Source: Bacteroidota bacterium
GTDB taxonomy: Bacteria > Bacteroidota > Bacteroidia > Bacteroidales > JAADGE01
Direction: 5' to 3'
Length of the DNA stretch: 54,154 nucleotides
NCBI GenBank assembly: GCA_034659855.1
Contig: JAYEIA010000298.1
Span: 1-54,154, forward strand
The position numbers were made by a program, and so were the translations under genes. Positions 1-54,154 of the stretch are shown here, piece by piece (within the stretch, counting starts at the first letter, position 1; each line of letters begins with the position of its first letter). The notes beneath the pieces are model-generated. The model was not told the DNA's origin and made no database searches. It saw only the letters and a program-made list of their open reading frames with translations.

Positions 1-1
1 T

Positions 2-1516
2 GTTCAAAGTATTCTTCCTGTTTTCAGTAATGACAGTATTGTAGGATTTGTAAGTGCATTTTACCCCTTAGATAAAGTATTAGAAAAGACGGCCGGAATA
101 AGCTCAACTATTTTATTGAAACATAACAATAGGGTATTGGGTGAGTTTCGGAAAGATACCGTTGGTCAATATTTTGCACAAAACATAGAGGGAAAAATTC
201 CGAGTTATATCAATAAAGAGCTAATAGAGGGCGGATTATCCGAGTCTTCTTTTTCAATTGTAGAGAGCTACACAGTGATATCATCTCCCATTACAGCTGA
301 AAATAATGAGACCATAGGTTTAATTGTGAGAGCGTCTGATATTGGTTCAATAAAAAAGGGATTTGAATGGGTATGGATTTTTATATTTCTGATTGAATCC
401 CTATTGGCAATTATCTTTATTTTATTTGCCTATTATTTATTCAAAAGATTGATATCAAAACCAATAAGGAAAATGGTTGAAAGAGCAAAGTATATTGCTA
501 AGGGAGATTTACGACAGCTTTTTACACATAATTCAAAAGATGATTTAGGGACTTTAAGTGCCGGATTAAATATTGCATTTAAATCCATTCGGAACGATAT
601 GGCTACATTAAAATCTTCATCAGAAAACGTCTTTTATGCCGGAGACCAGTTAAATCAAACCTCTCAAAATGTTTCACAGGGATCTTCCGAGCAAGCGGCC
701 TCAGTCGAAGAGGTTTCGGCCTCAATGGAAGAGATGTCTGCAAATATTGAACAAAATAACAATAATGCCGAAATAACTGAAAAGGAGATGTTTTTAGCTT
801 CTGCATCTGTATATGAAGGAGCAAAGTCTGTTAAGAAAACCCTGGATTTAATGAAAACAATAGATGAAAAAATACAGGTCATTGATCAGATTGCTAAGCA
901 GACCAATATTCTGGCTCTAAATGCCTCCGTTGAAGCAGCCAACGCCGGAGAGGCCGGAGAAGGATTTTCTGTTATTGCCAAAGAAATTAGAGAATTAGCA
1001 GAAAAGAGTCAAAAGGCAGCCGTTAATATTCGGGAAGCCACAGAAGTCGGGGTCAATATTTCTGAGAAATCCAATGTTGAACTGACAGGCATTGTGAAGC
1101 AAATGGAACAAGCCGTAGAAATGATAAAACAAATCACCACTTCGGGTAAAGAGCAGAAACACGGAGTAGATCAAGTTAACGGAGGAGTTGAGCAGCTTAA
1201 CAGAGTAACTCAACAAAATGCAGCCGTAGCCGAAGAAATGGCAACCAATGCCGAGGAGCTGGTAAGCCAGTCAGAAATGTTGAAGAATATCGTCGGTGCT
1301 TACTTAATCTCAGACGATGAAAGCAATATAGTTGACGCTGATTTACAATTGGACGATTATAAGGAGAATAATTTTGATACTGACATAGAGGAGAACTCCG
1401 AGGACAGTACTGAGGATGATGAGGATAATAAAACGGTAGATAATATTGGTACCGGCTATAAATATAATTTAGACGAAGGCAATAATGTCTCTGATGATGA
1501 TTTTGAAAGATTTTAA
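2..1516 (+). CDS. Methyl-accepting chemotaxis protein (5'-truncated by window edge)
   Basis: Frame is open from base 2, so the track start at 116 is not the true start. TM helix, HAMP ([17 protein letters not shown]...DDLGTL), hairpin tip [14 protein letters not shown], acidic tail ending DFERF. Confidence 0.95.
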
Positions 1517-1518
1517 TT

Positions 1519-2391
1519 TTGAATACAGAAAATAGGAAAAAATCGGTAAATTTGAATAAGATTTTTGATGCAAAGCTTTCTGACAAAGTTTTTACAAGAC
1601 TTCAGAAATATATTCAGGGAAACTACGGAATAAAAATGCCTCCGGAGAAGCGAATCATGCTCCAAAGTCGCTTACAAAAGCGATTAAGAGCTCTTGATAT
1701 TAGCAGCTATGAGGAATATATAGACTTTGCATTTAACAGAGACCCCACGATTGAACTGGTACATATGATGGATGTTGTCTCAACCAATAAAACTGATTTT
1801 TTTAGAGAACCGGCACATTTTGAATTCCTGGAAAAAAAATATTTACCGGCGTTTTATGCCAATAGCGGACGTCAATTAAGTCTATGGAGTGCCGGTTGTT
1901 CAAGCGGGGAAGAAATTTATACATTAGCAATGGTTTTTGAGCAGTTTGCTGCACAAAACTCCGGTTTGGATTATAAAATATTAGGAACGGATATTTCGAC
2001 AATAGTTTTAAAGAAGGCTAAGCAAGCTATATATCCCGAAGCACTCGTAGAAGTTGTTCCCCTCGAGTTGAAAAGGAAATATATGCTGAGAAGTAAAGAC
2101 AAAAAAGATCGGAAAATAAGAATGATTCCGAGAATTAGAAATAAAACTCGTTTTGAACGACTAAATTTTATGGATGCTTCCTATAATATTCATGAAACTT
2201 TTGATGTGATATTTTGTCGAAATGTTCTCATCTATTTTAATCGAGAGACACAAGAAAAAGTAATCAATAAACTTTGTGAACATTTAAAGCCGGGAGGGTT
2301 CTTTTTCTTTGGACACTCAGAGTCAATTACCGGGCTAAGGGTTCCATTAAAATATATTCAACAAACGGTTTTTCAGAAAACAGCGGAATAG
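1519..2391 (+). CDS. cheR: Chemotaxis protein-glutamate methyltransferase CheR
   Basis: TNKTDFFRE, WSAGCSSGEE, GTDIS and FDVIFCRNVLIYF motifs; 2 nt after the MCP stop. Confidence 0.95.
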   Translation: MNTENRKKSVNLNKIFDAKLSDKVFTRLQKYIQGNYGIKMPPEKRIMLQSRLQKRLRALDISSYEEYIDFAFNRDPTIELVHMMDVVSTNKTDFFREPAHFEFLEKKYLPAFYANSGRQLSLWSAGCSSGEEIYTLAMVFEQFAAQNSGLDYKILGTDISTIVLKKAKQAIYPEALVEVVPLELKRKYMLRSKDKKDRKIRMIPRIRNKTRFERLNFMDASYNIHETFDVIFCRNVLIYFNRETQEKVINKLCEHLKPGGFFFFGHSESITGLRVPLKYIQQTVFQKTAE

Positions 2392-2435
2392 CCGATAACA
2401 TAGAATTGTGATTTTATTTATTAAATATTTAAAGA

Positions 2436-3344
2436 ATGAGCGAGAAGAAGAAAATTACAGATAAGCTATTACTCGAGGAGTTAAGGAAACGATTTGAGGA
2501 AAAAGAGGCAGCTATTAACGGTCTTCAGGAAATGACTGATGAACTGAAAGGGGTTAACTCTAAACTCCAAGCTTCTGAACAATTGAAGAGTAACTTTATC
2601 GCAAATATTAATAATGAGATTGTAAATCCTTTTGCTTCAGTTTTAGGGTTGTCTCGAAATATTCTCGATGTTAAAGAGAACGATTGGGATAAAGTTAAAT
2701 ATATGGCAAAATTAATTTTTGTTGAAGCTCATAACTTGGACTTTCAATTAAAAAATATTTTTGCTGCGGCCCAAATTGAGGCCGGTCAAGTTTACCCGCA
2801 ACTTTCACTTGTAGATGTATCCTCTTTAATACAAGGAGTCCTCGAAGATTTTGAAAACGATTTGGCTTCAAAACGGTTAAACCCTGTTTTTATTTCTAAG
2901 GCCGAAGAAAGTGGTAAAAGTATAAGATTTAAGTTGGACCCTGAAAAATTAAAACTGATTTTTTCCAATTTAATAAGTAATGCCATAAAATTCAGTAAGG
3001 GAGCTGACATTAAGATTGTTGTAAAAAAAGTTAATAAATCTTTAGTGGTTTCTGTTACTGATTACGGAATTGGGATTTCAGATAAGAATAAAGAAATTAT
3101 ATTTGACCGATTTACTCGCTTGGATACCGGTATAAATTCAGTAAATCGAGGGCACGGTTTGGGCTTGTCCGTAGTAAAAGCTTATATAGACTTGTTCGAC
3201 GGAGATATTAATATTGAAAGTAAAATGGGAGCAGGTTCAACATTTACAGTTACTTTGCCCGAACCCAAATCTAATGAAGAAATTGAAGGGTTTTCGGCAG
3301 AGGGGAACGAAGTGTTTTTTGGTGATGATGACGGCATATTTTAA
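2436..3344 (+). CDS. Sensorless HisKA/HATPase kinase-like protein with Asn at the phospho-His position
   Basis: Coiled coil, H-box-like FIANINNEIVNPF, N box NLISNAIKF, G1 DYGIGI, F box IFDRF, G2 GHGLGL. Confidence 0.85.
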   Translation: MSEKKKITDKLLLEELRKRFEEKEAAINGLQEMTDELKGVNSKLQASEQLKSNFIANINNEIVNPFASVLGLSRNILDVKENDWDKVKYMAKLIFVEAHNLDFQLKNIFAAAQIEAGQVYPQLSLVDVSSLIQGVLEDFENDLASKRLNPVFISKAEESGKSIRFKLDPEKLKLIFSNLISNAIKFSKGADIKIVVKKVNKSLVVSVTDYGIGISDKNKEIIFDRFTRLDTGINSVNRGHGLGLSVVKAYIDLFDGDINIESKMGAGSTFTVTLPEPKSNEEIEGFSAEGNEVFFGDDDGIF

Positions 3345-3355
3345 AATAGGAATTT

Positions 3356-3838
3356 ATGAGTAGCGAAATACAAAAGCTGTTTCTATATCCGGCGGCATTA
3401 TATGCAGGAAAAGAGCCCACAAATGTTATCACAATATTGGGCTCCTGTGTGGCTGTATGCCTATGGGATCCGGTAGAAAAAAGAGGAGGAATAAACCATT
3501 TCATGTTGCCGCTTTGGAACGGACAAGGACTGGCTTCTCCGAGATACGGAAATATTGCCGTAAAACGACTCATTGAAGAAATGGAGGTCTTAGGTTCAAA
3601 TCGAGCCAATTTGCAAGCCAAAGTTTTTGGAGGAGCAGAGGTGATCGAAATGAAATATTCAAATTTTAAGATAGGGCAAAGAAACATTGATCTGGCATTT
3701 AAACAGTTAAAACAGGAAAATGTAGAAATTAAAGCAAAAAGTACAGGCGGTAAACAAGGTAGGAAAATTCTCTTCCATACAGGCACAGGTGAAGTAAGAA
3801 TGAAATTCATTAAGAATACCGGTTTTGACAAAAAATAA
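3356..3838 (+). CDS. cheD: Chemoreceptor glutamine deamidase CheD
   Basis: TILGSCVAVCLWD, GGINHFMLP, AKVFGGA and IGQRN motifs. Confidence 0.95.
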   Translation: MSSEIQKLFLYPAALYAGKEPTNVITILGSCVAVCLWDPVEKRGGINHFMLPLWNGQGLASPRYGNIAVKRLIEEMEVLGSNRANLQAKVFGGAEVIEMKYSNFKIGQRNIDLAFKQLKQENVEIKAKSTGGKQGRKILFHTGTGEVRMKFIKNTGFDKK

Positions 3839-3856
3839 CCCAAATAAGAACGACTT

Positions 3857-4942
3857 ATGACAGACATGAGAAAAGTAATAAATGTTCTGATTGTAGACGA
3901 CTCTCCAATTGTAAGGGACGTGATGAAGGAAATTCTTAACAGCGATCCTCAAATAAATGTAATGGCTTCAGTCGCTGATCCGTACCAGGCAGTAAAAGTC
4001 ATCAGAAAGACTGTTCCCGATGTCATTACTTTAGATATTGAAATGCCGAGGATGGATGGTCTCACCTTTTTAAAGAAAATAATGACTCAGCGGCCTATTC
4101 CTGTCGTGGTGATATCCGGTTTGACAAAGAAAGGGGCAGATACAACCGTAAAAGCATTGGAGTATGGTGCTGTAGAAGTAATTCAAAAGCCCAAAATAAA
4201 TACAGAACAAGCTATTGAAGAGGCAAGAATTATTATTACCGATAAAGTAAAAGCAGCATCTGTAACAAAACTGAAGAAAAAATTTAAACCGCTAATAGTC
4301 AGACCAAAATTATCAGCTGATGTGATTCTAAGAAAGAAAGCACCAAGCAAAGCTTCTGCTATAAGAGAGAAAATATTGGCCATTGGAGCATCTACCGGCG
4401 GAACCGAAGCCATTAAATCCATAATTCAAAAGCTCCCGGATACTACTCCGGGAACATTAATTGTTCAGCATATGCCTCCAAAATTTACGACCAGCTTTGC
4501 AGAGCGACTGAATCATTATTCCGATATGCATGTCAGGGAAGCCCGAGACGGTGATTTTCCGGAAAAAGGTACAGCCCTTGTTGCCCCCGGCGGATTCCAT
4601 ATGTATGTTGTAGGGACAGGCACCGGCTACCGAGTGAAAGTGGTTAGAGGAGATCTGGTCAACAGGCATCGGCCCGCAGTAGATGTTTTGTTTCGTTCTG
4701 TAGCTCAAGAGGGCGGCCGCAATTCAATAGGAGTACTCCTCACCGGGATGGGAGATGACGGAGCCCGAGGGCTGGCCGAGATAAAAGCAGCCGGCGGATA
4801 TACAATAGCTCAAGATGAAGAGACATCTGTCGTTTACGGTATGCCGAAAGAAGGTGCCAAACACGACAAAACAGTAGATATTTTGGCATTACCTGAAATC
4901 AGTAAAAAAATTATTCAAAAATTTAATTTGAAGATGTATTAA
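3857..4942 (+). CDS. cheB: Chemotaxis response regulator methylesterase CheB
   Basis: N-terminal receiver (VDDS, LDIEMP) plus methylesterase motifs GASTGG, VQHMP, LTGMGDDG. Confidence 0.96.
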   Translation: MTDMRKVINVLIVDDSPIVRDVMKEILNSDPQINVMASVADPYQAVKVIRKTVPDVITLDIEMPRMDGLTFLKKIMTQRPIPVVVISGLTKKGADTTVKALEYGAVEVIQKPKINTEQAIEEARIIITDKVKAASVTKLKKKFKPLIVRPKLSADVILRKKAPSKASAIREKILAIGASTGGTEAIKSIIQKLPDTTPGTLIVQHMPPKFTTSFAERLNHYSDMHVREARDGDFPEKGTALVAPGGFHMYVVGTGTGYRVKVVRGDLVNRHRPAVDVLFRSVAQEGGRNSIGVLLTGMGDDGARGLAEIKAAGGYTIAQDEETSVVYGMPKEGAKHDKTVDILALPEISKKIIQKFNLKMY

Positions 4943-4960
4943 CCAATTGCTGAGTTTAGT

Positions 4961-5103
4961 CAACACTTCGTTAAATTACGAATTATTAATTACGAATTAC
5001 GAATTACGAACTAAGCACGTAATAATCAACACTTTAACTCGTTTATGTCTTGCTTTGTAAAGTACTGAATATCAGGCAATTATAAAAACTTAACGAACTA
5101 TTG
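4961..5103. mobile_element. MITE-like element (143 bp) with AATTACG heptamer repeats
   Basis: Imperfect terminal inverted repeats CAACACTTCGTTAA / TTAACGAACTATTG, flanked by direct repeat TTTAGT (4955-4960 and 5104-5109). Confidence 0.7.
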
Positions 5104-5206
5104 TTTAGTATAAAAAGTATAAAGGTTTATAGTTAAAAGTGCTGTTTGTCTAATATTCAAATAGTTATTAAAACATACTAATTTTATCTAACGCCTTAAC
5201 TATCAA
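5104..5206. repeat. AAAGT-rich dispersed repeat (family C) copy; left end at 4951 interrupted by the element above
   Basis: Shares AAAGTG...TTTGTCTAATATTCA.ATAGTTATT with ~12255-12298, and TGAGTTTAGT.TAAAAAGT with 29270. Confidence 0.6.
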
Positions 5207-5269
5207 TGTATTGTATCATTATATCATTAAATAATTGTATCATTAAATAATTAAACCATTTAAAGTATA
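5203..5269. repeat. Partial copy of MITE family B (right end)
   Basis: GTATTGTATCATTATATCATTAAATAATT...AAACCATTTAAAGTATA matches the right end of 29670-29774. Confidence 0.75.
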
Positions 5270-5282
5270 ACATTACAAGTTT

Positions 5283-5657
5283 ATGGACAACCCAAGAATA
5301 ATTTTAGCCGATGATGTTTTTTCTAACAGACTTCTTCTGCAGAACGTTCTGGAAGAATTGGGCTATGAATGCAAAATGGTAGAAAACGGAAAAAAGTTGG
5401 TTGACGAATTTCTTGCTAATCCCTATGAGATAATATTTACTGATATAGAAATGCCGGTTATGAACGGTTTTGAGGTCGTCCGATATATTAGAAATTTGAA
5501 CGATGAAGTATTGCGAAAAACACCGGTTATAGCCCTAACTGCTCATAATTTAAAAGAGTTTTCAAGTAAATTACAAAGCGCAACATTTGATGATATACTA
5601 AGCAAGCCGTATTCGACCAATAAATTTAAAGACATTATTGCAAAGTATTTGCACTAA
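5283..5657 (+). CDS. Single-domain response regulator (receiver)
   Basis: ILADD, TDIEMPVMNG, ALTA and SKP receiver motifs. Confidence 0.9.
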   Translation: MDNPRIILADDVFSNRLLLQNVLEELGYECKMVENGKKLVDEFLANPYEIIFTDIEMPVMNGFEVVRYIRNLNDEVLRKTPVIALTAHNLKEFSSKLQSATFDDILSKPYSTNKFKDIIAKYLH

Positions 5658-5687
5658 TAAGGAAAAGTCTGTTGAGCATTTTTTAAC

Positions 5688-5946
5688 CTGAATAATTAGC
5701 TGCACTGAGGTATAAGCAAGTTCATGAAAATAATAAAATAGGTATAAATTACTTATTTTCGGAGAAATATATTTCTTTTATTACAATTATATTTTGTTAT
5801 TTTTCACTAAAGTGCATTTTTTAGATTCGTCTACTTTTTGTCTAAACCTTTGAAATATAAGACTATATCGGCAGGCTTAGTTAGTCGTATACGAATCTGA
5901 AAAAACACATGAACGTGCTTGCACCTCAGCGTAGCTAATTATTCAG
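5688..5946. mobile_element. MITE-like element (259 bp) with 39-bp terminal inverted repeats
   Basis: Left end CTGAATAATTAGCTGCACTGAGGTATAAGCAAGTTCATG matches the reverse complement of the right end at 34/39; AT-rich interior with no track ORF. Confidence 0.8.
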
Positions 5947-6072
5947 ATACGCATATTATTATGTGTTAACGATTTTCAGGAGGTTATAATTTTGATAAAA
6001 ATGTATTGTATACTTGTAAAGATAATTTTTTTATTAATTTAGCTATCTAATTATTATTTATTAAACTGTAAA

Positions 6073-8373
6073 GTGAAAGAATCCGATAATAATAAAGTGT
6101 TTAAATTTATACTGTATGGTATTGCTGTTGGTGCCATCCTTTCATTAATATACATTGTCTTAGAATTAAGCATCAGCAACCTGCCTTTCAGTTTCTCCTC
6201 TTATTTAAAACTCAGAGCCGGAAATATTAATGCCTATTTTATAGATATACTCCCAATACCTGTTTTTATTTTAATAGCGTATATCGTAGGAGTAAATTTT
6301 CTTGGTATTGAAAAAAAACGGGTTCGTAGTCAAGCAGAAAGTGAAAGCAGAGCTCAAGTTGTTTTGGAATCTGTAGAATATATACGTGAAGGGAAAACCG
6401 AACTTACCGGCAAATTTTCTGAGGAAGATGTAGGAATTAAAGTGGCGCTGCAAGATTTGCAGGCCGAACTTCAGGAGCGAACCGATAAAGAGAGGAAGAG
6501 ACAAGAAGAAGATGACAGAAGAAACTGGATATCTGAGGGACTGGCAAATTTTGGAGCCATTCTTCGAGAAAATTCAGACAATATTGAGAAGCTGTCTGAT
6601 AGTATTTGTTCTGAAATGGTAAAGTATATCGGAGCTGTGCAAGCCGGTTTTTTTGTGGTTCGGGATGAGGATACTTCAGTCAAAGAACCGGTTATCGAGC
6701 ATATTGCATCATTTGCATACGGGCGTAAAAAGTTTACCGACAAAAAAATTATGTGGGGCGAAGGTCTCATTGGAGCTTGCATTATTGAAAAAGAATCGAT
6801 TCATTTAGATAAAGTTACTGAGTCGTACATGGAGGTAACCTCCGGCTTGGGAAAAGCAAATCCTGAATCAATATTAATCGTTCCGTTCAAAACTGAAGAA
6901 CAGAATGTACTCGGAGCCATTGAATTGGCCTCCTTTGAGAACTATCCCGAACATGTCATTGATTTTGTAGAGCAGGTGGCAGAAAGTATTGCAACAACAA
7001 TAACTACGCTTAAAGTTAATATGCGTACCACGGGCTTACTTGATGAATCAAGAGAACAAGCCAAAGAATTGTCAAAGCAAGATGAACGTATGCGCAAGAC
7101 AGTTGATGAAATGAAAGACCTGCAAAAGGAAGCAGCTCTTCAAAGTGAAGAGTTCATCAGCTTTACAAACTCTGTAAATCATACAATGATTCGTGCCGAA
7201 TACGGTATTAGCGGCAAATTATTGTATGCAAATACCAAGTTTTTGGATATCTTAGGATATGATTCGAATTCAGAAGTTGAAGGAAAACATATTAAGGAAT
7301 TCATTCATGAAAAAGACCGTGGTTGGTTTGAAAAAATTTGGGAGCGACTTATCTCCGGAGGAAAGCATTTTGAGGGGGATATGAAGCATCTTACAAAAGA
7401 TGAAGCTGAAGTTTGGACTATTTCAACCTATGTAAGTGTCAGAGACCGGAATGGAGAAGCCGAAAAAATTCTGTTTTTGGGTATAGATACGACTGAACAA
7501 AAGCAACAAAGCTTAAATTATGAGGGTCAAATTAATGCGTTAAATCAGTCATCCCTTAAAGTTGAGCTGTTGCCAATAGGGAAAATCCTCAGAGTGAATG
7601 AGAGATTTACAAGCTTTTTATTATCGGTTCCTGATGAGATCGTTGGACAGCGATTGGTTGATTTTCTTCACGAATCCGATAAAGAAGATTTTACAGAAAT
7701 TTGGTCAACGGTAATTGAGGGAAAACCCATGGAAAGTACGCTCACATTTGTTGATGATGATTACAACAAAGTATGGGCTTACGGAACGTTTTCCATTGTC
7801 AGAGATATGTATGATAATATTTCTACGGTCATATTTATCGGAAGTGATATAACCGAGCAACATAAAATTGAAATAAAATCAAGAGAGCAAACAAGGCAGC
7901 TTAAAGAACAAGAACAAAAACTACAGGATGCAAAAGTTGATTTGAGCAAAAAACTCAAACAATCCAGAGATGAAATGAAGCAGCAGTTTAGAGAGATTGA
8001 AACCGTTAAGTTGTTGAATGAGAAAACACTTGAAGGAATGCTTGATGCCATTGTAACCATAAATCAAGATAATCAACTTGAATTCTTTAATAAAGCCGCT
8101 GAAGAGTTATGGGGTGTAGGCAAGGATGTCGTTCTGGATAATGAGGTGAATGTGTTATTCTCAGAAGACGATGATGACTTTGAAGGGGAACATCTCAAAA
8201 AATATTTTAATGTAGATTTGAAAAATATTTTACTGAATACCAGAAAGGAGGTTTATATTATTAACGCTCAAGGAGAACAAGTTTTTATTCTGATGACACT
8301 CTCCGAAGCCGGAATTGGCTTACGATACAGACTAACTGCCTTTATTCAAAGAATTGAAGTTGAATTGTTCTGA
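6073..8373 (+). CDS. Membrane-anchored GAF + multi-PAS sensor protein with no recognisable output domain
   Basis: Two N-terminal TM segments, coiled coil, GAF (GEGLIGAC...SILIVP...GAIELAS), three PAS-like repeats (YANTKF, VNERF, FNKAAEELWG). Confidence 0.8.
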   Translation: MKESDNNKVFKFILYGIAVGAILSLIYIVLELSISNLPFSFSSYLKLRAGNINAYFIDILPIPVFILIAYIVGVNFLGIEKKRVRSQAESESRAQVVLESVEYIREGKTELTGKFSEEDVGIKVALQDLQAELQERTDKERKRQEEDDRRNWISEGLANFGAILRENSDNIEKLSDSICSEMVKYIGAVQAGFFVVRDEDTSVKEPVIEHIASFAYGRKKFTDKKIMWGEGLIGACIIEKESIHLDKVTESYMEVTSGLGKANPESILIVPFKTEEQNVLGAIELASFENYPEHVIDFVEQVAESIATTITTLKVNMRTTGLLDESREQAKELSKQDERMRKTVDEMKDLQKEAALQSEEFISFTNSVNHTMIRAEYGISGKLLYANTKFLDILGYDSNSEVEGKHIKEFIHEKDRGWFEKIWERLISGGKHFEGDMKHLTKDEAEVWTISTYVSVRDRNGEAEKILFLGIDTTEQKQQSLNYEGQINALNQSSLKVELLPIGKILRVNERFTSFLLSVPDEIVGQRLVDFLHESDKEDFTEIWSTVIEGKPMESTLTFVDDDYNKVWAYGTFSIVRDMYDNISTVIFIGSDITEQHKIEIKSREQTRQLKEQEQKLQDAKVDLSKKLKQSRDEMKQQFREIETVKLLNEKTLEGMLDAIVTINQDNQLEFFNKAAEELWGVGKDVVLDNEVNVLFSEDDDDFEGEHLKKYFNVDLKNILLNTRKEVYIINAQGEQVFILMTLSEAGIGLRYRLTAFIQRIEVELF

Positions 8374-8519
8374 TAACCGCCTCATCATTGCCCATAATAG
8401 TCCTTGCTATTTAAGCATTTTTTAAATTTTTTTGCGAATGAGCAAAAACCGAACAAAAAAAAACAAGCATAACCGGGCATGTTTCATATAACTTTACACT
8501 TTTAAAACCTTATTTTTCT

Positions 8520-8595
8520 CCGCCTGTGCGAGCTTGCAGCTTGTACCTCACTATTCTTGTCGATATTAGTACGAGCTACAAGTTCGCACCGGCGG
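8520..8595. repeat. GC-rich imperfect inverted repeat (REP-like)
   Basis: CCGCCTGTGCGAGCTTGCAGCTTGTAC pairs imperfectly with GTACGAGCTACAAGTTCGCACCGGCGG around an AT-rich spacer. Confidence 0.7.
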
Positions 8596-8622
8596 GGTAT
8601 TGCTATTCGCAAATTTTGTAAA

Positions 8623-8650
8623 GTAGAGCCACGCCGCGGCGTGGCTCTAC
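8623..8650. repeat. GTAG-type REP palindrome
   Basis: Perfect 28-bp palindrome GTAGAGCCACGCCGCGGCGTGGCTCTAC. Confidence 0.75.
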
Positions 8651-8700
8651 TATCATAATTTATTTCGTATCCTTTGCCTAAGCGAGTACAAAATATACAC

Positions 8701-8728
8701 GGAAACGTTTTTAGTTAAATTTGTTTCC
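8701..8728. promoter_or_regulatory. Candidate TetR operator GGAAAC-N16-GTTTCC
   Basis: Inverted repeat just upstream of the tetR -7 box. Confidence 0.45.
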
Positions 8729-8743
8729 AAGCAATAAATGTTT

Positions 8744-8751
8744 TATGTTTG
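8744..8751 (+). promoter_or_regulatory. Bacteroidota primary-sigma -7 box for tetR/efflux operon
   Basis: TATGTTTG matches TAnnTTTG, 5 nt before ATG at 8757. Confidence 0.65.
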
Positions 8752-8756
8752 CCCCC

Positions 8757-9392
8757 ATGAAACAAAAAATTGAAAAAATATTACTTAATACAACTGATCT
8801 ATTCCAAAAATACGGAATAAAAAGTTTAACAATGTCTGATATTGCACGGCTGAATATGGTGTCAAAAAAGACGTTGTATAATTATGTCTCAGATAAAGCG
8901 GAGCTGGTAGAATTAGTTTTGCAGCATTTTTTTGCCGTGATTTATGACAAAATAAATCAAGAAAGTAGTAAAGCACAAAATGCAATTGAAGAGATGCTTT
9001 ATATTCAAAAACAGCTCGTAGAAGTAGTCAAAAATCACAACTATTCTGTTGAATTCGATTTGAGAAAATACTATCCTCTTTTGTATGACAAAATGAATCT
9101 TGACAAAAGCAGACAGTTGTATAAAGAAATGAAAGAGAATATTGAGAGAGGTCAATCAGAAGGCCTATACAGACAAGAAGTTGATGCAGATTTAATAGCA
9201 AAAAGCAGAGTAATATTTCAAACACAACGCATTGATAATGAGTTTGTTTCATTCAAAGAGTTTGCCAATGTAAGAGCGTTGAAACATATGATGGAGTATC
9301 ATATGAGAGCTATTTGTACAGAGGAGGGACTCAAGGTTTTAACACAATTGATAAAAGAATTTAATAATGAGAATTGTGATCATGAAAATTAA
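8757..9392 (+). CDS. TetR/AcrR family transcriptional regulator
   Basis: HTH LFQKYGIKSLTMSDIARLNMVSKKTLYNY; ATG at 8757 preferred over TTG at 8721. Confidence 0.92.
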   Translation: MKQKIEKILLNTTDLFQKYGIKSLTMSDIARLNMVSKKTLYNYVSDKAELVELVLQHFFAVIYDKINQESSKAQNAIEEMLYIQKQLVEVVKNHNYSVEFDLRKYYPLLYDKMNLDKSRQLYKEMKENIERGQSEGLYRQEVDADLIAKSRVIFQTQRIDNEFVSFKEFANVRALKHMMEYHMRAICTEEGLKVLTQLIKEFNNENCDHEN

Positions 9393-10791
9393 ACTGAAAT
9401 TTATACCAATTCTTGCTTTAACCCTTTGCATAAATATTGTATCGGCACAAGAGGAACCCAAAGATACCACCACTGAATACAGCCTCCAAGAAATTCAAAA
9501 CTATGCCGTGAAGCACAATTATGAAGTTCAGAACACACAGCTGGACATAGAAGTTGCCAAAAAGCAAAAATGGGAAACCACAGCTATTGGGTTACCACGC
9601 ATTGAGGGTTCTGCTGAGTATCAAAATTTTCCGGAAATACCCACGCAATTAATGCCCAATTTTATTACACCGGCTGTTTATGGTGTAAATACCGGATTAT
9701 TCGGACTCATACCCATAGCCCCCATGCCCGAGGATGAAAAAATGCCCGTGCAATTTGGCAGTAAACACAATACAACTTGGGGAGTTACAGCATCTCAACT
9801 TTTGTTCAGCGGGGAATATATTGTTGGTCTTAAGGCATCAAAAATTTATCTTGAATTGTCAAAAACAGCTCATAAACGTAAGAAAGAAGAAGTTAAGGAA
9901 ACCGTAAGCAAAACCTATTACCTCATTTTGATTACTGAAGAAAGTATCTCCCTCATGGATTCAGTTTACAGAGGATTGGAGCAACTCCGGCACGAAACCG
10001 AGCAATTGGTCGAGGCCGGCTTTGCAGAACAAACAGATGCCAGGCAAATTGAATTGAATGTTAAGAATACCGAAAACAGCTTAAACTCCATGAGGCAGCA
10101 AAGAGAAATCTTATACCGCATGCTGAAATTTCAATCCGGCTTAGAAGAAAACACACCGATTCAGTTAAGTTCCGGATTACCCGAAATTATTTCCGAAATG
10201 GATTCGGCAAACGTTTTAATGGCCGATTTTGATTTATACCAAACCACCGATTACCGCATGTTGCAGGTGCAGCAGGAACTCAGTCAATTGGAGTTGATGA
10301 GAGAAAAATCCTTGGTTCTTCCTCAGTTATCGGCCTATTTTTCATACAGTGAACAGGCTATGCAAGAGGAGTTGGACTTGTTTTCGGAGGATACCGAGTG
10401 GTATCCAACCAGTGTTTGGGGCATAAAACTAACGATTCCTATTTTTGCTTCAGGACAACGATGGGCCAAGATAAAACAAAAGCAATATAAGTTTGAAAAA
10501 ACAGTGAATATTAAATCTCAAAACAGCAGAGCGTTGCAATTAGATTTTGCTCAAACCCGAAGTAATTACACAGCGACTTCCGAAAATTTGGAAAATATAG
10601 AGGCAAACAAAAAATTGGCTCTGCAAATATACGAAAATACTAAAGTGAAATATAAAGAAGGTACTGCATCCGGATTAGAATTGACACAGGCTCAGAATCA
10701 GTACTTTATATCACTTACAAATTATTACAGCACTTTGGGAGATTTGATAGATATTCATATTAAACTAAAAAGACTTTTAAGATTTGAGTAA
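9382..10791 (+). CDS. TolC-family outer membrane efflux protein
   Basis: Signal peptide, LPQLSA...IKLTIPIF strand, YKEGTASGLEL motif, operon context. Confidence 0.92.
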   Translation: MKIKLKFIPILALTLCINIVSAQEEPKDTTTEYSLQEIQNYAVKHNYEVQNTQLDIEVAKKQKWETTAIGLPRIEGSAEYQNFPEIPTQLMPNFITPAVYGVNTGLFGLIPIAPMPEDEKMPVQFGSKHNTTWGVTASQLLFSGEYIVGLKASKIYLELSKTAHKRKKEEVKETVSKTYYLILITEESISLMDSVYRGLEQLRHETEQLVEAGFAEQTDARQIELNVKNTENSLNSMRQQREILYRMLKFQSGLEENTPIQLSSGLPEIISEMDSANVLMADFDLYQTTDYRMLQVQQELSQLELMREKSLVLPQLSAYFSYSEQAMQEELDLFSEDTEWYPTSVWGIKLTIPIFASGQRWAKIKQKQYKFEKTVNIKSQNSRALQLDFAQTRSNYTATSENLENIEANKKLALQIYENTKVKYKEGTASGLELTQAQNQYFISLTNYYSTLGDLIDIHIKLKRLLRFE

Positions 10792-10802
10792 TAAGAATTT
10801 TG

Positions 10803-10971
10803 GGCTCCGGTTTAGAATAGAGGTGTTTTTTTGAATATGAAGATTATAAGTCCTTTACAAGATAATATTCAAATTTTCGGAGGTTGAGCAAAGTCGAAAC
10901 CGGTTTCGGAGCTTGTTTTGCAAACAACATACTCAACCTCCGGAAAAACAACATCATTTTAAACTAAAGCC
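10803..10971. mobile_element. MITE family A, copy 1 (169 bp)
   Basis: Degenerate TIRs GGCT...TTTAGAAT / ATTTTAAACTAAAGCC; exact 8-bp direct repeat GAATTTTG at 10795-10802 and 10972-10979; second copy at 29455-29627. Confidence 0.85.
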
Positions 10972-11026
10972 GAATTTTGTAATACCTGTTTTTTGATTAA
11001 TTATAATTTGAATTAAAGAAAGCAAA

Positions 11027-12139
11027 ATGAAAAAAATATTAATTACAGCCCTTTCAATATTAATGATATACGGCTGCCGGGATCAGCAAAGGACTACAGG
11101 AACTGTTCAAAAAGAAATATTTCAAACAAAACAACATTTGGCAAATTTGGAAGACGAATACGCAAAGCTTTTGAGCCAAGACAGTGCGAAAGAAATTGGC
11201 ATTAAGGTCAGGGTTATTGATGTTAAAGTCAAGAATATTGAGCATGAGTTTACGGTAACCGGTTCAGCAGAAGCTGATAAGATTGCCTATGTTACTCCGG
11301 AGACCAACGGGCAAATTAAGAAGATATATGTCAGGGAAGGAGGATATGTAAAAAAAGGACAGTTGTTGATTGGGCTGAATTCGGCGGTTTTACGAAATAG
11401 TATTCGTGAGGTAAAAAAAGGACTGGAACTGGCAAAAATCATGTATGAAAAGCAAAAAAGATTGGCCGAAGAATGCGTAGGGAAAGAGGTTGATCTTTTG
11501 CAAGCTAAGAACAGTAAAGAAAGTTTAGAGGCCAAATTACAAACCTTGAATTCACAGTTGGAGATGTCTCAAATTAGAGCTCCTTTTTCAGGCATAGTAG
11601 ATAAAATTATTGGTAAAGAAGGGGAAATGGCATCGCCCGGTATGCGTATTATACAATTGGTTAACTTGACAAATATGAGTGTAACAGTCAATGTCTCTGA
11701 AAAATATATTTCATTACTGAAAAAGGGTCAAAAGGCCAAACTTACCTTTACTGCTTATCCCGAAATGGAAATAAATGCAAAAGTCAGTCGTATAGGAAAT
11801 GTTATAAATCCTGTAAACAGAACATTTGAAGTAGAAGTGAATTTTAAGAACAGAGCGAGGAAAATCAAACCGAATATGATTGCCCGAATGCACCTTTCTG
11901 ATTACTCGGGAAAGGGAATCGCTATTCCCTCAAATTTGATACTTAACGATAAAAAGGGAAAGTATGTTTATGTGGCTGTTCAGGACGGGGAAAATTATTC
12001 GGCCCGCAAAAAATACATTCAAACAGGATACACCCTCGGAGCAGATTTGGTTGTTATCGGCTTAGTCGAAAATGACTTGGTTATTGCCGAGGGATTGAAT
12101 TTTGTGAGTAATGAAATTAAACTCCGTATAGTGAAATAA
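11027..12139 (+). CDS. RND efflux periplasmic adaptor (membrane fusion lipoprotein)
   Basis: Lipobox-like IYGC, GQIKKIYVREGGYVKKGQLL, IRAPFSGIV motifs. Confidence 0.93.
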   Translation: MKKILITALSILMIYGCRDQQRTTGTVQKEIFQTKQHLANLEDEYAKLLSQDSAKEIGIKVRVIDVKVKNIEHEFTVTGSAEADKIAYVTPETNGQIKKIYVREGGYVKKGQLLIGLNSAVLRNSIREVKKGLELAKIMYEKQKRLAEECVGKEVDLLQAKNSKESLEAKLQTLNSQLEMSQIRAPFSGIVDKIIGKEGEMASPGMRIIQLVNLTNMSVTVNVSEKYISLLKKGQKAKLTFTAYPEMEINAKVSRIGNVINPVNRTFEVEVNFKNRARKIKPNMIARMHLSDYSGKGIAIPSNLILNDKKGKYVYVAVQDGENYSARKKYIQTGYTLGADLVVIGLVENDLVIAEGLNFVSNEIKLRIVK

Positions 12140-12224
12140 TACAGTTCGCTTAATGGGAGAGATAATCAGCTTTCAATATTGTTTTTAATAGGACTTCAAC
12201 TTGAATAAATATTATGCCAATGAA

Positions 12225-12449
12225 GAGTCCGGTCTATAAAGTTTTTAAAGTTTAAAGTGTTATTTGTCTAATATTCAGATAGTTATTGAAATATAGCAAT
12301 TCTACATAATTCATTGAGTATCAAATAATTAACTTTACAAACTTTCAACTTTAAAACTTTTTACACTACATTCAATTAACTTAAAACTCTTATTTTTAGC
12401 ACTTTAACTTTATAAACTTTCAACTTTATAACTTTTTAAACTGAATTCA
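12225..12449. repeat. Two adjacent AAAGT/ACTTT-rich family C repeats
   Basis: Reverse complement of 12371-12449 matches 29269-29447 once the inserted element there is removed; 12225-12375 has AAAGT units on the left and ACTTT units on the right. Confidence 0.7.
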
Positions 12450-15400
12450 ATGAATATAAAAGAAAATCTGCGAGAGTTTAAATTGACTACCGCAGCCCTC
12501 AAAAATTCCAACACCATTTACCTGTTAATCATCATCTTGGTGATATTGGGTTTAATATCCTACCGGAATATGCCCAAGGAAATGTTTCCGGATGCTTCTT
12601 TGCCCACCATATTAGTTCAGACCGTATATCCCGGCAATTCCTCTGCCGATATGGAAAATTTGGTCAGTAGGCCTTTGGAAAAGGAAATTGAGACCATTGA
12701 CGGTATCAACTCTTTAGAATCAACGTCCTCGCAAGATAATTCAATTATTATTGTAGAATTGGATGCTTCCGTAAAAATTGAAAAAGCACTCCAAGATGTC
12801 AAAGATGCTGTGGACCGAGCACTGGGTGAATTACCGGAAGACCTACCGGCCGATCCCTTTGTCTCCGACATTGATGTTTCGGAGTTTCCGATTGTTAATG
12901 TGAACTTGTCGGGTGATTTTTCGGTCCCCGAACTTAAAAAGTATGCCGAATTTTTGGAAGAAAAAATTGAAGAGCTGCCCCAAATTTCAAAAGTCAATAT
13001 CAAGGGAGTAGAAGATCGAATGGTGCATTTACCGCTGGATAAATCTAAAATGGATGCATTCAAACTGACCTTTACTGATATTGAAAATGCCGTGGCCTAT
13101 GAGAATATGTCGGTCTCGGGGGGAGATATTATTATTGACGGAATACGTCGTTCGGTTAGAACCAACGGCGAATTTAATTCTGTCAGCGAGATTGAAAGCG
13201 TTGTAGTGAAGAGTGAAAAGGGGAAATCAGTTTATTTGAGAGATGTCCTTGCCGGGGGAAAAGCAATAGACGGTTTTGCCGAACCGCTTTCAGTTGCTCG
13301 CCTGGGCAATGAAACCGTAGTATCTGTACAGGTGATTAAAAAGACCGGAGAAAACTTAATTATAGCAGTAGAGCAAATTTTTCAAATTCTTGATAATGCC
13401 AAGAAAAAAAATGAACTTCCGGAAACAATAAGGATTACGGTAACCAATGACCAATCTGATATGGTCAAGGGAATGATAAAGAATTTGGAGAATAACATAA
13501 TTATGGGCGTTTTGTTTGTGATGTTTGTTCTGTTCTTCTTTTTAGGTACGCGCAATGCTATGTTTGTCGGTTTTTCAATACCCATGTCTATGTTGATTTC
13601 CTTTTTGGTGTTAACCCTTATAGGTTCTACTATCAATATGATGGTCCTTTTTGGTCTAATCCTGGCGTTGGGTCTGTTGGTCGACAATGCCATTGTTGCC
13701 GTAGAAAATATACACCGATTTATGCATCGAGGATATTCTCGTTTTGAGGCGGCAAAACTTGCCGTGGGTGAAATTGCCTGGCCAATTATAGCCTCTACCG
13801 CTACCACTTTGGCGGCATTCATTCCGCTGGCCATGTGGCCGGGCATGATTGGGAAATTTATGAAATTTCTTCCCATCACCCTAATTATTGTATTGAGTTC
13901 ATCATTGTTTACCGCACTTGTATTGATACCGGTACTTACCCGCTCCTTTTCTCGCAAAACAGAAGAACGCCCGCCCCAAAAACGAACGCTTATTATTTCA
14001 GGAATCGGGGGAGTGTTAGCTGTAATGTTTTATGTTACAGGGGTATATGTATTGGCTAATCTGTTGCTGATTATAGCCGTAATTACGATGCTGAATCGAT
14101 ATTTCTTTTTTGGAGTATCCGTTTGGTTCAGAAAGGTGTTTTTAATAAAATTGGAATACTTTTACCTGAGGGTAATAAAATATACATTAAGAGGAAAGCG
14201 GCCTGTAATGTTTTTGTTAGGAACGGTAGGTATTATGCTGTTAACAATTTCTATTTACTTTATGAGTTCGCCTAAAGTAGAATTTTTTCCTGTCAATGAA
14301 CCAAAATATATTAATGTGCAAGTCGAACTTCCGGTTGGAGTTGATTTACCGAGAACCGACAGCACCATGCAACTTATTGAGAAAGATATTAACCGCATTC
14401 TTGATGAAGGTGATTACGGGAGTATTGTGAAATCTGTGTTAACTACAGTGGGTAAAGGAGCTGTCGGTGAACAAGAAATGGCATTCGGGAAGACCCCGCA
14501 TAAGGGAATAACAACAATAAATTTTGTGGACTATCAGGATCGTGAGGGAATAAACACGGCAGAATTAAGAGAGCTTTTGAGTCATGAGATCATTGGGAAA
14601 TATCCGGGAGTTACGGTAACTGTGGCTAAAAATGGAATGGGACCTCCTACCGGAAAAGCAATTAATATTGAATTGACCGGGGAGAACTACGAAGAGTTGC
14701 ATACGACTGCCGACTCGATTAAAATCTTTTTGACCGCTCAAAATATTTCCGGTGTTGAAGCCTTGAGACTTAGTGTCAGTAAAGGGAACCCATCCATGAT
14801 TATAGATATTGACCGGGATAAAGCCGGCCGATTCGGATTATCTACCGGACAAATTGCCTCTGCCATAAGAACCGCTTTATTTGGTAAAGAAATATCTGAC
14901 TACAAAGTGGGAGAGGAAGAATATCCAATAAAGATTCAATTATCTGATAAGTATCGAAATAATATTGATGCACTTCTTAATCAAATCATCACATTTCGAA
15001 ATAAACAAGGAAAGTTTGTGCATATTCCGATTTCCTCTGTTGCCGATTTTTCATACTCTACAAGTTACGGCTCGATTAAGCGAATAGACGGAAAGCGGGT
15101 AATAACTATTTTTTCGGGAATTACAGAGGGGGCTAATGCCAATGAAATAAACCGGATAATTGAACAAGTGTTAAGTACCGTAGATTTGCCCAATGGAATT
15201 GAATACGAACTAACCGGAGAACAGCAGGAACAAGCAGAAACAGGAGCTTTTTTGGCAAGAGCGATGATGCTCGCCATCGGTTTTATACTTATGATAATGA
15301 TTACCCAATTTAATTCTGTTGTAAAACCGTTTATTATTATTGCGAGTGTATTGTTTAGCACCATCGGAGTATTTGGTGGGTTAGCTACGTTTCAGATGAA

Positions 15401-15866
15401 TTTTGTTGTTATTATGACCGGTGTAGGAATTATATCTCTGGCCGGTGTTGTGGTCAACAACGCCATTGTATTGATAGATTATATTGACTATCTTAAGTTA
15501 CAACGAAAATATGAACTTTCTCTCAGCAAGGAAGACAGTTTGCCGGTATCCGAAATAGTTAAGGCTATAGTAAAGGGAGGGCAAACGCGTTTGCACCCCG
15601 TTTTATTAACAGCGATTACTACAATTTTGGGCTTATTGCCAATGGCTGTAGGTTTTAATATTGACTTTGAAGGCTTGTTGTCAAATTTTGCCCCAAATAT
15701 ATATTTCGGAGGCGACAATGCCCTATTTTGGGGACCAATGGCATGGACCGTCATATTTGGATTAGCCTTTGCAACCTTTCTTACTTTGGTGTTGGTTCCT
15801 GTTATGTATCTCATGGCCAATAGAATTAAGTTGTATTTTATTGACAAACAAAAATTGGAACAATAA
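12450..15866 (+). CDS. RND efflux transporter permease (AcrB/AcrD/AcrF family)
   Basis: 1138 aa; GLLVDNAIVAVEN, GVVVNNAIVLID and RLHPVLLTAITT motifs. Confidence 0.95.
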   Translation: MNIKENLREFKLTTAALKNSNTIYLLIIILVILGLISYRNMPKEMFPDASLPTILVQTVYPGNSSADMENLVSRPLEKEIETIDGINSLESTSSQDNSIIIVELDASVKIEKALQDVKDAVDRALGELPEDLPADPFVSDIDVSEFPIVNVNLSGDFSVPELKKYAEFLEEKIEELPQISKVNIKGVEDRMVHLPLDKSKMDAFKLTFTDIENAVAYENMSVSGGDIIIDGIRRSVRTNGEFNSVSEIESVVVKSEKGKSVYLRDVLAGGKAIDGFAEPLSVARLGNETVVSVQVIKKTGENLIIAVEQIFQILDNAKKKNELPETIRITVTNDQSDMVKGMIKNLENNIIMGVLFVMFVLFFFLGTRNAMFVGFSIPMSMLISFLVLTLIGSTINMMVLFGLILALGLLVDNAIVAVENIHRFMHRGYSRFEAAKLAVGEIAWPIIASTATTLAAFIPLAMWPGMIGKFMKFLPITLIIVLSSSLFTALVLIPVLTRSFSRKTEERPPQKRTLIISGIGGVLAVMFYVTGVYVLANLLLIIAVITMLNRYFFFGVSVWFRKVFLIKLEYFYLRVIKYTLRGKRPVMFLLGTVGIMLLTISIYFMSSPKVEFFPVNEPKYINVQVELPVGVDLPRTDSTMQLIEKDINRILDEGDYGSIVKSVLTTVGKGAVGEQEMAFGKTPHKGITTINFVDYQDREGINTAELRELLSHEIIGKYPGVTVTVAKNGMGPPTGKAINIELTGENYEELHTTADSIKIFLTAQNISGVEALRLSVSKGNPSMIIDIDRDKAGRFGLSTGQIASAIRTALFGKEISDYKVGEEEYPIKIQLSDKYRNNIDALLNQIITFRNKQGKFVHIPISSVADFSYSTSYGSIKRIDGKRVITIFSGITEGANANEINRIIEQVLSTVDLPNGIEYELTGEQQEQAETGAFLARAMMLAIGFILMIMITQFNSVVKPFIIIASVLFSTIGVFGGLATFQMNFVVIMTGVGIISLAGVVVNNAIVLIDYIDYLKLQRKYELSLSKEDSLPVSEIVKAIVKGGQTRLHPVLLTAITTILGLLPMAVGFNIDFEGLLSNFAPNIYFGGDNALFWGPMAWTVIFGLAFATFLTLVLVPVMYLMANRIKLYFIDKQKLEQ

Positions 15867-15931
15867 GTTTATTGAGCTATGAAAAAGTACGGTTTTGTCG
15901 TACTTCTTTTCTTACTAACAGATATTTTTTC

Positions 15932-15972
15932 AAGCCGGTGTGCCATTTTGTATGCCGGCTTTGTTCTGTTTT
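15932..15972 (+). terminator. Possible intrinsic terminator after the RND gene
   Basis: AAGCCGG...CCGGCTT stem followed by a T-rich tract. Confidence 0.4.
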
Positions 15973-16003
15973 TCGTTAGTTCTACTTTACGAAGTTTGGA
16001 AAC

Positions 16004-16176
16004 GCTCTGAAAGAGCAATTTAATTCAGCCCGGTGCAACGTACCGGGTTCGGAATAAACGAGCTTGTTCGCCCTGCAAGGGCAGTTTATTAATAAGTTGC
16101 CTTTACAAGGCGAGACTAAAAATGATAATAGCTCAAGGCGTTGCCTTGGGTTGAAATAAACCGGTCTTTTCAGCCC
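16004..16176. repeat. Multi-hairpin GC-rich repeat of the GCCCTG.AAGGGC class (REP-like)
   Basis: Serial hairpins GCTCTGAAAGAGC, CCCGGTGCAACGTACCGGG, GCCCTGCAAGGGC, CAAGGCGTTGCCTTG between convergent genes. Confidence 0.65.
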
Positions 16177-16228
16177 GTCACAGAAAACTCATACTTTATG
16201 TGTTTAAAGTCTGCTGTAATCACAAATG

Positions 16229-16648
16229 TTAAAAATTATCGACACCAAGGTTCAGGTATTTATTGATTATTTTACCAAAAAGTTTTTTGCTGATTGGCTT
16301 AGGGATAAGTTCATTGCAACCGGAAATCAAAGCCTTATCTCTGTTTTCATTAGAAGCATAAGCCGTTTGAGCAATAATTGGGACTTTTGATTGAAGATCT
16401 CTTATTTGTTTTGTAGCAGAGAAACCATCGGTAACAGGCATTCTGATATCCATAAATATTAAGTCAATTAATTTAGCCTTTGTTGAATATATATTGATGG
16501 CCTCTTCGCCGTTTATCGCATGATAAATATTGGTATCTAATTGAAAAACGTCTTTCAACAAGGTTTCCAGCAGGTAGTAGTTTATCTCTTCATCATCAGC
16601 AATCAAAATGCCAATAGGGCGGGCGGTGTTTTTGGGTGGATTTTTCAT
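16229..16648 (-). CDS. Single-domain response regulator (receiver)
   Basis: LIADDEEIN, FMDIRMPVTDG, IAQTAYA motifs. Confidence 0.9.
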   Translation of the reverse strand: MKNPPKNTARPIGILIADDEEINYYLLETLLKDVFQLDTNIYHAINGEEAINIYSTKAKLIDLIFMDIRMPVTDGFSATKQIRDLQSKVPIIAQTAYASNENRDKALISGCNELIPKPISKKLFGKIINKYLNLGVDNF

Positions 16649-16850
16649 TTGGTTAAGCTAAGTTTTCATACAATATACAAAATTTATTGTAGAAAAATAT
16701 GAAAATATGGTGAACCGTCAGTATTTGGTTACGAACTAATATATTCTGATGGTCTCCCTAAATCATAGGCTAATATTTTGATTCAGCATAAAAATATATT
16801 TAAGATGAAAAGTAATAGAAAAAAACAGACTCCTTTTTGACCATTACACC

Positions 16851-16930
16851 GACTTTTGCAAAGAGTGTATTTGCTGAATGTCAATGTATTGTATCATTAT
16901 ATCATTAAATAATTAAACCATTTAAAGTAT
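16851..16930. repeat. Partial copy of MITE family B
   Basis: GACTTTTGCAAAGAGTGTATTTGCTGAAT...AAACCATTTAAAGTAT closely matches 29695-29773; left TIR missing. Confidence 0.8.
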
Positions 16931-16953
16931 TTTTATTTTAAAAATAAATCCGG

Positions 16954-19560
16954 TTAATCCGCACTAATCGTAAAATAAAATGAAGTCCCGACATCTTCTT
17001 CCGATTCCAACCAAATTGAGCCACCCAGTAATTCTGAGCAAGCTTTTGCAATGGATAAACCGAGACCCGTGCCTCCGTATAGTTTTTCTCCGGTTTTTGA
17101 GGATTGAGTAAAGCGGTCAAAAATAGTTTTTTGTTCGCTTTTAGGAATACCAATACCGCTATCCTTTACAAAAAATAGGATATGGCCTTTTATTATTTCA
17201 TATCCGAATTTTATTTCTCCCTCTTCAGAAAATTTTACGGCATTGCTCAAAAGGTTTAATAATATTTGTCTGAATCGAGTTTCATCAGTATTCAATTCTA
17301 AGTTATTATAAGGGGCAAATAATTTGAGTTTCAGGTTTGGCTTTTTTTGAAGAAATATTTCGGAATCAAATTGTGTTTGAAGCTCGTAGAGAATATCATT
17401 TATATTTATTTGTTCTTTTTTTATTTTCAGCTTTCCGGATTCTATCTTTGATATGTCTATGATGTCATTTATAATATGTAGTAAATGGTCACTACTGGTT
17501 TTAATTATTCCGGCGTATCTTTGGTATTCTTCTTTACTGGATTCTGTCTCTTCCAGTAAAGAAGAAAATCCGACAATCGCATTCATCGGCGTGCGAATTT
17601 CATGACTCATATTGGCCAAAAATGATGACTTTAACCGGTCGCTTTCTTGAGCCTTTTGAGTCGCAATTTCCAGATCGTCAATAATCTTTTTACGCTTTGT
17701 AATATCACGGGCAGCGGCAATGAGTACATCTTTTCCGAAATATTTTCCTTTGTTGAGTATAACATGTTTCGGAAAAATGTCCCCGTTTTTACGTCTTCCC
17801 CAGAATTCAAATTCTTTGGGTTGGCCTGTTCTGAATACAATTTCTGAGGTTCTTTGCAACTGTTGTAGGTCATTCATTCCTTTGGCACTTAAAGTCACCG
17901 GTATTTCTCCTAATAACTCTTCTTTTGTGTAGCCGTACATTTTAGTTGCTCCCTTATTCAAATCTAAAAACTCTCCTTTTTCATTTTGAATAAAAATAGC
18001 CTCACTTATCGCATTAAAAATATTATAATAGCTTTCTTTTGTGAGAGTTAATTCAGTTTCACGCTTTTTTCTTTTTGTAATTTCATGAGCAATTCCAAAA
18101 ACCGTATTTTCGTCAATAGGTACTGTGCTGAGCTCAGCGTTTTTTTCTGAGCCGTCGGGTTGTGTGTAAGTTACTTCACTGAAGTTTAGTGAAGTGTTCG
18201 AGGCTTTAACATCTTTTAATTGGTCAGAAGAGTTCTTCGGAGAAACCGATGATGTGTGGAGTTCTTTTAGTTCTTTGATGGATCTTCCGGTAAGCTGTTC
18301 GGCAGATTTATTGGCATCTGAATATTTTCCGGTGTGTTTATTAACAATAAAAATGGCATCAGGAGATTTCTCAAACAAAATTCTGAACCGCTTCTCGCTT
18401 TTAAATCTGGCGAGTTCAGAGCTTTTTCCGGAAGAAATATCTGTCGTTACGGCAACAATTTTGTGTTTATTATGCGTTTTTATCGCTTTTGTCGACGACG
18501 AAAACCAAGCCGACTCACCATTTCCCTTTTTAACCTTGTATTCTGTTGTAATTACTTCTTCGAGTCTGTCTATAGCTTCCTCAATTCCTTCAAATATATT
18601 TGAGCGGTATTCAGGCTCAACAAAACTTAAACATTTATTCACATCATTATTAATCGTGCCTTCGGGTATGGCCAGAAAACTGTCCGCGTGATCTGAAATT
18701 TCTGCATTTGCAATTTTGCCGTCCGAACTTATTTCTGCAAGCAGTATAAAATTGGGAATATTTGAATTAATAATTTCCAATTTTTTTAAGGCTTTAAGAA
18801 CTTGCCTTCTTTCGTTAACCGTATGACTAATGTCCTTTATTTTTGAAATTCGAAGATTTCCTAATTTGGTTTCTTGCTCGAAACTTCTAAACTCAACAGT
18901 AATTTGGGTATTGTCCTTTTTCAGTGCAACAGCCTTGTATGGGCTTTTGAAATTAGACTGTAACCTTTTTTTAACAAGTTTCTTGCTTTCTTCAGCAAAC
19001 AGGTCAAGAATCGGCAGCCCAATCATTTCATTTGCTGAGTATCCCAGAACAGTTGCTGCAGCTTTATTGGCATAGTTGCAGACAGAGTCTTTGGTGATAA
19101 ATATACAGTCTTGGTCAAAATTCAAAAAATCTTTATATAAGGCAAGCTCAGACTTTATTTCCGACAGAGGGTGCAGCGTGTTCTTTATCTCATCATCAGA
19201 AATCTCAACATATTTTGTAATATCGGTATAATAGGTATGTACTATTCCCGTATTTTGGTAAAAGGCTTGAATATGATACCAAGCACCGGTTCTGATAAAA
19301 AAAACGTCGGCTTCTTGTTTTGTTGTTTTGGAAGATAATTTATTGTAAAAATTTAACCAGTCAAAGTTCTCCGCTTCAAGTAGAGCCAGCGTTTTAATTA
19401 TTGGTTGTCCGATTATTTGCTCATGTCTTTGTCCGCTGATACATTCAAACGCTGGGTTTACCTCGCTGTGCACCATTTCAATGTTTTGGGAAGAGCCTGA
19501 CTGCTCTGCTTTATGTACGGTAAACCCGAATGGAGTATTTTGATTATGTTTGAAATTCAT
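16954..19560 (-). CDS. Cytoplasmic multi-PAS sensor histidine kinase
   Basis: Several PAS/PAC repeats, H box FLANMSHEIRTPMN, NLLSNAVKF, DSGIGI, GGTGLGL; start placed at 19560, downstream of the -7 box. Confidence 0.93.
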   Translation of the reverse strand: MNFKHNQNTPFGFTVHKAEQSGSSQNIEMVHSEVNPAFECISGQRHEQIIGQPIIKTLALLEAENFDWLNFYNKLSSKTTKQEADVFFIRTGAWYHIQAFYQNTGIVHTYYTDITKYVEISDDEIKNTLHPLSEIKSELALYKDFLNFDQDCIFITKDSVCNYANKAAATVLGYSANEMIGLPILDLFAEESKKLVKKRLQSNFKSPYKAVALKKDNTQITVEFRSFEQETKLGNLRISKIKDISHTVNERRQVLKALKKLEIINSNIPNFILLAEISSDGKIANAEISDHADSFLAIPEGTINNDVNKCLSFVEPEYRSNIFEGIEEAIDRLEEVITTEYKVKKGNGESAWFSSSTKAIKTHNKHKIVAVTTDISSGKSSELARFKSEKRFRILFEKSPDAIFIVNKHTGKYSDANKSAEQLTGRSIKELKELHTSSVSPKNSSDQLKDVKASNTSLNFSEVTYTQPDGSEKNAELSTVPIDENTVFGIAHEITKRKKRETELTLTKESYYNIFNAISEAIFIQNEKGEFLDLNKGATKMYGYTKEELLGEIPVTLSAKGMNDLQQLQRTSEIVFRTGQPKEFEFWGRRKNGDIFPKHVILNKGKYFGKDVLIAAARDITKRKKIIDDLEIATQKAQESDRLKSSFLANMSHEIRTPMNAIVGFSSLLEETESSKEEYQRYAGIIKTSSDHLLHIINDIIDISKIESGKLKIKKEQININDILYELQTQFDSEIFLQKKPNLKLKLFAPYNNLELNTDETRFRQILLNLLSNAVKFSEEGEIKFGYEIIKGHILFFVKDSGIGIPKSEQKTIFDRFTQSSKTGEKLYGGTGLGLSIAKACSELLGGSIWLESEEDVGTSFYFTISAD

Positions 19561-19564
19561 AGAA

Positions 19565-19572
19565 CAAATATA
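19565..19572 (-). promoter_or_regulatory. -7 box for the PAS kinase
   Basis: TATATTTG on the minus strand, 4 nt before ATG at 19560. Confidence 0.65.
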
Positions 19573-19742
19573 CAAAAAAGATTTCCGGGTTTGATTCTAT
19601 TCGTCAAATTTTTGACCTTTGAGCGTGCTTGCACCACAAAGCGTCTAAAATTGAGTCCGTTAGATAGTTTGATGTAATTTGTTATATTGTTGATATTTAA
19701 TTGTTTATAAAAATGTACCGAACCATTGCTTCAAAACACAAA

Positions 19743-22700
19743 TCAAAATAATGACGTTTGTTTTGTTTCATTTATTATTTCATCAAGTTCAGCATAATAC
19801 AGAGCCGTGTCTACTTTTGCACCGTATATTTTTTCCAGAAGACTTTGGTATTCCTTTATTTGTGAGAGATGTTCTTTTCTTTGTTTTCCGAATTTAAAAT
19901 CTATCACGGTAATTTTATCATTTTCAATAACCACACGATCCGGAATTCTTGTTTGGCCTTCTTCAGTAATGATGGCTTTTTCGGTTATAACTTCAATACC
20001 GGGTTTAAACCATGGCGCAACTTTGGGGCGTTGAATAATGCTTTTAACTTCTTTCGCCAGCATATTGCTTTCCTCTTTGGTGATGTAACCCTCGGCATGT
20101 AAGTTTTTTATCACCGGGTTTATATCTTCAATCGTTGTTATCCCCTCAAATATTTTGTGCATCAGACTTCCGTAATTTACCTTGTCTTCAATATAATCCA
20201 GACTTTCAATAAAGAAATCTTTCGATTGATAGCTGATATCCGGCCTTACCACTCCCCGGTTTCCCGGATATTCTGTCTCGAAAGCAGATTTGGCCAACCA
20301 TGGTTCTGATTTTTTACTTTCCGAGAGCGCTCCAATAATAAAACGATTTGATATTGAATCAAAATACGGTGTAGTATCTTGATAATTTTGTTGGTCTTCT
20401 TCCGATGATTGTGTTTGATGAACCGCATGATACAACAGGTCAGCCACTGTAGTAATTTTGTCGGGGTTTTGTTTTTGCGGACAAAAAACCAGGAGAGATT
20501 GCTTTGCTCTGGTCAGCACAACGTACAACAGATTTAACGATTCTGTGTGAGCTTGCAAACTGTGTTCATAATATGAGGTTCTGAAGATGGTATCGCCAAG
20601 TTTCTTGCTGTATTTTACGGGAAAGTATTGCAAGTCTCCGAAAATTGAACTGTCGGCTTTTGCCCAAAACGTATCATTGGCTTTAGGAGAAATACTCCAA
20701 TCGGCAAACGGAACAATTACATGCTCATAAGCCAAACCCTTAGATTTGTGTATGGTTTGAATTTTGACCGCATTTTGTTTTTCCGAAAGTAATAAGGATT
20801 CTTGATGTCCTTTTTCATCCCACCAATCGACGAACTCGTCGAGCAGGTTCCCTTTCTTTTGCACATAGTTAAGGACTAAGTCTTGAAAACTGCGAATAAA
20901 TTCAAAGTCGTTTTTGGCCTTTCTCAATTCAAACATATCAAGCAGTTCTTCAGTGAGTTCAAATAAGTGCATTTCTCTTATGGCTTCTTGCCGTCGGGCA
21001 AACTTCTCCGGGAGAAATTCTTCAATATGTTTAGCCGAAGCAATAATTTGGTGTTTCTTCAGCGTTTTCGAATTCTTATGAGCTTGGTATTCCAGAGCCA
21101 GTTCAACAGCCGTGATTTGATTTTTAGGGTCATTAAGGTATTTAAAGGCTCCGATTAAAATTTTTACTGCGTCCGATTTTGAAAGTGCCGCTGAACTCGC
21201 TGAAACTACAGCATATTTTTTAGATGCTTCATGGGTTTCCTGATAGTTGTATATCATGTCCATAACCTTTTTGCTCTGCTCATTGGTACGAACCAAAATA
21301 CCAATATCACCGGCCGAATAATTTTTCTCAAGTAAGCTGTTGATGTGTTCCGGCAATCGTTGCGCAATTTCAATATCGTAGTCTTCTTTGGTATCTCCTT
21401 TTTCTTTAATAATGAAGTCTAAACGTACAAAACCGGGGGCTTTATCATCCTGTGTTGTTTTTTGCATGCTCGATGCATAAGCATCTGTTATCATGGAGAA
21501 CCGGTTGTTCTCTTTCATAATTTTTACATAGTCCTCCGTGCTGTTTTCTTCCACATTTTGGTTAAAAACCGTTTGGAGAATATGAGGCATCCGTCGGAAT
21601 AATGTATTATTAAATCGAACAATATGGCCGGCACTTCGCCAATTGAACGGCAAGTTATTTTCAGTTATAAATTCTTGTCCGATTTGTTCTTTGACTTTAT
21701 GCAGGAGCAAAGACCAATCTCCACCGCGCCAACTGTATATGGATTGTTTTATGTCGCCGACAATCAAATTGAATTTTGCCGAAGCCAGGCTGTTTCTTAT
21801 CAAAGGTTTAAAGTTTTCCCACTGAAAGTTTGAGGTGTCCTGGAATTCGTCAATAAGAATATGGTCATATTTATTTCCGGCTTTTTCGTAGATAAACGGG
21901 GCATCATTATTCTTTATCAATTCTTTCAGCAATAAGGTTGTGTCGCTGATGAGCAATTCGTTGTTTTCTTTTCTGTAGTCGGGCAGGAGGGAGGCAATAT
22001 CTCCCAGAACCCCCAGTGCATAGAAGTTCTTGAGTACTTCATTGGCAGAGATATATACGGGGTATTGGGCATTGTAAGTTTCAACGGCTTTATTCAGCAG
22101 AGGATTTAATATATTGTAGAGCGTATTTATTTTGTCCCTGACCTCGTCGTTGGCACTTTTATTCGGCCATTCATCCGGATTATCCATTATTTTTAAGACG
22201 GTGGCCACCGGCACAAAATCCTTGGCCTTTATTTTTGATAAAAAGTACTCAGCCGCATATTTTGTTCGTTGTCCGAGTTTGGTGTGGTCTATGCCGGTTT
22301 TTTTAATTTCGTTTTCAGCAGTTTTGGCCAAAGCATTCATGGTACTTTCAAAGTCCTTTTTTGTTTTTCTCAGTATTACTCTCAGCTCTTCCAATTTTTT
22401 TGTACTATCCTCTTCCTCAAAGAATAGTTCCATACTTTGAAATTGTTCTTTAAGTATTTCTTTGCTCAAGGCTTCAATATCGTTGTTGAAATCCCAACTT
22501 TTATTTTCATCTATTTTGTATTCGGCAAATTGGATGAGCCACGAGAGTAATTTTTTATTGTCTTTGACTTTTTCGTAAAGCCGATCTCTGAGTTCTGCAA
22601 TAACAGAGTCGGAGTCTAATTGAATGTTGTAGTTTGATTGTAAGCTCATTTCATAGGTGAAAGCTCGAATTATTTTTTGCACAAAGCTGTCAATCGTACT

Positions 22701-23021
22701 TACGGAAAACAGGGAGTAGTTGTGTAAAATTCGGTCTCTGATGGATTCGGCAAGGGCTTGAATTTGTTTGTTGCTGTAATTCGGATATTCTTCCTTGATA
22801 TTTGCAAAATGTGCCGACTTTTGAGGATTCCTTACCATTAAATCTATTTCTTCCGTAATACGGGTTTTCATTTCCTCGGCGGCTTTATTGGTAAATGTTA
22901 CGGCAAGAATTTTTTTATAATTATCCGGATCGGCAAATGCCAACTTCAAAAAGCTTGCGGTAAGAAAAAACGTTTTTCCTGAACCGGCAGACGCACGATA
23001 TATGTTAAGAGAATTTTGCAT
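19743..23021 (-). CDS. addA: AddA/UvrD-type SF1 helicase with C-terminal PD-(D/E)XK nuclease
   Basis: ASAGSGKT, TFTNKAA, DEFQD, VGDIKQSIY, TIHKSKGL, YVVLTRA; nuclease PDRVV...IDFK. Confidence 0.88.
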   Translation of the reverse strand: MQNSLNIYRASAGSGKTFFLTASFLKLAFADPDNYKKILAVTFTNKAAEEMKTRITEEIDLMVRNPQKSAHFANIKEEYPNYSNKQIQALAESIRDRILHNYSLFSVSTIDSFVQKIIRAFTYEMSLQSNYNIQLDSDSVIAELRDRLYEKVKDNKKLLSWLIQFAEYKIDENKSWDFNNDIEALSKEILKEQFQSMELFFEEEDSTKKLEELRVILRKTKKDFESTMNALAKTAENEIKKTGIDHTKLGQRTKYAAEYFLSKIKAKDFVPVATVLKIMDNPDEWPNKSANDEVRDKINTLYNILNPLLNKAVETYNAQYPVYISANEVLKNFYALGVLGDIASLLPDYRKENNELLISDTTLLLKELIKNNDAPFIYEKAGNKYDHILIDEFQDTSNFQWENFKPLIRNSLASAKFNLIVGDIKQSIYSWRGGDWSLLLHKVKEQIGQEFITENNLPFNWRSAGHIVRFNNTLFRRMPHILQTVFNQNVEENSTEDYVKIMKENNRFSMITDAYASSMQKTTQDDKAPGFVRLDFIIKEKGDTKEDYDIEIAQRLPEHINSLLEKNYSAGDIGILVRTNEQSKKVMDMIYNYQETHEASKKYAVVSASSAALSKSDAVKILIGAFKYLNDPKNQITAVELALEYQAHKNSKTLKKHQIIASAKHIEEFLPEKFARRQEAIREMHLFELTEELLDMFELRKAKNDFEFIRSFQDLVLNYVQKKGNLLDEFVDWWDEKGHQESLLLSEKQNAVKIQTIHKSKGLAYEHVIVPFADWSISPKANDTFWAKADSSIFGDLQYFPVKYSKKLGDTIFRTSYYEHSLQAHTESLNLLYVVLTRAKQSLLVFCPQKQNPDKITTVADLLYHAVHQTQSSEEDQQNYQDTTPYFDSISNRFIIGALSESKKSEPWLAKSAFETEYPGNRGVVRPDISYQSKDFFIESLDYIEDKVNYGSLMHKIFEGITTIEDINPVIKNLHAEGYITKEESNMLAKEVKSIIQRPKVAPWFKPGIEVITEKAIITEEGQTRIPDRVVIENDKITVIDFKFGKQRKEHLSQIKEYQSLLEKIYGAKVDTALYYAELDEIINETKQTSLF

Positions 23022-23082
23022 ACTAAAAATTTTTGTCCGAAAATTTCGGAATAATTAATCAGAATAGTCTAAAAATGAGTAT

Positions 23083-23179
23083 TATACTTTAAATGGTTTA
23101 ATTATTTAATGATACAATACCTCGCCATTCAACAAATACACGCTTTGTAAAAGTCAAATTACTAACCGTTTAAAGTATA
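23083..23179. mobile_element. MITE family B, complete copy (97 bp)
   Basis: TIRs TATACTTTAAATGGTT / AACCGTTTAAAGTATA; opposite orientation to 29670-29774. Confidence 0.85.
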
Positions 23180-23347
23180 GTCCATTGATTGTCAATATTA
23201 TTGTTTGGCTTAATTTAAATGTTTTTTACACATTTTTTTTTATTCTGCCCGGCTTGAATAGAAATGGAAGCAACAGAACTTGGATGAAAGTAATAAACTT
23301 TATGTATTTTGCCAAGAAATTGTTTAACTTGCTTGCAATATTTGTAA

Positions 23348-24172
23348 ATGTCCCCAATGAGTGAGTATGTATTATCGTATGATGTTTTGTCGCCCGAAAT
23401 CTTGCTGCTGTTGCTTGGTACGGGTTTTTTAATTGGTATAATTAATACCTTGGCAGGAAGCGGAACAGCCATCAGTTATGCCGTTTTTATGTTTTTGGGT
23501 TTACCGCCGGCCTGTGCCAACGGAACGGTTAGGATAGGCGTGGCATTGCAAACATCAGCCGTTTCTTATAATTTTTTCAGAAAGGGATTTTTAAAGGTAA
23601 AGAAAGGCTTATTTATTTCTGTTCCAATTATCCTTGGTTCCATAGCAGGAGCAGAAATAGCCGTGAATATCAATCAAACAATCTTTATGTACATCATAGG
23701 TATTGCCGTGGTGTTTATGTTGTTTATCGTAATCAGAAATCCTGAATATTGGTTAAAAGGACAAGAAAAAAAGAGAGAAGCGAAACCAAAATTTTGGCAA
23801 ATATTAATTTATTTTTTAATCGGTGTTTACGGCGGATTCATTCATATCGGAACGGGAGTCTTGTTGCTTTCTGCTCTGGTGCTTATTTCGGGGCATGATT
23901 TACTGTATGCCAACAGCTACAAAGTTTTTATAGTGAGTTTATACACGCCGTTTGCATTAGTGGTATTTATTTTAAACGACGATGTAAACTACCTGATAGG
24001 ATTAATTTCGGCCGTCGGGAATATAGCCGGGGGGCTGATGGCATCAAATTTTGCAATAAAATACGGCGTGAAGGCTTTGCGTTGGATATTGATAACTGTG
24101 CTGTCTGTATTTGGACTGTATTTATTGGGTGTCGGCGAATTTGTCGCAAGCCTTTTTAGTAACTTGTGGTAA
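23348..24172 (+). CDS. TauE/SafE (TSUP) family membrane transporter
   Basis: GIINTLAGSG, ANGT, GVYGGFIHIGTG motifs; highly hydrophobic. Confidence 0.88.
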   Translation: MSPMSEYVLSYDVLSPEILLLLLGTGFLIGIINTLAGSGTAISYAVFMFLGLPPACANGTVRIGVALQTSAVSYNFFRKGFLKVKKGLFISVPIILGSIAGAEIAVNINQTIFMYIIGIAVVFMLFIVIRNPEYWLKGQEKKREAKPKFWQILIYFLIGVYGGFIHIGTGVLLLSALVLISGHDLLYANSYKVFIVSLYTPFALVVFILNDDVNYLIGLISAVGNIAGGLMASNFAIKYGVKALRWILITVLSVFGLYLLGVGEFVASLFSNLW

Positions 24173-24323
24173 GATTTAGTGTTTATTTTCGACAGATTAA
24201 AAATCAACAAACATTCAGGACATCTGTTTTCTTTAAAAAATGGAATATGTCTTGGGTAAATTGCTAATAAATTCATACTTTTACAAAATTGAAACGAAGT
24301 ATTTAAACTAAAAATATTGTATT

Positions 24324-25145
24324 ATGAACTCAAAATTTAAATCCCTGATAGTGATAGTCGGAATTGCTTTGGCTGTTTTGTTGGTCTTTGGCTCCATGAT
24401 TTTTTTAACCCTTGAACCGGGTGAGAAAGGAGTTATATTTAGGAAATTCAGTGGCGGCCTGGATAAGGAAAATGTGTACAATGCCGGTTTCCATGTTATT
24501 GCTCCTTGGAACACCATGTTTGTATATGACGTAAAAGAGCAAAAAGTTGACGAAACAATGGATGTCCTGGATAAAAACGGTCTGTCTGTTCATGTGGATA
24601 TCTCTGTGCGATTCTTTCCCACTTACGAAAAGATTGGAGAACTGCATGAGAAATTCGGCGTAAGTTATGTGCAAAAATTAGTTGTTCCCGAGGTTCGTTC
24701 TATGGTTCGTCAAGTGATGGGACGTTTTACCGCAGAAGAAATTTATTCTACAAAACGTAAGGAAGTCGAAGAGCAGATAATAAATGAAACAAGAGATGTA
24801 CTTAAACTGCCTCAAAATAATATAAAGATGACGGCCTTATTGATTCGATCAATCATATTGCCACCGAATATTAAAAATGCCATTGAAAGTAAATTGAAAC
24901 AAGAACAAGAGTTTTTGGCCTACCAGTATAAGCTGAAAAAGGCGGAAAGTGAAGCCAAGAAAAAGAAAATTGACGCTGAGGGTGAAGCGACTGCAAATAA
25001 AATTGTAAGCAGTTCGCTCACAGACAATCTTCTCAAAATGAGAGGAATAGAGGCAACATTAAAACTTTCAAAATCACCTAATACGAAGATTGTTGTGGTT
25101 GGTAGTGGTAAAGACGGTTTGCCTATGATACTGGGAGGAAACTAA
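24324..25145 (+). CDS. SPFH/prohibitin (band 7) family protein
   Basis: N-terminal TM, PGEKGVIF, AIESKL coiled coil, C-terminal GLPMILG. Confidence 0.9.
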   Translation: MNSKFKSLIVIVGIALAVLLVFGSMIFLTLEPGEKGVIFRKFSGGLDKENVYNAGFHVIAPWNTMFVYDVKEQKVDETMDVLDKNGLSVHVDISVRFFPTYEKIGELHEKFGVSYVQKLVVPEVRSMVRQVMGRFTAEEIYSTKRKEVEEQIINETRDVLKLPQNNIKMTALLIRSIILPPNIKNAIESKLKQEQEFLAYQYKLKKAESEAKKKKIDAEGEATANKIVSSSLTDNLLKMRGIEATLKLSKSPNTKIVVVGSGKDGLPMILGGN

Positions 25146-25149
25146 TTGC

Positions 25150-25452
25150 ATGGAGTCTAAAGTCAAAAAGACTGTATATTTTATTAAGAAACATCGTTAC
25201 GTGATTGGTGTTTCGATATTTGTGCTTTGGCTGATGTTTTTTAGCCGGTATTCTATAATGCGCTATTATCATTATAAAAATGAGGTTTCGGATTTAAAAG
25301 AAGCCATTGAATTTTATAAAACAAAAGATGCTGAATACAAAAAGCAAGTAGAATTGATGGAGAATGACAGCTTTTTGGAAAAATACGCCAGAGAAAAATA
25401 TCACACCAAGGCTGACAATGAAGATGTTTTTGTTTTTGAGGAAGAGGAATGA
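25150..25452 (+). CDS. FtsB/DivIC-like septum formation initiator
   Basis: Single TM (WLMFF), coiled coil, LEKYAREKY...EDVFV. Confidence 0.82.
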   Translation: MESKVKKTVYFIKKHRYVIGVSIFVLWLMFFSRYSIMRYYHYKNEVSDLKEAIEFYKTKDAEYKKQVELMENDSFLEKYAREKYHTKADNEDVFVFEEEE

Positions 25453-25478
25453 TTCTGTCTTGAAAACAAAAAATACTG

Positions 25479-25523
25479 AGGCTGTCTAAACCACCCAACG
25501 GTTAATTTAGACAGCCTTTTTTT
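25479..25523 (+). terminator. Hairpin between convergent genes (probable terminator)
   Basis: AGGCTGTCTAAA...TTTAGACAGCCT 12-bp stem followed by a T run. Confidence 0.6.
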
Positions 25524-25570
25524 ATTAAAAATATGCAATTGTCGACTCAAACAGAACATCGGAATATGCA

Positions 25571-26299
25571 TCAGTAAATAAACTCAACTTCTTTATGTGC
25601 ATACGCTGTTGAGATTCCTGTATCAATATTTTTAACTATCAAATTTCCATACGGACTGATGCCCGTAATTTTTCCCCGATATGTGCAGATTTTATCTTTA
25701 AAGCTTGCTTCCTCATTATATTTATACAGGTTTTCGAGGTATGCATTATCAATTGCATCAAAGTTTTTTTCAGCCAATTGATTATAGTGTTTTTTGATTT
25801 CTCTTAACAATCCGTTGAGTATTTGTTCTGTATTATGTTTCTTTTCCGTAATTTGAGTGAGTGAAATCGGATGGAGCAAGTTTTCCGGAAACTGCCTGTT
25901 GTCAATATTGATACCGATACCAACAATACTTTTTTTAATTTTGTTTCCCGACAAGCTGTTTTCAATAAGAATACCGCAGAGTTTTCGATTATTGTAATAA
26001 ATGTCATTTGGCCATTTAATCGAAAATAAATCTCCGTATTTTGAGAAATAAGAAACTATGGATAAGGAAACAACTTTGGAAAGCATAAACTGCTTTACCG
26101 TTTTAAGATTGGGTTTTAGAGCGATTGAGAATGTTAAACTTTCCCCCGGTGTACTGTACCATGAGTTTCCTCTTTGTCCCTTTCCCGCTGTTTGTTCATC
26201 GGCTACAAAGCAAGTAAAATCTTCGGTTGGCTCTGATTTTATATACTCTTGGGCATAGCTGTTGGTAGATTTTGTTTGTTTGATCCTTATTATTTTCAT
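25571..26299 (-). CDS. birA: Biotin--[acetyl-CoA-carboxylase] ligase (no HTH domain)
   Basis: STN, QTAGKGQRGNSW, IKWPND, KLCGILIE, GIGIN motifs. Confidence 0.95.
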   Translation of the reverse strand: MKIIRIKQTKSTNSYAQEYIKSEPTEDFTCFVADEQTAGKGQRGNSWYSTPGESLTFSIALKPNLKTVKQFMLSKVVSLSIVSYFSKYGDLFSIKWPNDIYYNNRKLCGILIENSLSGNKIKKSIVGIGINIDNRQFPENLLHPISLTQITEKKHNTEQILNGLLREIKKHYNQLAEKNFDAIDNAYLENLYKYNEEASFKDKICTYRGKITGISPYGNLIVKNIDTGISTAYAHKEVEFIY

Positions 26300-26303
26300 A
26301 AGG

Positions 26304-26311
26304 CAAAAATA
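26304..26311 (-). promoter_or_regulatory. -7 box for birA
   Basis: TATTTTTG on the minus strand, 4 nt before ATG at 26299. Confidence 0.6.
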
Positions 26312-26375
26312 CAAATATCATGGTAAAGCCTCTACTTTTTAAATACTTTTCAGTTGATAATTCGGTAGTTTAGAT

Positions 26376-26383
26376 TAACTTTG
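26376..26383 (+). promoter_or_regulatory. -7 box for rnpB
   Basis: TAACTTTG, 4 nt before the P1 helix start. Confidence 0.75.
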
Positions 26384-26387
26384 CACG

Positions 26388-26746
26388 GCAGTTGGTCGTT
26401 TTGTCGCTGTTCGGAAACGAGCAGAGGAAAGTCCGGACAACAAAGAGCATTGCCCTTCCTAACGGGAAGACAGGTGTGAGCTTGTGGAAACAAAGAAGAA
26501 AATAACCGCCGTAAACTTGTTTTGCGGTAAGGGTGAGAAGGTAAGGTAAGAGCTTACCGGTGTTTGGGGTAACCTAAACAGCTGTTTGCCCGGCAAGTTG
26601 CAATTCCATGTACATCAGGGTTTGAGGATTGCTCGTCTGAGCCTGAGGGGTAGGAAGCTAAAGTTTGTACGTGAGTACCAACGAAGATAAATGACAAAAT
26701 TCCGAACGAGTTTTCGGAAACAGAATCCGGCTTACAGACCAACTGC
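26388..26746 (+). ncRNA. rnpB: RNase P RNA (bacterial type A)
   Basis: GAGGAAAGTCCGG near the 5' end, CAGAATCCGGCTTAC near the 3' end, terminal helix GCAGTTGGTC / GACCAACTGC. Confidence 0.96.
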
Positions 26747-26782
26747 TTTTTTAAAATCGTAAATATGCTTTGTTGCCTCAAT

Positions 26783-27177
26783 GCAGACTTCGTCTGTTTT
26801 AATATAAAAAAATGGATGTTGTGTATAATTGCAAATACCTGAATGTCAGATAAACAAGTTCTGAAACAAATTCATAGCTGTCGTTATATGTTTCATTATT
26901 AGCTGTTTGGTTTTTATAAATAATACCTATATCCAATTATATCGCAAAATCATATAGCAGCCTTTATATTAAAGGAGTAGAGCTATTTAGTGTCTGAACG
27001 GAAATACCCAAAATTAGAAATGTTTTTTTTGCGATATTTTTATTTTTTTTAATTCGCTGATACAGTAGCATCACCAAATTTAAAAAAATAAAAATCTCAT
27101 CAAAAAAAACTCATTTCGTAAAATTCGTCTATTTCCGTTCAGACACTATTTAGGATATTAAAACAGACGAAGTCTGC
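26783..27177. mobile_element. MITE-like element with perfect 23-bp TIRs (outer element of a nest)
   Basis: GCAGACTTCGTCTGTTTTAATAT at 26783-26805 and its exact reverse complement at 27155-27177; AAT on both flanks. Confidence 0.85.
26991..27145. mobile_element. Nested MITE-like element (155 bp)
   Basis: TIR TGTCTGAACGGAAATA / TATTTCCGTTCAGACA; direct repeat CTATTTAG at 26983-26990 and 27146-27153. Confidence 0.85.
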
Positions 27178-27215
27178 AATGACAGCATTTTATTACGGCT
27201 TGACCAATACGCATT

Positions 27216-28064
27216 ATGATAAAAATAACAGAATCGCCCCGGGATGCCATGCAGGGGCTGAAAAAAATAATACCGACATCGCAGAAAATTTCTTATATCA
27301 ATAAACTGTTGACGGTAGGTTTTGATACCGTTGATGTGGGGAGTTTTGTGTCCTCAAAAGCTGTTCCTCAAATGAGCGACACCAAGGAGGTACTTCAAGC
27401 GTTGGATTGTTCCCGGAGTAAATCGAAGATTTCGGTATTGGTCGGCAACAGCAAATATGCCAAAATAGCCGCAGAAATTGAGACTGTAGATTATCTGAAC
27501 TATCCGTTTTCGATATCCAATGAGTTTTTAAAGCGGAATTTGAAATCTTCTGTTGAGCCGGCTTATGTGCAAGTAGATGAAATTATTGCTATTTCCGAAG
27601 CTGCCGGAAAAAAGCCGCTGATCACTATTAGTTCTGCATTTGGCAATCCCTACGGCGACTACTGGAGCCCCGATATATTGTCTGAGCATATCAGCAGATT
27701 ATATGAGAAGGGTTTGCGCTATTTTCCGCTGGCCGATACTACGGCTATGGCTACTCCGGAATCACTGGAGGCTGTATTTTTGAAATTGCAGGCCGATTTT
27801 CCGGATGCGGAACTTAATTTGCATCTGCATACTACTTCAAAAGAAATGATTCCCAAGATAGAATCTGCCTTTGCTGCGGGTTGTCGCAATTTTGATACGG
27901 TGTTCAACGGTATGGGCGGCTGTCCGATGAGCGGGCATGACTTGGTGGCCAATTTGAATACAAGCGATTTTGTAAATTGGCTGAACAGCAACCAAATTAA
28001 GCATCACTTAGATGCAGATGAACTATACGGAGCCGCATCCAAGGCCATAGATATTTTTGGGTAG
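27216..28064 (+). CDS. Hydroxymethylglutaryl-CoA lyase
   Basis: ESPRDAMQG, GSFVS, HLH, GMGGCP...GHDLVANL motifs. Confidence 0.88.
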   Translation: MIKITESPRDAMQGLKKIIPTSQKISYINKLLTVGFDTVDVGSFVSSKAVPQMSDTKEVLQALDCSRSKSKISVLVGNSKYAKIAAEIETVDYLNYPFSISNEFLKRNLKSSVEPAYVQVDEIIAISEAAGKKPLITISSAFGNPYGDYWSPDILSEHISRLYEKGLRYFPLADTTAMATPESLEAVFLKLQADFPDAELNLHLHTTSKEMIPKIESAFAAGCRNFDTVFNGMGGCPMSGHDLVANLNTSDFVNWLNSNQIKHHLDADELYGAASKAIDIFG

Positions 28065-28132
28065 TAAACTTTTTATTTTTCTGTCTCAGACTTTGCCGAT
28101 GAAACAAAAATTTTTTAAGCGGCAAATATTCT

Positions 28133-28140
28133 TATATTTG
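28133..28140 (+). promoter_or_regulatory. Candidate -7 box for the second lyase gene
   Basis: TATATTTG about 110 nt upstream of the ATG. Confidence 0.45.
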
Positions 28141-28251
28141 TATAGGTGAATATGGTAAAGGTTTATTTTAATTATCGAATGATTGAAGAATCTTTTTTTT
28201 GTTGTAATCTATTTCAAAGAGGTCATTGACCTGTAAACCAAATCTTCAAAT

Positions 28252-29265
28252 ATGATGAATTATCCCAAAAAAGTAGAAGTTTCTGATATAACTGTCAGAG
28301 ACGGTTTTCAACACGAAGAAAAATTGATACCGACAGAGGCAAAAATTTGGGTCGCTGAGCAGTTAATTCTATCCGGGTTTAAGAAGGTTGAATTGACCAA
28401 CTTCGGAAATCCTAAGCGCATGCCCCAATTTAGAGATGCCGATGAATTGATGCAAGGCCTTTACAAAAGCAAAAAGATTAAAGACCTTATTGATGATGTA
28501 GAAATTACCGCCGTAACTATTAGAGAAAGAGCAGTGGAGCGAGCCATTAAAGCTAAGAAAGAAGGTTGGGGACCCGGCCGTATATTGATGATGGTTTCAA
28601 CCAGCGAGTCGCATCACAGAAGGAATTCCGGCTTGTCTTTGGACGAATATTGGGCTTTTGCCGAAAAATATATCAAAAAAGCTCATGATGCCGGGATTAA
28701 AGTCAACGGAACAGTCAGCACTATTTGGGGATGTCCGATAGAAGGCCCCACAGAAATGTCCAAAGCCATTGACTTTACGAAACATTGGTTGGATATCGGG
28801 GCCGATGATATTGAACATGCCGACCATGACGGCTCTGCTTCGCCCGACAGAGTGTATAAATATTATTCTATGCTGTTGGATGAAATTCCGGATACCTCCA
28901 AGCACATTGTGCATTTTCATACCACGAGAGGGTGGGGCTTAGCTAATGTTTTGGCCGCATTGCAAGCCGGAATGACTCGCTACGAATCTGCTCTCGGGGG
29001 GATAGGCGGGCAGCCGGCAAATTTTGTCAGTGGTATCCCCGTCGCCGGAACCGGTTCTTATTATTACAAAGATTCGAATTTGGCAGGCTTAGTTTCAACC
29101 GAAGATATGCTTGTGATGATGGATGAAATGGGCATAGATACCGGAATTGATATTGATAAGATTCTTGAAATCGGGAATATGGCAGAAAAAATAATCGGAC
29201 GCCGGATGCGTTCTGAAAGTATAAAGTCCGGGCGAATACCTAAAAACCTCAGCGGACGACAATAA
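28252..29265 (+). CDS. HMG-CoA lyase-like DRE-TIM metallolyase (divergent paralogue)
   Basis: DITVRDGFQHE, WGCP, HFHTTRG, GGIGGQP...GLVSTED. Confidence 0.82.
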   Translation: MMNYPKKVEVSDITVRDGFQHEEKLIPTEAKIWVAEQLILSGFKKVELTNFGNPKRMPQFRDADELMQGLYKSKKIKDLIDDVEITAVTIRERAVERAIKAKKEGWGPGRILMMVSTSESHHRRNSGLSLDEYWAFAEKYIKKAHDAGIKVNGTVSTIWGCPIEGPTEMSKAIDFTKHWLDIGADDIEHADHDGSASPDRVYKYYSMLLDEIPDTSKHIVHFHTTRGWGLANVLAALQAGMTRYESALGGIGGQPANFVSGIPVAGTGSYYYKDSNLAGLVSTEDMLVMMDEMGIDTGIDIDKILEIGNMAEKIIGRRMRSESIKSGRIPKNLSGRQ

Positions 29266-29268
29266 TTA

Positions 29269-29447
29269 TTGAGTTTAGTTTAAAAAGTTATAAAGTTGAA
29301 AATTTATAATAAACGCCATAAATTTTTGCTGTTTATACCCGTCTGACCGCTTTGAGCGGTCTGACGGATTTAAGATTACAGCATCTACATAAGACGTTTA
29401 TTATATAAAGTTAAAGTGCTAAAAATAAGAGTTTTAAGTCAATTGAA
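29269..29447. repeat. Family C repeat interrupted by a MITE
   Basis: Matches the reverse complement of 12371-12449 on both sides of the 29307-29403 insertion. Confidence 0.8.
29307..29403. mobile_element. Nested TA-targeting MITE (97 bp) with internal GC hairpin
   Basis: TIR TAATAAACG / CGTTTATTA; TA duplicated relative to the empty-site paralogue; hairpin CCGTCTGACCGCT-TTG-AGCGGTCTGACGG. Confidence 0.8.
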
Positions 29448-29454
29448 AAATAAT

Positions 29455-29627
29455 GGCTATAGTTTAAAATGACGTTGCTTTTCCGGAGGTTGAGCGAAGT
29501 CGAAACCGGTTTCGGGGCTTGTTTTGCAAACAACATGCTCAACCTCCGAAAATTTGAATATTATCTTGTAAAAGTATTATAATCTTCATATTCAAAAAAA
29601 AACACACCTCTATTCTAAACTATAGCC
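29455..29627. mobile_element. MITE family A, copy 2 (173 bp)
   Basis: TIRs GGCTATAGTTTA / TAAACTATAGCC; flanks are the reverse complement of copy 1. Confidence 0.88.
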
Positions 29628-29669
29628 AAAAAAAGCTACTCAATTTTGGGCAGCTTTTGTAATACATTT

Positions 29670-29774
29670 TATACTTTAAACGGTTAATAATTTGACTTTT
29701 ACAAAGAGTGTATTTGCTGAATAGCAAGGTATTGTATCATTATATCATCAAATAATTAAACCATTTAAAGTATA
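29670..29774. mobile_element. MITE family B, complete copy (105 bp)
   Basis: TIRs TATACTTTAAACGGTT / AACCATTTAAAGTATA. Confidence 0.85.
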
Positions 29775-29782
29775 AGTCAAAC

Positions 29783-30208
29783 TTAGTTGATGTCAATTTC
29801 TCTTTCCGGTTTTGTAATACTGCCGTCCAATTTCATGATTGAAATGGTCAAAATTCCGTCTTTTGAACTTGCTGATATTTCGTCTTTATTGGCCGACTCG
29901 GGCAGTGTGAATGAACGGGCGAAAGAGCTGTAAGAAAATTCACGTCTGGTGTAATTTTTTCCTTCCTCCTTGTTGCTTTCTTCTGTTTCCGAAGAAATTG
30001 TGATTACATCATTGTCAACATTAACTTTAATGTTTTCTTTGGATATTCCGGGTACTGCCATTTCTATTTCGTAGCGGTCATCTTTTTCGGCAACGTTTAC
30101 CGAAGGTGATGAGTTGTACGCCTTATTTGGCGAATACTCAGGGTTTGTGAAAAAATCTTCAAACCAGTTGGGTAATCTGTCGTTTGGTGTTCTTCTGATA
30201 AGTGTCAT
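29783..30208 (-). CDS. Hsp20/alpha-crystallin small heat shock protein
   Basis: PSVNVAE, AVPGISKE, REFSYSSFARSFTLP, DGILTI; ATG at 30208 preferred. Confidence 0.95.
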   Translation of the reverse strand: MTLIRRTPNDRLPNWFEDFFTNPEYSPNKAYNSSPSVNVAEKDDRYEIEMAVPGISKENIKVNVDNDVITISSETEESNKEEGKNYTRREFSYSSFARSFTLPESANKDEISASSKDGILTISIMKLDGSITKPEREIDIN

Positions 30209-30267
30209 AATAAATTCCTCCAATTATTTTAGTTATTAATTTTATGTTTAAATTCATAACTAATATA

Positions 30268-30282
30268 TCAAAGGATGTGCCG
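30268..30282 (-). promoter_or_regulatory. Sigma54-like -24/-12 element upstream of hsp20
   Basis: Minus strand reads CGGCAC-ATCCT-TTGA versus consensus TGGCAC-N5-TTGC. Confidence 0.45.
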
Positions 30283-30487
30283 ACTGTATTTTTAAGAAGT
30301 TTTGTCTAAAATTCGGTTATTTATATGACATTTTGACTGAACGCTTGTGGTTTTGACTGACAATATATCTTTTTGCCTGATTTTAGACTTCTTGCTCTGC
30401 GGTTGTCGAACCTGCTTGTATAAACCATTAGCCGGATATTAAGCAGATTGTTTCTAACAAACCGGCGTATAAAGTTTTCAAGAACAC

Positions 30488-31669
30488 TTAGTTCACCATT
30501 TTCCATCTGAAATAGGAAAAAGACCTGACGAGCAAAATCAAGGTAACGGGCAGTACAATGGGATCAAAAAATGTTGGGTTGATTATAAGGTAGGTCAAAA
30601 AGGATATTAATAAGATAAAATAAACTTTGAAGTATATTTTTACAATTTTTGAATAGTTCTGTTTTGTAAGAATAAAGGCTGCGACCACATGTAAGGGAAA
30701 AGCCCAAATCGTATTCAGGTTAATGGCCATAGCTTTGTGCATGGTACCGAACCAGGTATAAGTGAACAAAATCCCGGCTAAGCCTAAGGTCGCTAATAAA
30801 TATCTGTCAAACTCAATGAAATGTTGCTTTTTAACAAACTCCAAACCCGTAAGTAGAATAATCAGGGTGAGCAAAGACCAAAAAATAAAGCCGGGGCTTA
30901 GTATTCCCGATTTGTTGTCGGCTTTGGATTCCGGAGAGTAAAGCACCTTTTCGGTTTTTACTATACTGATGAGCTTCCCGTTTCGCCTAATCTTTGTATT
31001 ACTTATAAGCGACTCCAGGTAATCCGGCAGGAAGCTTGCTTTCGTTCCGCTTACAGTTGCATCGGCGGGTAGTCCCATGAGCAGATTAATGCCGGTTCTT
31101 GTCCATTTCTTTTCTTGCAAGTAAGAATTGCTGAGCATCAGTCGAAAGCTTGTGTTTTGACCCAGACTTGCTTGTCCTGTTATTATACTGTCGGGGACAC
31201 TTTCAAGAAGCACTTCTATGACTTTTGTAGCACAGTTATTGAATAGAAAATCATAATGGTAAAATTTATTTTCGGGGCGTGCATTGTTTTCCAAATAATC
31301 AAAGACGGCTTGTTTTTGGCTGTTGCTCAAATTTAGAATTTGTTCTCTGACTTCCCGTTTATCACGAATATATCCTCTGATATAATACTTATACGGACTT
31401 ATACTCAGCATGTAATCCAGCTTCCCTTGGGTAAACTTGATGTAAAAATTTGGTGTATTAAAGTCAAAAGTACCATAGTTATAAACAAGATCCATTCTTC
31501 TGCTGTCATCTTTGACTCGAATGGCCGAATGGCCGAATGTAGAGTAAAGCTCATCTCCGGGAGCACAGGTCAGAACACTAACTTCAGAACTTGGGGATAG
31601 TTTTGGCTGTGCTTTTGCAAAAAAATTAAATATCAGAAGAACAAATAAAACAGTCAGTCCTTTATTCAT
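30488..31669 (-). CDS. DUF4105 (Lnb-like) membrane protein
   Basis: LTCAPG.ELYSTFGHSAIR, YNYGTFDF, YDFLFNNCAT, four C-terminal TM helices. Confidence 0.8.
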   Translation of the reverse strand: MNKGLTVLFVLLIFNFFAKAQPKLSPSSEVSVLTCAPGDELYSTFGHSAIRVKDDSRRMDLVYNYGTFDFNTPNFYIKFTQGKLDYMLSISPYKYYIRGYIRDKREVREQILNLSNSQKQAVFDYLENNARPENKFYHYDFLFNNCATKVIEVLLESVPDSIITGQASLGQNTSFRLMLSNSYLQEKKWTRTGINLLMGLPADATVSGTKASFLPDYLESLISNTKIRRNGKLISIVKTEKVLYSPESKADNKSGILSPGFIFWSLLTLIILLTGLEFVKKQHFIEFDRYLLATLGLAGILFTYTWFGTMHKAMAINLNTIWAFPLHVVAAFILTKQNYSKIVKIYFKVYFILLISFLTYLIINPTFFDPIVLPVTLILLVRSFSYFRWKMVN

Positions 31670-31704
31670 AGCTTGTCGATTTCGTGAGTGTATATTTTTA
31701 GCAG

Positions 31705-32676
31705 TTATCGCAATATGTCAGCAACTCTTAACAGCTCTTTATTCATGATGCGTTTTCCCTTTATTGTTTTGTTGAATGGTACATGAATAACTTCATGGTT
31801 GGTATAGCCTACCATTATGCTTCGTTGATTATCTGCGAGGGCATCTACGGCAGCAACACCAAGTCTGCTTGCCAAATATCGGTCAAAGGCTGTGGGCGAT
31901 CCTCCTCTTTGAATATGCCCCAGAACATTGACCTTTATATCCATGTTTTTATGTCTTTTGGCAATTTTTTCGGCGATTTCTTTAGAGCCTCCCAAATTAT
32001 TTCCTTCAGCCACAATAATTATATTCGACGATTTGCCGGAGTTACTGAGTATTTCTTCCAGGTGGCTTTCTTGCCCTTCAACTTCAGGAATGAGAATAGC
32101 CTCGGCACCGGTTGCAATTCCGGCTTTCAGAGCTATGAAACCGGCATCTCTTCCCATCACTTCTATAAAGAATGTTCTGTCATGTGCATCGGCGGTGTCT
32201 TTTATTCGGTCAATCGCTTCGGTTACGGTATTTAGTGCGGTGTCAAAACCAATGGTGTAATCGGTTCCGAACATATCATTATCAATGGTACCGGGAATCC
32301 CTACGAAAGGAATATCATACTCCCCGGAGAAAATTCCTGCTCCCTTGAAACTTCCGTCTCCGCCGATAACAACACAAGCATCAATGTCATGTTTAAGTAA
32401 GTTTTTGTATGCTTTCTCTCTTCCTTTTTTTGTTTTGAACTCTTCGCTTCTTGCAGTTCTCAATAAGGTGCCGCCTTTGTGAATAATATTTCTTACATCG
32501 GAGGAGTTAAATTTGATAAAATCATCAGCTATCATTCCTTTATACCCTCTGTTGATTCCAAAAATATTTGTATTACAGCTTAATGCTGTTCTTACAACAG
32601 CTCTTACAGCTGCATTCATTCCCGGCGCATCACCGCCTGAAGTAAATACAGCTAAATTTTTAATCTTACCGGTCAT
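31705..32676 (-). CDS. pfkA: ATP-dependent 6-phosphofructokinase
   Basis: TSGGDAPGMN, GGDGS, PGTIDND, EVMGR, LGHIQRGG. Confidence 0.95.
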   Translation of the reverse strand: MTGKIKNLAVFTSGGDAPGMNAAVRAVVRTALSCNTNIFGINRGYKGMIADDFIKFNSSDVRNIIHKGGTLLRTARSEEFKTKKGREKAYKNLLKHDIDACVVIGGDGSFKGAGIFSGEYDIPFVGIPGTIDNDMFGTDYTIGFDTALNTVTEAIDRIKDTADAHDRTFFIEVMGRDAGFIALKAGIATGAEAILIPEVEGQESHLEEILSNSGKSSNIIIVAEGNNLGGSKEIAEKIAKRHKNMDIKVNVLGHIQRGGSPTAFDRYLASRLGVAAVDALADNQRSIMVGYTNHEVIHVPFNKTIKGKRIMNKELLRVADILR

Positions 32677-32741
32677 TAGACTTAATTTTTATTTTTTTTG
32701 TAATTGTCTTCTCAATTTTTGTGGCGCCGTTTCTCAGATAG

Positions 32742-32766
32742 AAAAAAATGGCGGAACCAACCGCCA
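32742..32766 (-). terminator. Intrinsic terminator after the PPi-type PFK gene
   Basis: Minus strand TGGCGG-TTGGTT-CCGCCA-TTTTTTT. Confidence 0.6.
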
Positions 32767-32804
32767 AATTTACAATAGAATATATTTATACCAAAAGTAT
32801 TTTT

Positions 32805-33992
32805 TTAGTCACTGGTCATGATGAACAGGGGGTTCATTTCAAAACTATTATAAAATGGGCGTAAGCGCTCAGTATTGTAAAATTTATCAACCTTTAGCAA
32901 TTTTGATTTGCTGGTAACTACATCGATGGGAACATTGTCATATCTGCCGTTTTTGAGTACGACGAGTCTTCCGTGTACCCCTTTGAGAATAAGATCGAGT
33001 GCCAAATTTCCATAAGCCATCGGAACAATGGAGTCGATGGCGTCGGGGTCTCCTCCTCTTACAAGGTATCCCAGTTTCTGGTTTATTGTATTGATTTTTT
33101 TTCCTCTATTATTAGCGGCAGAAAGTTCTTTTAGCTTGTCCGAAACTAAATCACCAATACCTCCAAGTTTTGCGTGGCCGTATTGGTCTTTCTCCGCTTT
33201 GGCAAATACCCTGTCGCTGCCTTTAAATTTGGCGCCCTCGGAAACCAGAACAACGGAGTAGTTACTGGAGTTTTTCATTCGGTCCTCCAGAAGTAACTCT
33301 GTCAATTTGTTGATATCAAATTCATATTCCGGGATTACGCAGCGGTTGGCAGCCCCGGCCATTGTCGGCAACATGGCGGTGTATCCGGCATAGCGTCCAA
33401 AAACTTCAAGCACAAGAAAACGCTCATGTGAGCCGGCTGAAGTCCTCAGTGTATTTGTCATATTTATGGTTCGAGTAACGCAAGTACTAAATCCGATACA
33501 ATAGTCTGTACCCGGTACATCATTGTCCATTGTTTTTGGGATTCCCACAATTTTTACGCCTTCTTTGTAGAGTCTGACGGCATAGCTTAGCGTATCGTCT
33601 CCTCCAATCGGAATGAGGAAATCAATGTTAAGGAAATCAAGGTTTTTTAGAACTTCGGGGGTGAGATCATTTATTTCTTTTTTATATTTTTCTGTGTACG
33701 CTTCAGGCACAAAATTTTTGGGTAAGTGACTTGGTCTTGTGCGGGAGCTGTGAAGAAAGGTGCCTCCGGTGCGCCCGGCTTTGTTGACAATATTTTCAGT
33801 GAGTTCAATGAAGTTATTTGAATTGTCGGCTTTTTTGTCTCTGATTAGTTGAGTGATTCCGGCCCAACCTCTTCTCAATCCTATAACACGGTATCCTTCT
33901 CTTGTGGCTCTAATAGTAATGGCTCTGATTGCCGGGTTTAGTCCCGGAACATCACCGCCGCCGGTCAAAATTGCTATTGTTTTTTTACTCAT
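32805..33992 (-). CDS. PfkA-family phosphofructokinase, predicted PPi-dependent
   Basis: TGGGDVPGLN, GGDDT and PKTMDND (Asp/Lys signature), EVFGR. Confidence 0.85.
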   Translation of the reverse strand: MSKKTIAILTGGGDVPGLNPAIRAITIRATREGYRVIGLRRGWAGITQLIRDKKADNSNNFIELTENIVNKAGRTGGTFLHSSRTRPSHLPKNFVPEAYTEKYKKEINDLTPEVLKNLDFLNIDFLIPIGGDDTLSYAVRLYKEGVKIVGIPKTMDNDVPGTDYCIGFSTCVTRTINMTNTLRTSAGSHERFLVLEVFGRYAGYTAMLPTMAGAANRCVIPEYEFDINKLTELLLEDRMKNSSNYSVVLVSEGAKFKGSDRVFAKAEKDQYGHAKLGGIGDLVSDKLKELSAANNRGKKINTINQKLGYLVRGGDPDAIDSIVPMAYGNLALDLILKGVHGRLVVLKNGRYDNVPIDVVTSKSKLLKVDKFYNTERLRPFYNSFEMNPLFIMTSD

Positions 33993-34377
33993 GATCTATT
34001 TTTTTTAAATTAAACTGCAGGCCTGAAATAATCATAAAATCTTCAGCATCTTCAATGATGTCAGTATCTTCTTTGGAGTAATACCAGTTTATTGAGAGTA
34101 CTCCGTTTTTTTGTTTGAAATGTTTAAGTACTTTCAGCATTTCAATAATTTTTTTTGATGAACTTGTATTATAATAGGTTAATTTAAAGTTGAAAATCAG
34201 CGTTGTATGTTGAATTTGAGTGTATTCTTTAAGCCAATCAATTAATGGATCGTAAAACTCATTAATATCTTCAATGTATGATTCTCCTTCAATAGTGCAC
34301 ACGCCTTGATCGGCATTGAAATGAACTCGGGGTCTGTATAATTCATCTTCTTGGGGTGTAATAATTATATCTTTCAT
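33985..34377 (-). CDS. SiaC/DUF1987 family regulatory phosphoprotein
   Basis: P.V.F, GESYIED, FYDPL..WL, YYNTSSSK, INWYY motifs. Confidence 0.88.
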   Translation of the reverse strand: MKDIIITPQEDELYRPRVHFNADQGVCTIEGESYIEDINEFYDPLIDWLKEYTQIQHTTLIFNFKLTYYNTSSSKKIIEMLKVLKHFKQKNGVLSINWYYSKEDTDIIEDAEDFMIISGLQFNLKKIDHE

Positions 34378-34456
34378 TGGTTTTTATTTTATCAAAAAAT
34401 AAGAGATTTAGAGCAGAAACATAATAAAATATCCTTTTTTTTCAAAATAAAAGGAG

Positions 34457-35221
34457 CTATTTTATTGTAGAAATTTTTTTAAGTGTTAAGCTAATTTTTC
34501 TTACCGAAGCATGTTTTGCATTGGTTCCTTTACTGTGATTCAATACCCAGCCTGATATTTCTTTGAGTTCTTTAGTTTTATCTGTATTAATAAAAACTTC
34601 GTGCGTAGTATATTTGCCGTCTTTTTTTATATTTCCGAAACTGTTCTCTGCCGAAGAACCGTCTTTATACTTCACCATAATTGTCATGCGTTGTGATACC
34701 GAGCCATCGTCTTTAAACACCCTAATTCGAGCTGAAAGTGTATAAATCCCGTGTTCCGGATTTTTTATTTTATAGCTTATGGGGTTTGTCTTTCCGTCTT
34801 CGGGTAAATTCCAACTTTCTTTCAGGGGCCAGAGGTTATTGTCATCTTTTTTTGCGGTCTCATTTTTAGGCCGGTTTTTGGTAATTATTACTGCCGCTTC
34901 TTTTTCTTTGAGCTCGGCAACTATCTCAGCATATAGTTTTTCATATTTTTTTGTATTTTTGGAATAATACTGCAAAGTTTCTTCAAATTCTACTCTTGAC
35001 ACTTTGTGTTTTTTTAGTATGTAGTTGTATATATTTATTTCCTTTTCCTTTCTTAGTTCAGTTGTCAGCTTTTTTGCTCCTACAGCTCCGTCAGCAATAT
35101 GCATTTCCATTAAAATGGCTTTAAATTTTTTTCGATTAACTTTTTGGGTGTTGCTGTTGTTGCAAGCAACTAACAAAGAAATGACTACTATAACAACTAT
35201 GAGTGGTTTAATATTTTTCAT
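34457..35221 (-). CDS. DUF4296-domain lipoprotein with an extra C-terminal beta-rich domain
   Basis: Lipobox LLVAC, ILMEMHIADG, ILKKHKVSRVEFEETLQYY. Confidence 0.75.
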   Translation of the reverse strand: MKNIKPLIVVIVVISLLVACNNSNTQKVNRKKFKAILMEMHIADGAVGAKKLTTELRKEKEINIYNYILKKHKVSRVEFEETLQYYSKNTKKYEKLYAEIVAELKEKEAAVIITKNRPKNETAKKDDNNLWPLKESWNLPEDGKTNPISYKIKNPEHGIYTLSARIRVFKDDGSVSQRMTIMVKYKDGSSAENSFGNIKKDGKYTTHEVFINTDKTKELKEISGWVLNHSKGTNAKHASVRKISLTLKKISTIK

Positions 35222-35257
35222 GTTAAAAAATCTGTTGGTTTAATGAATATTGACTGT

Positions 35258-38200
35258 TTATACTTTGTTCCCGATGATAATAACGTCATCAATTTGGTTT
35301 TGACTTCCTTTCCAGGCATAAAAGACTTGGTCCAAAATTTTCTGTTGTTCCGGCATTGACTTTTCTTGAATGGACAACAACAGTTGTTTAAATCGTTTGG
35401 TTTTAAATTTTGAGCCGGTTTCTCCGCCAAATTGGTCAACATATCCGTCTGAAAAATTATAGAGAGTATCCCCTTTTTTGAGTTGAAAATGAGTAGAGGT
35501 GAATGCTCTTTCCTTTATGTAGATTCCAATGGGTTGGCGGTTGGCTTTGAGTTCAATAATTGAATAATTGTAGTTGTGGTTTTTAATAAAATCTTCGGCT
35601 TTTTCTTCAGAATCTTTATAAAGCTTAATCGATTGGTCGTTTTCAATGACCTTGTAATCCTCCTCGGAAAAATTGCTGTTATGTCGAATAATATACAATG
35701 GATTGTATGCTCCGGAGAATTGAACCTCATAAGATTCTGAATCAAAAAGATAAAACGAGAGGTCCATACCGTCTTTTTGGTCAGAATCTTTACCCTCCTG
35801 ATGCAATGATTTTTTAATTTTTGACCGCAATCGGTTGAGTATGTCAGCGGCACTGTCCATACTTCGACGGGTAACCAACTCGTTAAAAAACGAACTGCCG
35901 AGCATACTCATAAATGCCCCGGGAACCCCGTGCCCGGTACAGTCTGCTGCAACTACAGCCGTGAAATTTTTGATTTTTTTCATCCAAAAGAAGTCTCCGC
36001 TGACAACTTCATACGGTTTAAAAAGAATAAAGTGTTCGCCCAATATTTCATCAATAGCGTCATCGGAGGGTAACACAGCTCTTTGGATTCTTCGGGCATA
36101 GTTTATACTATCCATGATCTCTTTTCGCTGTTTGTAGGCATAATCTCTCTGTGTTTCAATCTCTTCTTTACTTTTGATAATTTCGGCCGTGCGTTCTTCA
36201 ACCACTTTTTCGAGAGCGATTTTTTCTCTTTCTGAAGCTTTAATTCTGCGATCAACAAAAAATTTGAGAATTGCTCCGATTATTGCGATGTATATAGCTA
36301 TGGCCCACCATCTTCTGTATACCGGAGTCAATATTTCGAAGGCATAATCAGTATTTCCGATGATGTTTCCAAATTCATTTTTAGTTTCTATGAATAGGCG
36401 ATATTTTCGGTCGGGCAAATTTGTAAATCGCCGTTTATTGTCAGCCGTCCATGCTGTGGTGTCTTCGTCAAATCCTTTGAGAAATGTTCTGTATAAGATT
36501 TCTCCTTCGGTAGGGTAGTGCGGGCTGCTGAAAGAAAATTCTTTAGAATTAGCAGAAAAATTAAAAATTTGAGTGTATGTTGAATCAGGATAGAAATGTA
36601 TAAGTGTATCTTTTTTTAGGTTCTTAATTTGAACCAATTGAGGGGCAAAAAGTGATTTATAATCCCTTTCAGTACCGTATTTGTACATTAGGATTGTGTT
36701 TGTTCCGCCAATCCAAATGTTGTTATATACTTTATCGAAATACAAAGATTTCACGGAAAAATTTTTGAAAGGGATAAAGGGCGTTTTATAAATGGTTTGA
36801 CTTTTTATAATAAACATTCCGATATTTTTGCGTTCGCCGTCTGTGAAGAGGAAATTATCTTCGGGCAAACTGAGAATATCCCCTAACCATGAGATTTTTT
36901 TGTTATTTTCGACCAATTCAAAACTATTAAGATTTCTTGTGTTGGGGTTGTACCGAAACAATCCGTCATCAGAGCTGAAGAATGTACTTTCGCCGGATTG
37001 CAATATTTTTAAGGCTGTTACACCGGAGTCGGGTTCTAATCGACGGGTTGTGTTTTCAATTTCATTATACACATATACTTGACCAACAGAGTTCTCAAGA
37101 AAAATAAGCGTTGAATTTTGATCCTCCTTAATGTTTATTATATCTCCTGAAATATTATTTACGGTAAGTATTTTTTTGATTTTTTTATCATGAAAACGTA
37201 GGATGCTGAATTTATCAGTCATCCCGGCGTAGAATGTGTCGGAATTTTTTTTAGATTTCTCAAGACAAAATGTAAATTCGCTAACCCCTGAAGAGCCTGT
37301 GTTTTGGTCTTGTATAAGTTTTATTCCTTTAGTGGTAGCCGCTATTACCGTTTGGTTTATTATAATGTAATCGTGGCAAGCAATATCAAAATCGTTGAAT
37401 CTCTCAAATTTTGTATCTTTTAGAATATACATTCCTTTGTCGGAAGCAACAAGTATGTTTTTTTTATACTTTCCAATCTTATTTATCCGTCCGTTTATTA
37501 TGGTCGTTTCATTATTAAAGTAAGACCAATTACCGGTCAGATCAATTTTTGAAATGCCAAAGTCGGTGGCTACCCACAAGGCATTATCTCTGTCCGTGTA
37601 AAGTGCATTTACAGCATTATTTTGCAGGTTGCTTTTATTGTCTATTACCTTTAATATTTCGCCCGATAAGTCGGCAATTACCACTCCTCCTGTGAGTGTT
37701 CCCAGTGCAATGTATTTATCGTTTATTGCAGTTCCGCAATTTAGAGAGTGCTTTATTGCATATTGGCTGACATCGGCATCAATTGTTTCGATCCGATTGT
37801 TTTCTATACTGAAAAATCCTTGTTTTGAGGTGCCCAATATAAGTTGATCGGTTTGGGGTACGTTAAATAAAAAATTGGCATCTATGATGTGTACGCCGGA
37901 TTTGTTCTGAATTTTTTCAAATTTATTATTTTTATAAATACAGAGTCCGGTTGGTGCACTTTTAGTAGATTGTTCATTTGGTTTAAAGAAAATATATAGT
38001 TTATTGTTAATTAAAAATGAAGATTGTGCCCGGTTTTCGAATTTAACAGAGCGAATCGTTTTATTATTTTTGATGTACAGATATTGTTCTGAAACAAAAT
38101 AGGTTCTATTATTTGCACAATGGGTACCGAAAATATTTTCAGAACGACGGGTCTTATTTATGAGCTTGGCGTATGAGGTGAAATCATTAGAACCGTCCGG

Positions 38201-38533
38201 ATTTTTATTTTTAAGTACGCCTAAATCAAATAATCCTGAAGCATAGACTGTGCCTTTGGAGTCTGTGTCGAGGTCAAGTACTCTCATGCCGGAGGATGTG
38301 GATATTTTGAACCAATTTACACCGTCGAACTTAAGTATACCGGCAAAATTAGCAAAATACATAATACCTTTATGATCCTGAGTAATGGCAAAATTTTGCT
38401 CGTGAGTATTATAGTCTGACGGACTGTAATTTTTAATAAAAGGAATGGCTTTCTCGGCGGAGTAATTTTGTGCTTGAGAATAGATGCTTCCCAAACTAAG
38501 CCAAATGATAAAAATATATTTTAATTTAGACAT
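35258..38533 (-). CDS. Periplasmic beta-propeller/Y_Y_Y sensor fused to a SpoIIE/PP2C Ser/Thr phosphatase (SiaA-like)
   Basis: Signal peptide, propeller repeats (QDHKGIMYFAN, DRDNALWVAT), Y_Y_Y-like FTNLP..KY, TM, then VSGDFFW, DCTGHGVPGA, DGMD, SDGYVDQFGG, IDD. Confidence 0.92.
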   Translation of the reverse strand: MSKLKYIFIIWLSLGSIYSQAQNYSAEKAIPFIKNYSPSDYNTHEQNFAITQDHKGIMYFANFAGILKFDGVNWFKISTSSGMRVLDLDTDSKGTVYASGLFDLGVLKNKNPDGSNDFTSYAKLINKTRRSENIFGTHCANNRTYFVSEQYLYIKNNKTIRSVKFENRAQSSFLINNKLYIFFKPNEQSTKSAPTGLCIYKNNKFEKIQNKSGVHIIDANFLFNVPQTDQLILGTSKQGFFSIENNRIETIDADVSQYAIKHSLNCGTAINDKYIALGTLTGGVVIADLSGEILKVIDNKSNLQNNAVNALYTDRDNALWVATDFGISKIDLTGNWSYFNNETTIINGRINKIGKYKKNILVASDKGMYILKDTKFERFNDFDIACHDYIIINQTVIAATTKGIKLIQDQNTGSSGVSEFTFCLEKSKKNSDTFYAGMTDKFSILRFHDKKIKKILTVNNISGDIINIKEDQNSTLIFLENSVGQVYVYNEIENTTRRLEPDSGVTALKILQSGESTFFSSDDGLFRYNPNTRNLNSFELVENNKKISWLGDILSLPEDNFLFTDGERKNIGMFIIKSQTIYKTPFIPFKNFSVKSLYFDKVYNNIWIGGTNTILMYKYGTERDYKSLFAPQLVQIKNLKKDTLIHFYPDSTYTQIFNFSANSKEFSFSSPHYPTEGEILYRTFLKGFDEDTTAWTADNKRRFTNLPDRKYRLFIETKNEFGNIIGNTDYAFEILTPVYRRWWAIAIYIAIIGAILKFFVDRRIKASEREKIALEKVVEERTAEIIKSKEEIETQRDYAYKQRKEIMDSINYARRIQRAVLPSDDAIDEILGEHFILFKPYEVVSGDFFWMKKIKNFTAVVAADCTGHGVPGAFMSMLGSSFFNELVTRRSMDSAADILNRLRSKIKKSLHQEGKDSDQKDGMDLSFYLFDSESYEVQFSGAYNPLYIIRHNSNFSEEDYKVIENDQSIKLYKDSEEKAEDFIKNHNYNYSIIELKANRQPIGIYIKERAFTSTHFQLKKGDTLYNFSDGYVDQFGGETGSKFKTKRFKQLLLSIQEKSMPEQQKILDQVFYAWKGSQNQIDDVIIIGNKV

Positions 38534-38536
38534 AAA

Positions 38537-41488
38537 TTACCGGATTTCAAATTGTTTTACAAAGTTGGGATATTCTCTGAAAAAATCATTCAGAAAAATT
38601 CTGTTTGTTTCCAATAGAATTGCTGCTGTTGGAGTCGTATATATTTTGTTTTCTTCAGAATTGAAGGCTGTTATCAGTTTTCCGTATTCGAAAGTCATTT
38701 TTTTATCCGCAGAATATATCTCTCCGGTTATTATAGTGTAAAAATTTGTCTCGAGCTTGGGAATAAATTCTTTACCGGCAGTTAATAACAACCGTTTAGA
38801 ATTTTTTGTAAAATGGATAAGATCTGAGAACGTGATATTTGCGAATATAGGAAATTCCATTATCAGTCGAATTAATTCAAAGTCCAAAAGTTCACCTTTA
38901 TCTCCGTTGTATGTAATTTTGTTGTAAATTTCCACAAGCTCCGGGTATCTTATGTTAAATCTGTCAATCTCTGAATCAAGAGCTTCCGGAGCGATGGCTT
39001 TTAAGCTTAAAGCCGAAACTTCTTTAATAATACGGAAAGGATTTAATAGGTTTACTTTAAGGGTTTCTATTGTTTTTTGATGGTTGTAGTTTTGTAAGAG
39101 TTCAATGGCAAGTGTCTTGGCGTATATGCTAATACTTGGGATGCCGGCAAATGCAATATCTATAAGTCGGGGAGCGGGTTTCATATTTTCCTGCGGAGCG
39201 AAAAGCCGGAGTGCTTTTATCGTTTCACGGTTTGAGAAATTATTGAGTATAGGTAATAGAATTTCTTTGTGTGTGTCGTTAAAGACTAAGTCTGCAATTT
39301 CCAAAGCAAAACTTCTTGCGTCATCTTCTTGGGCTTCAGTGTATTTTCTAATTTTGTTAATTGATTGTTTATCGTATAATATAGAAAGAATATCATAAAT
39401 ATATATTTTCTTTTGTATTTTACACTGTTGTAGTTCGCCATGAATTTTTTCCCGTTTGCTTAGGCTTGTCAAATCATTGAGGCAGGCGCAAGCATAAGTG
39501 TAGTCTGCAATGGTTGAATTTAGAATCTGATTTGCAACGGAATTCAATTTTTCGGGTAACTCCGTATTGGTGTGGCTCAGGGCTTTAATTATTCTATTGT
39601 TTACTTCAGCAACCGGATGATTAAAATAGGCAAGTAAAAACTGTTTTGAATGGCTGCTTTCAATACTTTCAAAGATTTTAATGATATCTGTTTGCAGCTT
39701 TATGTTACCTTCATACTTTCTGAAGTAAACCGATAATTGAGGTATTATTTTTTCGCCGACATGAAATATTGCTGAGTAAGCGGCATCTTTTCGGTCGATG
39801 TCCGACAGCATATTCAAGAGCGAACGATAAAATATTTCGTGCTTCGTTTTTCCGGCCGCAATAATTGCATGGTAGCTGACATGGTTGTCACTATCTCTCA
39901 TGAGCCTGTGCAGTATTTTTTCAATTTTGTATATTTTATATTTGTATAAATACTTTGCTGCCAATTTCCTTTTTTCAACATTTTCAGATTTTGAAAAATT
40001 TACCAGTTTATTGAAGCTGTACTCCGTTTTATCTGCGATTTCTGTATTATGATAAGGATAGAGGGTATGCAGAATATGTTCTGTTTTTTGGCTAACAGAA
40101 CCTGTGGCTGATTTAAGTCTTTCAACTAAAATATTAAGAATGATTTTATATTTAGAAGGTTCCTTTGACGTTTCACGTTCCGATAAAATATCTTGAAGTT
40201 CGATTTTGTATTCTTTATGAGTTGCGGAGGCAATTTTAATCCATACCAGCGTAATAAGGAATAAAAACAGAGAAAAAATAACCAAACTTACGCCTTGGAA
40301 CAGGGCAAAACCTAAAATAACTATACCGGCAATTATTCCTCCGTAGGCTTTGGGACCGCTTTCAATAATGTTCTGAAAACGTATGCGTTCTTCTTTGGGT
40401 AAGGGTTGATATAAAATTTGTGTTGCCGGGTCGTTAAATGAGGTTCGTACTGCTCTGGAAAACAGACGCCCCATGGCCACAAAAGAAAAGAATAATGTAG
40501 CCGTACCGTAAAAGAGGCCAAACAAAGAAGCAAAGAAAAAACTTATTGCCAGAACAACAGGGAATGCTAAGAGTCCTAATTTTATTCCGTATTTTGTGAT
40601 TAATTTACCTGATATAAATGTTTTTAAAATAAATTCAATGATTGCACTAATTCCAAAGAAAACTCCGACAAATGCCGTAAGATTATTGGGTTCCGGGAAT
40701 TCTGTTTTCGTTTGAGTTTGAAATATAAAATCGGCAAACATTTGGGCGAAAATTGGAACCAGAGCTATCAGAAAAAATAATCGATAGTATTTGTGCTTTA
40801 GAAATTTTGAACTGCTCTTTTTCTTTTCGGGTCTTTCTTTTTGTTTCCGGGTTTTTACGGATGAAGTTTTCATTAATTCAAACTTCTTTAATATGGTTAC
40901 CATTAAAACAAAGGCCAAGCTTAATGATAAGCCGGATAATATAAGTATGCCTTCGGTTTGAATATGATTAATAAGAAAAGGAACCGAAAAGAAACTGATT
41001 ATTGCGGCAATAACTTCTCCGCCGGATATGAGAGCAAATAATCTTTTTCCCTGTTGAATGGAGAATATACGCCCCAACATACCCCAAAATGTAACGGCAT
41101 GTACATAAGCGAAAATTCGTATCCAAGCATAAATGATAAATACAAGGATGAGCGAGTTTGGCTTTAAATAATAGAGGACTAACAATATCGGCACAGAAAC
41201 GGATAAAAAGGCCAATGCGCTTTTAAGCGTTGCTGTAAAACTAAATTTATTTTGAATTCGGGCGAATAGTTTGCCGGCGAAAATGACTAATATTCCGGCA
41301 ACAATAAAGGATAAAGGAATGAGTTCACGGCTAAAATCCTTATTATTCAATAGCAATGAAGTCGCTCCCGTAACAAAGAACGCAAAGGCAGAGCCGGCAA
41401 AAAATGAATATGCCATGGGGAGTGCAATAATTTTCGACTCTCCTTTCTTTACATTGAGCAACTGCTGTATGTTTGCTTTAATATCCAC
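38537..41488 (-). CDS. NTT/TLC-like MFS transporter fused to HEAT repeats and a degenerate cNMP-binding-like domain
   Basis: About 12 TM helices with FW...QGKRLF and PATQILYQPLP motifs, long helical-repeat region, C-terminal PIFANI...FYTIITGEI. GTG start overlaps the upstream stop. Confidence 0.78.
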   Translation of the reverse strand: MDIKANIQQLLNVKKGESKIIALPMAYSFFAGSAFAFFVTGATSLLLNNKDFSRELIPLSFIVAGILVIFAGKLFARIQNKFSFTATLKSALAFLSVSVPILLVLYYLKPNSLILVFIIYAWIRIFAYVHAVTFWGMLGRIFSIQQGKRLFALISGGEVIAAIISFFSVPFLINHIQTEGILILSGLSLSLAFVLMVTILKKFELMKTSSVKTRKQKERPEKKKSSSKFLKHKYYRLFFLIALVPIFAQMFADFIFQTQTKTEFPEPNNLTAFVGVFFGISAIIEFILKTFISGKLITKYGIKLGLLAFPVVLAISFFFASLFGLFYGTATLFFSFVAMGRLFSRAVRTSFNDPATQILYQPLPKEERIRFQNIIESGPKAYGGIIAGIVILGFALFQGVSLVIFSLFLFLITLVWIKIASATHKEYKIELQDILSERETSKEPSKYKIILNILVERLKSATGSVSQKTEHILHTLYPYHNTEIADKTEYSFNKLVNFSKSENVEKRKLAAKYLYKYKIYKIEKILHRLMRDSDNHVSYHAIIAAGKTKHEIFYRSLLNMLSDIDRKDAAYSAIFHVGEKIIPQLSVYFRKYEGNIKLQTDIIKIFESIESSHSKQFLLAYFNHPVAEVNNRIIKALSHTNTELPEKLNSVANQILNSTIADYTYACACLNDLTSLSKREKIHGELQQCKIQKKIYIYDILSILYDKQSINKIRKYTEAQEDDARSFALEIADLVFNDTHKEILLPILNNFSNRETIKALRLFAPQENMKPAPRLIDIAFAGIPSISIYAKTLAIELLQNYNHQKTIETLKVNLLNPFRIIKEVSALSLKAIAPEALDSEIDRFNIRYPELVEIYNKITYNGDKGELLDFELIRLIMEFPIFANITFSDLIHFTKNSKRLLLTAGKEFIPKLETNFYTIITGEIYSADKKMTFEYGKLITAFNSEENKIYTTPTAAILLETNRIFLNDFFREYPNFVKQFEIR

Positions 41489-42510
41489 TATGAGTTATTT
41501 TGTTTCCGTTTCTTAACTTCAATTAATTTTAATAATCCTCCGGCATCATATATTTTGTTTACAATTAATCCGGTATAGTTTAACAAATTTTCGTATTCTT
41601 TTTTTGTGCGTTCTTGCCCTCCGGTTGTAAGCAACATCGAGAGGTCGGGCAAAATTGTTTCGGGTTTACTTTCGTCAATTAACTGCTCTATAATAAGCAA
41701 ACGTGATTTTTGGTGCATAGCTTCGGAGCAGTTTTTTAAAATTAGGGTGCACTCATCATCTGTCCAGTCGTGCAGAACTTCTTTCATAATATACAAATCA
41801 ATACTTTTAGGAATTGACTCAAAGAAATTTCCGGCTGATAGTTTTATGTCTTTGAGTTCCGACAGTTCGGTCTTTAAGAGTTCATCTATGTTCGATTTTG
41901 AGTCGAAAAGCGTGGCTTTAATCGTTGGGTTTTTCTTGAAAATTTCTTGCAATAATTTACCTTTCCCGCCACCAATATCAGCAATAGATTTGAATGGCTT
42001 AAAATCAAATGACTCCACAATACGTTTTGCGTTGAGTGCTGTTCTTTGGAGCATGACTTCATTGAATAGTTTTTGTGCTTTGGGGTTCTCTTTTAAAAAA
42101 TCAAAGAGTGGCTTACCGTAAACTTTGTCGAAAGCCGGTTTTCCGGATTGAATGCTGTACAAGCTGTTGTCCCATACTTTTCTTTTCCATTCAAAAATCC
42201 ATATAATTACGGCCTGTATTGAATAGGGATTATCAGGAAGTAAAGCTTTTCCGTAGTCGGTTAGTTTGTATGTGTTTATACTTTCTTCAACAATTCCCAT
42301 ACTTTTAGCAAGCCTTAAAAGTCGGTAAAGTGCATTTTTATCCGTGCTGCTGTTTTTTGCCAAAAGCTTCAAGGACATGGGGGCTTTGTTTAGCAGCTGA
42401 GGGATGTCAAGTTTTATCAGTAAATAAAAAATATTGGCATAGCGAGCGTCCAATACCTTGTTCAGTACTTTAACACTGTTTTTGGATTCGAATGCTTGGG
42501 GTTTAATCAT
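41488..42510 (-). CDS. SAM-dependent small-molecule O-methyltransferase (COMT/Methyltransf_2 type)
   Basis: wHTH dimerisation N-terminus (LYRLLR), DIGGGKG, GNFF, VLHDWTD, GGQERT. Confidence 0.92.
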   Translation of the reverse strand: MIKPQAFESKNSVKVLNKVLDARYANIFYLLIKLDIPQLLNKAPMSLKLLAKNSSTDKNALYRLLRLAKSMGIVEESINTYKLTDYGKALLPDNPYSIQAVIIWIFEWKRKVWDNSLYSIQSGKPAFDKVYGKPLFDFLKENPKAQKLFNEVMLQRTALNAKRIVESFDFKPFKSIADIGGGKGKLLQEIFKKNPTIKATLFDSKSNIDELLKTELSELKDIKLSAGNFFESIPKSIDLYIMKEVLHDWTDDECTLILKNCSEAMHQKSRLLIIEQLIDESKPETILPDLSMLLTTGGQERTKKEYENLLNYTGLIVNKIYDAGGLLKLIEVKKRKQNNS

Positions 42511-43189
42511 TCTTTAGTTTATTTTTTGTTTTAATTTTTATACGATAGCCCAATCGAAAGAATGTCATGTAAATATTTTCATTTAAAATGTCCTTGGCTT
42601 CAACCAACATCAGACTAAAATTTGCGGGGAGCTTAAAAAAAACAGACGGCCCTATAAACCAGTGTCCTTCAGAAAATGGAATTCGATCTTCTCCGGCAGA
42701 AAGCGGACGTTCAAATTCCCATTTTCCGTAGCAGAGTATTCCGGCATTAAATTTTTTTGTCACTCGGTATTGTGCAAATTGTACAAGGTAGTAGTGGTTT
42801 TCAGAATTCTCATTTAAACCCCAAAAAAGTCTTTCCTGTATATTCAGAAGTATTTTTTTGTTGAAAAGGGTGGTGTTGTAGTCTAATCGCAAACCTGTCC
42901 AGATGCCGCCGAGCTCATCAAATTTAGAGTAGTTAAAAATTTTGAAACGACCTACATTTGCCCCCAGCATAATATCGGTTCTGCCGATGGCATGTTGTCC
43001 GATATATTCCGAATATTTTTTTGGCAAGATGATATGGTCATCCGGTCGCCAGCGAAATTCCCACGGTTTATTTTCAATATTCAGCCTTATTTCCGGTGAA
43101 ATTTTATACCACATCTCAAAATCAGACTGAGCCTGCACGCTACAAGCTGTGGCAAAAAATAGGGCAACAATTGTTATATTCTTTTTCAT
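42503..43189 (-). CDS. Exported hypothetical protein, probable small outer-membrane beta-barrel
   Basis: Signal peptide ending VQA, aromatic-rich alternating strands (TGLRLDYN, FAQYRV, FFRLGYRI). Confidence 0.6.
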   Translation of the reverse strand: MKKNITIVALFFATACSVQAQSDFEMWYKISPEIRLNIENKPWEFRWRPDDHIILPKKYSEYIGQHAIGRTDIMLGANVGRFKIFNYSKFDELGGIWTGLRLDYNTTLFNKKILLNIQERLFWGLNENSENHYYLVQFAQYRVTKKFNAGILCYGKWEFERPLSAGEDRIPFSEGHWFIGPSVFFKLPANFSLMLVEAKDILNENIYMTFFRLGYRIKIKTKNKLKND

Positions 43190-44403
43190 TTTGCTGTTCG
43201 TTCAAAGAGTTCTTTTAATTCTGTCTTGGGCATAATGGATCGGTTTTTTTTATAAGCGATGGCTTTGATTTTTTTTAGAATATTTTCTGCTTGGCTTTTT
43301 GTCAACTGATAGCCCATTTCTTCAGCCTTATTGTAAATTACTCGTTTACTGGCCAACTGAGTAATGAGAATTGTACGCGGGATATTCAAAATCTTCTGAG
43401 GGTCAAACGGCTGAAAACTGTAGGTATCTATAAAGGGAGTGCCGGTTGATATTGAATTTACTCCCGTTCCTATAATTGGGTCGGTAACTTTTATGGGTAC
43501 TCCGGTATATTTACTCACTTGCTGTGCAATGGAATTTATTTGAAGTAAGTCGGGCTTAGATAAAAACAGTTGTTTTCCGTTAATGCCTGTCCTTTCCAAG
43601 AGTTGTTCGTTTTCGTTTGCAAGGATAAACAGAATAAGTTCGGTGCGTGTCAGTCCGTTTCTTTCGGCCAGCCCCAGCCAAGAGGTCGACGGCAGTCTTA
43701 TTCCTTTTTCTATGGCAGATAAATTATTGACTAGAGAAAAGCCAAAATCGTCATGAAAATGGGAAGAGTAATTAACCGCCGGATCAGAATTGCTTAACAG
43801 TATATCCATAAATTTATCGGCTGCTTTGGGATATATTGCCCCTCGTGTATCTCCAAGTCCGACAGTAGCAACACCAAGCTCCGATAGGACTGACGATGTT
43901 TCAGCAATAAGCTCCGGATCTGAATCAAAAGCTCCGGCGAGTTGAATGTCTATTGGAATGCCTTGGGCAATGTCCAGAGCATACTTTGCAAGCCCCGTTC
44001 CGAGTTCAAAGGCTTGTTTTGGTGTCTTGTGCATCATTAAATCACAAAGTCGCTTTGAGGCAGGCAAAACAAAGGCTATTCTTCCATATTTTGCATTTTT
44101 AATTGTGTCGTATGATAGTTTAATTTCTTCTTTATTACTTCTGCAGTTAATTCCTAAATAACAATTGTCAATATGGTCTGCTACTTCTCTTATGGTTTCT
44201 CTTTCTTCTTTACCGATAGATGTAAATCCTACACCAAATACTAAATGGTCGGGGCCGTTGTTACCGAAAATATTTGCATGGGCCCGGGCTATCTTTATAC
44301 GGTGTTTGGCCGAAAGTATAGTTTTTGCCTGTGCACCGTCCCGAGCCACTTCCTCCCAGAACACCAGGCGGTTATTTTTTAGAGATTCATAAACTCTGTC
44401 CAT
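43186..44403 (-). CDS. LeuA/homocitrate-synthase-like DRE-TIM Claisen-condensing enzyme (no regulatory domain)
   Basis: EEVARDGAQ, GDTRG, HFHDDFG, GLAERNG, PIIG motifs; 405 aa. Confidence 0.8.
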   Translation of the reverse strand: MDRVYESLKNNRLVFWEEVARDGAQAKTILSAKHRIKIARAHANIFGNNGPDHLVFGVGFTSIGKEERETIREVADHIDNCYLGINCRSNKEEIKLSYDTIKNAKYGRIAFVLPASKRLCDLMMHKTPKQAFELGTGLAKYALDIAQGIPIDIQLAGAFDSDPELIAETSSVLSELGVATVGLGDTRGAIYPKAADKFMDILLSNSDPAVNYSSHFHDDFGFSLVNNLSAIEKGIRLPSTSWLGLAERNGLTRTELILFILANENEQLLERTGINGKQLFLSKPDLLQINSIAQQVSKYTGVPIKVTDPIIGTGVNSISTGTPFIDTYSFQPFDPQKILNIPRTILITQLASKRVIYNKAEEMGYQLTKSQAENILKKIKAIAYKKNRSIMPKTELKELFERTAK

Positions 44404-44409
44404 ATTTAA

Positions 44410-47037
44410 TTAAAATTTAAAAGTCAAACTAATGTGATGATTCTGTTTGTTTTGATATAACATAGAAGCCAGCTCCCCTGAAGCTGAATCTAATCCCGGA
44501 GAAAAGTATTCTTTATCCAAGATATTAAAAACGGAATATTGAATGCTGAGTCCTGTTTTTTTATGCGTATAGCTAATTGCTCCGTTTGTGATTATATAAG
44601 CCGGAAAATATTCTGTATTTGTAGGAACAGTTGTATTGTAGCCTGTTATCCTTTCAGAAATATAGTTTGCTCTTAAATTAATATTCAGGCGGTTGAAAAA
44701 TAAATAGTTTATACCGACATTGATCTGATGATCGGCAATGTCACTGATACGCAGTTTTTCGTAGGCATTTCCCAAGCTATCAGAAAGCGGATTGCCCTCC
44801 TCGTCAAGTGGGTTCAATGTATATGGATTTGTATAAGTGTAGTTGGCGTATATATTAAGGTTTCCTTGCCTATAATCGGCAAAAGCATTAATGCCCTGAA
44901 TTTCTGCTTGTCCGATGGCTTGGTTTTGGTTTGTGCTTTCTCCGTCGGGGAGTTCAACGTTTACTTCTTGTATAATGTTGCTGTAATTGGCATGATAAAA
45001 CGAGGAGCTGATTTTAAGCTGATTATTAAAAAAGTGTTTTCCAATAACAAATTCATAATTTTTCACTTTTTCCGGTTTAAGAAATGGGTTGGCCAGTTCT
45101 CTTTTATCTTCTGCCGTAGAGTATTTTTCTTTGTTGGTTGCATCTTTAAATGCTTCTGCATAAATAGCTTTTATTGTATATGAACCGGGAGTATATACAA
45201 TAGCAAGTCTGGGGTTGAAGCTGTTTCCGTAGCCTTGGGTTTCTCTCACTTTGTTGTTGTCGAAACGTGCACCAAGAGTTAATTGTAGATTGTCTATCGG
45301 ACGTATTCCTGCTTGAACATATACTCCGAGGTCTCGGGAAAAAAATTGGTTGCCTCCGGGTATATTCGTTCCTGCAACTCCTTGTTCTTGGGCACTGTCA
45401 GAACTGAATGAATAGTAATCGCCTTGTACCGAGCTAAATCTGGCTTCGAAACCGGAAACTATATCCAGCCACTGCCTGTGTTGGTAGAGTAGTTTCAGCT
45501 CTTCTCTCAGTTGATTTGATTTTTGGAATAAGTAGTAATTAATCGGTTCGGGAACTACACCGGTTAACAGTTGCGGCAATCCGAAATTGCCTAAGTAGTA
45601 TCGGGCCGGCAAAAGAACCACGTTGTTTTCTTTACCAAAAGTATGCGTTTTAAATCGTGTAAAACTGGATATATTCAAGTTTGAATTGATGTCTTTATCA
45701 TATTTTGCATACATATAATTATGGATGGGGTTCCAAGTCCCTCCTTCTCCGGTGGTCAGGAAAATAAGATCATTATATTGGGTACCGGTTCCTTCGGATT
45801 TATTCCAAGAGCTCCAGCCGAGTATGAAGTCATAAATTTGCAGTTTGGCATTAATTGAGTAGGCTTCAGTTTTATCTTTGTAGTTTACAGAATTATACAC
45901 CGAGTTGTCTGCATCAATAGCCTGTCGGATTCCTGTGTTGGTCGGGGTAATAATAGTACTGTCAGCATTTATGGTGTACAAATCACTTGCCTGCGGGTTT
46001 TGAATCATAAAATTTTGCACATTATCGTAGCCGTTGATGCTCAGAACAGAACGAAAATGGTCTTCATGCTCCTCCATGGTGTATGAAGCAAAATCGTGCT
46101 CAGACTTATCCGACAGGTCTTGTTCGTCGGACAGGAAAAGCCTTCCCGTTACAGAAAAAACAATGTTTCCGGTGTTGTTTTTGATAGCCAGCGACCCATC
46201 TGCAAACTTTGTATTATATGAGCCATATCCAATCCGTGTATTTAATGCGATATTGTTATTTTCTGTGAAAAAATCTTTCGGGTCTTTAGTTATAATATTA
46301 ATAGCTCCCAAAAAAGCATTGGAGCCGTACATTGTGGAAGCCGGGCCGTATATTACTTCAATACTTTTAATATTGCTCATGGCATATTGCCTCGACAAAT
46401 ACACATTGCTTGACCAGAGGTCATTTTCTTCTATTCCGTCAATAAGAAAGAGTGTTCGGTTTGTATTAATCGAGCGATAGCCCCTTTGATAAATGTGTGA
46501 ATACAGATTTCCGTTGGAGCGAGAAATGTCAAACCCCGGTAAGTCGTGAATAACTGCTTCCAAGTCGAGGTATCCTCTTCGTTCAATTTGTTTGCCGGAA
46601 AGTAATAAAGCGGTAGCCGGAGTTTCATCAATATTTTCCTTCTTTTTTGAGATACTTGTTATGGTGGTTTGATCCGTCCTTTGTTTTATGTCTGATATAA
46701 TATTGATAAACTTTATCGGATCGGATGAATAGGTCGGCTGATAATTTGGATTGACATCAAGGAGTTTTGCAGCATAGTATGAGGCTAAACTGTCATTCTC
46801 TATTTCAAAGTATATTTTACTGATTAGACTTAAAGCCTCGATTTGTTTTTTTCTGTCAAAATTATTAATGCAATCATCAAGCATATCAATGGCTTCATAG
46901 AAAATTCCGGAATTAAATTTCTTTTTGGCATCTTCAATTTCAGTCCATCCGCAATTACCGGAGTTTTGTGCAGAAGATATACTCGGTAAAAGTAAAAATA
47001 TTGAGGAAAGGATTATTATGTATGTATATTTTCTCAT
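44410..47037 (-). CDS. TonB-dependent receptor with N-terminal TPR-like helical domain
   Basis: Signal peptide, helical repeat, plug (YQRG, FLIDG, IEVIYGPASTMYGSNAFLGAINIIT), LKPEKV, C-terminal Phe. Confidence 0.93.
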   Translation of the reverse strand: MRKYTYIIILSSIFLLLPSISSAQNSGNCGWTEIEDAKKKFNSGIFYEAIDMLDDCINNFDRKKQIEALSLISKIYFEIENDSLASYYAAKLLDVNPNYQPTYSSDPIKFINIISDIKQRTDQTTITSISKKKENIDETPATALLLSGKQIERRGYLDLEAVIHDLPGFDISRSNGNLYSHIYQRGYRSINTNRTLFLIDGIEENDLWSSNVYLSRQYAMSNIKSIEVIYGPASTMYGSNAFLGAINIITKDPKDFFTENNNIALNTRIGYGSYNTKFADGSLAIKNNTGNIVFSVTGRLFLSDEQDLSDKSEHDFASYTMEEHEDHFRSVLSINGYDNVQNFMIQNPQASDLYTINADSTIITPTNTGIRQAIDADNSVYNSVNYKDKTEAYSINAKLQIYDFILGWSSWNKSEGTGTQYNDLIFLTTGEGGTWNPIHNYMYAKYDKDINSNLNISSFTRFKTHTFGKENNVVLLPARYYLGNFGLPQLLTGVVPEPINYYLFQKSNQLREELKLLYQHRQWLDIVSGFEARFSSVQGDYYSFSSDSAQEQGVAGTNIPGGNQFFSRDLGVYVQAGIRPIDNLQLTLGARFDNNKVRETQGYGNSFNPRLAIVYTPGSYTIKAIYAEAFKDATNKEKYSTAEDKRELANPFLKPEKVKNYEFVIGKHFFNNQLKISSSFYHANYSNIIQEVNVELPDGESTNQNQAIGQAEIQGINAFADYRQGNLNIYANYTYTNPYTLNPLDEEGNPLSDSLGNAYEKLRISDIADHQINVGINYLFFNRLNINLRANYISERITGYNTTVPTNTEYFPAYIITNGAISYTHKKTGLSIQYSVFNILDKEYFSPGLDSASGELASMLYQNKQNHHISLTFKF

Positions 47038-47104
47038 TCTGATCAGACTTTAATTTATGTGTTTAACCTCCGGCTCTCCAAAGTTACTTATCTTCGGACA
47101 GATT

Positions 47105-50100
47105 CTACTGATTACTTTCCGGTTTCTCAATATCCGACCCGATGAACCGTTCCCAGTTTTTATCACTGATTTCAGTCGTTATTTTGTTTTTTACTGAGCG
47201 GAGTAATTTATCTATATCAATATTTATTAATTCTATGCTGTTGTCGTCGTAGGTTGCCAGAATTACGCTTTTGTTTCTTGATAAATCTATGGAGTGAACC
47301 CAAGAATGTTCCGGTTCTATAATCGTGGCGTAGTCAAAGTTATTGTATGACCAAATTTTTATAGATTTGTCATACCCGCATGTATAGAGCCTCTCTGAAT
47401 CATCGTCATAAACCAAACTGTTGACAGTAGACTTATGGGCGTAAAATTCCTTTTTGATTTTTTGATTGGCAATGATTAAAACTTTTCCTGTACTTGTTGC
47501 TGCAAGCAAGTCGTTATTTTTACCCCATTCGATTGAGCTTAACAGGCTTTCTATCGTAATTTGTGTATCAATATTAAATGGTTTTGATACGTTAAACGTC
47601 AGAATAGTTCCGGTTTTTTCGGCGACGGCAATTTTAGTAAAATTAGCATTGACGGCAATATCCACTAAATTTGTCTCAGTATTTTTAATGAGGAACTGTT
47701 CATGAGTCCCGGTAATATTTTGATGAAAGATAATCTTTCCGCTGTTTCCGATTGATATTGCATTGGTATTGGAAACAAAAATTAGATCTTGGAGAGAATG
47801 AGAGGAGGTGTTGAGAATTTTCAGTGTATTATTCGATTTTTTAAGTAATAAAATATCTCCGTTATCCATACCAAAAACGGTGCTTTTCCCGTCGGGGCTA
47901 TAGGCAAAACATTTAATAAAATGTGTTTTGGATTTGGTGTATATGTCTTTCAAATAATAAACAGTTATGAGTTTTCCGTCGGGGGCGAATTTTCGTATTG
48001 AGCCGTCATCCGAGATAGTAATAAATTCACTGTTGTCGGGCGAATACATACCGCCCCTTACAGCCGCAGAATGTCCTTCGGGACTGCGTATTAAAACATT
48101 TTCTTCGGCAATCAGGGATAGAGCATTGAATATTTCTGAGTCGTATTCTTCTTGCTCAGATGCATTGAAGAATTGGTGGGCGAATGAGACCAATTGATAA
48201 GGAAGTTGTTCCTGCTTCGCGGTTAATCGTTTTGCTTTTTTATTATCGTTAAATATTTTTGCGGCTTGGATAGCCAATGATTTTGAAGTGGATAATTTTC
48301 TGGCTGCCACAGCATTTTTTTCAGACTCGATAGCTTTTAGGCGTTGTTCAATTGCAACTTTTTCTCGTTCCAGTGCAAGGTTTTTTAAATTTTTTGCAAT
48401 ATTTAATAAGGTGTCAACCTTCTTCTTCTCTTTGGTTACTTGTTTGGTTGCTTTTACGGCTCTGGTTTTTTCTCTGTCGGCAATTGCTCGTTGAACAACG
48501 GCAACTTCTTTTTGATCTTCAGCCAATAAACGTTGTTGTTGGGCAATTTGTTTTTGTTGGTTGGCAATTAATCCATTAGCAATGGCATCACGTTTTTGTT
48601 CCTCCGCATATTTGCTTTTTGAGAGTGCAATTTTTTCATTTTCTTTGGCTTTGTTTTCACTGGCTTCAGCTTTTATTTTCAGGTTCATGGCAACAATGAG
48701 AAACATTATTGAAATTAATGAGGCCGAACCTAAGAAAAAAGCAACTATTCGTGTTCTTTTAATTTGCTTTTTTTGTTTTTCTTCCTTGGCGAGCAACATT
48801 TTTTTATACTCTTTATCGCTGTATTTTATATAAAGAAGTACCCGTTCAAAAGCCGGGTCATAGCGCTCAGCCCAAAATTGATTCGGTGCATTTTCTTCAA
48901 CCCATTGCAAAGCTAATTGAAGGTCCGGATTAGTGAGCAATCCTCCTTTCCCGGCCTGGTAGAGTTCGGCTGACTTAGACAGTCTGAGGTAGGTTTGTGC
49001 CGATTCAGTTTCTTGTGAAACCCAGGTTGCAAGCCTGTCCCAAACCTTCATAATACTTTCATGAGAAATGTCCAATATAGAGTCGGCCGATAAAGTGGTG
49101 TGTATGTCAGGCATTAAAAAACTATTACCCTCTTCTCTGAACTTTTTAGTTACGGAAATTATATCGGCCGGGTTTGTTCCGGTAATTTTAGAAATTTCGT
49201 TAATAGTTGCCGGTCGTCGTATGCCTTTTTTGTCATCACCGAGTTCTGTTAATGACTTAAATATTCGCTCGAGGGTTATGCGGTCTTCTTCCTTTTCAAT
49301 TGAATTATATATAGCTTCGGCATGACTTGATAATGCTTTGGTTACCGTGCCAACAGCCTCATAATGATTAATATCAAGCGCTGCATTGGGCGGGGAATGT
49401 AACAATTTATAATCCCATGTACGCATCATGGCATGTTGCAGTACCAGTAAATTATCTCCATTTGAACTGATATCCTTTTGCAGTTGTTTTATCAGACGGT
49501 CAGTAATTTCAACACCCAAAGTTTTTGCGGGCTCTGTTATGGACTCCATTTTTTGTTGTTGAGTCATTTTGGGTATGAGGTAATGTCCAATATTTATTGC
49601 TTCGGACAGTCCGGAAAAAAATGAGCACTCACCCAAAAAATCAGACCGTAATGATAATATGACATAGAAATTTTTATTTTCACAATGAATGGCATCAAGC
49701 AAAAGGCTTACAAAGCGATCGGCATTATTTTCCGAATCTTTATTTTGCGAGTCATTTTTGTATCTGAAAAGTTCTTCGAACTGATCAATATATAGCAATA
49801 CATTCTTGTTGTGCTCAGTATTTTCAAATAACTCAGACAGGCTAAGTTCATTGTTTAAAAAACGGGATTTTATTTTTCTGATGCTCCCGATTCTACTGCC
49901 ATTTTCAGTTTTAATTATTCTGTGGAGTTGCAAAGCCAAATTACCAATGGGGTCGTCCCCCGGTCTCGAAACAGCAACACTCCATTTTTCCTTTTTTTGA
50001 ATGATTTGAGGAATAAGTCCGGCTTTTATCAGTGAGGATTTACCACTTCCTGAAGCACCGGATATCGCAACAAAATTTGAGCTTTTCAAAATATGAGACA

Positions 50101-50209
50101 GTTCCCTAATTTGTTTATCTCTTCCATAAAACAAATTGCTCTCACTAATATTGAAGCTCCTAATTCCCGGATAAGGGTTTCTGTTTGAAATGGTTTGGCT
50201 TACTGACAT
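47105..50209 (-). CDS. nSTAND1-type NTPase + TM helix + coiled coil + WD40 propeller
   Basis: NPYPGIRSF, Walker A GASGSGKSS, Walker B YIDQFEELF, LRSDF, ISHES...W; hydrophobic helix; WD40 repeats (GHSAAV, AHKSTV...DKSIKIW). Confidence 0.9.
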   Translation of the reverse strand: MSVSQTISNRNPYPGIRSFNISESNLFYGRDKQIRELSHILKSSNFVAISGASGSGKSSLIKAGLIPQIIQKKEKWSVAVSRPGDDPIGNLALQLHRIIKTENGSRIGSIRKIKSRFLNNELSLSELFENTEHNKNVLLYIDQFEELFRYKNDSQNKDSENNADRFVSLLLDAIHCENKNFYVILSLRSDFLGECSFFSGLSEAINIGHYLIPKMTQQQKMESITEPAKTLGVEITDRLIKQLQKDISSNGDNLLVLQHAMMRTWDYKLLHSPPNAALDINHYEAVGTVTKALSSHAEAIYNSIEKEEDRITLERIFKSLTELGDDKKGIRRPATINEISKITGTNPADIISVTKKFREEGNSFLMPDIHTTLSADSILDISHESIMKVWDRLATWVSQETESAQTYLRLSKSAELYQAGKGGLLTNPDLQLALQWVEENAPNQFWAERYDPAFERVLLYIKYSDKEYKKMLLAKEEKQKKQIKRTRIVAFFLGSASLISIMFLIVAMNLKIKAEASENKAKENEKIALSKSKYAEEQKRDAIANGLIANQQKQIAQQQRLLAEDQKEVAVVQRAIADREKTRAVKATKQVTKEKKKVDTLLNIAKNLKNLALEREKVAIEQRLKAIESEKNAVAARKLSTSKSLAIQAAKIFNDNKKAKRLTAKQEQLPYQLVSFAHQFFNASEQEEYDSEIFNALSLIAEENVLIRSPEGHSAAVRGGMYSPDNSEFITISDDGSIRKFAPDGKLITVYYLKDIYTKSKTHFIKCFAYSPDGKSTVFGMDNGDILLLKKSNNTLKILNTSSHSLQDLIFVSNTNAISIGNSGKIIFHQNITGTHEQFLIKNTETNLVDIAVNANFTKIAVAEKTGTILTFNVSKPFNIDTQITIESLLSSIEWGKNNDLLAATSTGKVLIIANQKIKKEFYAHKSTVNSLVYDDDSERLYTCGYDKSIKIWSYNNFDYATIIEPEHSWVHSIDLSRNKSVILATYDDNSIELINIDIDKLLRSVKNKITTEISDKNWERFIGSDIEKPESNQ

Positions 50210-50319
50210 TATTTTTAGTTACGTTCAACTATATTTGAATCGGAATGATTATGGATATTTCTTTTTGCCTTTTTGAACCTTGCAATAGAAAACTGTTCTG
50301 TTTTGGTAATTACTCAACA

Positions 50320-50327
50320 CAAATATA
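50320..50327 (-). promoter_or_regulatory. Candidate -7 box for the STAND operon
   Basis: TATATTTG on the minus strand about 110 nt upstream of the STAND start. Confidence 0.45.
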
Positions 50328-50513
50328 ATTCCGGATTCAGGCTTATCCGGAATGTTTTTTACATTTAATGAAATGTTAAGTTAGAAATGTGTAAAATGTA
50401 ATTATCTCAAATATATTAATGTATTACTTTTTGGTAATATTTAAACTTTATTAAAGATAATAAATAAATTCCATGCCAATGATTTTTTTTGATGAAATAA
50501 ACAAAATGCCTTA

Positions 50514-50909
50514 TTATTGAGTATTAGTTTTCCAAACCTTATATTTTTCCAAATCGGCAGAAATCATTTTAATACAGCTGCCCATAATCACGGCATCGTC
50601 AATATAACCCACTCCGGGAATAAAATCGGGTATAATATCAATGGGGTTTAAAACATAGAGAAGAGAGCCTGCTACAGCCGTTATGGTCCACCATGGAACA
50701 GACTTGTATTTCCCGAGATAGTTATCTTTCAACATAGAAAAAAGGAGCTTAAAATCAGATACAAATGATTTCAAGGAATCATTTTTGATAAACTTGTTTT
50801 GAATGGCATCTTCTTTTTTTATAATTGTGGTTATGTCTGCTTTGGTGATTTCATCGGCGTTGTGCGTAATTTTATTTTCAGCTTGTTCGGGACTTATTTT
50901 CTTTAACAT
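50514..50909 (-). CDS. YkvA/DUF1232 family small membrane protein
   Basis: LLYVLNPIDIIPDFIPGVGYIDD. Confidence 0.92.
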   Translation of the reverse strand: MLKKISPEQAENKITHNADEITKADITTIIKKEDAIQNKFIKNDSLKSFVSDFKLLFSMLKDNYLGKYKSVPWWTITAVAGSLLYVLNPIDIIPDFIPGVGYIDDAVIMGSCIKMISADLEKYKVWKTNTQ

Positions 50910-51006
50910 ATGCGATAACTCATTGGTTCAATCAGTAAATAAATGAAAAAATTATATCAAAAGGAAATTTTAAATAATCATTTTTTTGAGATTCTTTGTT
51001 TTTATC

Positions 51007-51014
51007 TATGTTTG
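51007..51014 (+). promoter_or_regulatory. Candidate -7 box for priA
   Basis: TATGTTTG 18 nt before the TTG start. Confidence 0.55.
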
Positions 51015-51032
51015 TAATAAATACCTTAGACT

Positions 51033-53507
51033 TTGGAAGAGAATAAACGATTTATAGATGTAATACTGCCTTTGCCTTTGAAGCAATTATATACCTATGA
51101 GGTTTCTGAAGCCGCAGACAGAATTCAGGCCGGCATGCGGGTTGTGGTTCCTTTCGGGAAAAGAAAACTATACACCGGTTTGGTTAAAAGTGTTAGTAAT
51201 CAACGGCCCCACTATGCCACAAAGGAGGTGCTTTCGGTCTTGGATGATTATCCTATTGTTTCTGAATTACAGCTGAAGTTTTGGGATTGGGTTGCGGATT
51301 ACTATATGTGCAATCCGGGAGATGTATATAAAGCGTCAATGCCGGCGGGGATGAAACCTGAGGGCGAGACTGTTTTATCTTTAAATGAAATTGAAGATTT
51401 AAGTTCGCTGACTGAAAAAGAGCAAAAGATTGTCGGGATTTTAGCTCAAAAAGAAAAACTGACCTTGTCCGGTTTACGCAGTGAGTTAGATTTTAGTGGA
51501 TTGTATGTCTTGAATAAGTTGAAGGATAAAAATATTATTTCAGTAAAAGAGCAACTCAAGGAAAGCTATAAAGCTAAAACCAGAAAATTTCTGAAACTTT
51601 CAGAATCGTTATTAAATCAAGGGGTTACGCCGGCTGTAGACGATGAATTGGGACGAGCTTATAAGCAAAAAGAGGCCTTGGAGCATATTGTTTCTTCTGT
51701 ACAACAAGCCAAGAAAGACAGTCTTTTGTCCAAAGGGTTTGTTCTGAAAAGTGAGATTAAGGATAGCTTCGGAGTAAGCTCAGCTATACTCAGAGAATTA
51801 GTTAAAAAAGAATATTTTGAGGAGTATGAGCAGGAAATAGACCGCTTGAATTATAACAAAACCGGTGAATCAAAACGGGCTGAATTATCGGAACACCAAA
51901 ACAAAGCGCTTTCGGAAATAAGAGAAGGCTACAAAGAAAAAGATGTTGTATTGCTTCACGGGGTAACGTCTTCGGGAAAAACGGAGCTGTATATTGAATT
52001 AATAGAGGAGCAAATTAAAGCAGGCAAGCAAGTGTTGTATTTACTGCCCGAGATAGCTTTGTCAACGCAAATCATTGAACGATTACGGCATGTTTTTGGG
52101 AGTAGAGTGGGAGTGTATCATTCTAAATACAGCGATGCAGAGCGTACAGAAGTTTGGCGAGATATTTGTCCGGCCTATGAGAATAATAAGTACCAAATTA
52201 TTTTGGGCGTTAGGTCTTCCGTTTTTTTACCTTTTGATAATTTAGGTTTAATAATTGTAGATGAAGAGCATGAAAACACTTACAAACAATATCAGCCGGC
52301 TCCGCGCTACCATGCCGCCAATCTTTCCGTTGTATTGGCCAAATTTCATGAGGCCAAAGTACTTTTAGGAACGGCAACACCAAGTATTGAGTCCTATTAC
52401 AATGCCGCTACCGGAAAATATGTATTGGTAGAATTGACGCAGAGGTACAGAAATATACAATTACCTGAAATAATTGTGGCCGACAGGAAAGAAGCTTACC
52501 GAAAGAAAATGATGAAGTCGGTGTTTACGCCTGAGTTATACAGAGCCATAAAAGAGAGCCTCAAAAATGGCGAACAAGTGATATTATTTCAAAACAGGAG
52601 AGGGTATGCTCCTTTTTTGCAGTGTAAGTCATGTGGTGATGTACCCCGTTGCGAGCATTGTGATGTGAGTCTGACTTATCATAAATTTTCAAACCGGCTG
52701 GTGTGTCATTATTGCGGATTTTCATACGACAGACCTGAGGTATGTAACGCCTGCGGAAAAGATGAATTAAAAACGGCCGGTTTCGGAACTGAAAAAATTG
52801 AATCGGAGACACAAAAATTGTTTCCGTCGGCGAATATTATCCGGATGGATATGGATACGACCGGACGAAAACATTCCTATCAGAAAATAATTGATGATTT
52901 TGGAAACCACAGAGCCGACATACTCATAGGAACTCAAATGGTTTCCAAAGGGCTTGATTTTGATAATGTTGCCGTGGTCGGTATTATGCATGCCGATATG
53001 ATGCTGAATTATCCGGATTTCAGAGCCAACGAACGAGGTTTTCAACTCATGATGCAAGTCAGCGGACGAGCCGGGCGACACAAGAAACGCGGAAAAGTTA
53101 TCATACAGGCCAATAATACGCAGCACCCAATTATTGAGGATGTAAAAACAAATAACTACAAAGCCATGTTTAAGTCGCAAATAGCCGACCGGAAATTATT
53201 TAAATATCCGCCGTATTATCGACTCATATCCATTCGCATAGAGCACAAGAAAAAAAATACAGTCGATAAAGCGGCCGACTTTTTGGCTTCAATTCTTAAA
53301 AATGAATACGGTCAATTAGTTTTAGGTCCGGAGTATCCGCCGGTTTCAAAAGTAAAAAATTGGTATATCAAATTAATTTTATTTAAAATTGACAAAAATT
53401 CGTCTGTCAGGCGATCAAAATTTATTATTAATAAGGCGATAACTCACATAAAACTCAATAGGAATTATCGTTATGTCAGATTTACTCCGGATGTAGATCC
53501 GGTTTAA
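51033..53507 (+). CDS. priA: Primosomal protein N' (replication restart helicase)
   Basis: GVTSSGKTE, DEEHE, QNRRGY, four CxxC zinc motifs, GTQMVSKGLDF, QVSGRAGR. Confidence 0.97.
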   Translation: MEENKRFIDVILPLPLKQLYTYEVSEAADRIQAGMRVVVPFGKRKLYTGLVKSVSNQRPHYATKEVLSVLDDYPIVSELQLKFWDWVADYYMCNPGDVYKASMPAGMKPEGETVLSLNEIEDLSSLTEKEQKIVGILAQKEKLTLSGLRSELDFSGLYVLNKLKDKNIISVKEQLKESYKAKTRKFLKLSESLLNQGVTPAVDDELGRAYKQKEALEHIVSSVQQAKKDSLLSKGFVLKSEIKDSFGVSSAILRELVKKEYFEEYEQEIDRLNYNKTGESKRAELSEHQNKALSEIREGYKEKDVVLLHGVTSSGKTELYIELIEEQIKAGKQVLYLLPEIALSTQIIERLRHVFGSRVGVYHSKYSDAERTEVWRDICPAYENNKYQIILGVRSSVFLPFDNLGLIIVDEEHENTYKQYQPAPRYHAANLSVVLAKFHEAKVLLGTATPSIESYYNAATGKYVLVELTQRYRNIQLPEIIVADRKEAYRKKMMKSVFTPELYRAIKESLKNGEQVILFQNRRGYAPFLQCKSCGDVPRCEHCDVSLTYHKFSNRLVCHYCGFSYDRPEVCNACGKDELKTAGFGTEKIESETQKLFPSANIIRMDMDTTGRKHSYQKIIDDFGNHRADILIGTQMVSKGLDFDNVAVVGIMHADMMLNYPDFRANERGFQLMMQVSGRAGRHKKRGKVIIQANNTQHPIIEDVKTNNYKAMFKSQIADRKLFKYPPYYRLISIRIEHKKKNTVDKAADFLASILKNEYGQLVLGPEYPPVSKVKNWYIKLILFKIDKNSSVRRSKFIINKAITHIKLNRNYRYVRFTPDVDPV

Positions 53508-53531
53508 GTTTAGTATTAACCCAACAATATT

Positions 53532-54154
53532 ATGAGATTAGGAAAAGTTGAAAAAAAATCGAAGTTTTATGCACTACTAAAGGGCTATTTTCAGTTCATG
53601 TTTGATAAAGTGTTTTACGGAAAAGTGGAGTATAGCGGTATGGAAAATATTCCGGACGGAAAGCCCGTACTGTTTGCCCCCAATCATCAAAATGCTTTGA
53701 TGGATCCTTTGGCCTTAATATTTTCCTCGAACAGGCAAATTGTGTTTTTAGCCCGATCAGATATTTTTAAAAGTAAAATTGTTTCCCGTTTACTGTTTTT
53801 GGTTAAGATTTTGCCGGTGTACAGAATTAGGGACGGCAAAGAAAAACTTAAATTAAATGAAATAATCTTTGACAAGACAGTAGAAATTTTGGAGAAAAAC
53901 AGGCCGGTAGCTATTTTTCCGGAGGCAAGGCATTTCAATAAACGACACTTAAAACCCCTGAAGAAGGGAATACAACGTGTGGCATTTGCTACCGCTGAGA
54001 AGAATAATTATCAGCTTGATATCAAGATTGTTCCGGTGGGTATTTACTATTCAAACTATTGGAACTTTAAAGCAACCATACAAGTTCAATACGGAAAACC
54101 AATATCCGCAAGCAAATATTATGAGTTGTATAAGGAAGACAAAGCTAAAGCAAT
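53532..54154 (+). CDS. PlsC-family glycerolipid acyltransferase (3'-truncated; absent from ORF track)
   Basis: Read directly from sequence: MRLGKVEKK...FAPNHQNALMDP...FLAR...LPVYR...IFPE. Confidence 0.9.
   Translation, partial: MRLGKVEKKSKFYALLKGYFQFMFDKVFYGKVEYSGMENIPDGKPVLFAPNHQNALMDPLALIFSSNRQIVFLARSDIFKSKIVSRLLFLVKILPVYRIRDGKEKLKLNEIIFDKTVEILEKNRPVAIFPEARHFNKRHLKPLKKGIQRVAFATAEKNNYQLDIKIVPVGIYYSNYWNFKATIQVQYGKPISASKYYELYKEDKAKA

Follow-up and report, generated by a model that had tools for sequence, protein, structure and literature searches.

A rare gene cassette of Bacteroidales predicted to combine a malate-type acid synthase with transporters of both membranes and two periplasm-facing sensors

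Seven adjacent genes, g1 to g7 (positions 35258 to 50209, minus strand), very probably form a single functional cassette that is maintained by selection. They are found in a 54,154-nucleotide contig of a member of Bacteroidales (GenBank JAYEIA010000298.1), all of which was analyzed and is referred to here as the window. The predicted products pair a malate-type acid synthase with putative transporters of both membranes and with two putative periplasm-facing sensors. The conserved core consists of six components, g1, g2, g3, g4, g6, and g7, and the g5 methyltransferase is accessory.

Table 1. Positions and predicted features of the ten-gene string and its flanking signals in the window
Feature	Positions	Strand	Description
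Hairpin	50353-50328	-	Probably the end of the upstream 131-aa gene
-7-like box TATATTTG	50327-50320	-	Directly after the preceding hairpin; the g1 start codon follows after about 110 nt
g1	47105-50209	-	nSTAND1, residues 12 to 419; hydrophobic helix, about 488 to 506; K/E/A/Q-rich stretch; WD40, about 720 to 1010
Further TAACTTTG	47086-47079		Inside the 67-nt gap between g1 and g2
g2	44410-47037	-	TonB-dependent receptor; signal peptide, TPR-like extension of about 100 aa, TonB-box-like motif, plug, barrel
g3	43186-44403	-	Divergent isopropylmalate/homocitrate/citramalate-synthase-like enzyme; DRE-TIM, HMGL-like
g4	42503-43189	-	Secreted 228-aa protein; many invariant charged residues; structural neighbors in the text
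g5	41488-42510	-	Methyltransf_2 O-methyltransferase with dimerization domain (Pfam, 161.9 bits); accessory
g6	38537-41488	-	NTT/MFS-type membrane domain, residues 1 to 430, about 11 or 12 helices; HEAT repeats; C-terminal cNMP-binding-like domain
g7	35258-38533	-	Predicted periplasmic Reg_prop propellers and Y_Y_Y, residues about 22 to 740; TM, about 742 to 760; cytoplasmic PP2C/SpoIIE phosphatase
g8	34457-35221	-	DUF4296 lipoprotein; co-oriented; no link to the cassette outside the genus
g9	33985-34377	-	SiaC-family phosphoprotein (Pfam SiaC, 126.9 versus 24.5)
g10	32805-33992	-	Phosphofructokinase (PFK, 233.8); housekeeping, outside the conserved cassette
Terminator-like hairpin	32766-32749	-	GC-rich, with T-run; just past the last gene, g10

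Gene order, boundaries, and distribution

The cassette is part of a string of ten co-oriented minus-strand ORFs (32805 to 50209), whose coordinates agree exactly with those in the initial annotation of this DNA. The nine junctions, recomputed from the ORF coordinates, are also as first described: from g1 to g10, 67 nt, 6 nt, overlaps of 4 bp, 8 bp, and 1 bp, gaps of 3 nt, 36 nt, and 79 nt, and a final 8-bp overlap. MITE-like repeats are confined to about 5.1 to 29.8 kb of the window and, as had been noted, are absent from the 32.8- to 50.2-kb region. The terminator reported downstream of the string is recognizable as a hairpin followed by a T-run; terminator-like sites in total show no enrichment in the window (15 found versus 14.9 expected). 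The -7 box reported upstream of g1 is present too, but it is weak evidence because such motifs occur often across the window (93 matches versus 74 expected, with 93 reached by 4 of 100 shuffles).

The initial annotation treated all ten genes as one unit, with the last three as possible bystanders. It is g1 to g7 that are syntenic, in at least six GTDB families and in metagenomes, whereas g8 to g10 fall outside the conserved unit and are indeed bystander-like, being found next to the cassette in only 1 of 34 other distinct loci, which belongs to a genome of the same genus. The gene-neighborhood check proposed at the outset showed that homologues co-occur in the same order in other genomes. There are 35 distinct loci with two or more cassette genes, and g1 to g7 are colinear in every related locus as far as the contig allows. 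Sixteen of the 35 loci hold g1, g2, g3, g6, and g7, and 15 of these 16 also hold g4. The same order is seen in all 13 loci from genome contigs, in all 5 loci fetched from an order-wide search, and in 8 of 20 metagenome loci (loci of at least 6 kb). A full-length g6 orthologue is encoded in 9 of 40 related genomes, each time with cassette neighbors in the same order up to the contig limits. The cassette is nevertheless rare, being found in 11 of the 401 genomes covered by the order-wide search.

This gene order is kept down to 24 to 46% protein identity and in unrelated genomic surroundings, so the arrangement goes beyond chance. The genes flanking g1 to g7 vary by genome (radical SAM, YchF, aldose epimerase, TrkH, DJ-1, ChaN, amidohydrolase, and PKD genes) and represent unrelated housekeeping functions, not defense islands. 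The GC content of the cassette tracks that of the host, from 27% to 65%, with the order kept in the genome at the upper end of this range (L038). Three variant cassettes (L051, L060, and L063) lack g4 and carry an extra AAA_18 kinase-like gene, and L060 also lacks g7; therefore, g4 and g7 are both dispensable. Ahead of g1, L060 carries a helicase plus REase-like gene.

Domain architecture of the encoded proteins

Nearly all the domain labels assigned initially agree with the results of domain searches; “cNMP,” “barrel,” and “TPR” needed evidence beyond Pfam matches on the protein itself. The g1 product is predicted to be a cytoplasmic nSTAND1 NTPase with one membrane helix and a periplasmic WD40 domain. 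It matches PF20703 with 294.6 bits (cut-off, 27.1) and also the Pfam WD40 family. The Walker A motif (GxSGSGKSS) is present in 12 of 12 orthologues, and the Asp residue of Walker B (hhhhDQFEE) in 11 of 12. A single transmembrane helix, flanked on its N side by basic residues, is predicted in all 10 full-length orthologues. The WD40 propeller is the least conserved region, with 25 to 35% column identity. Pfam detects no effector domain on g1, and a comparison of all ten proteins with PADLOC gave nothing above noise (best E value, 6.6e-4 over 25 residues). An assignment of g1 to antiphage STAND proteins or another known defense system was rejected, with a 17.3-bit P-loop match as its only PADLOC hit and no N-terminal effector domain. 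The protein represents a STAND NTPase with a predicted periplasmic sensor domain in a metabolic, not a defense, context.

The g2 product contains the Plug and TonB barrel domains of Pfam and scores below the cut-off of every NCBIfam model (the best is TonB-hemin, 166 versus 317). In the alignment, its conserved N-terminal extension, which includes two conserved Cys residues, precedes a TonB-box-like VTSVSKK and the plug. The initial label of a TPR-TonB receptor is upheld by Pfam with respect to the receptor; TPR has no Pfam match in g2 itself and comes from relatives of the N-terminal module, which are TPR positive and are borne by other TonB receptors and by small outer-membrane barrels. The protein introduces a further, TPR-extended class of TonB receptor, with an extension that recurs on other outer-membrane barrels. 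A SusC-type receptor was rejected (TIGR04056, 52.9 versus a cut-off of 368), and Pfam finds no SusD family member among the ten proteins.

The g4 product is probably a small DUF2490-like outer-membrane β-barrel. It has no family match in Pfam or NCBIfam, its relatives form 59 clusters, all unnamed or “hypothetical,” and PF10677 (DUF2490) is unmatched at E ≤ 1 in all 33 members of the g4 family, with weak Phenol_MetA_deg matches in 3. The label of a barrel comes from the ESM Atlas model (pTM, 0.67), whose structural neighbors are DUF2490/OMP_b-brl barrels (TM, 0.67 to 0.72).

The g3 product is a member of the HMGL-like family (PF00682, 103 bits). The metal and substrate motifs WEE.ARDGAQ, H.H.D, and SWLG..ER are invariant in 22 of 22 aligned family members, the first two corresponding to the R-D-G-x-Q motif and the H-x-H metal ligands of isopropylmalate/homocitrate/citramalate synthases. 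The highest scores of this fold are with isopropylmalate and homocitrate synthases, and a named equivalog (LeuA, NifV, CimA, or Lys20) was rejected, the best scores being 108.9 versus 532 for LeuA and 106.4 versus 462.9 for NifV. Pfam finds no LeuA_dimer regulatory domain on g3. No other LeuA-type gene was found in the genome, which contains a single Iso_dh gene, so g3 does not act in leucine synthesis. In high-GC bacteria, g3-family members are found directly before ORFs of aconitase clusters (large subunit in 5 of 12 loci and small subunit in 4 of 12, with the Pfam check covering the pair in L059), a layout that is the arrangement of alkylmalate pathways. In other bacteria, some family members are fused to a canonical cNMP-binding domain, forming proteins of about 900 aa in three clusters; such fusions are also found in L074 and L080, where they are 57% identical over 893 aa, with an intact FGEIAL...RTA.

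Methyltransferases are associated with the synthase in three unrelated forms. A g5-type Methyltransf_2 gene is found in 3 of the 35 distinct loci, and the nearest solved relatives of g5 are the natural-product phenol O-methyltransferases MmcR (4.5e-48), CalO6, and DnrK. The second form, in L060, is a stand-alone gene of the Methyltransf_11/25 type, whose closest relatives are HvrF (1.4e-11) and yeast trans-aconitate 3-methyltransferase (6.8e-6). In the third, represented by L051 and P0174, synthase and methyltransferase are fused. These associations lend independent support to the earlier proposal that the string makes a methylated small molecule, but most cassettes lack any methyltransferase, and methylation is therefore accessory. 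No PEP mutase, as in the phosphonomethylmalate pathway, was detected in the 96% complete host genome (best match, PF13714 with 29.8 bits, below the cut-off of 31.5).

The g6 product matches the TLC (43.7 versus 21) and HEAT_2 (34.1 versus 27.7) families and shares the three-part NTT/TLC, HEAT, and cNMP-like architecture of the NTT-HEAT-cNBD family. Its cNMP-like part is detected at the profile level only: the cNMP label finds no support in Pfam, where PF00027 is undetected in the C-terminal part even at E ≤ 1, but is favored by a profile of 17 orthologous C termini, which matches PKA/PKG cNMP-binding domains (E = 5e-7 for PKA RII). Unlike in that family, this domain is degenerate, with only L27, F99, and G139 invariant and no conserved phosphate-binding cassette. 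The cassette gene is a separate paralogue with a patchy distribution; it shares about 30% identity with an approximately 1,080-aa copy that is found in most of the family and has no cassette-type neighbors. The widespread NTT-HEAT(-cNBD) proteins of cyanobacteria, chlamydiae, oomycetes, and Bacteroidota were described by Major et al. but left uncharacterized (PMC5381601). These proteins have been without a function since 2017, and the cassette provides them with fixed genomic partners and a testable link to a small molecule.

The predicted topology of g7 comprises a signal or transmembrane segment, a 720-aa propeller region, and a transmembrane helix. The PP2C motifs ADCTGHG and DDV are present in 13 of 16 aligned orthologues, and in four loci (L018, L038, L039, and L051) the output is a histidine-kinase HATPase_c domain instead of PP2C. 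The periplasmic part is kept while the output is swapped, as expected of a ligand sensor. Periplasmic sensing, as proposed initially, is supported only by the predicted topology of g1 and g7. The further suggestion of SiaC dephosphorylation as the output did not hold as a conserved feature, because SiaC is unlinked to the cassette outside the genus, the genome encodes 14 SiaC and about 33 SpoIIE genes, and PP2C is replaced in the four loci named above. Within this genus, g9 may be a substrate of g7.

Possible functions

The reading that we favor, at a probability of roughly one in three, is that the cassette makes, exports, recaptures, and senses a secreted, sometimes methylated, 2-substituted malate. 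The cytoplasmic g3 enzyme would condense acetyl-CoA with a 2-oxo acid, yielding a 2-substituted malate, an α-hydroxy-dicarboxylate akin to citramalate, homocitrate, or an alkyl-/benzyl-malate, which would be modified by a methyltransferase in some lineages. The product would then cross the inner membrane via g6, gated by the cytoplasmic HEAT and cNMP-like domains, and the outer membrane via the small barrel g4, and would be recaptured by g2, most plausibly carrying cargo such as a scarce metal. Occupancy would be reported inward by g7, a propeller sensor with PP2C or histidine-kinase output, and also by g1; the TPR extension of the receptor could lie within reach of the g1 WD40 propeller. The whole would be functionally like siderophore “cell-surface signaling,” built of different parts, and, should the product prove to be a secreted chelator or signal, would represent a minimal one-enzyme system in uncultured anaerobic Bacteroidales. 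The gene order, the domains, the predicted topologies, the intact catalytic motifs, and the recurrent methyltransferase and cNMP-domain associations of the g3 synthase family are observed; the identity of the product and of the ligand, the direction of each transport step, and all contacts between proteins are inferred.

Several observations weigh against this reading. Siderophore-type synthetases, TonB/ExbBD, periplasmic binding proteins, and metal regulators are all absent from the ten genes; no motif common to the regions upstream of g1 was found across 12 loci; and the variants mentioned above dispense with g4 or g7. The solved relatives of g5 methylate phenolic hydroxyls, a poor fit to a simple aliphatic acid, and the WD40 region varies more than is usual for a fixed interface between proteins. 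The substrates known for NTT carriers are nucleotides and not carboxylates (PMC5381601), and conflict systems are the setting in which STAND NTPases are best known (bioRxiv 10.1101/2023.09.22.558884).

An alternative with a low but appreciable likelihood is a scavenging locus, in which g2, g4, and g6 import an exogenous compound across both membranes, g7 and g1 sense it in the periplasm in the manner of PUL hybrid sensors, and g3, alone or together with a methyltransferase or kinase, converts or detoxifies it in the cytoplasm; candidate cargoes are cofactors, nucleotide-like molecules, and organic acids. Bacteroides hybrid two-component PUL sensors have this Reg_prop/Y_Y_Y architecture. Variation of the accessory enzymes (O-methyltransferase, class I methyltransferase, and AAA_18 kinase-like protein) is typical of salvage or detoxification, and the organism lacks a leucine pathway and is therefore reliant on imports. 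However, LeuA-family enzymes are biosynthetic Claisen condensers, effectively irreversible via thioester hydrolysis, and the relatives of g3 elsewhere are found in biosynthesis-like contexts. TonB receptors and NTT-family carriers are known importers (PMC5381601), but the cassette contains no hydrolase or catabolic enzyme, no SusD, and, judging from the SusC model score, no SusC-type receptor.

It is unlikely that the proteins form a new kind of trans-envelope signaling device in which the TPR extension of g2 signals occupancy to the periplasmic WD40 domain of g1, which would oligomerize in the cytoplasm and, with g7, gate the release of a self-made alkylmalate by g6. If true, the NTT-HEAT family would gain its first cellular role, and a STAND switch would for the first time be seen wired to the outer membrane.

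Quite unlikely is a cell-cell signal, that is, a (methylated) alkylmalate autoinducer made by g3, exported via g6 and g4, detected by g7 and g1, and concentrated by g2 at low density. Methyl-esterified small acids do serve as signals in other bacteria, e.g., 3-OH-PAME in Ralstonia, three of the six conserved proteins are signaling proteins, the output of g7 is swapped, and PP2C/SiaC partner-switch genes are very abundant in the genome. Most cassettes, however, have no methyltransferase and the cassette has no transcription factor, and we know of no precedent for energized TonB uptake of an autoinducer.

Very unlikely is a conflict or surveillance system, with a STAND core that senses an invader or envelope damage via the periplasmic WD40 domain and with the other genes as effectors or decoys. 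Proteins of the nSTAND1 type have reportedly been placed in putative conflict systems in an eLife paper (PMC8195603), and the patchy distribution of the cassette, the variable WD40 region, and the helicase plus REase-like gene of L060 point the same way. A further description of nSTAND1 proteins in putative conflict systems is found in bioRxiv 10.1101/2023.09.22.558884. Against this stand the PADLOC result, the lack of an effector domain on g1, the agreement of cassette and host GC content, the housekeeping flanks, and the conservation of a biosynthetic enzyme and two transporters alongside the STAND protein. That the genes share no function and are neighbors by descent only is hardly credible: kin share gene order, and all loci come from one order according to their GTDB handles, but the tightly packed genes keep their order at low identity over all the families mentioned above while both flanks change.

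Comparison with known systems

No described system has the composition of the cassette, as the initial annotation had suspected; Sia, Fec-type signaling, PUL, defense, and siderophore-synthetase systems were compared and none fits. In FecA-FecR-FecI and FpvA-FpvR-PvdS, as in g2, the receptor has an extra N-terminal periplasmic module before the TonB box; Fec-type receptors carry their signaling domain in the same position as the g2 extension. Also as in Fec/Fpv loci, single-pass inner-membrane proteins with large periplasmic domains are encoded alongside the receptor, and a biosynthetic gene for a small acid adjoins. In contrast to those loci, the extension is TPR-like, not STN, and the candidate transducers, through putative contacts, are a STAND NTPase and a PP2C/histidine-kinase propeller sensor. 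A TonB-dependent transducer was rejected, with no STN, FecR, or sigma-70 r2/r4 match among the ten proteins and no ECF sigma factor.

Like Pseudomonas aeruginosa SiaABCD, the string encodes a membrane PP2C with a periplasmic sensor and, in this genus, a SiaC-family protein nearby. Unlike in that system, the SiaC link is unconserved and PP2C gives way to a histidine kinase in four loci; SiaABCD was rejected, as no SiaB kinase or SiaD cyclase/GGDEF is encoded among the ten genes and the equivalog scores fall far short of the cut-offs (SiaA, 165 versus 700; SiaC, 77 versus 150). A TonB receptor together with a Reg_prop/Y_Y_Y sensor is also seen in Bacteroidota PULs with a hybrid two-component sensor; a PUL was rejected in the absence of SusD, glycoside hydrolases, a SusC-type receptor, and the HTCS kinase-receiver-AraC output. 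An NRPS or NRPS-independent siderophore cluster was rejected as well, with no IucA/IucC or NRPS synthetase among the ten proteins.

The closest enzymatic parallels are alkylmalate natural-product clusters (PMC10776993, bioRxiv 10.1101/2022.11.22.517531, and PMC11408123). Unlike these, the cassette lacks genes for an isomerase, a ligase, PEP mutase, or peptide formation, the g5 methyltransferase of the window comes from another family (Methyltransf_2), and nothing in those clusters corresponds to the receptor, STAND, and sensor genes. The combination of a LeuA/homocitrate-synthase-family enzyme, a SAM methyltransferase, and an MFS-type carrier is shared with the cystargolide/belactosin clusters (CysA, an IPMS homologue; CysB, MFS; CysG, methyltransferase), and the same gene trio is found in HiVir/pantaphos (HvrC synthase, HvrD/E isomerase, HvrF methyltransferase, and HvrI MFS). 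According to PMC10776993, CysG methylates 3-isopropylmalate and is encoded in the same cluster as the IPMS homologue and the MFS pump.

Gene order and limits of the cassette

The ten co-oriented minus-strand genes of the initial annotation, g1 to g10, were all recovered in an ORF check, with its nine junctions (67 nt, 6 nt, overlaps of 4, 8, and 1 bp, 3 nt, 36 nt, 79 nt, and an overlap of 8 bp). Pfam agrees with its domain calls: nSTAND1 and WD40 in g1, Plug and TonB barrel in g2, HMGL-like in g3, Methyltransf_2 with a dimerization domain in g5, TLC/MFS and HEAT in g6, Reg_prop/Y_Y_Y and SpoIIE in g7, DUF4296 in g8, SiaC in g9, and PFK in g10; g4 has no Pfam family. Specific NCBIfam models score far below their cut-offs on the ten proteins, with the sole exception of the ATP-PFK subfamily model on g10.

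Of 40 related genomes, 9 have a full-length ortholog of g6 (36 to 49% identity); the same family, with 24 genomes, supplies 8 of the 9. At all nine loci, tblastn places the neighboring genes in the same order, up to the contig limits. Scanning species-representative genomes with the g4 alignment gives 13 loci of identical gene order; in the order-wide sample, g4 is found in 11 of 401 genomes and 6 of the 236 genera sampled. Five additional order-wide loci are all colinear, two of them divergent (24 to 48% identity), one of this pair with 65% GC. A metagenome scan with the g3-family alignment adds 8 cassette loci from the 20 that are 6 kb or longer. With duplicates removed, two or more cassette genes occur at 35 distinct loci. 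All of g1, g2, g3, g6, and g7 are present at 16, and g4 as well at 15 of these; g5 is confined to 3 of the 35. Incomplete cassettes are mostly cut by contig ends. True gaps, in ORFs that are crude stop-to-stop calls, are the lack of g3 in locus L031, of g7 in L060, and of g4 in L051, L060, and L063.

The genes outside g1 and g7 are unrelated from genome to genome, and g8 to g10, already suspected to be bystanders, adjoin the cassette only in a genome of the same genus. From this shared order and these differing flanks, the unit is therefore g1 to g7, with g5 as an accessory gene; the expected co-occurrence in Bacteroidota is borne out by colinearity in the related loci. A phylum-wide search for g3 at an E value of ≤1e-60 finds it in 0 of 400 other genomes and so yields no more distant Bacteroidota context. 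Together with the sparse order-wide finds, this makes the cassette rare and patchy in the genomes searched, which are samples, so that "not found" does not mean absent.

Coordinates of the cassette, its surroundings, and related loci (L, fetched locus; C, contig of the host genome G000)
Sequence	Coordinates	Strand	Feature	Remark
Window	5126-29785		MITE-like direct and inverted repeats	several families; length 47-91 nt, similarity 77-98%
Window	19743-23021	-	1092-aa ORF	left of the string
Window	25571-26314		biotin/lipoate ligase-family gene	near the two HMGL-like genes
Window	27216-28064	+	HMGL-like gene, 282 aa	about 4 kb left of the string
Window	28252-29265	+	HMGL-like gene, 337 aa	about 4 kb left of the string
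Window	31705-33992	-	two phosphofructokinase genes	in tandem
Window	32766-32749		hairpin and T-run	after g10
Window	32805-50209	-	ten-gene string, g1 to g10
Window	35258-50209	-	cassette, g1 to g7
Window	50353-50328		hairpin	followed by a -7-like motif
Window	50514-50909	-	131-aa ORF	just upstream of g1
L051	6084-9184		variant cassette part: AAA_18 kinase-like gene, class I methyltransferase fused to synthase	in place of the g4 barrel
L060	9228-12032		variant cassette part: AAA_18 kinase-like gene, separate class I methyltransferase	in place of the g4 barrel
L059	5039-10891		g3-type synthase, aconitase large and small subunits	in a row; similar loci are L056, L058, L061, L086
L074	9764-12667		synthase-cNMP fusion	high-GC bacteria
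L080	1511-4522		synthase-cNMP fusion	high-GC bacteria
L094 (C6)	4112-10896	-	TonB receptor, fused aconitase-family gene, TPR-PP2C gene

A hairpin and T-run fit the terminator annotated downstream of the string. The -7 motif, TATATTTG, is present upstream of g1, but it is common in the AT-rich window (93 copies found versus 74 expected), and a further copy sits in the g1/g2 gap; a single transcript for g1 to g10 is therefore a plausible prediction. Sequencing runs listed comprise 4 DNA runs from a single study and none from RNA. Scans for sigma-70-type promoters (59 versus a shuffled expectation of 62.2) and terminators (15 versus 14.9) show no excess in the window. The regions upstream of g1 in 12 loci have no shared regulatory motif, only AT-rich 8-mers in at most 6 of the 12. 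As annotated, the string is free of MITEs; MITE-like repeats are confined to 5.1 to 29.8 kb of the window, where they occupy spaces between genes near 5.2, 10.9, 12.3, 16.9, 23.1, and 29.3-29.8 kb.

Predicted sensors and envelope proteins

All 10 full-length g1 orthologs examined contain one strongly hydrophobic helix near residues 490 to 515, with a run of basic residues on its N-terminal side; the Walker motifs are intact. Hydropathy, scored by a script, and the positive-inside rule, used in place of a dedicated predictor, predict a cytoplasmic NTPase and, in the periplasm, the K/E/A/Q-rich stretch and WD40 propeller. Conservation is highest in the juxtamembrane region and lowest in the propeller. 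The other sensor, g7, consists of a periplasmic propeller/Y_Y_Y region, one transmembrane helix, and a PP2C domain whose motifs are intact in 13 of 16 aligned orthologs; in the remaining 3, and in L051, the output is a histidine kinase ATPase.

In the receptor g2, a TonB-box-like VTSVSKK motif is preceded by a conserved extension of ~100 aa, in which two cysteines are conserved. A profile of this extension matches 2,767 proteins at an E value of ≤0.001. Ten matches scanned include 5 TonB receptors or their fragments and 3 small outer membrane barrels, several being TPR positive, which points to a recurrent, predicted periplasmic TPR module tethered to outer membrane barrels. In the matched proteins P0189 to P0338, the TPR-like module often forms the N-terminus of a TonB receptor or of a small OMP_b-brl_2 barrel.

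The g4 protein has a signal peptide, and 25 of its positions do not vary across 33 sequences; charged residues make up about half of the 25. Its family comprises 59 clusters, unnamed or labeled only "hypothetical protein." The ESM Atlas model appears to resemble barrels of the DUF2490 type, for which a preprint describes networks of buried charges inside outer membrane barrels (bioRxiv 10.64898/2026.07.29.741452). The g6 protein has about 11 or 12 helices, then HEAT repeats. Its C-terminal domain is related to cNMP-binding domains by a profile of 17 sequences (E = 5e-7) but has no conserved phosphate-binding cassette. The NTT-HEAT-cNBD family is described in one article as uncharacterized (PMC5381601), and open-access papers and bioRxiv gave no functional study of it. 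An NTT-HEAT paralog of about 1,080 aa, inspected in five relatives, is not adjoined by cassette genes, so its context yields no functional hint.

The synthase family and possible functions

Within the isopropylmalate/homocitrate/citramalate synthase family, g3 is distant and falls in a subfamily of its own, which is well conserved (259 proteins at an E value of ≤1e-10). Besides g3, the host genome (96% complete) encodes no LeuA-type protein, and it has a single Iso_dh gene. Two further HMGL-like genes are present, neither of which matches g3 (tblastn, E ≤ 1e-5). A phosphonate role of g3 was rejected, as the genome lacks a PEP mutase above the cut-off.

Beyond the cassette, g3 relatives in high-GC bacteria (36 to 43% identity) occur in two contexts. 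In the first, the relative lies directly 5' of ORFs that cluster as aconitase-family large (5 of 12 loci) and small (4 of 12) subunits, counts in which L061 and L086 look like near-duplicates and the Pfam check covers only the genes of L059. Genes for Rieske (LigXa-like, 3 of the 5 L059-type loci) and DUF3179 (2 of 5) proteins stand in the same row, and L061 has an MFS gene nearby. These loci may encode an uncharacterized alkylmalate pathway. In the second, represented by L074, L080, P0339, P0341, and P0342, proteins of about 900 to 1,000 aa join a g3-type synthase, a middle region of about 350 aa without assignment, and a canonical cNMP-binding domain; by this domain layout they look like an undescribed cyclic-nucleotide-regulated synthase. 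No claim of a YrdC-like middle domain is made for these fusions, since BLASTP of the Sua5/YrdC neighbor in L072 against L080 gives no match (E = 0.023).

In the variant cassettes L051 and L060, a class I methyltransferase is fused to the synthase or lies 3' of it, and a gene for an AAA_18 P-loop kinase-like protein, which in L060 has no match in PDB, is inserted between receptor and synthase, 5' of the latter. L060 also has a helicase plus REase-like gene 5' of g1. The methyltransferase is nearest to HvrF and trans-aconitate 3-methyltransferase. CysG methylates 3-isopropylmalate, and its cluster has an IPMS homolog and an MFS pump (PMC10776993; PMC11408123). Unlike the variant-cassette enzyme, g5 resembles phenol O-methyltransferases of natural-product pathways, a hint from which one might speculate that the product side chain is aromatic.

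The strongest statement is that g1 to g7 are a selected unit that combines one biosynthetic enzyme, carriers for the inner and the outer membrane, and two sensors facing the periplasm. Our tentative reading, with a probability of roughly 0.35, is a cycle in which a secreted 2-substituted malate would be made, exported, recaptured, and sensed, akin to siderophore cell-surface signaling. A locus for scavenging is a less probable use of the receptor and carriers, and a diffusible signal is unlikely. The nSTAND1 protein brings to mind a STAND-centered conflict system, which we consider improbable; PADLOC gives no meaningful match on the ten proteins. With gene order kept and flanks changing, a mere inherited neighborhood is scarcely credible. 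The cassette fits none of Sia, Fec-type signaling, PUL, defense, NIS/NRPS, or phosphonate systems, and no description of its composition was found in the main texts of open-access papers and bioRxiv.

Contig C6 of the host genome encodes a TonB receptor that shares 40% identity with g2 but has no TPR extension; behind it come a fused aconitase-family gene (592 aa) and a gene for a TPR-PP2C protein. An aconitase ortholog of at least 75% identity is found in 22 of the 24 same-family genomes (in pieces in 2 of the 22), cassette present or not, so no link to the cassette is kept.

SiaC, PP2C, and phosphofructokinase genes

The 3.5-Mb host genome has an unusually large partner-switch repertoire, with 14 SiaC-family and about 33 SpoIIE/PP2C genes; SiaC and SpoIIE matches are no more than about 1 kb apart on contigs C31, C97, and C199, and contigs C150 and C348 also contain both. 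SiaC dephosphorylation, initially proposed as the output, is not supported as a conserved output of the cassette, since with so many such genes the link between SiaC and g7 lacks specificity, nor is it conserved. In this genus, SiaC may well be a substrate of g7.

The tandem phosphofructokinases differ in their motifs: g10 (395 aa) has GGDDT and PKTMDND, which we take to be the PPi-dependent signature, and the downstream 323-aa protein has GGDGS and PGTIDND, presumably of the ATP type. Still, g10 passes the ATP-PFK subfamily model of NCBIfam (258.5 versus a cut-off of 253).
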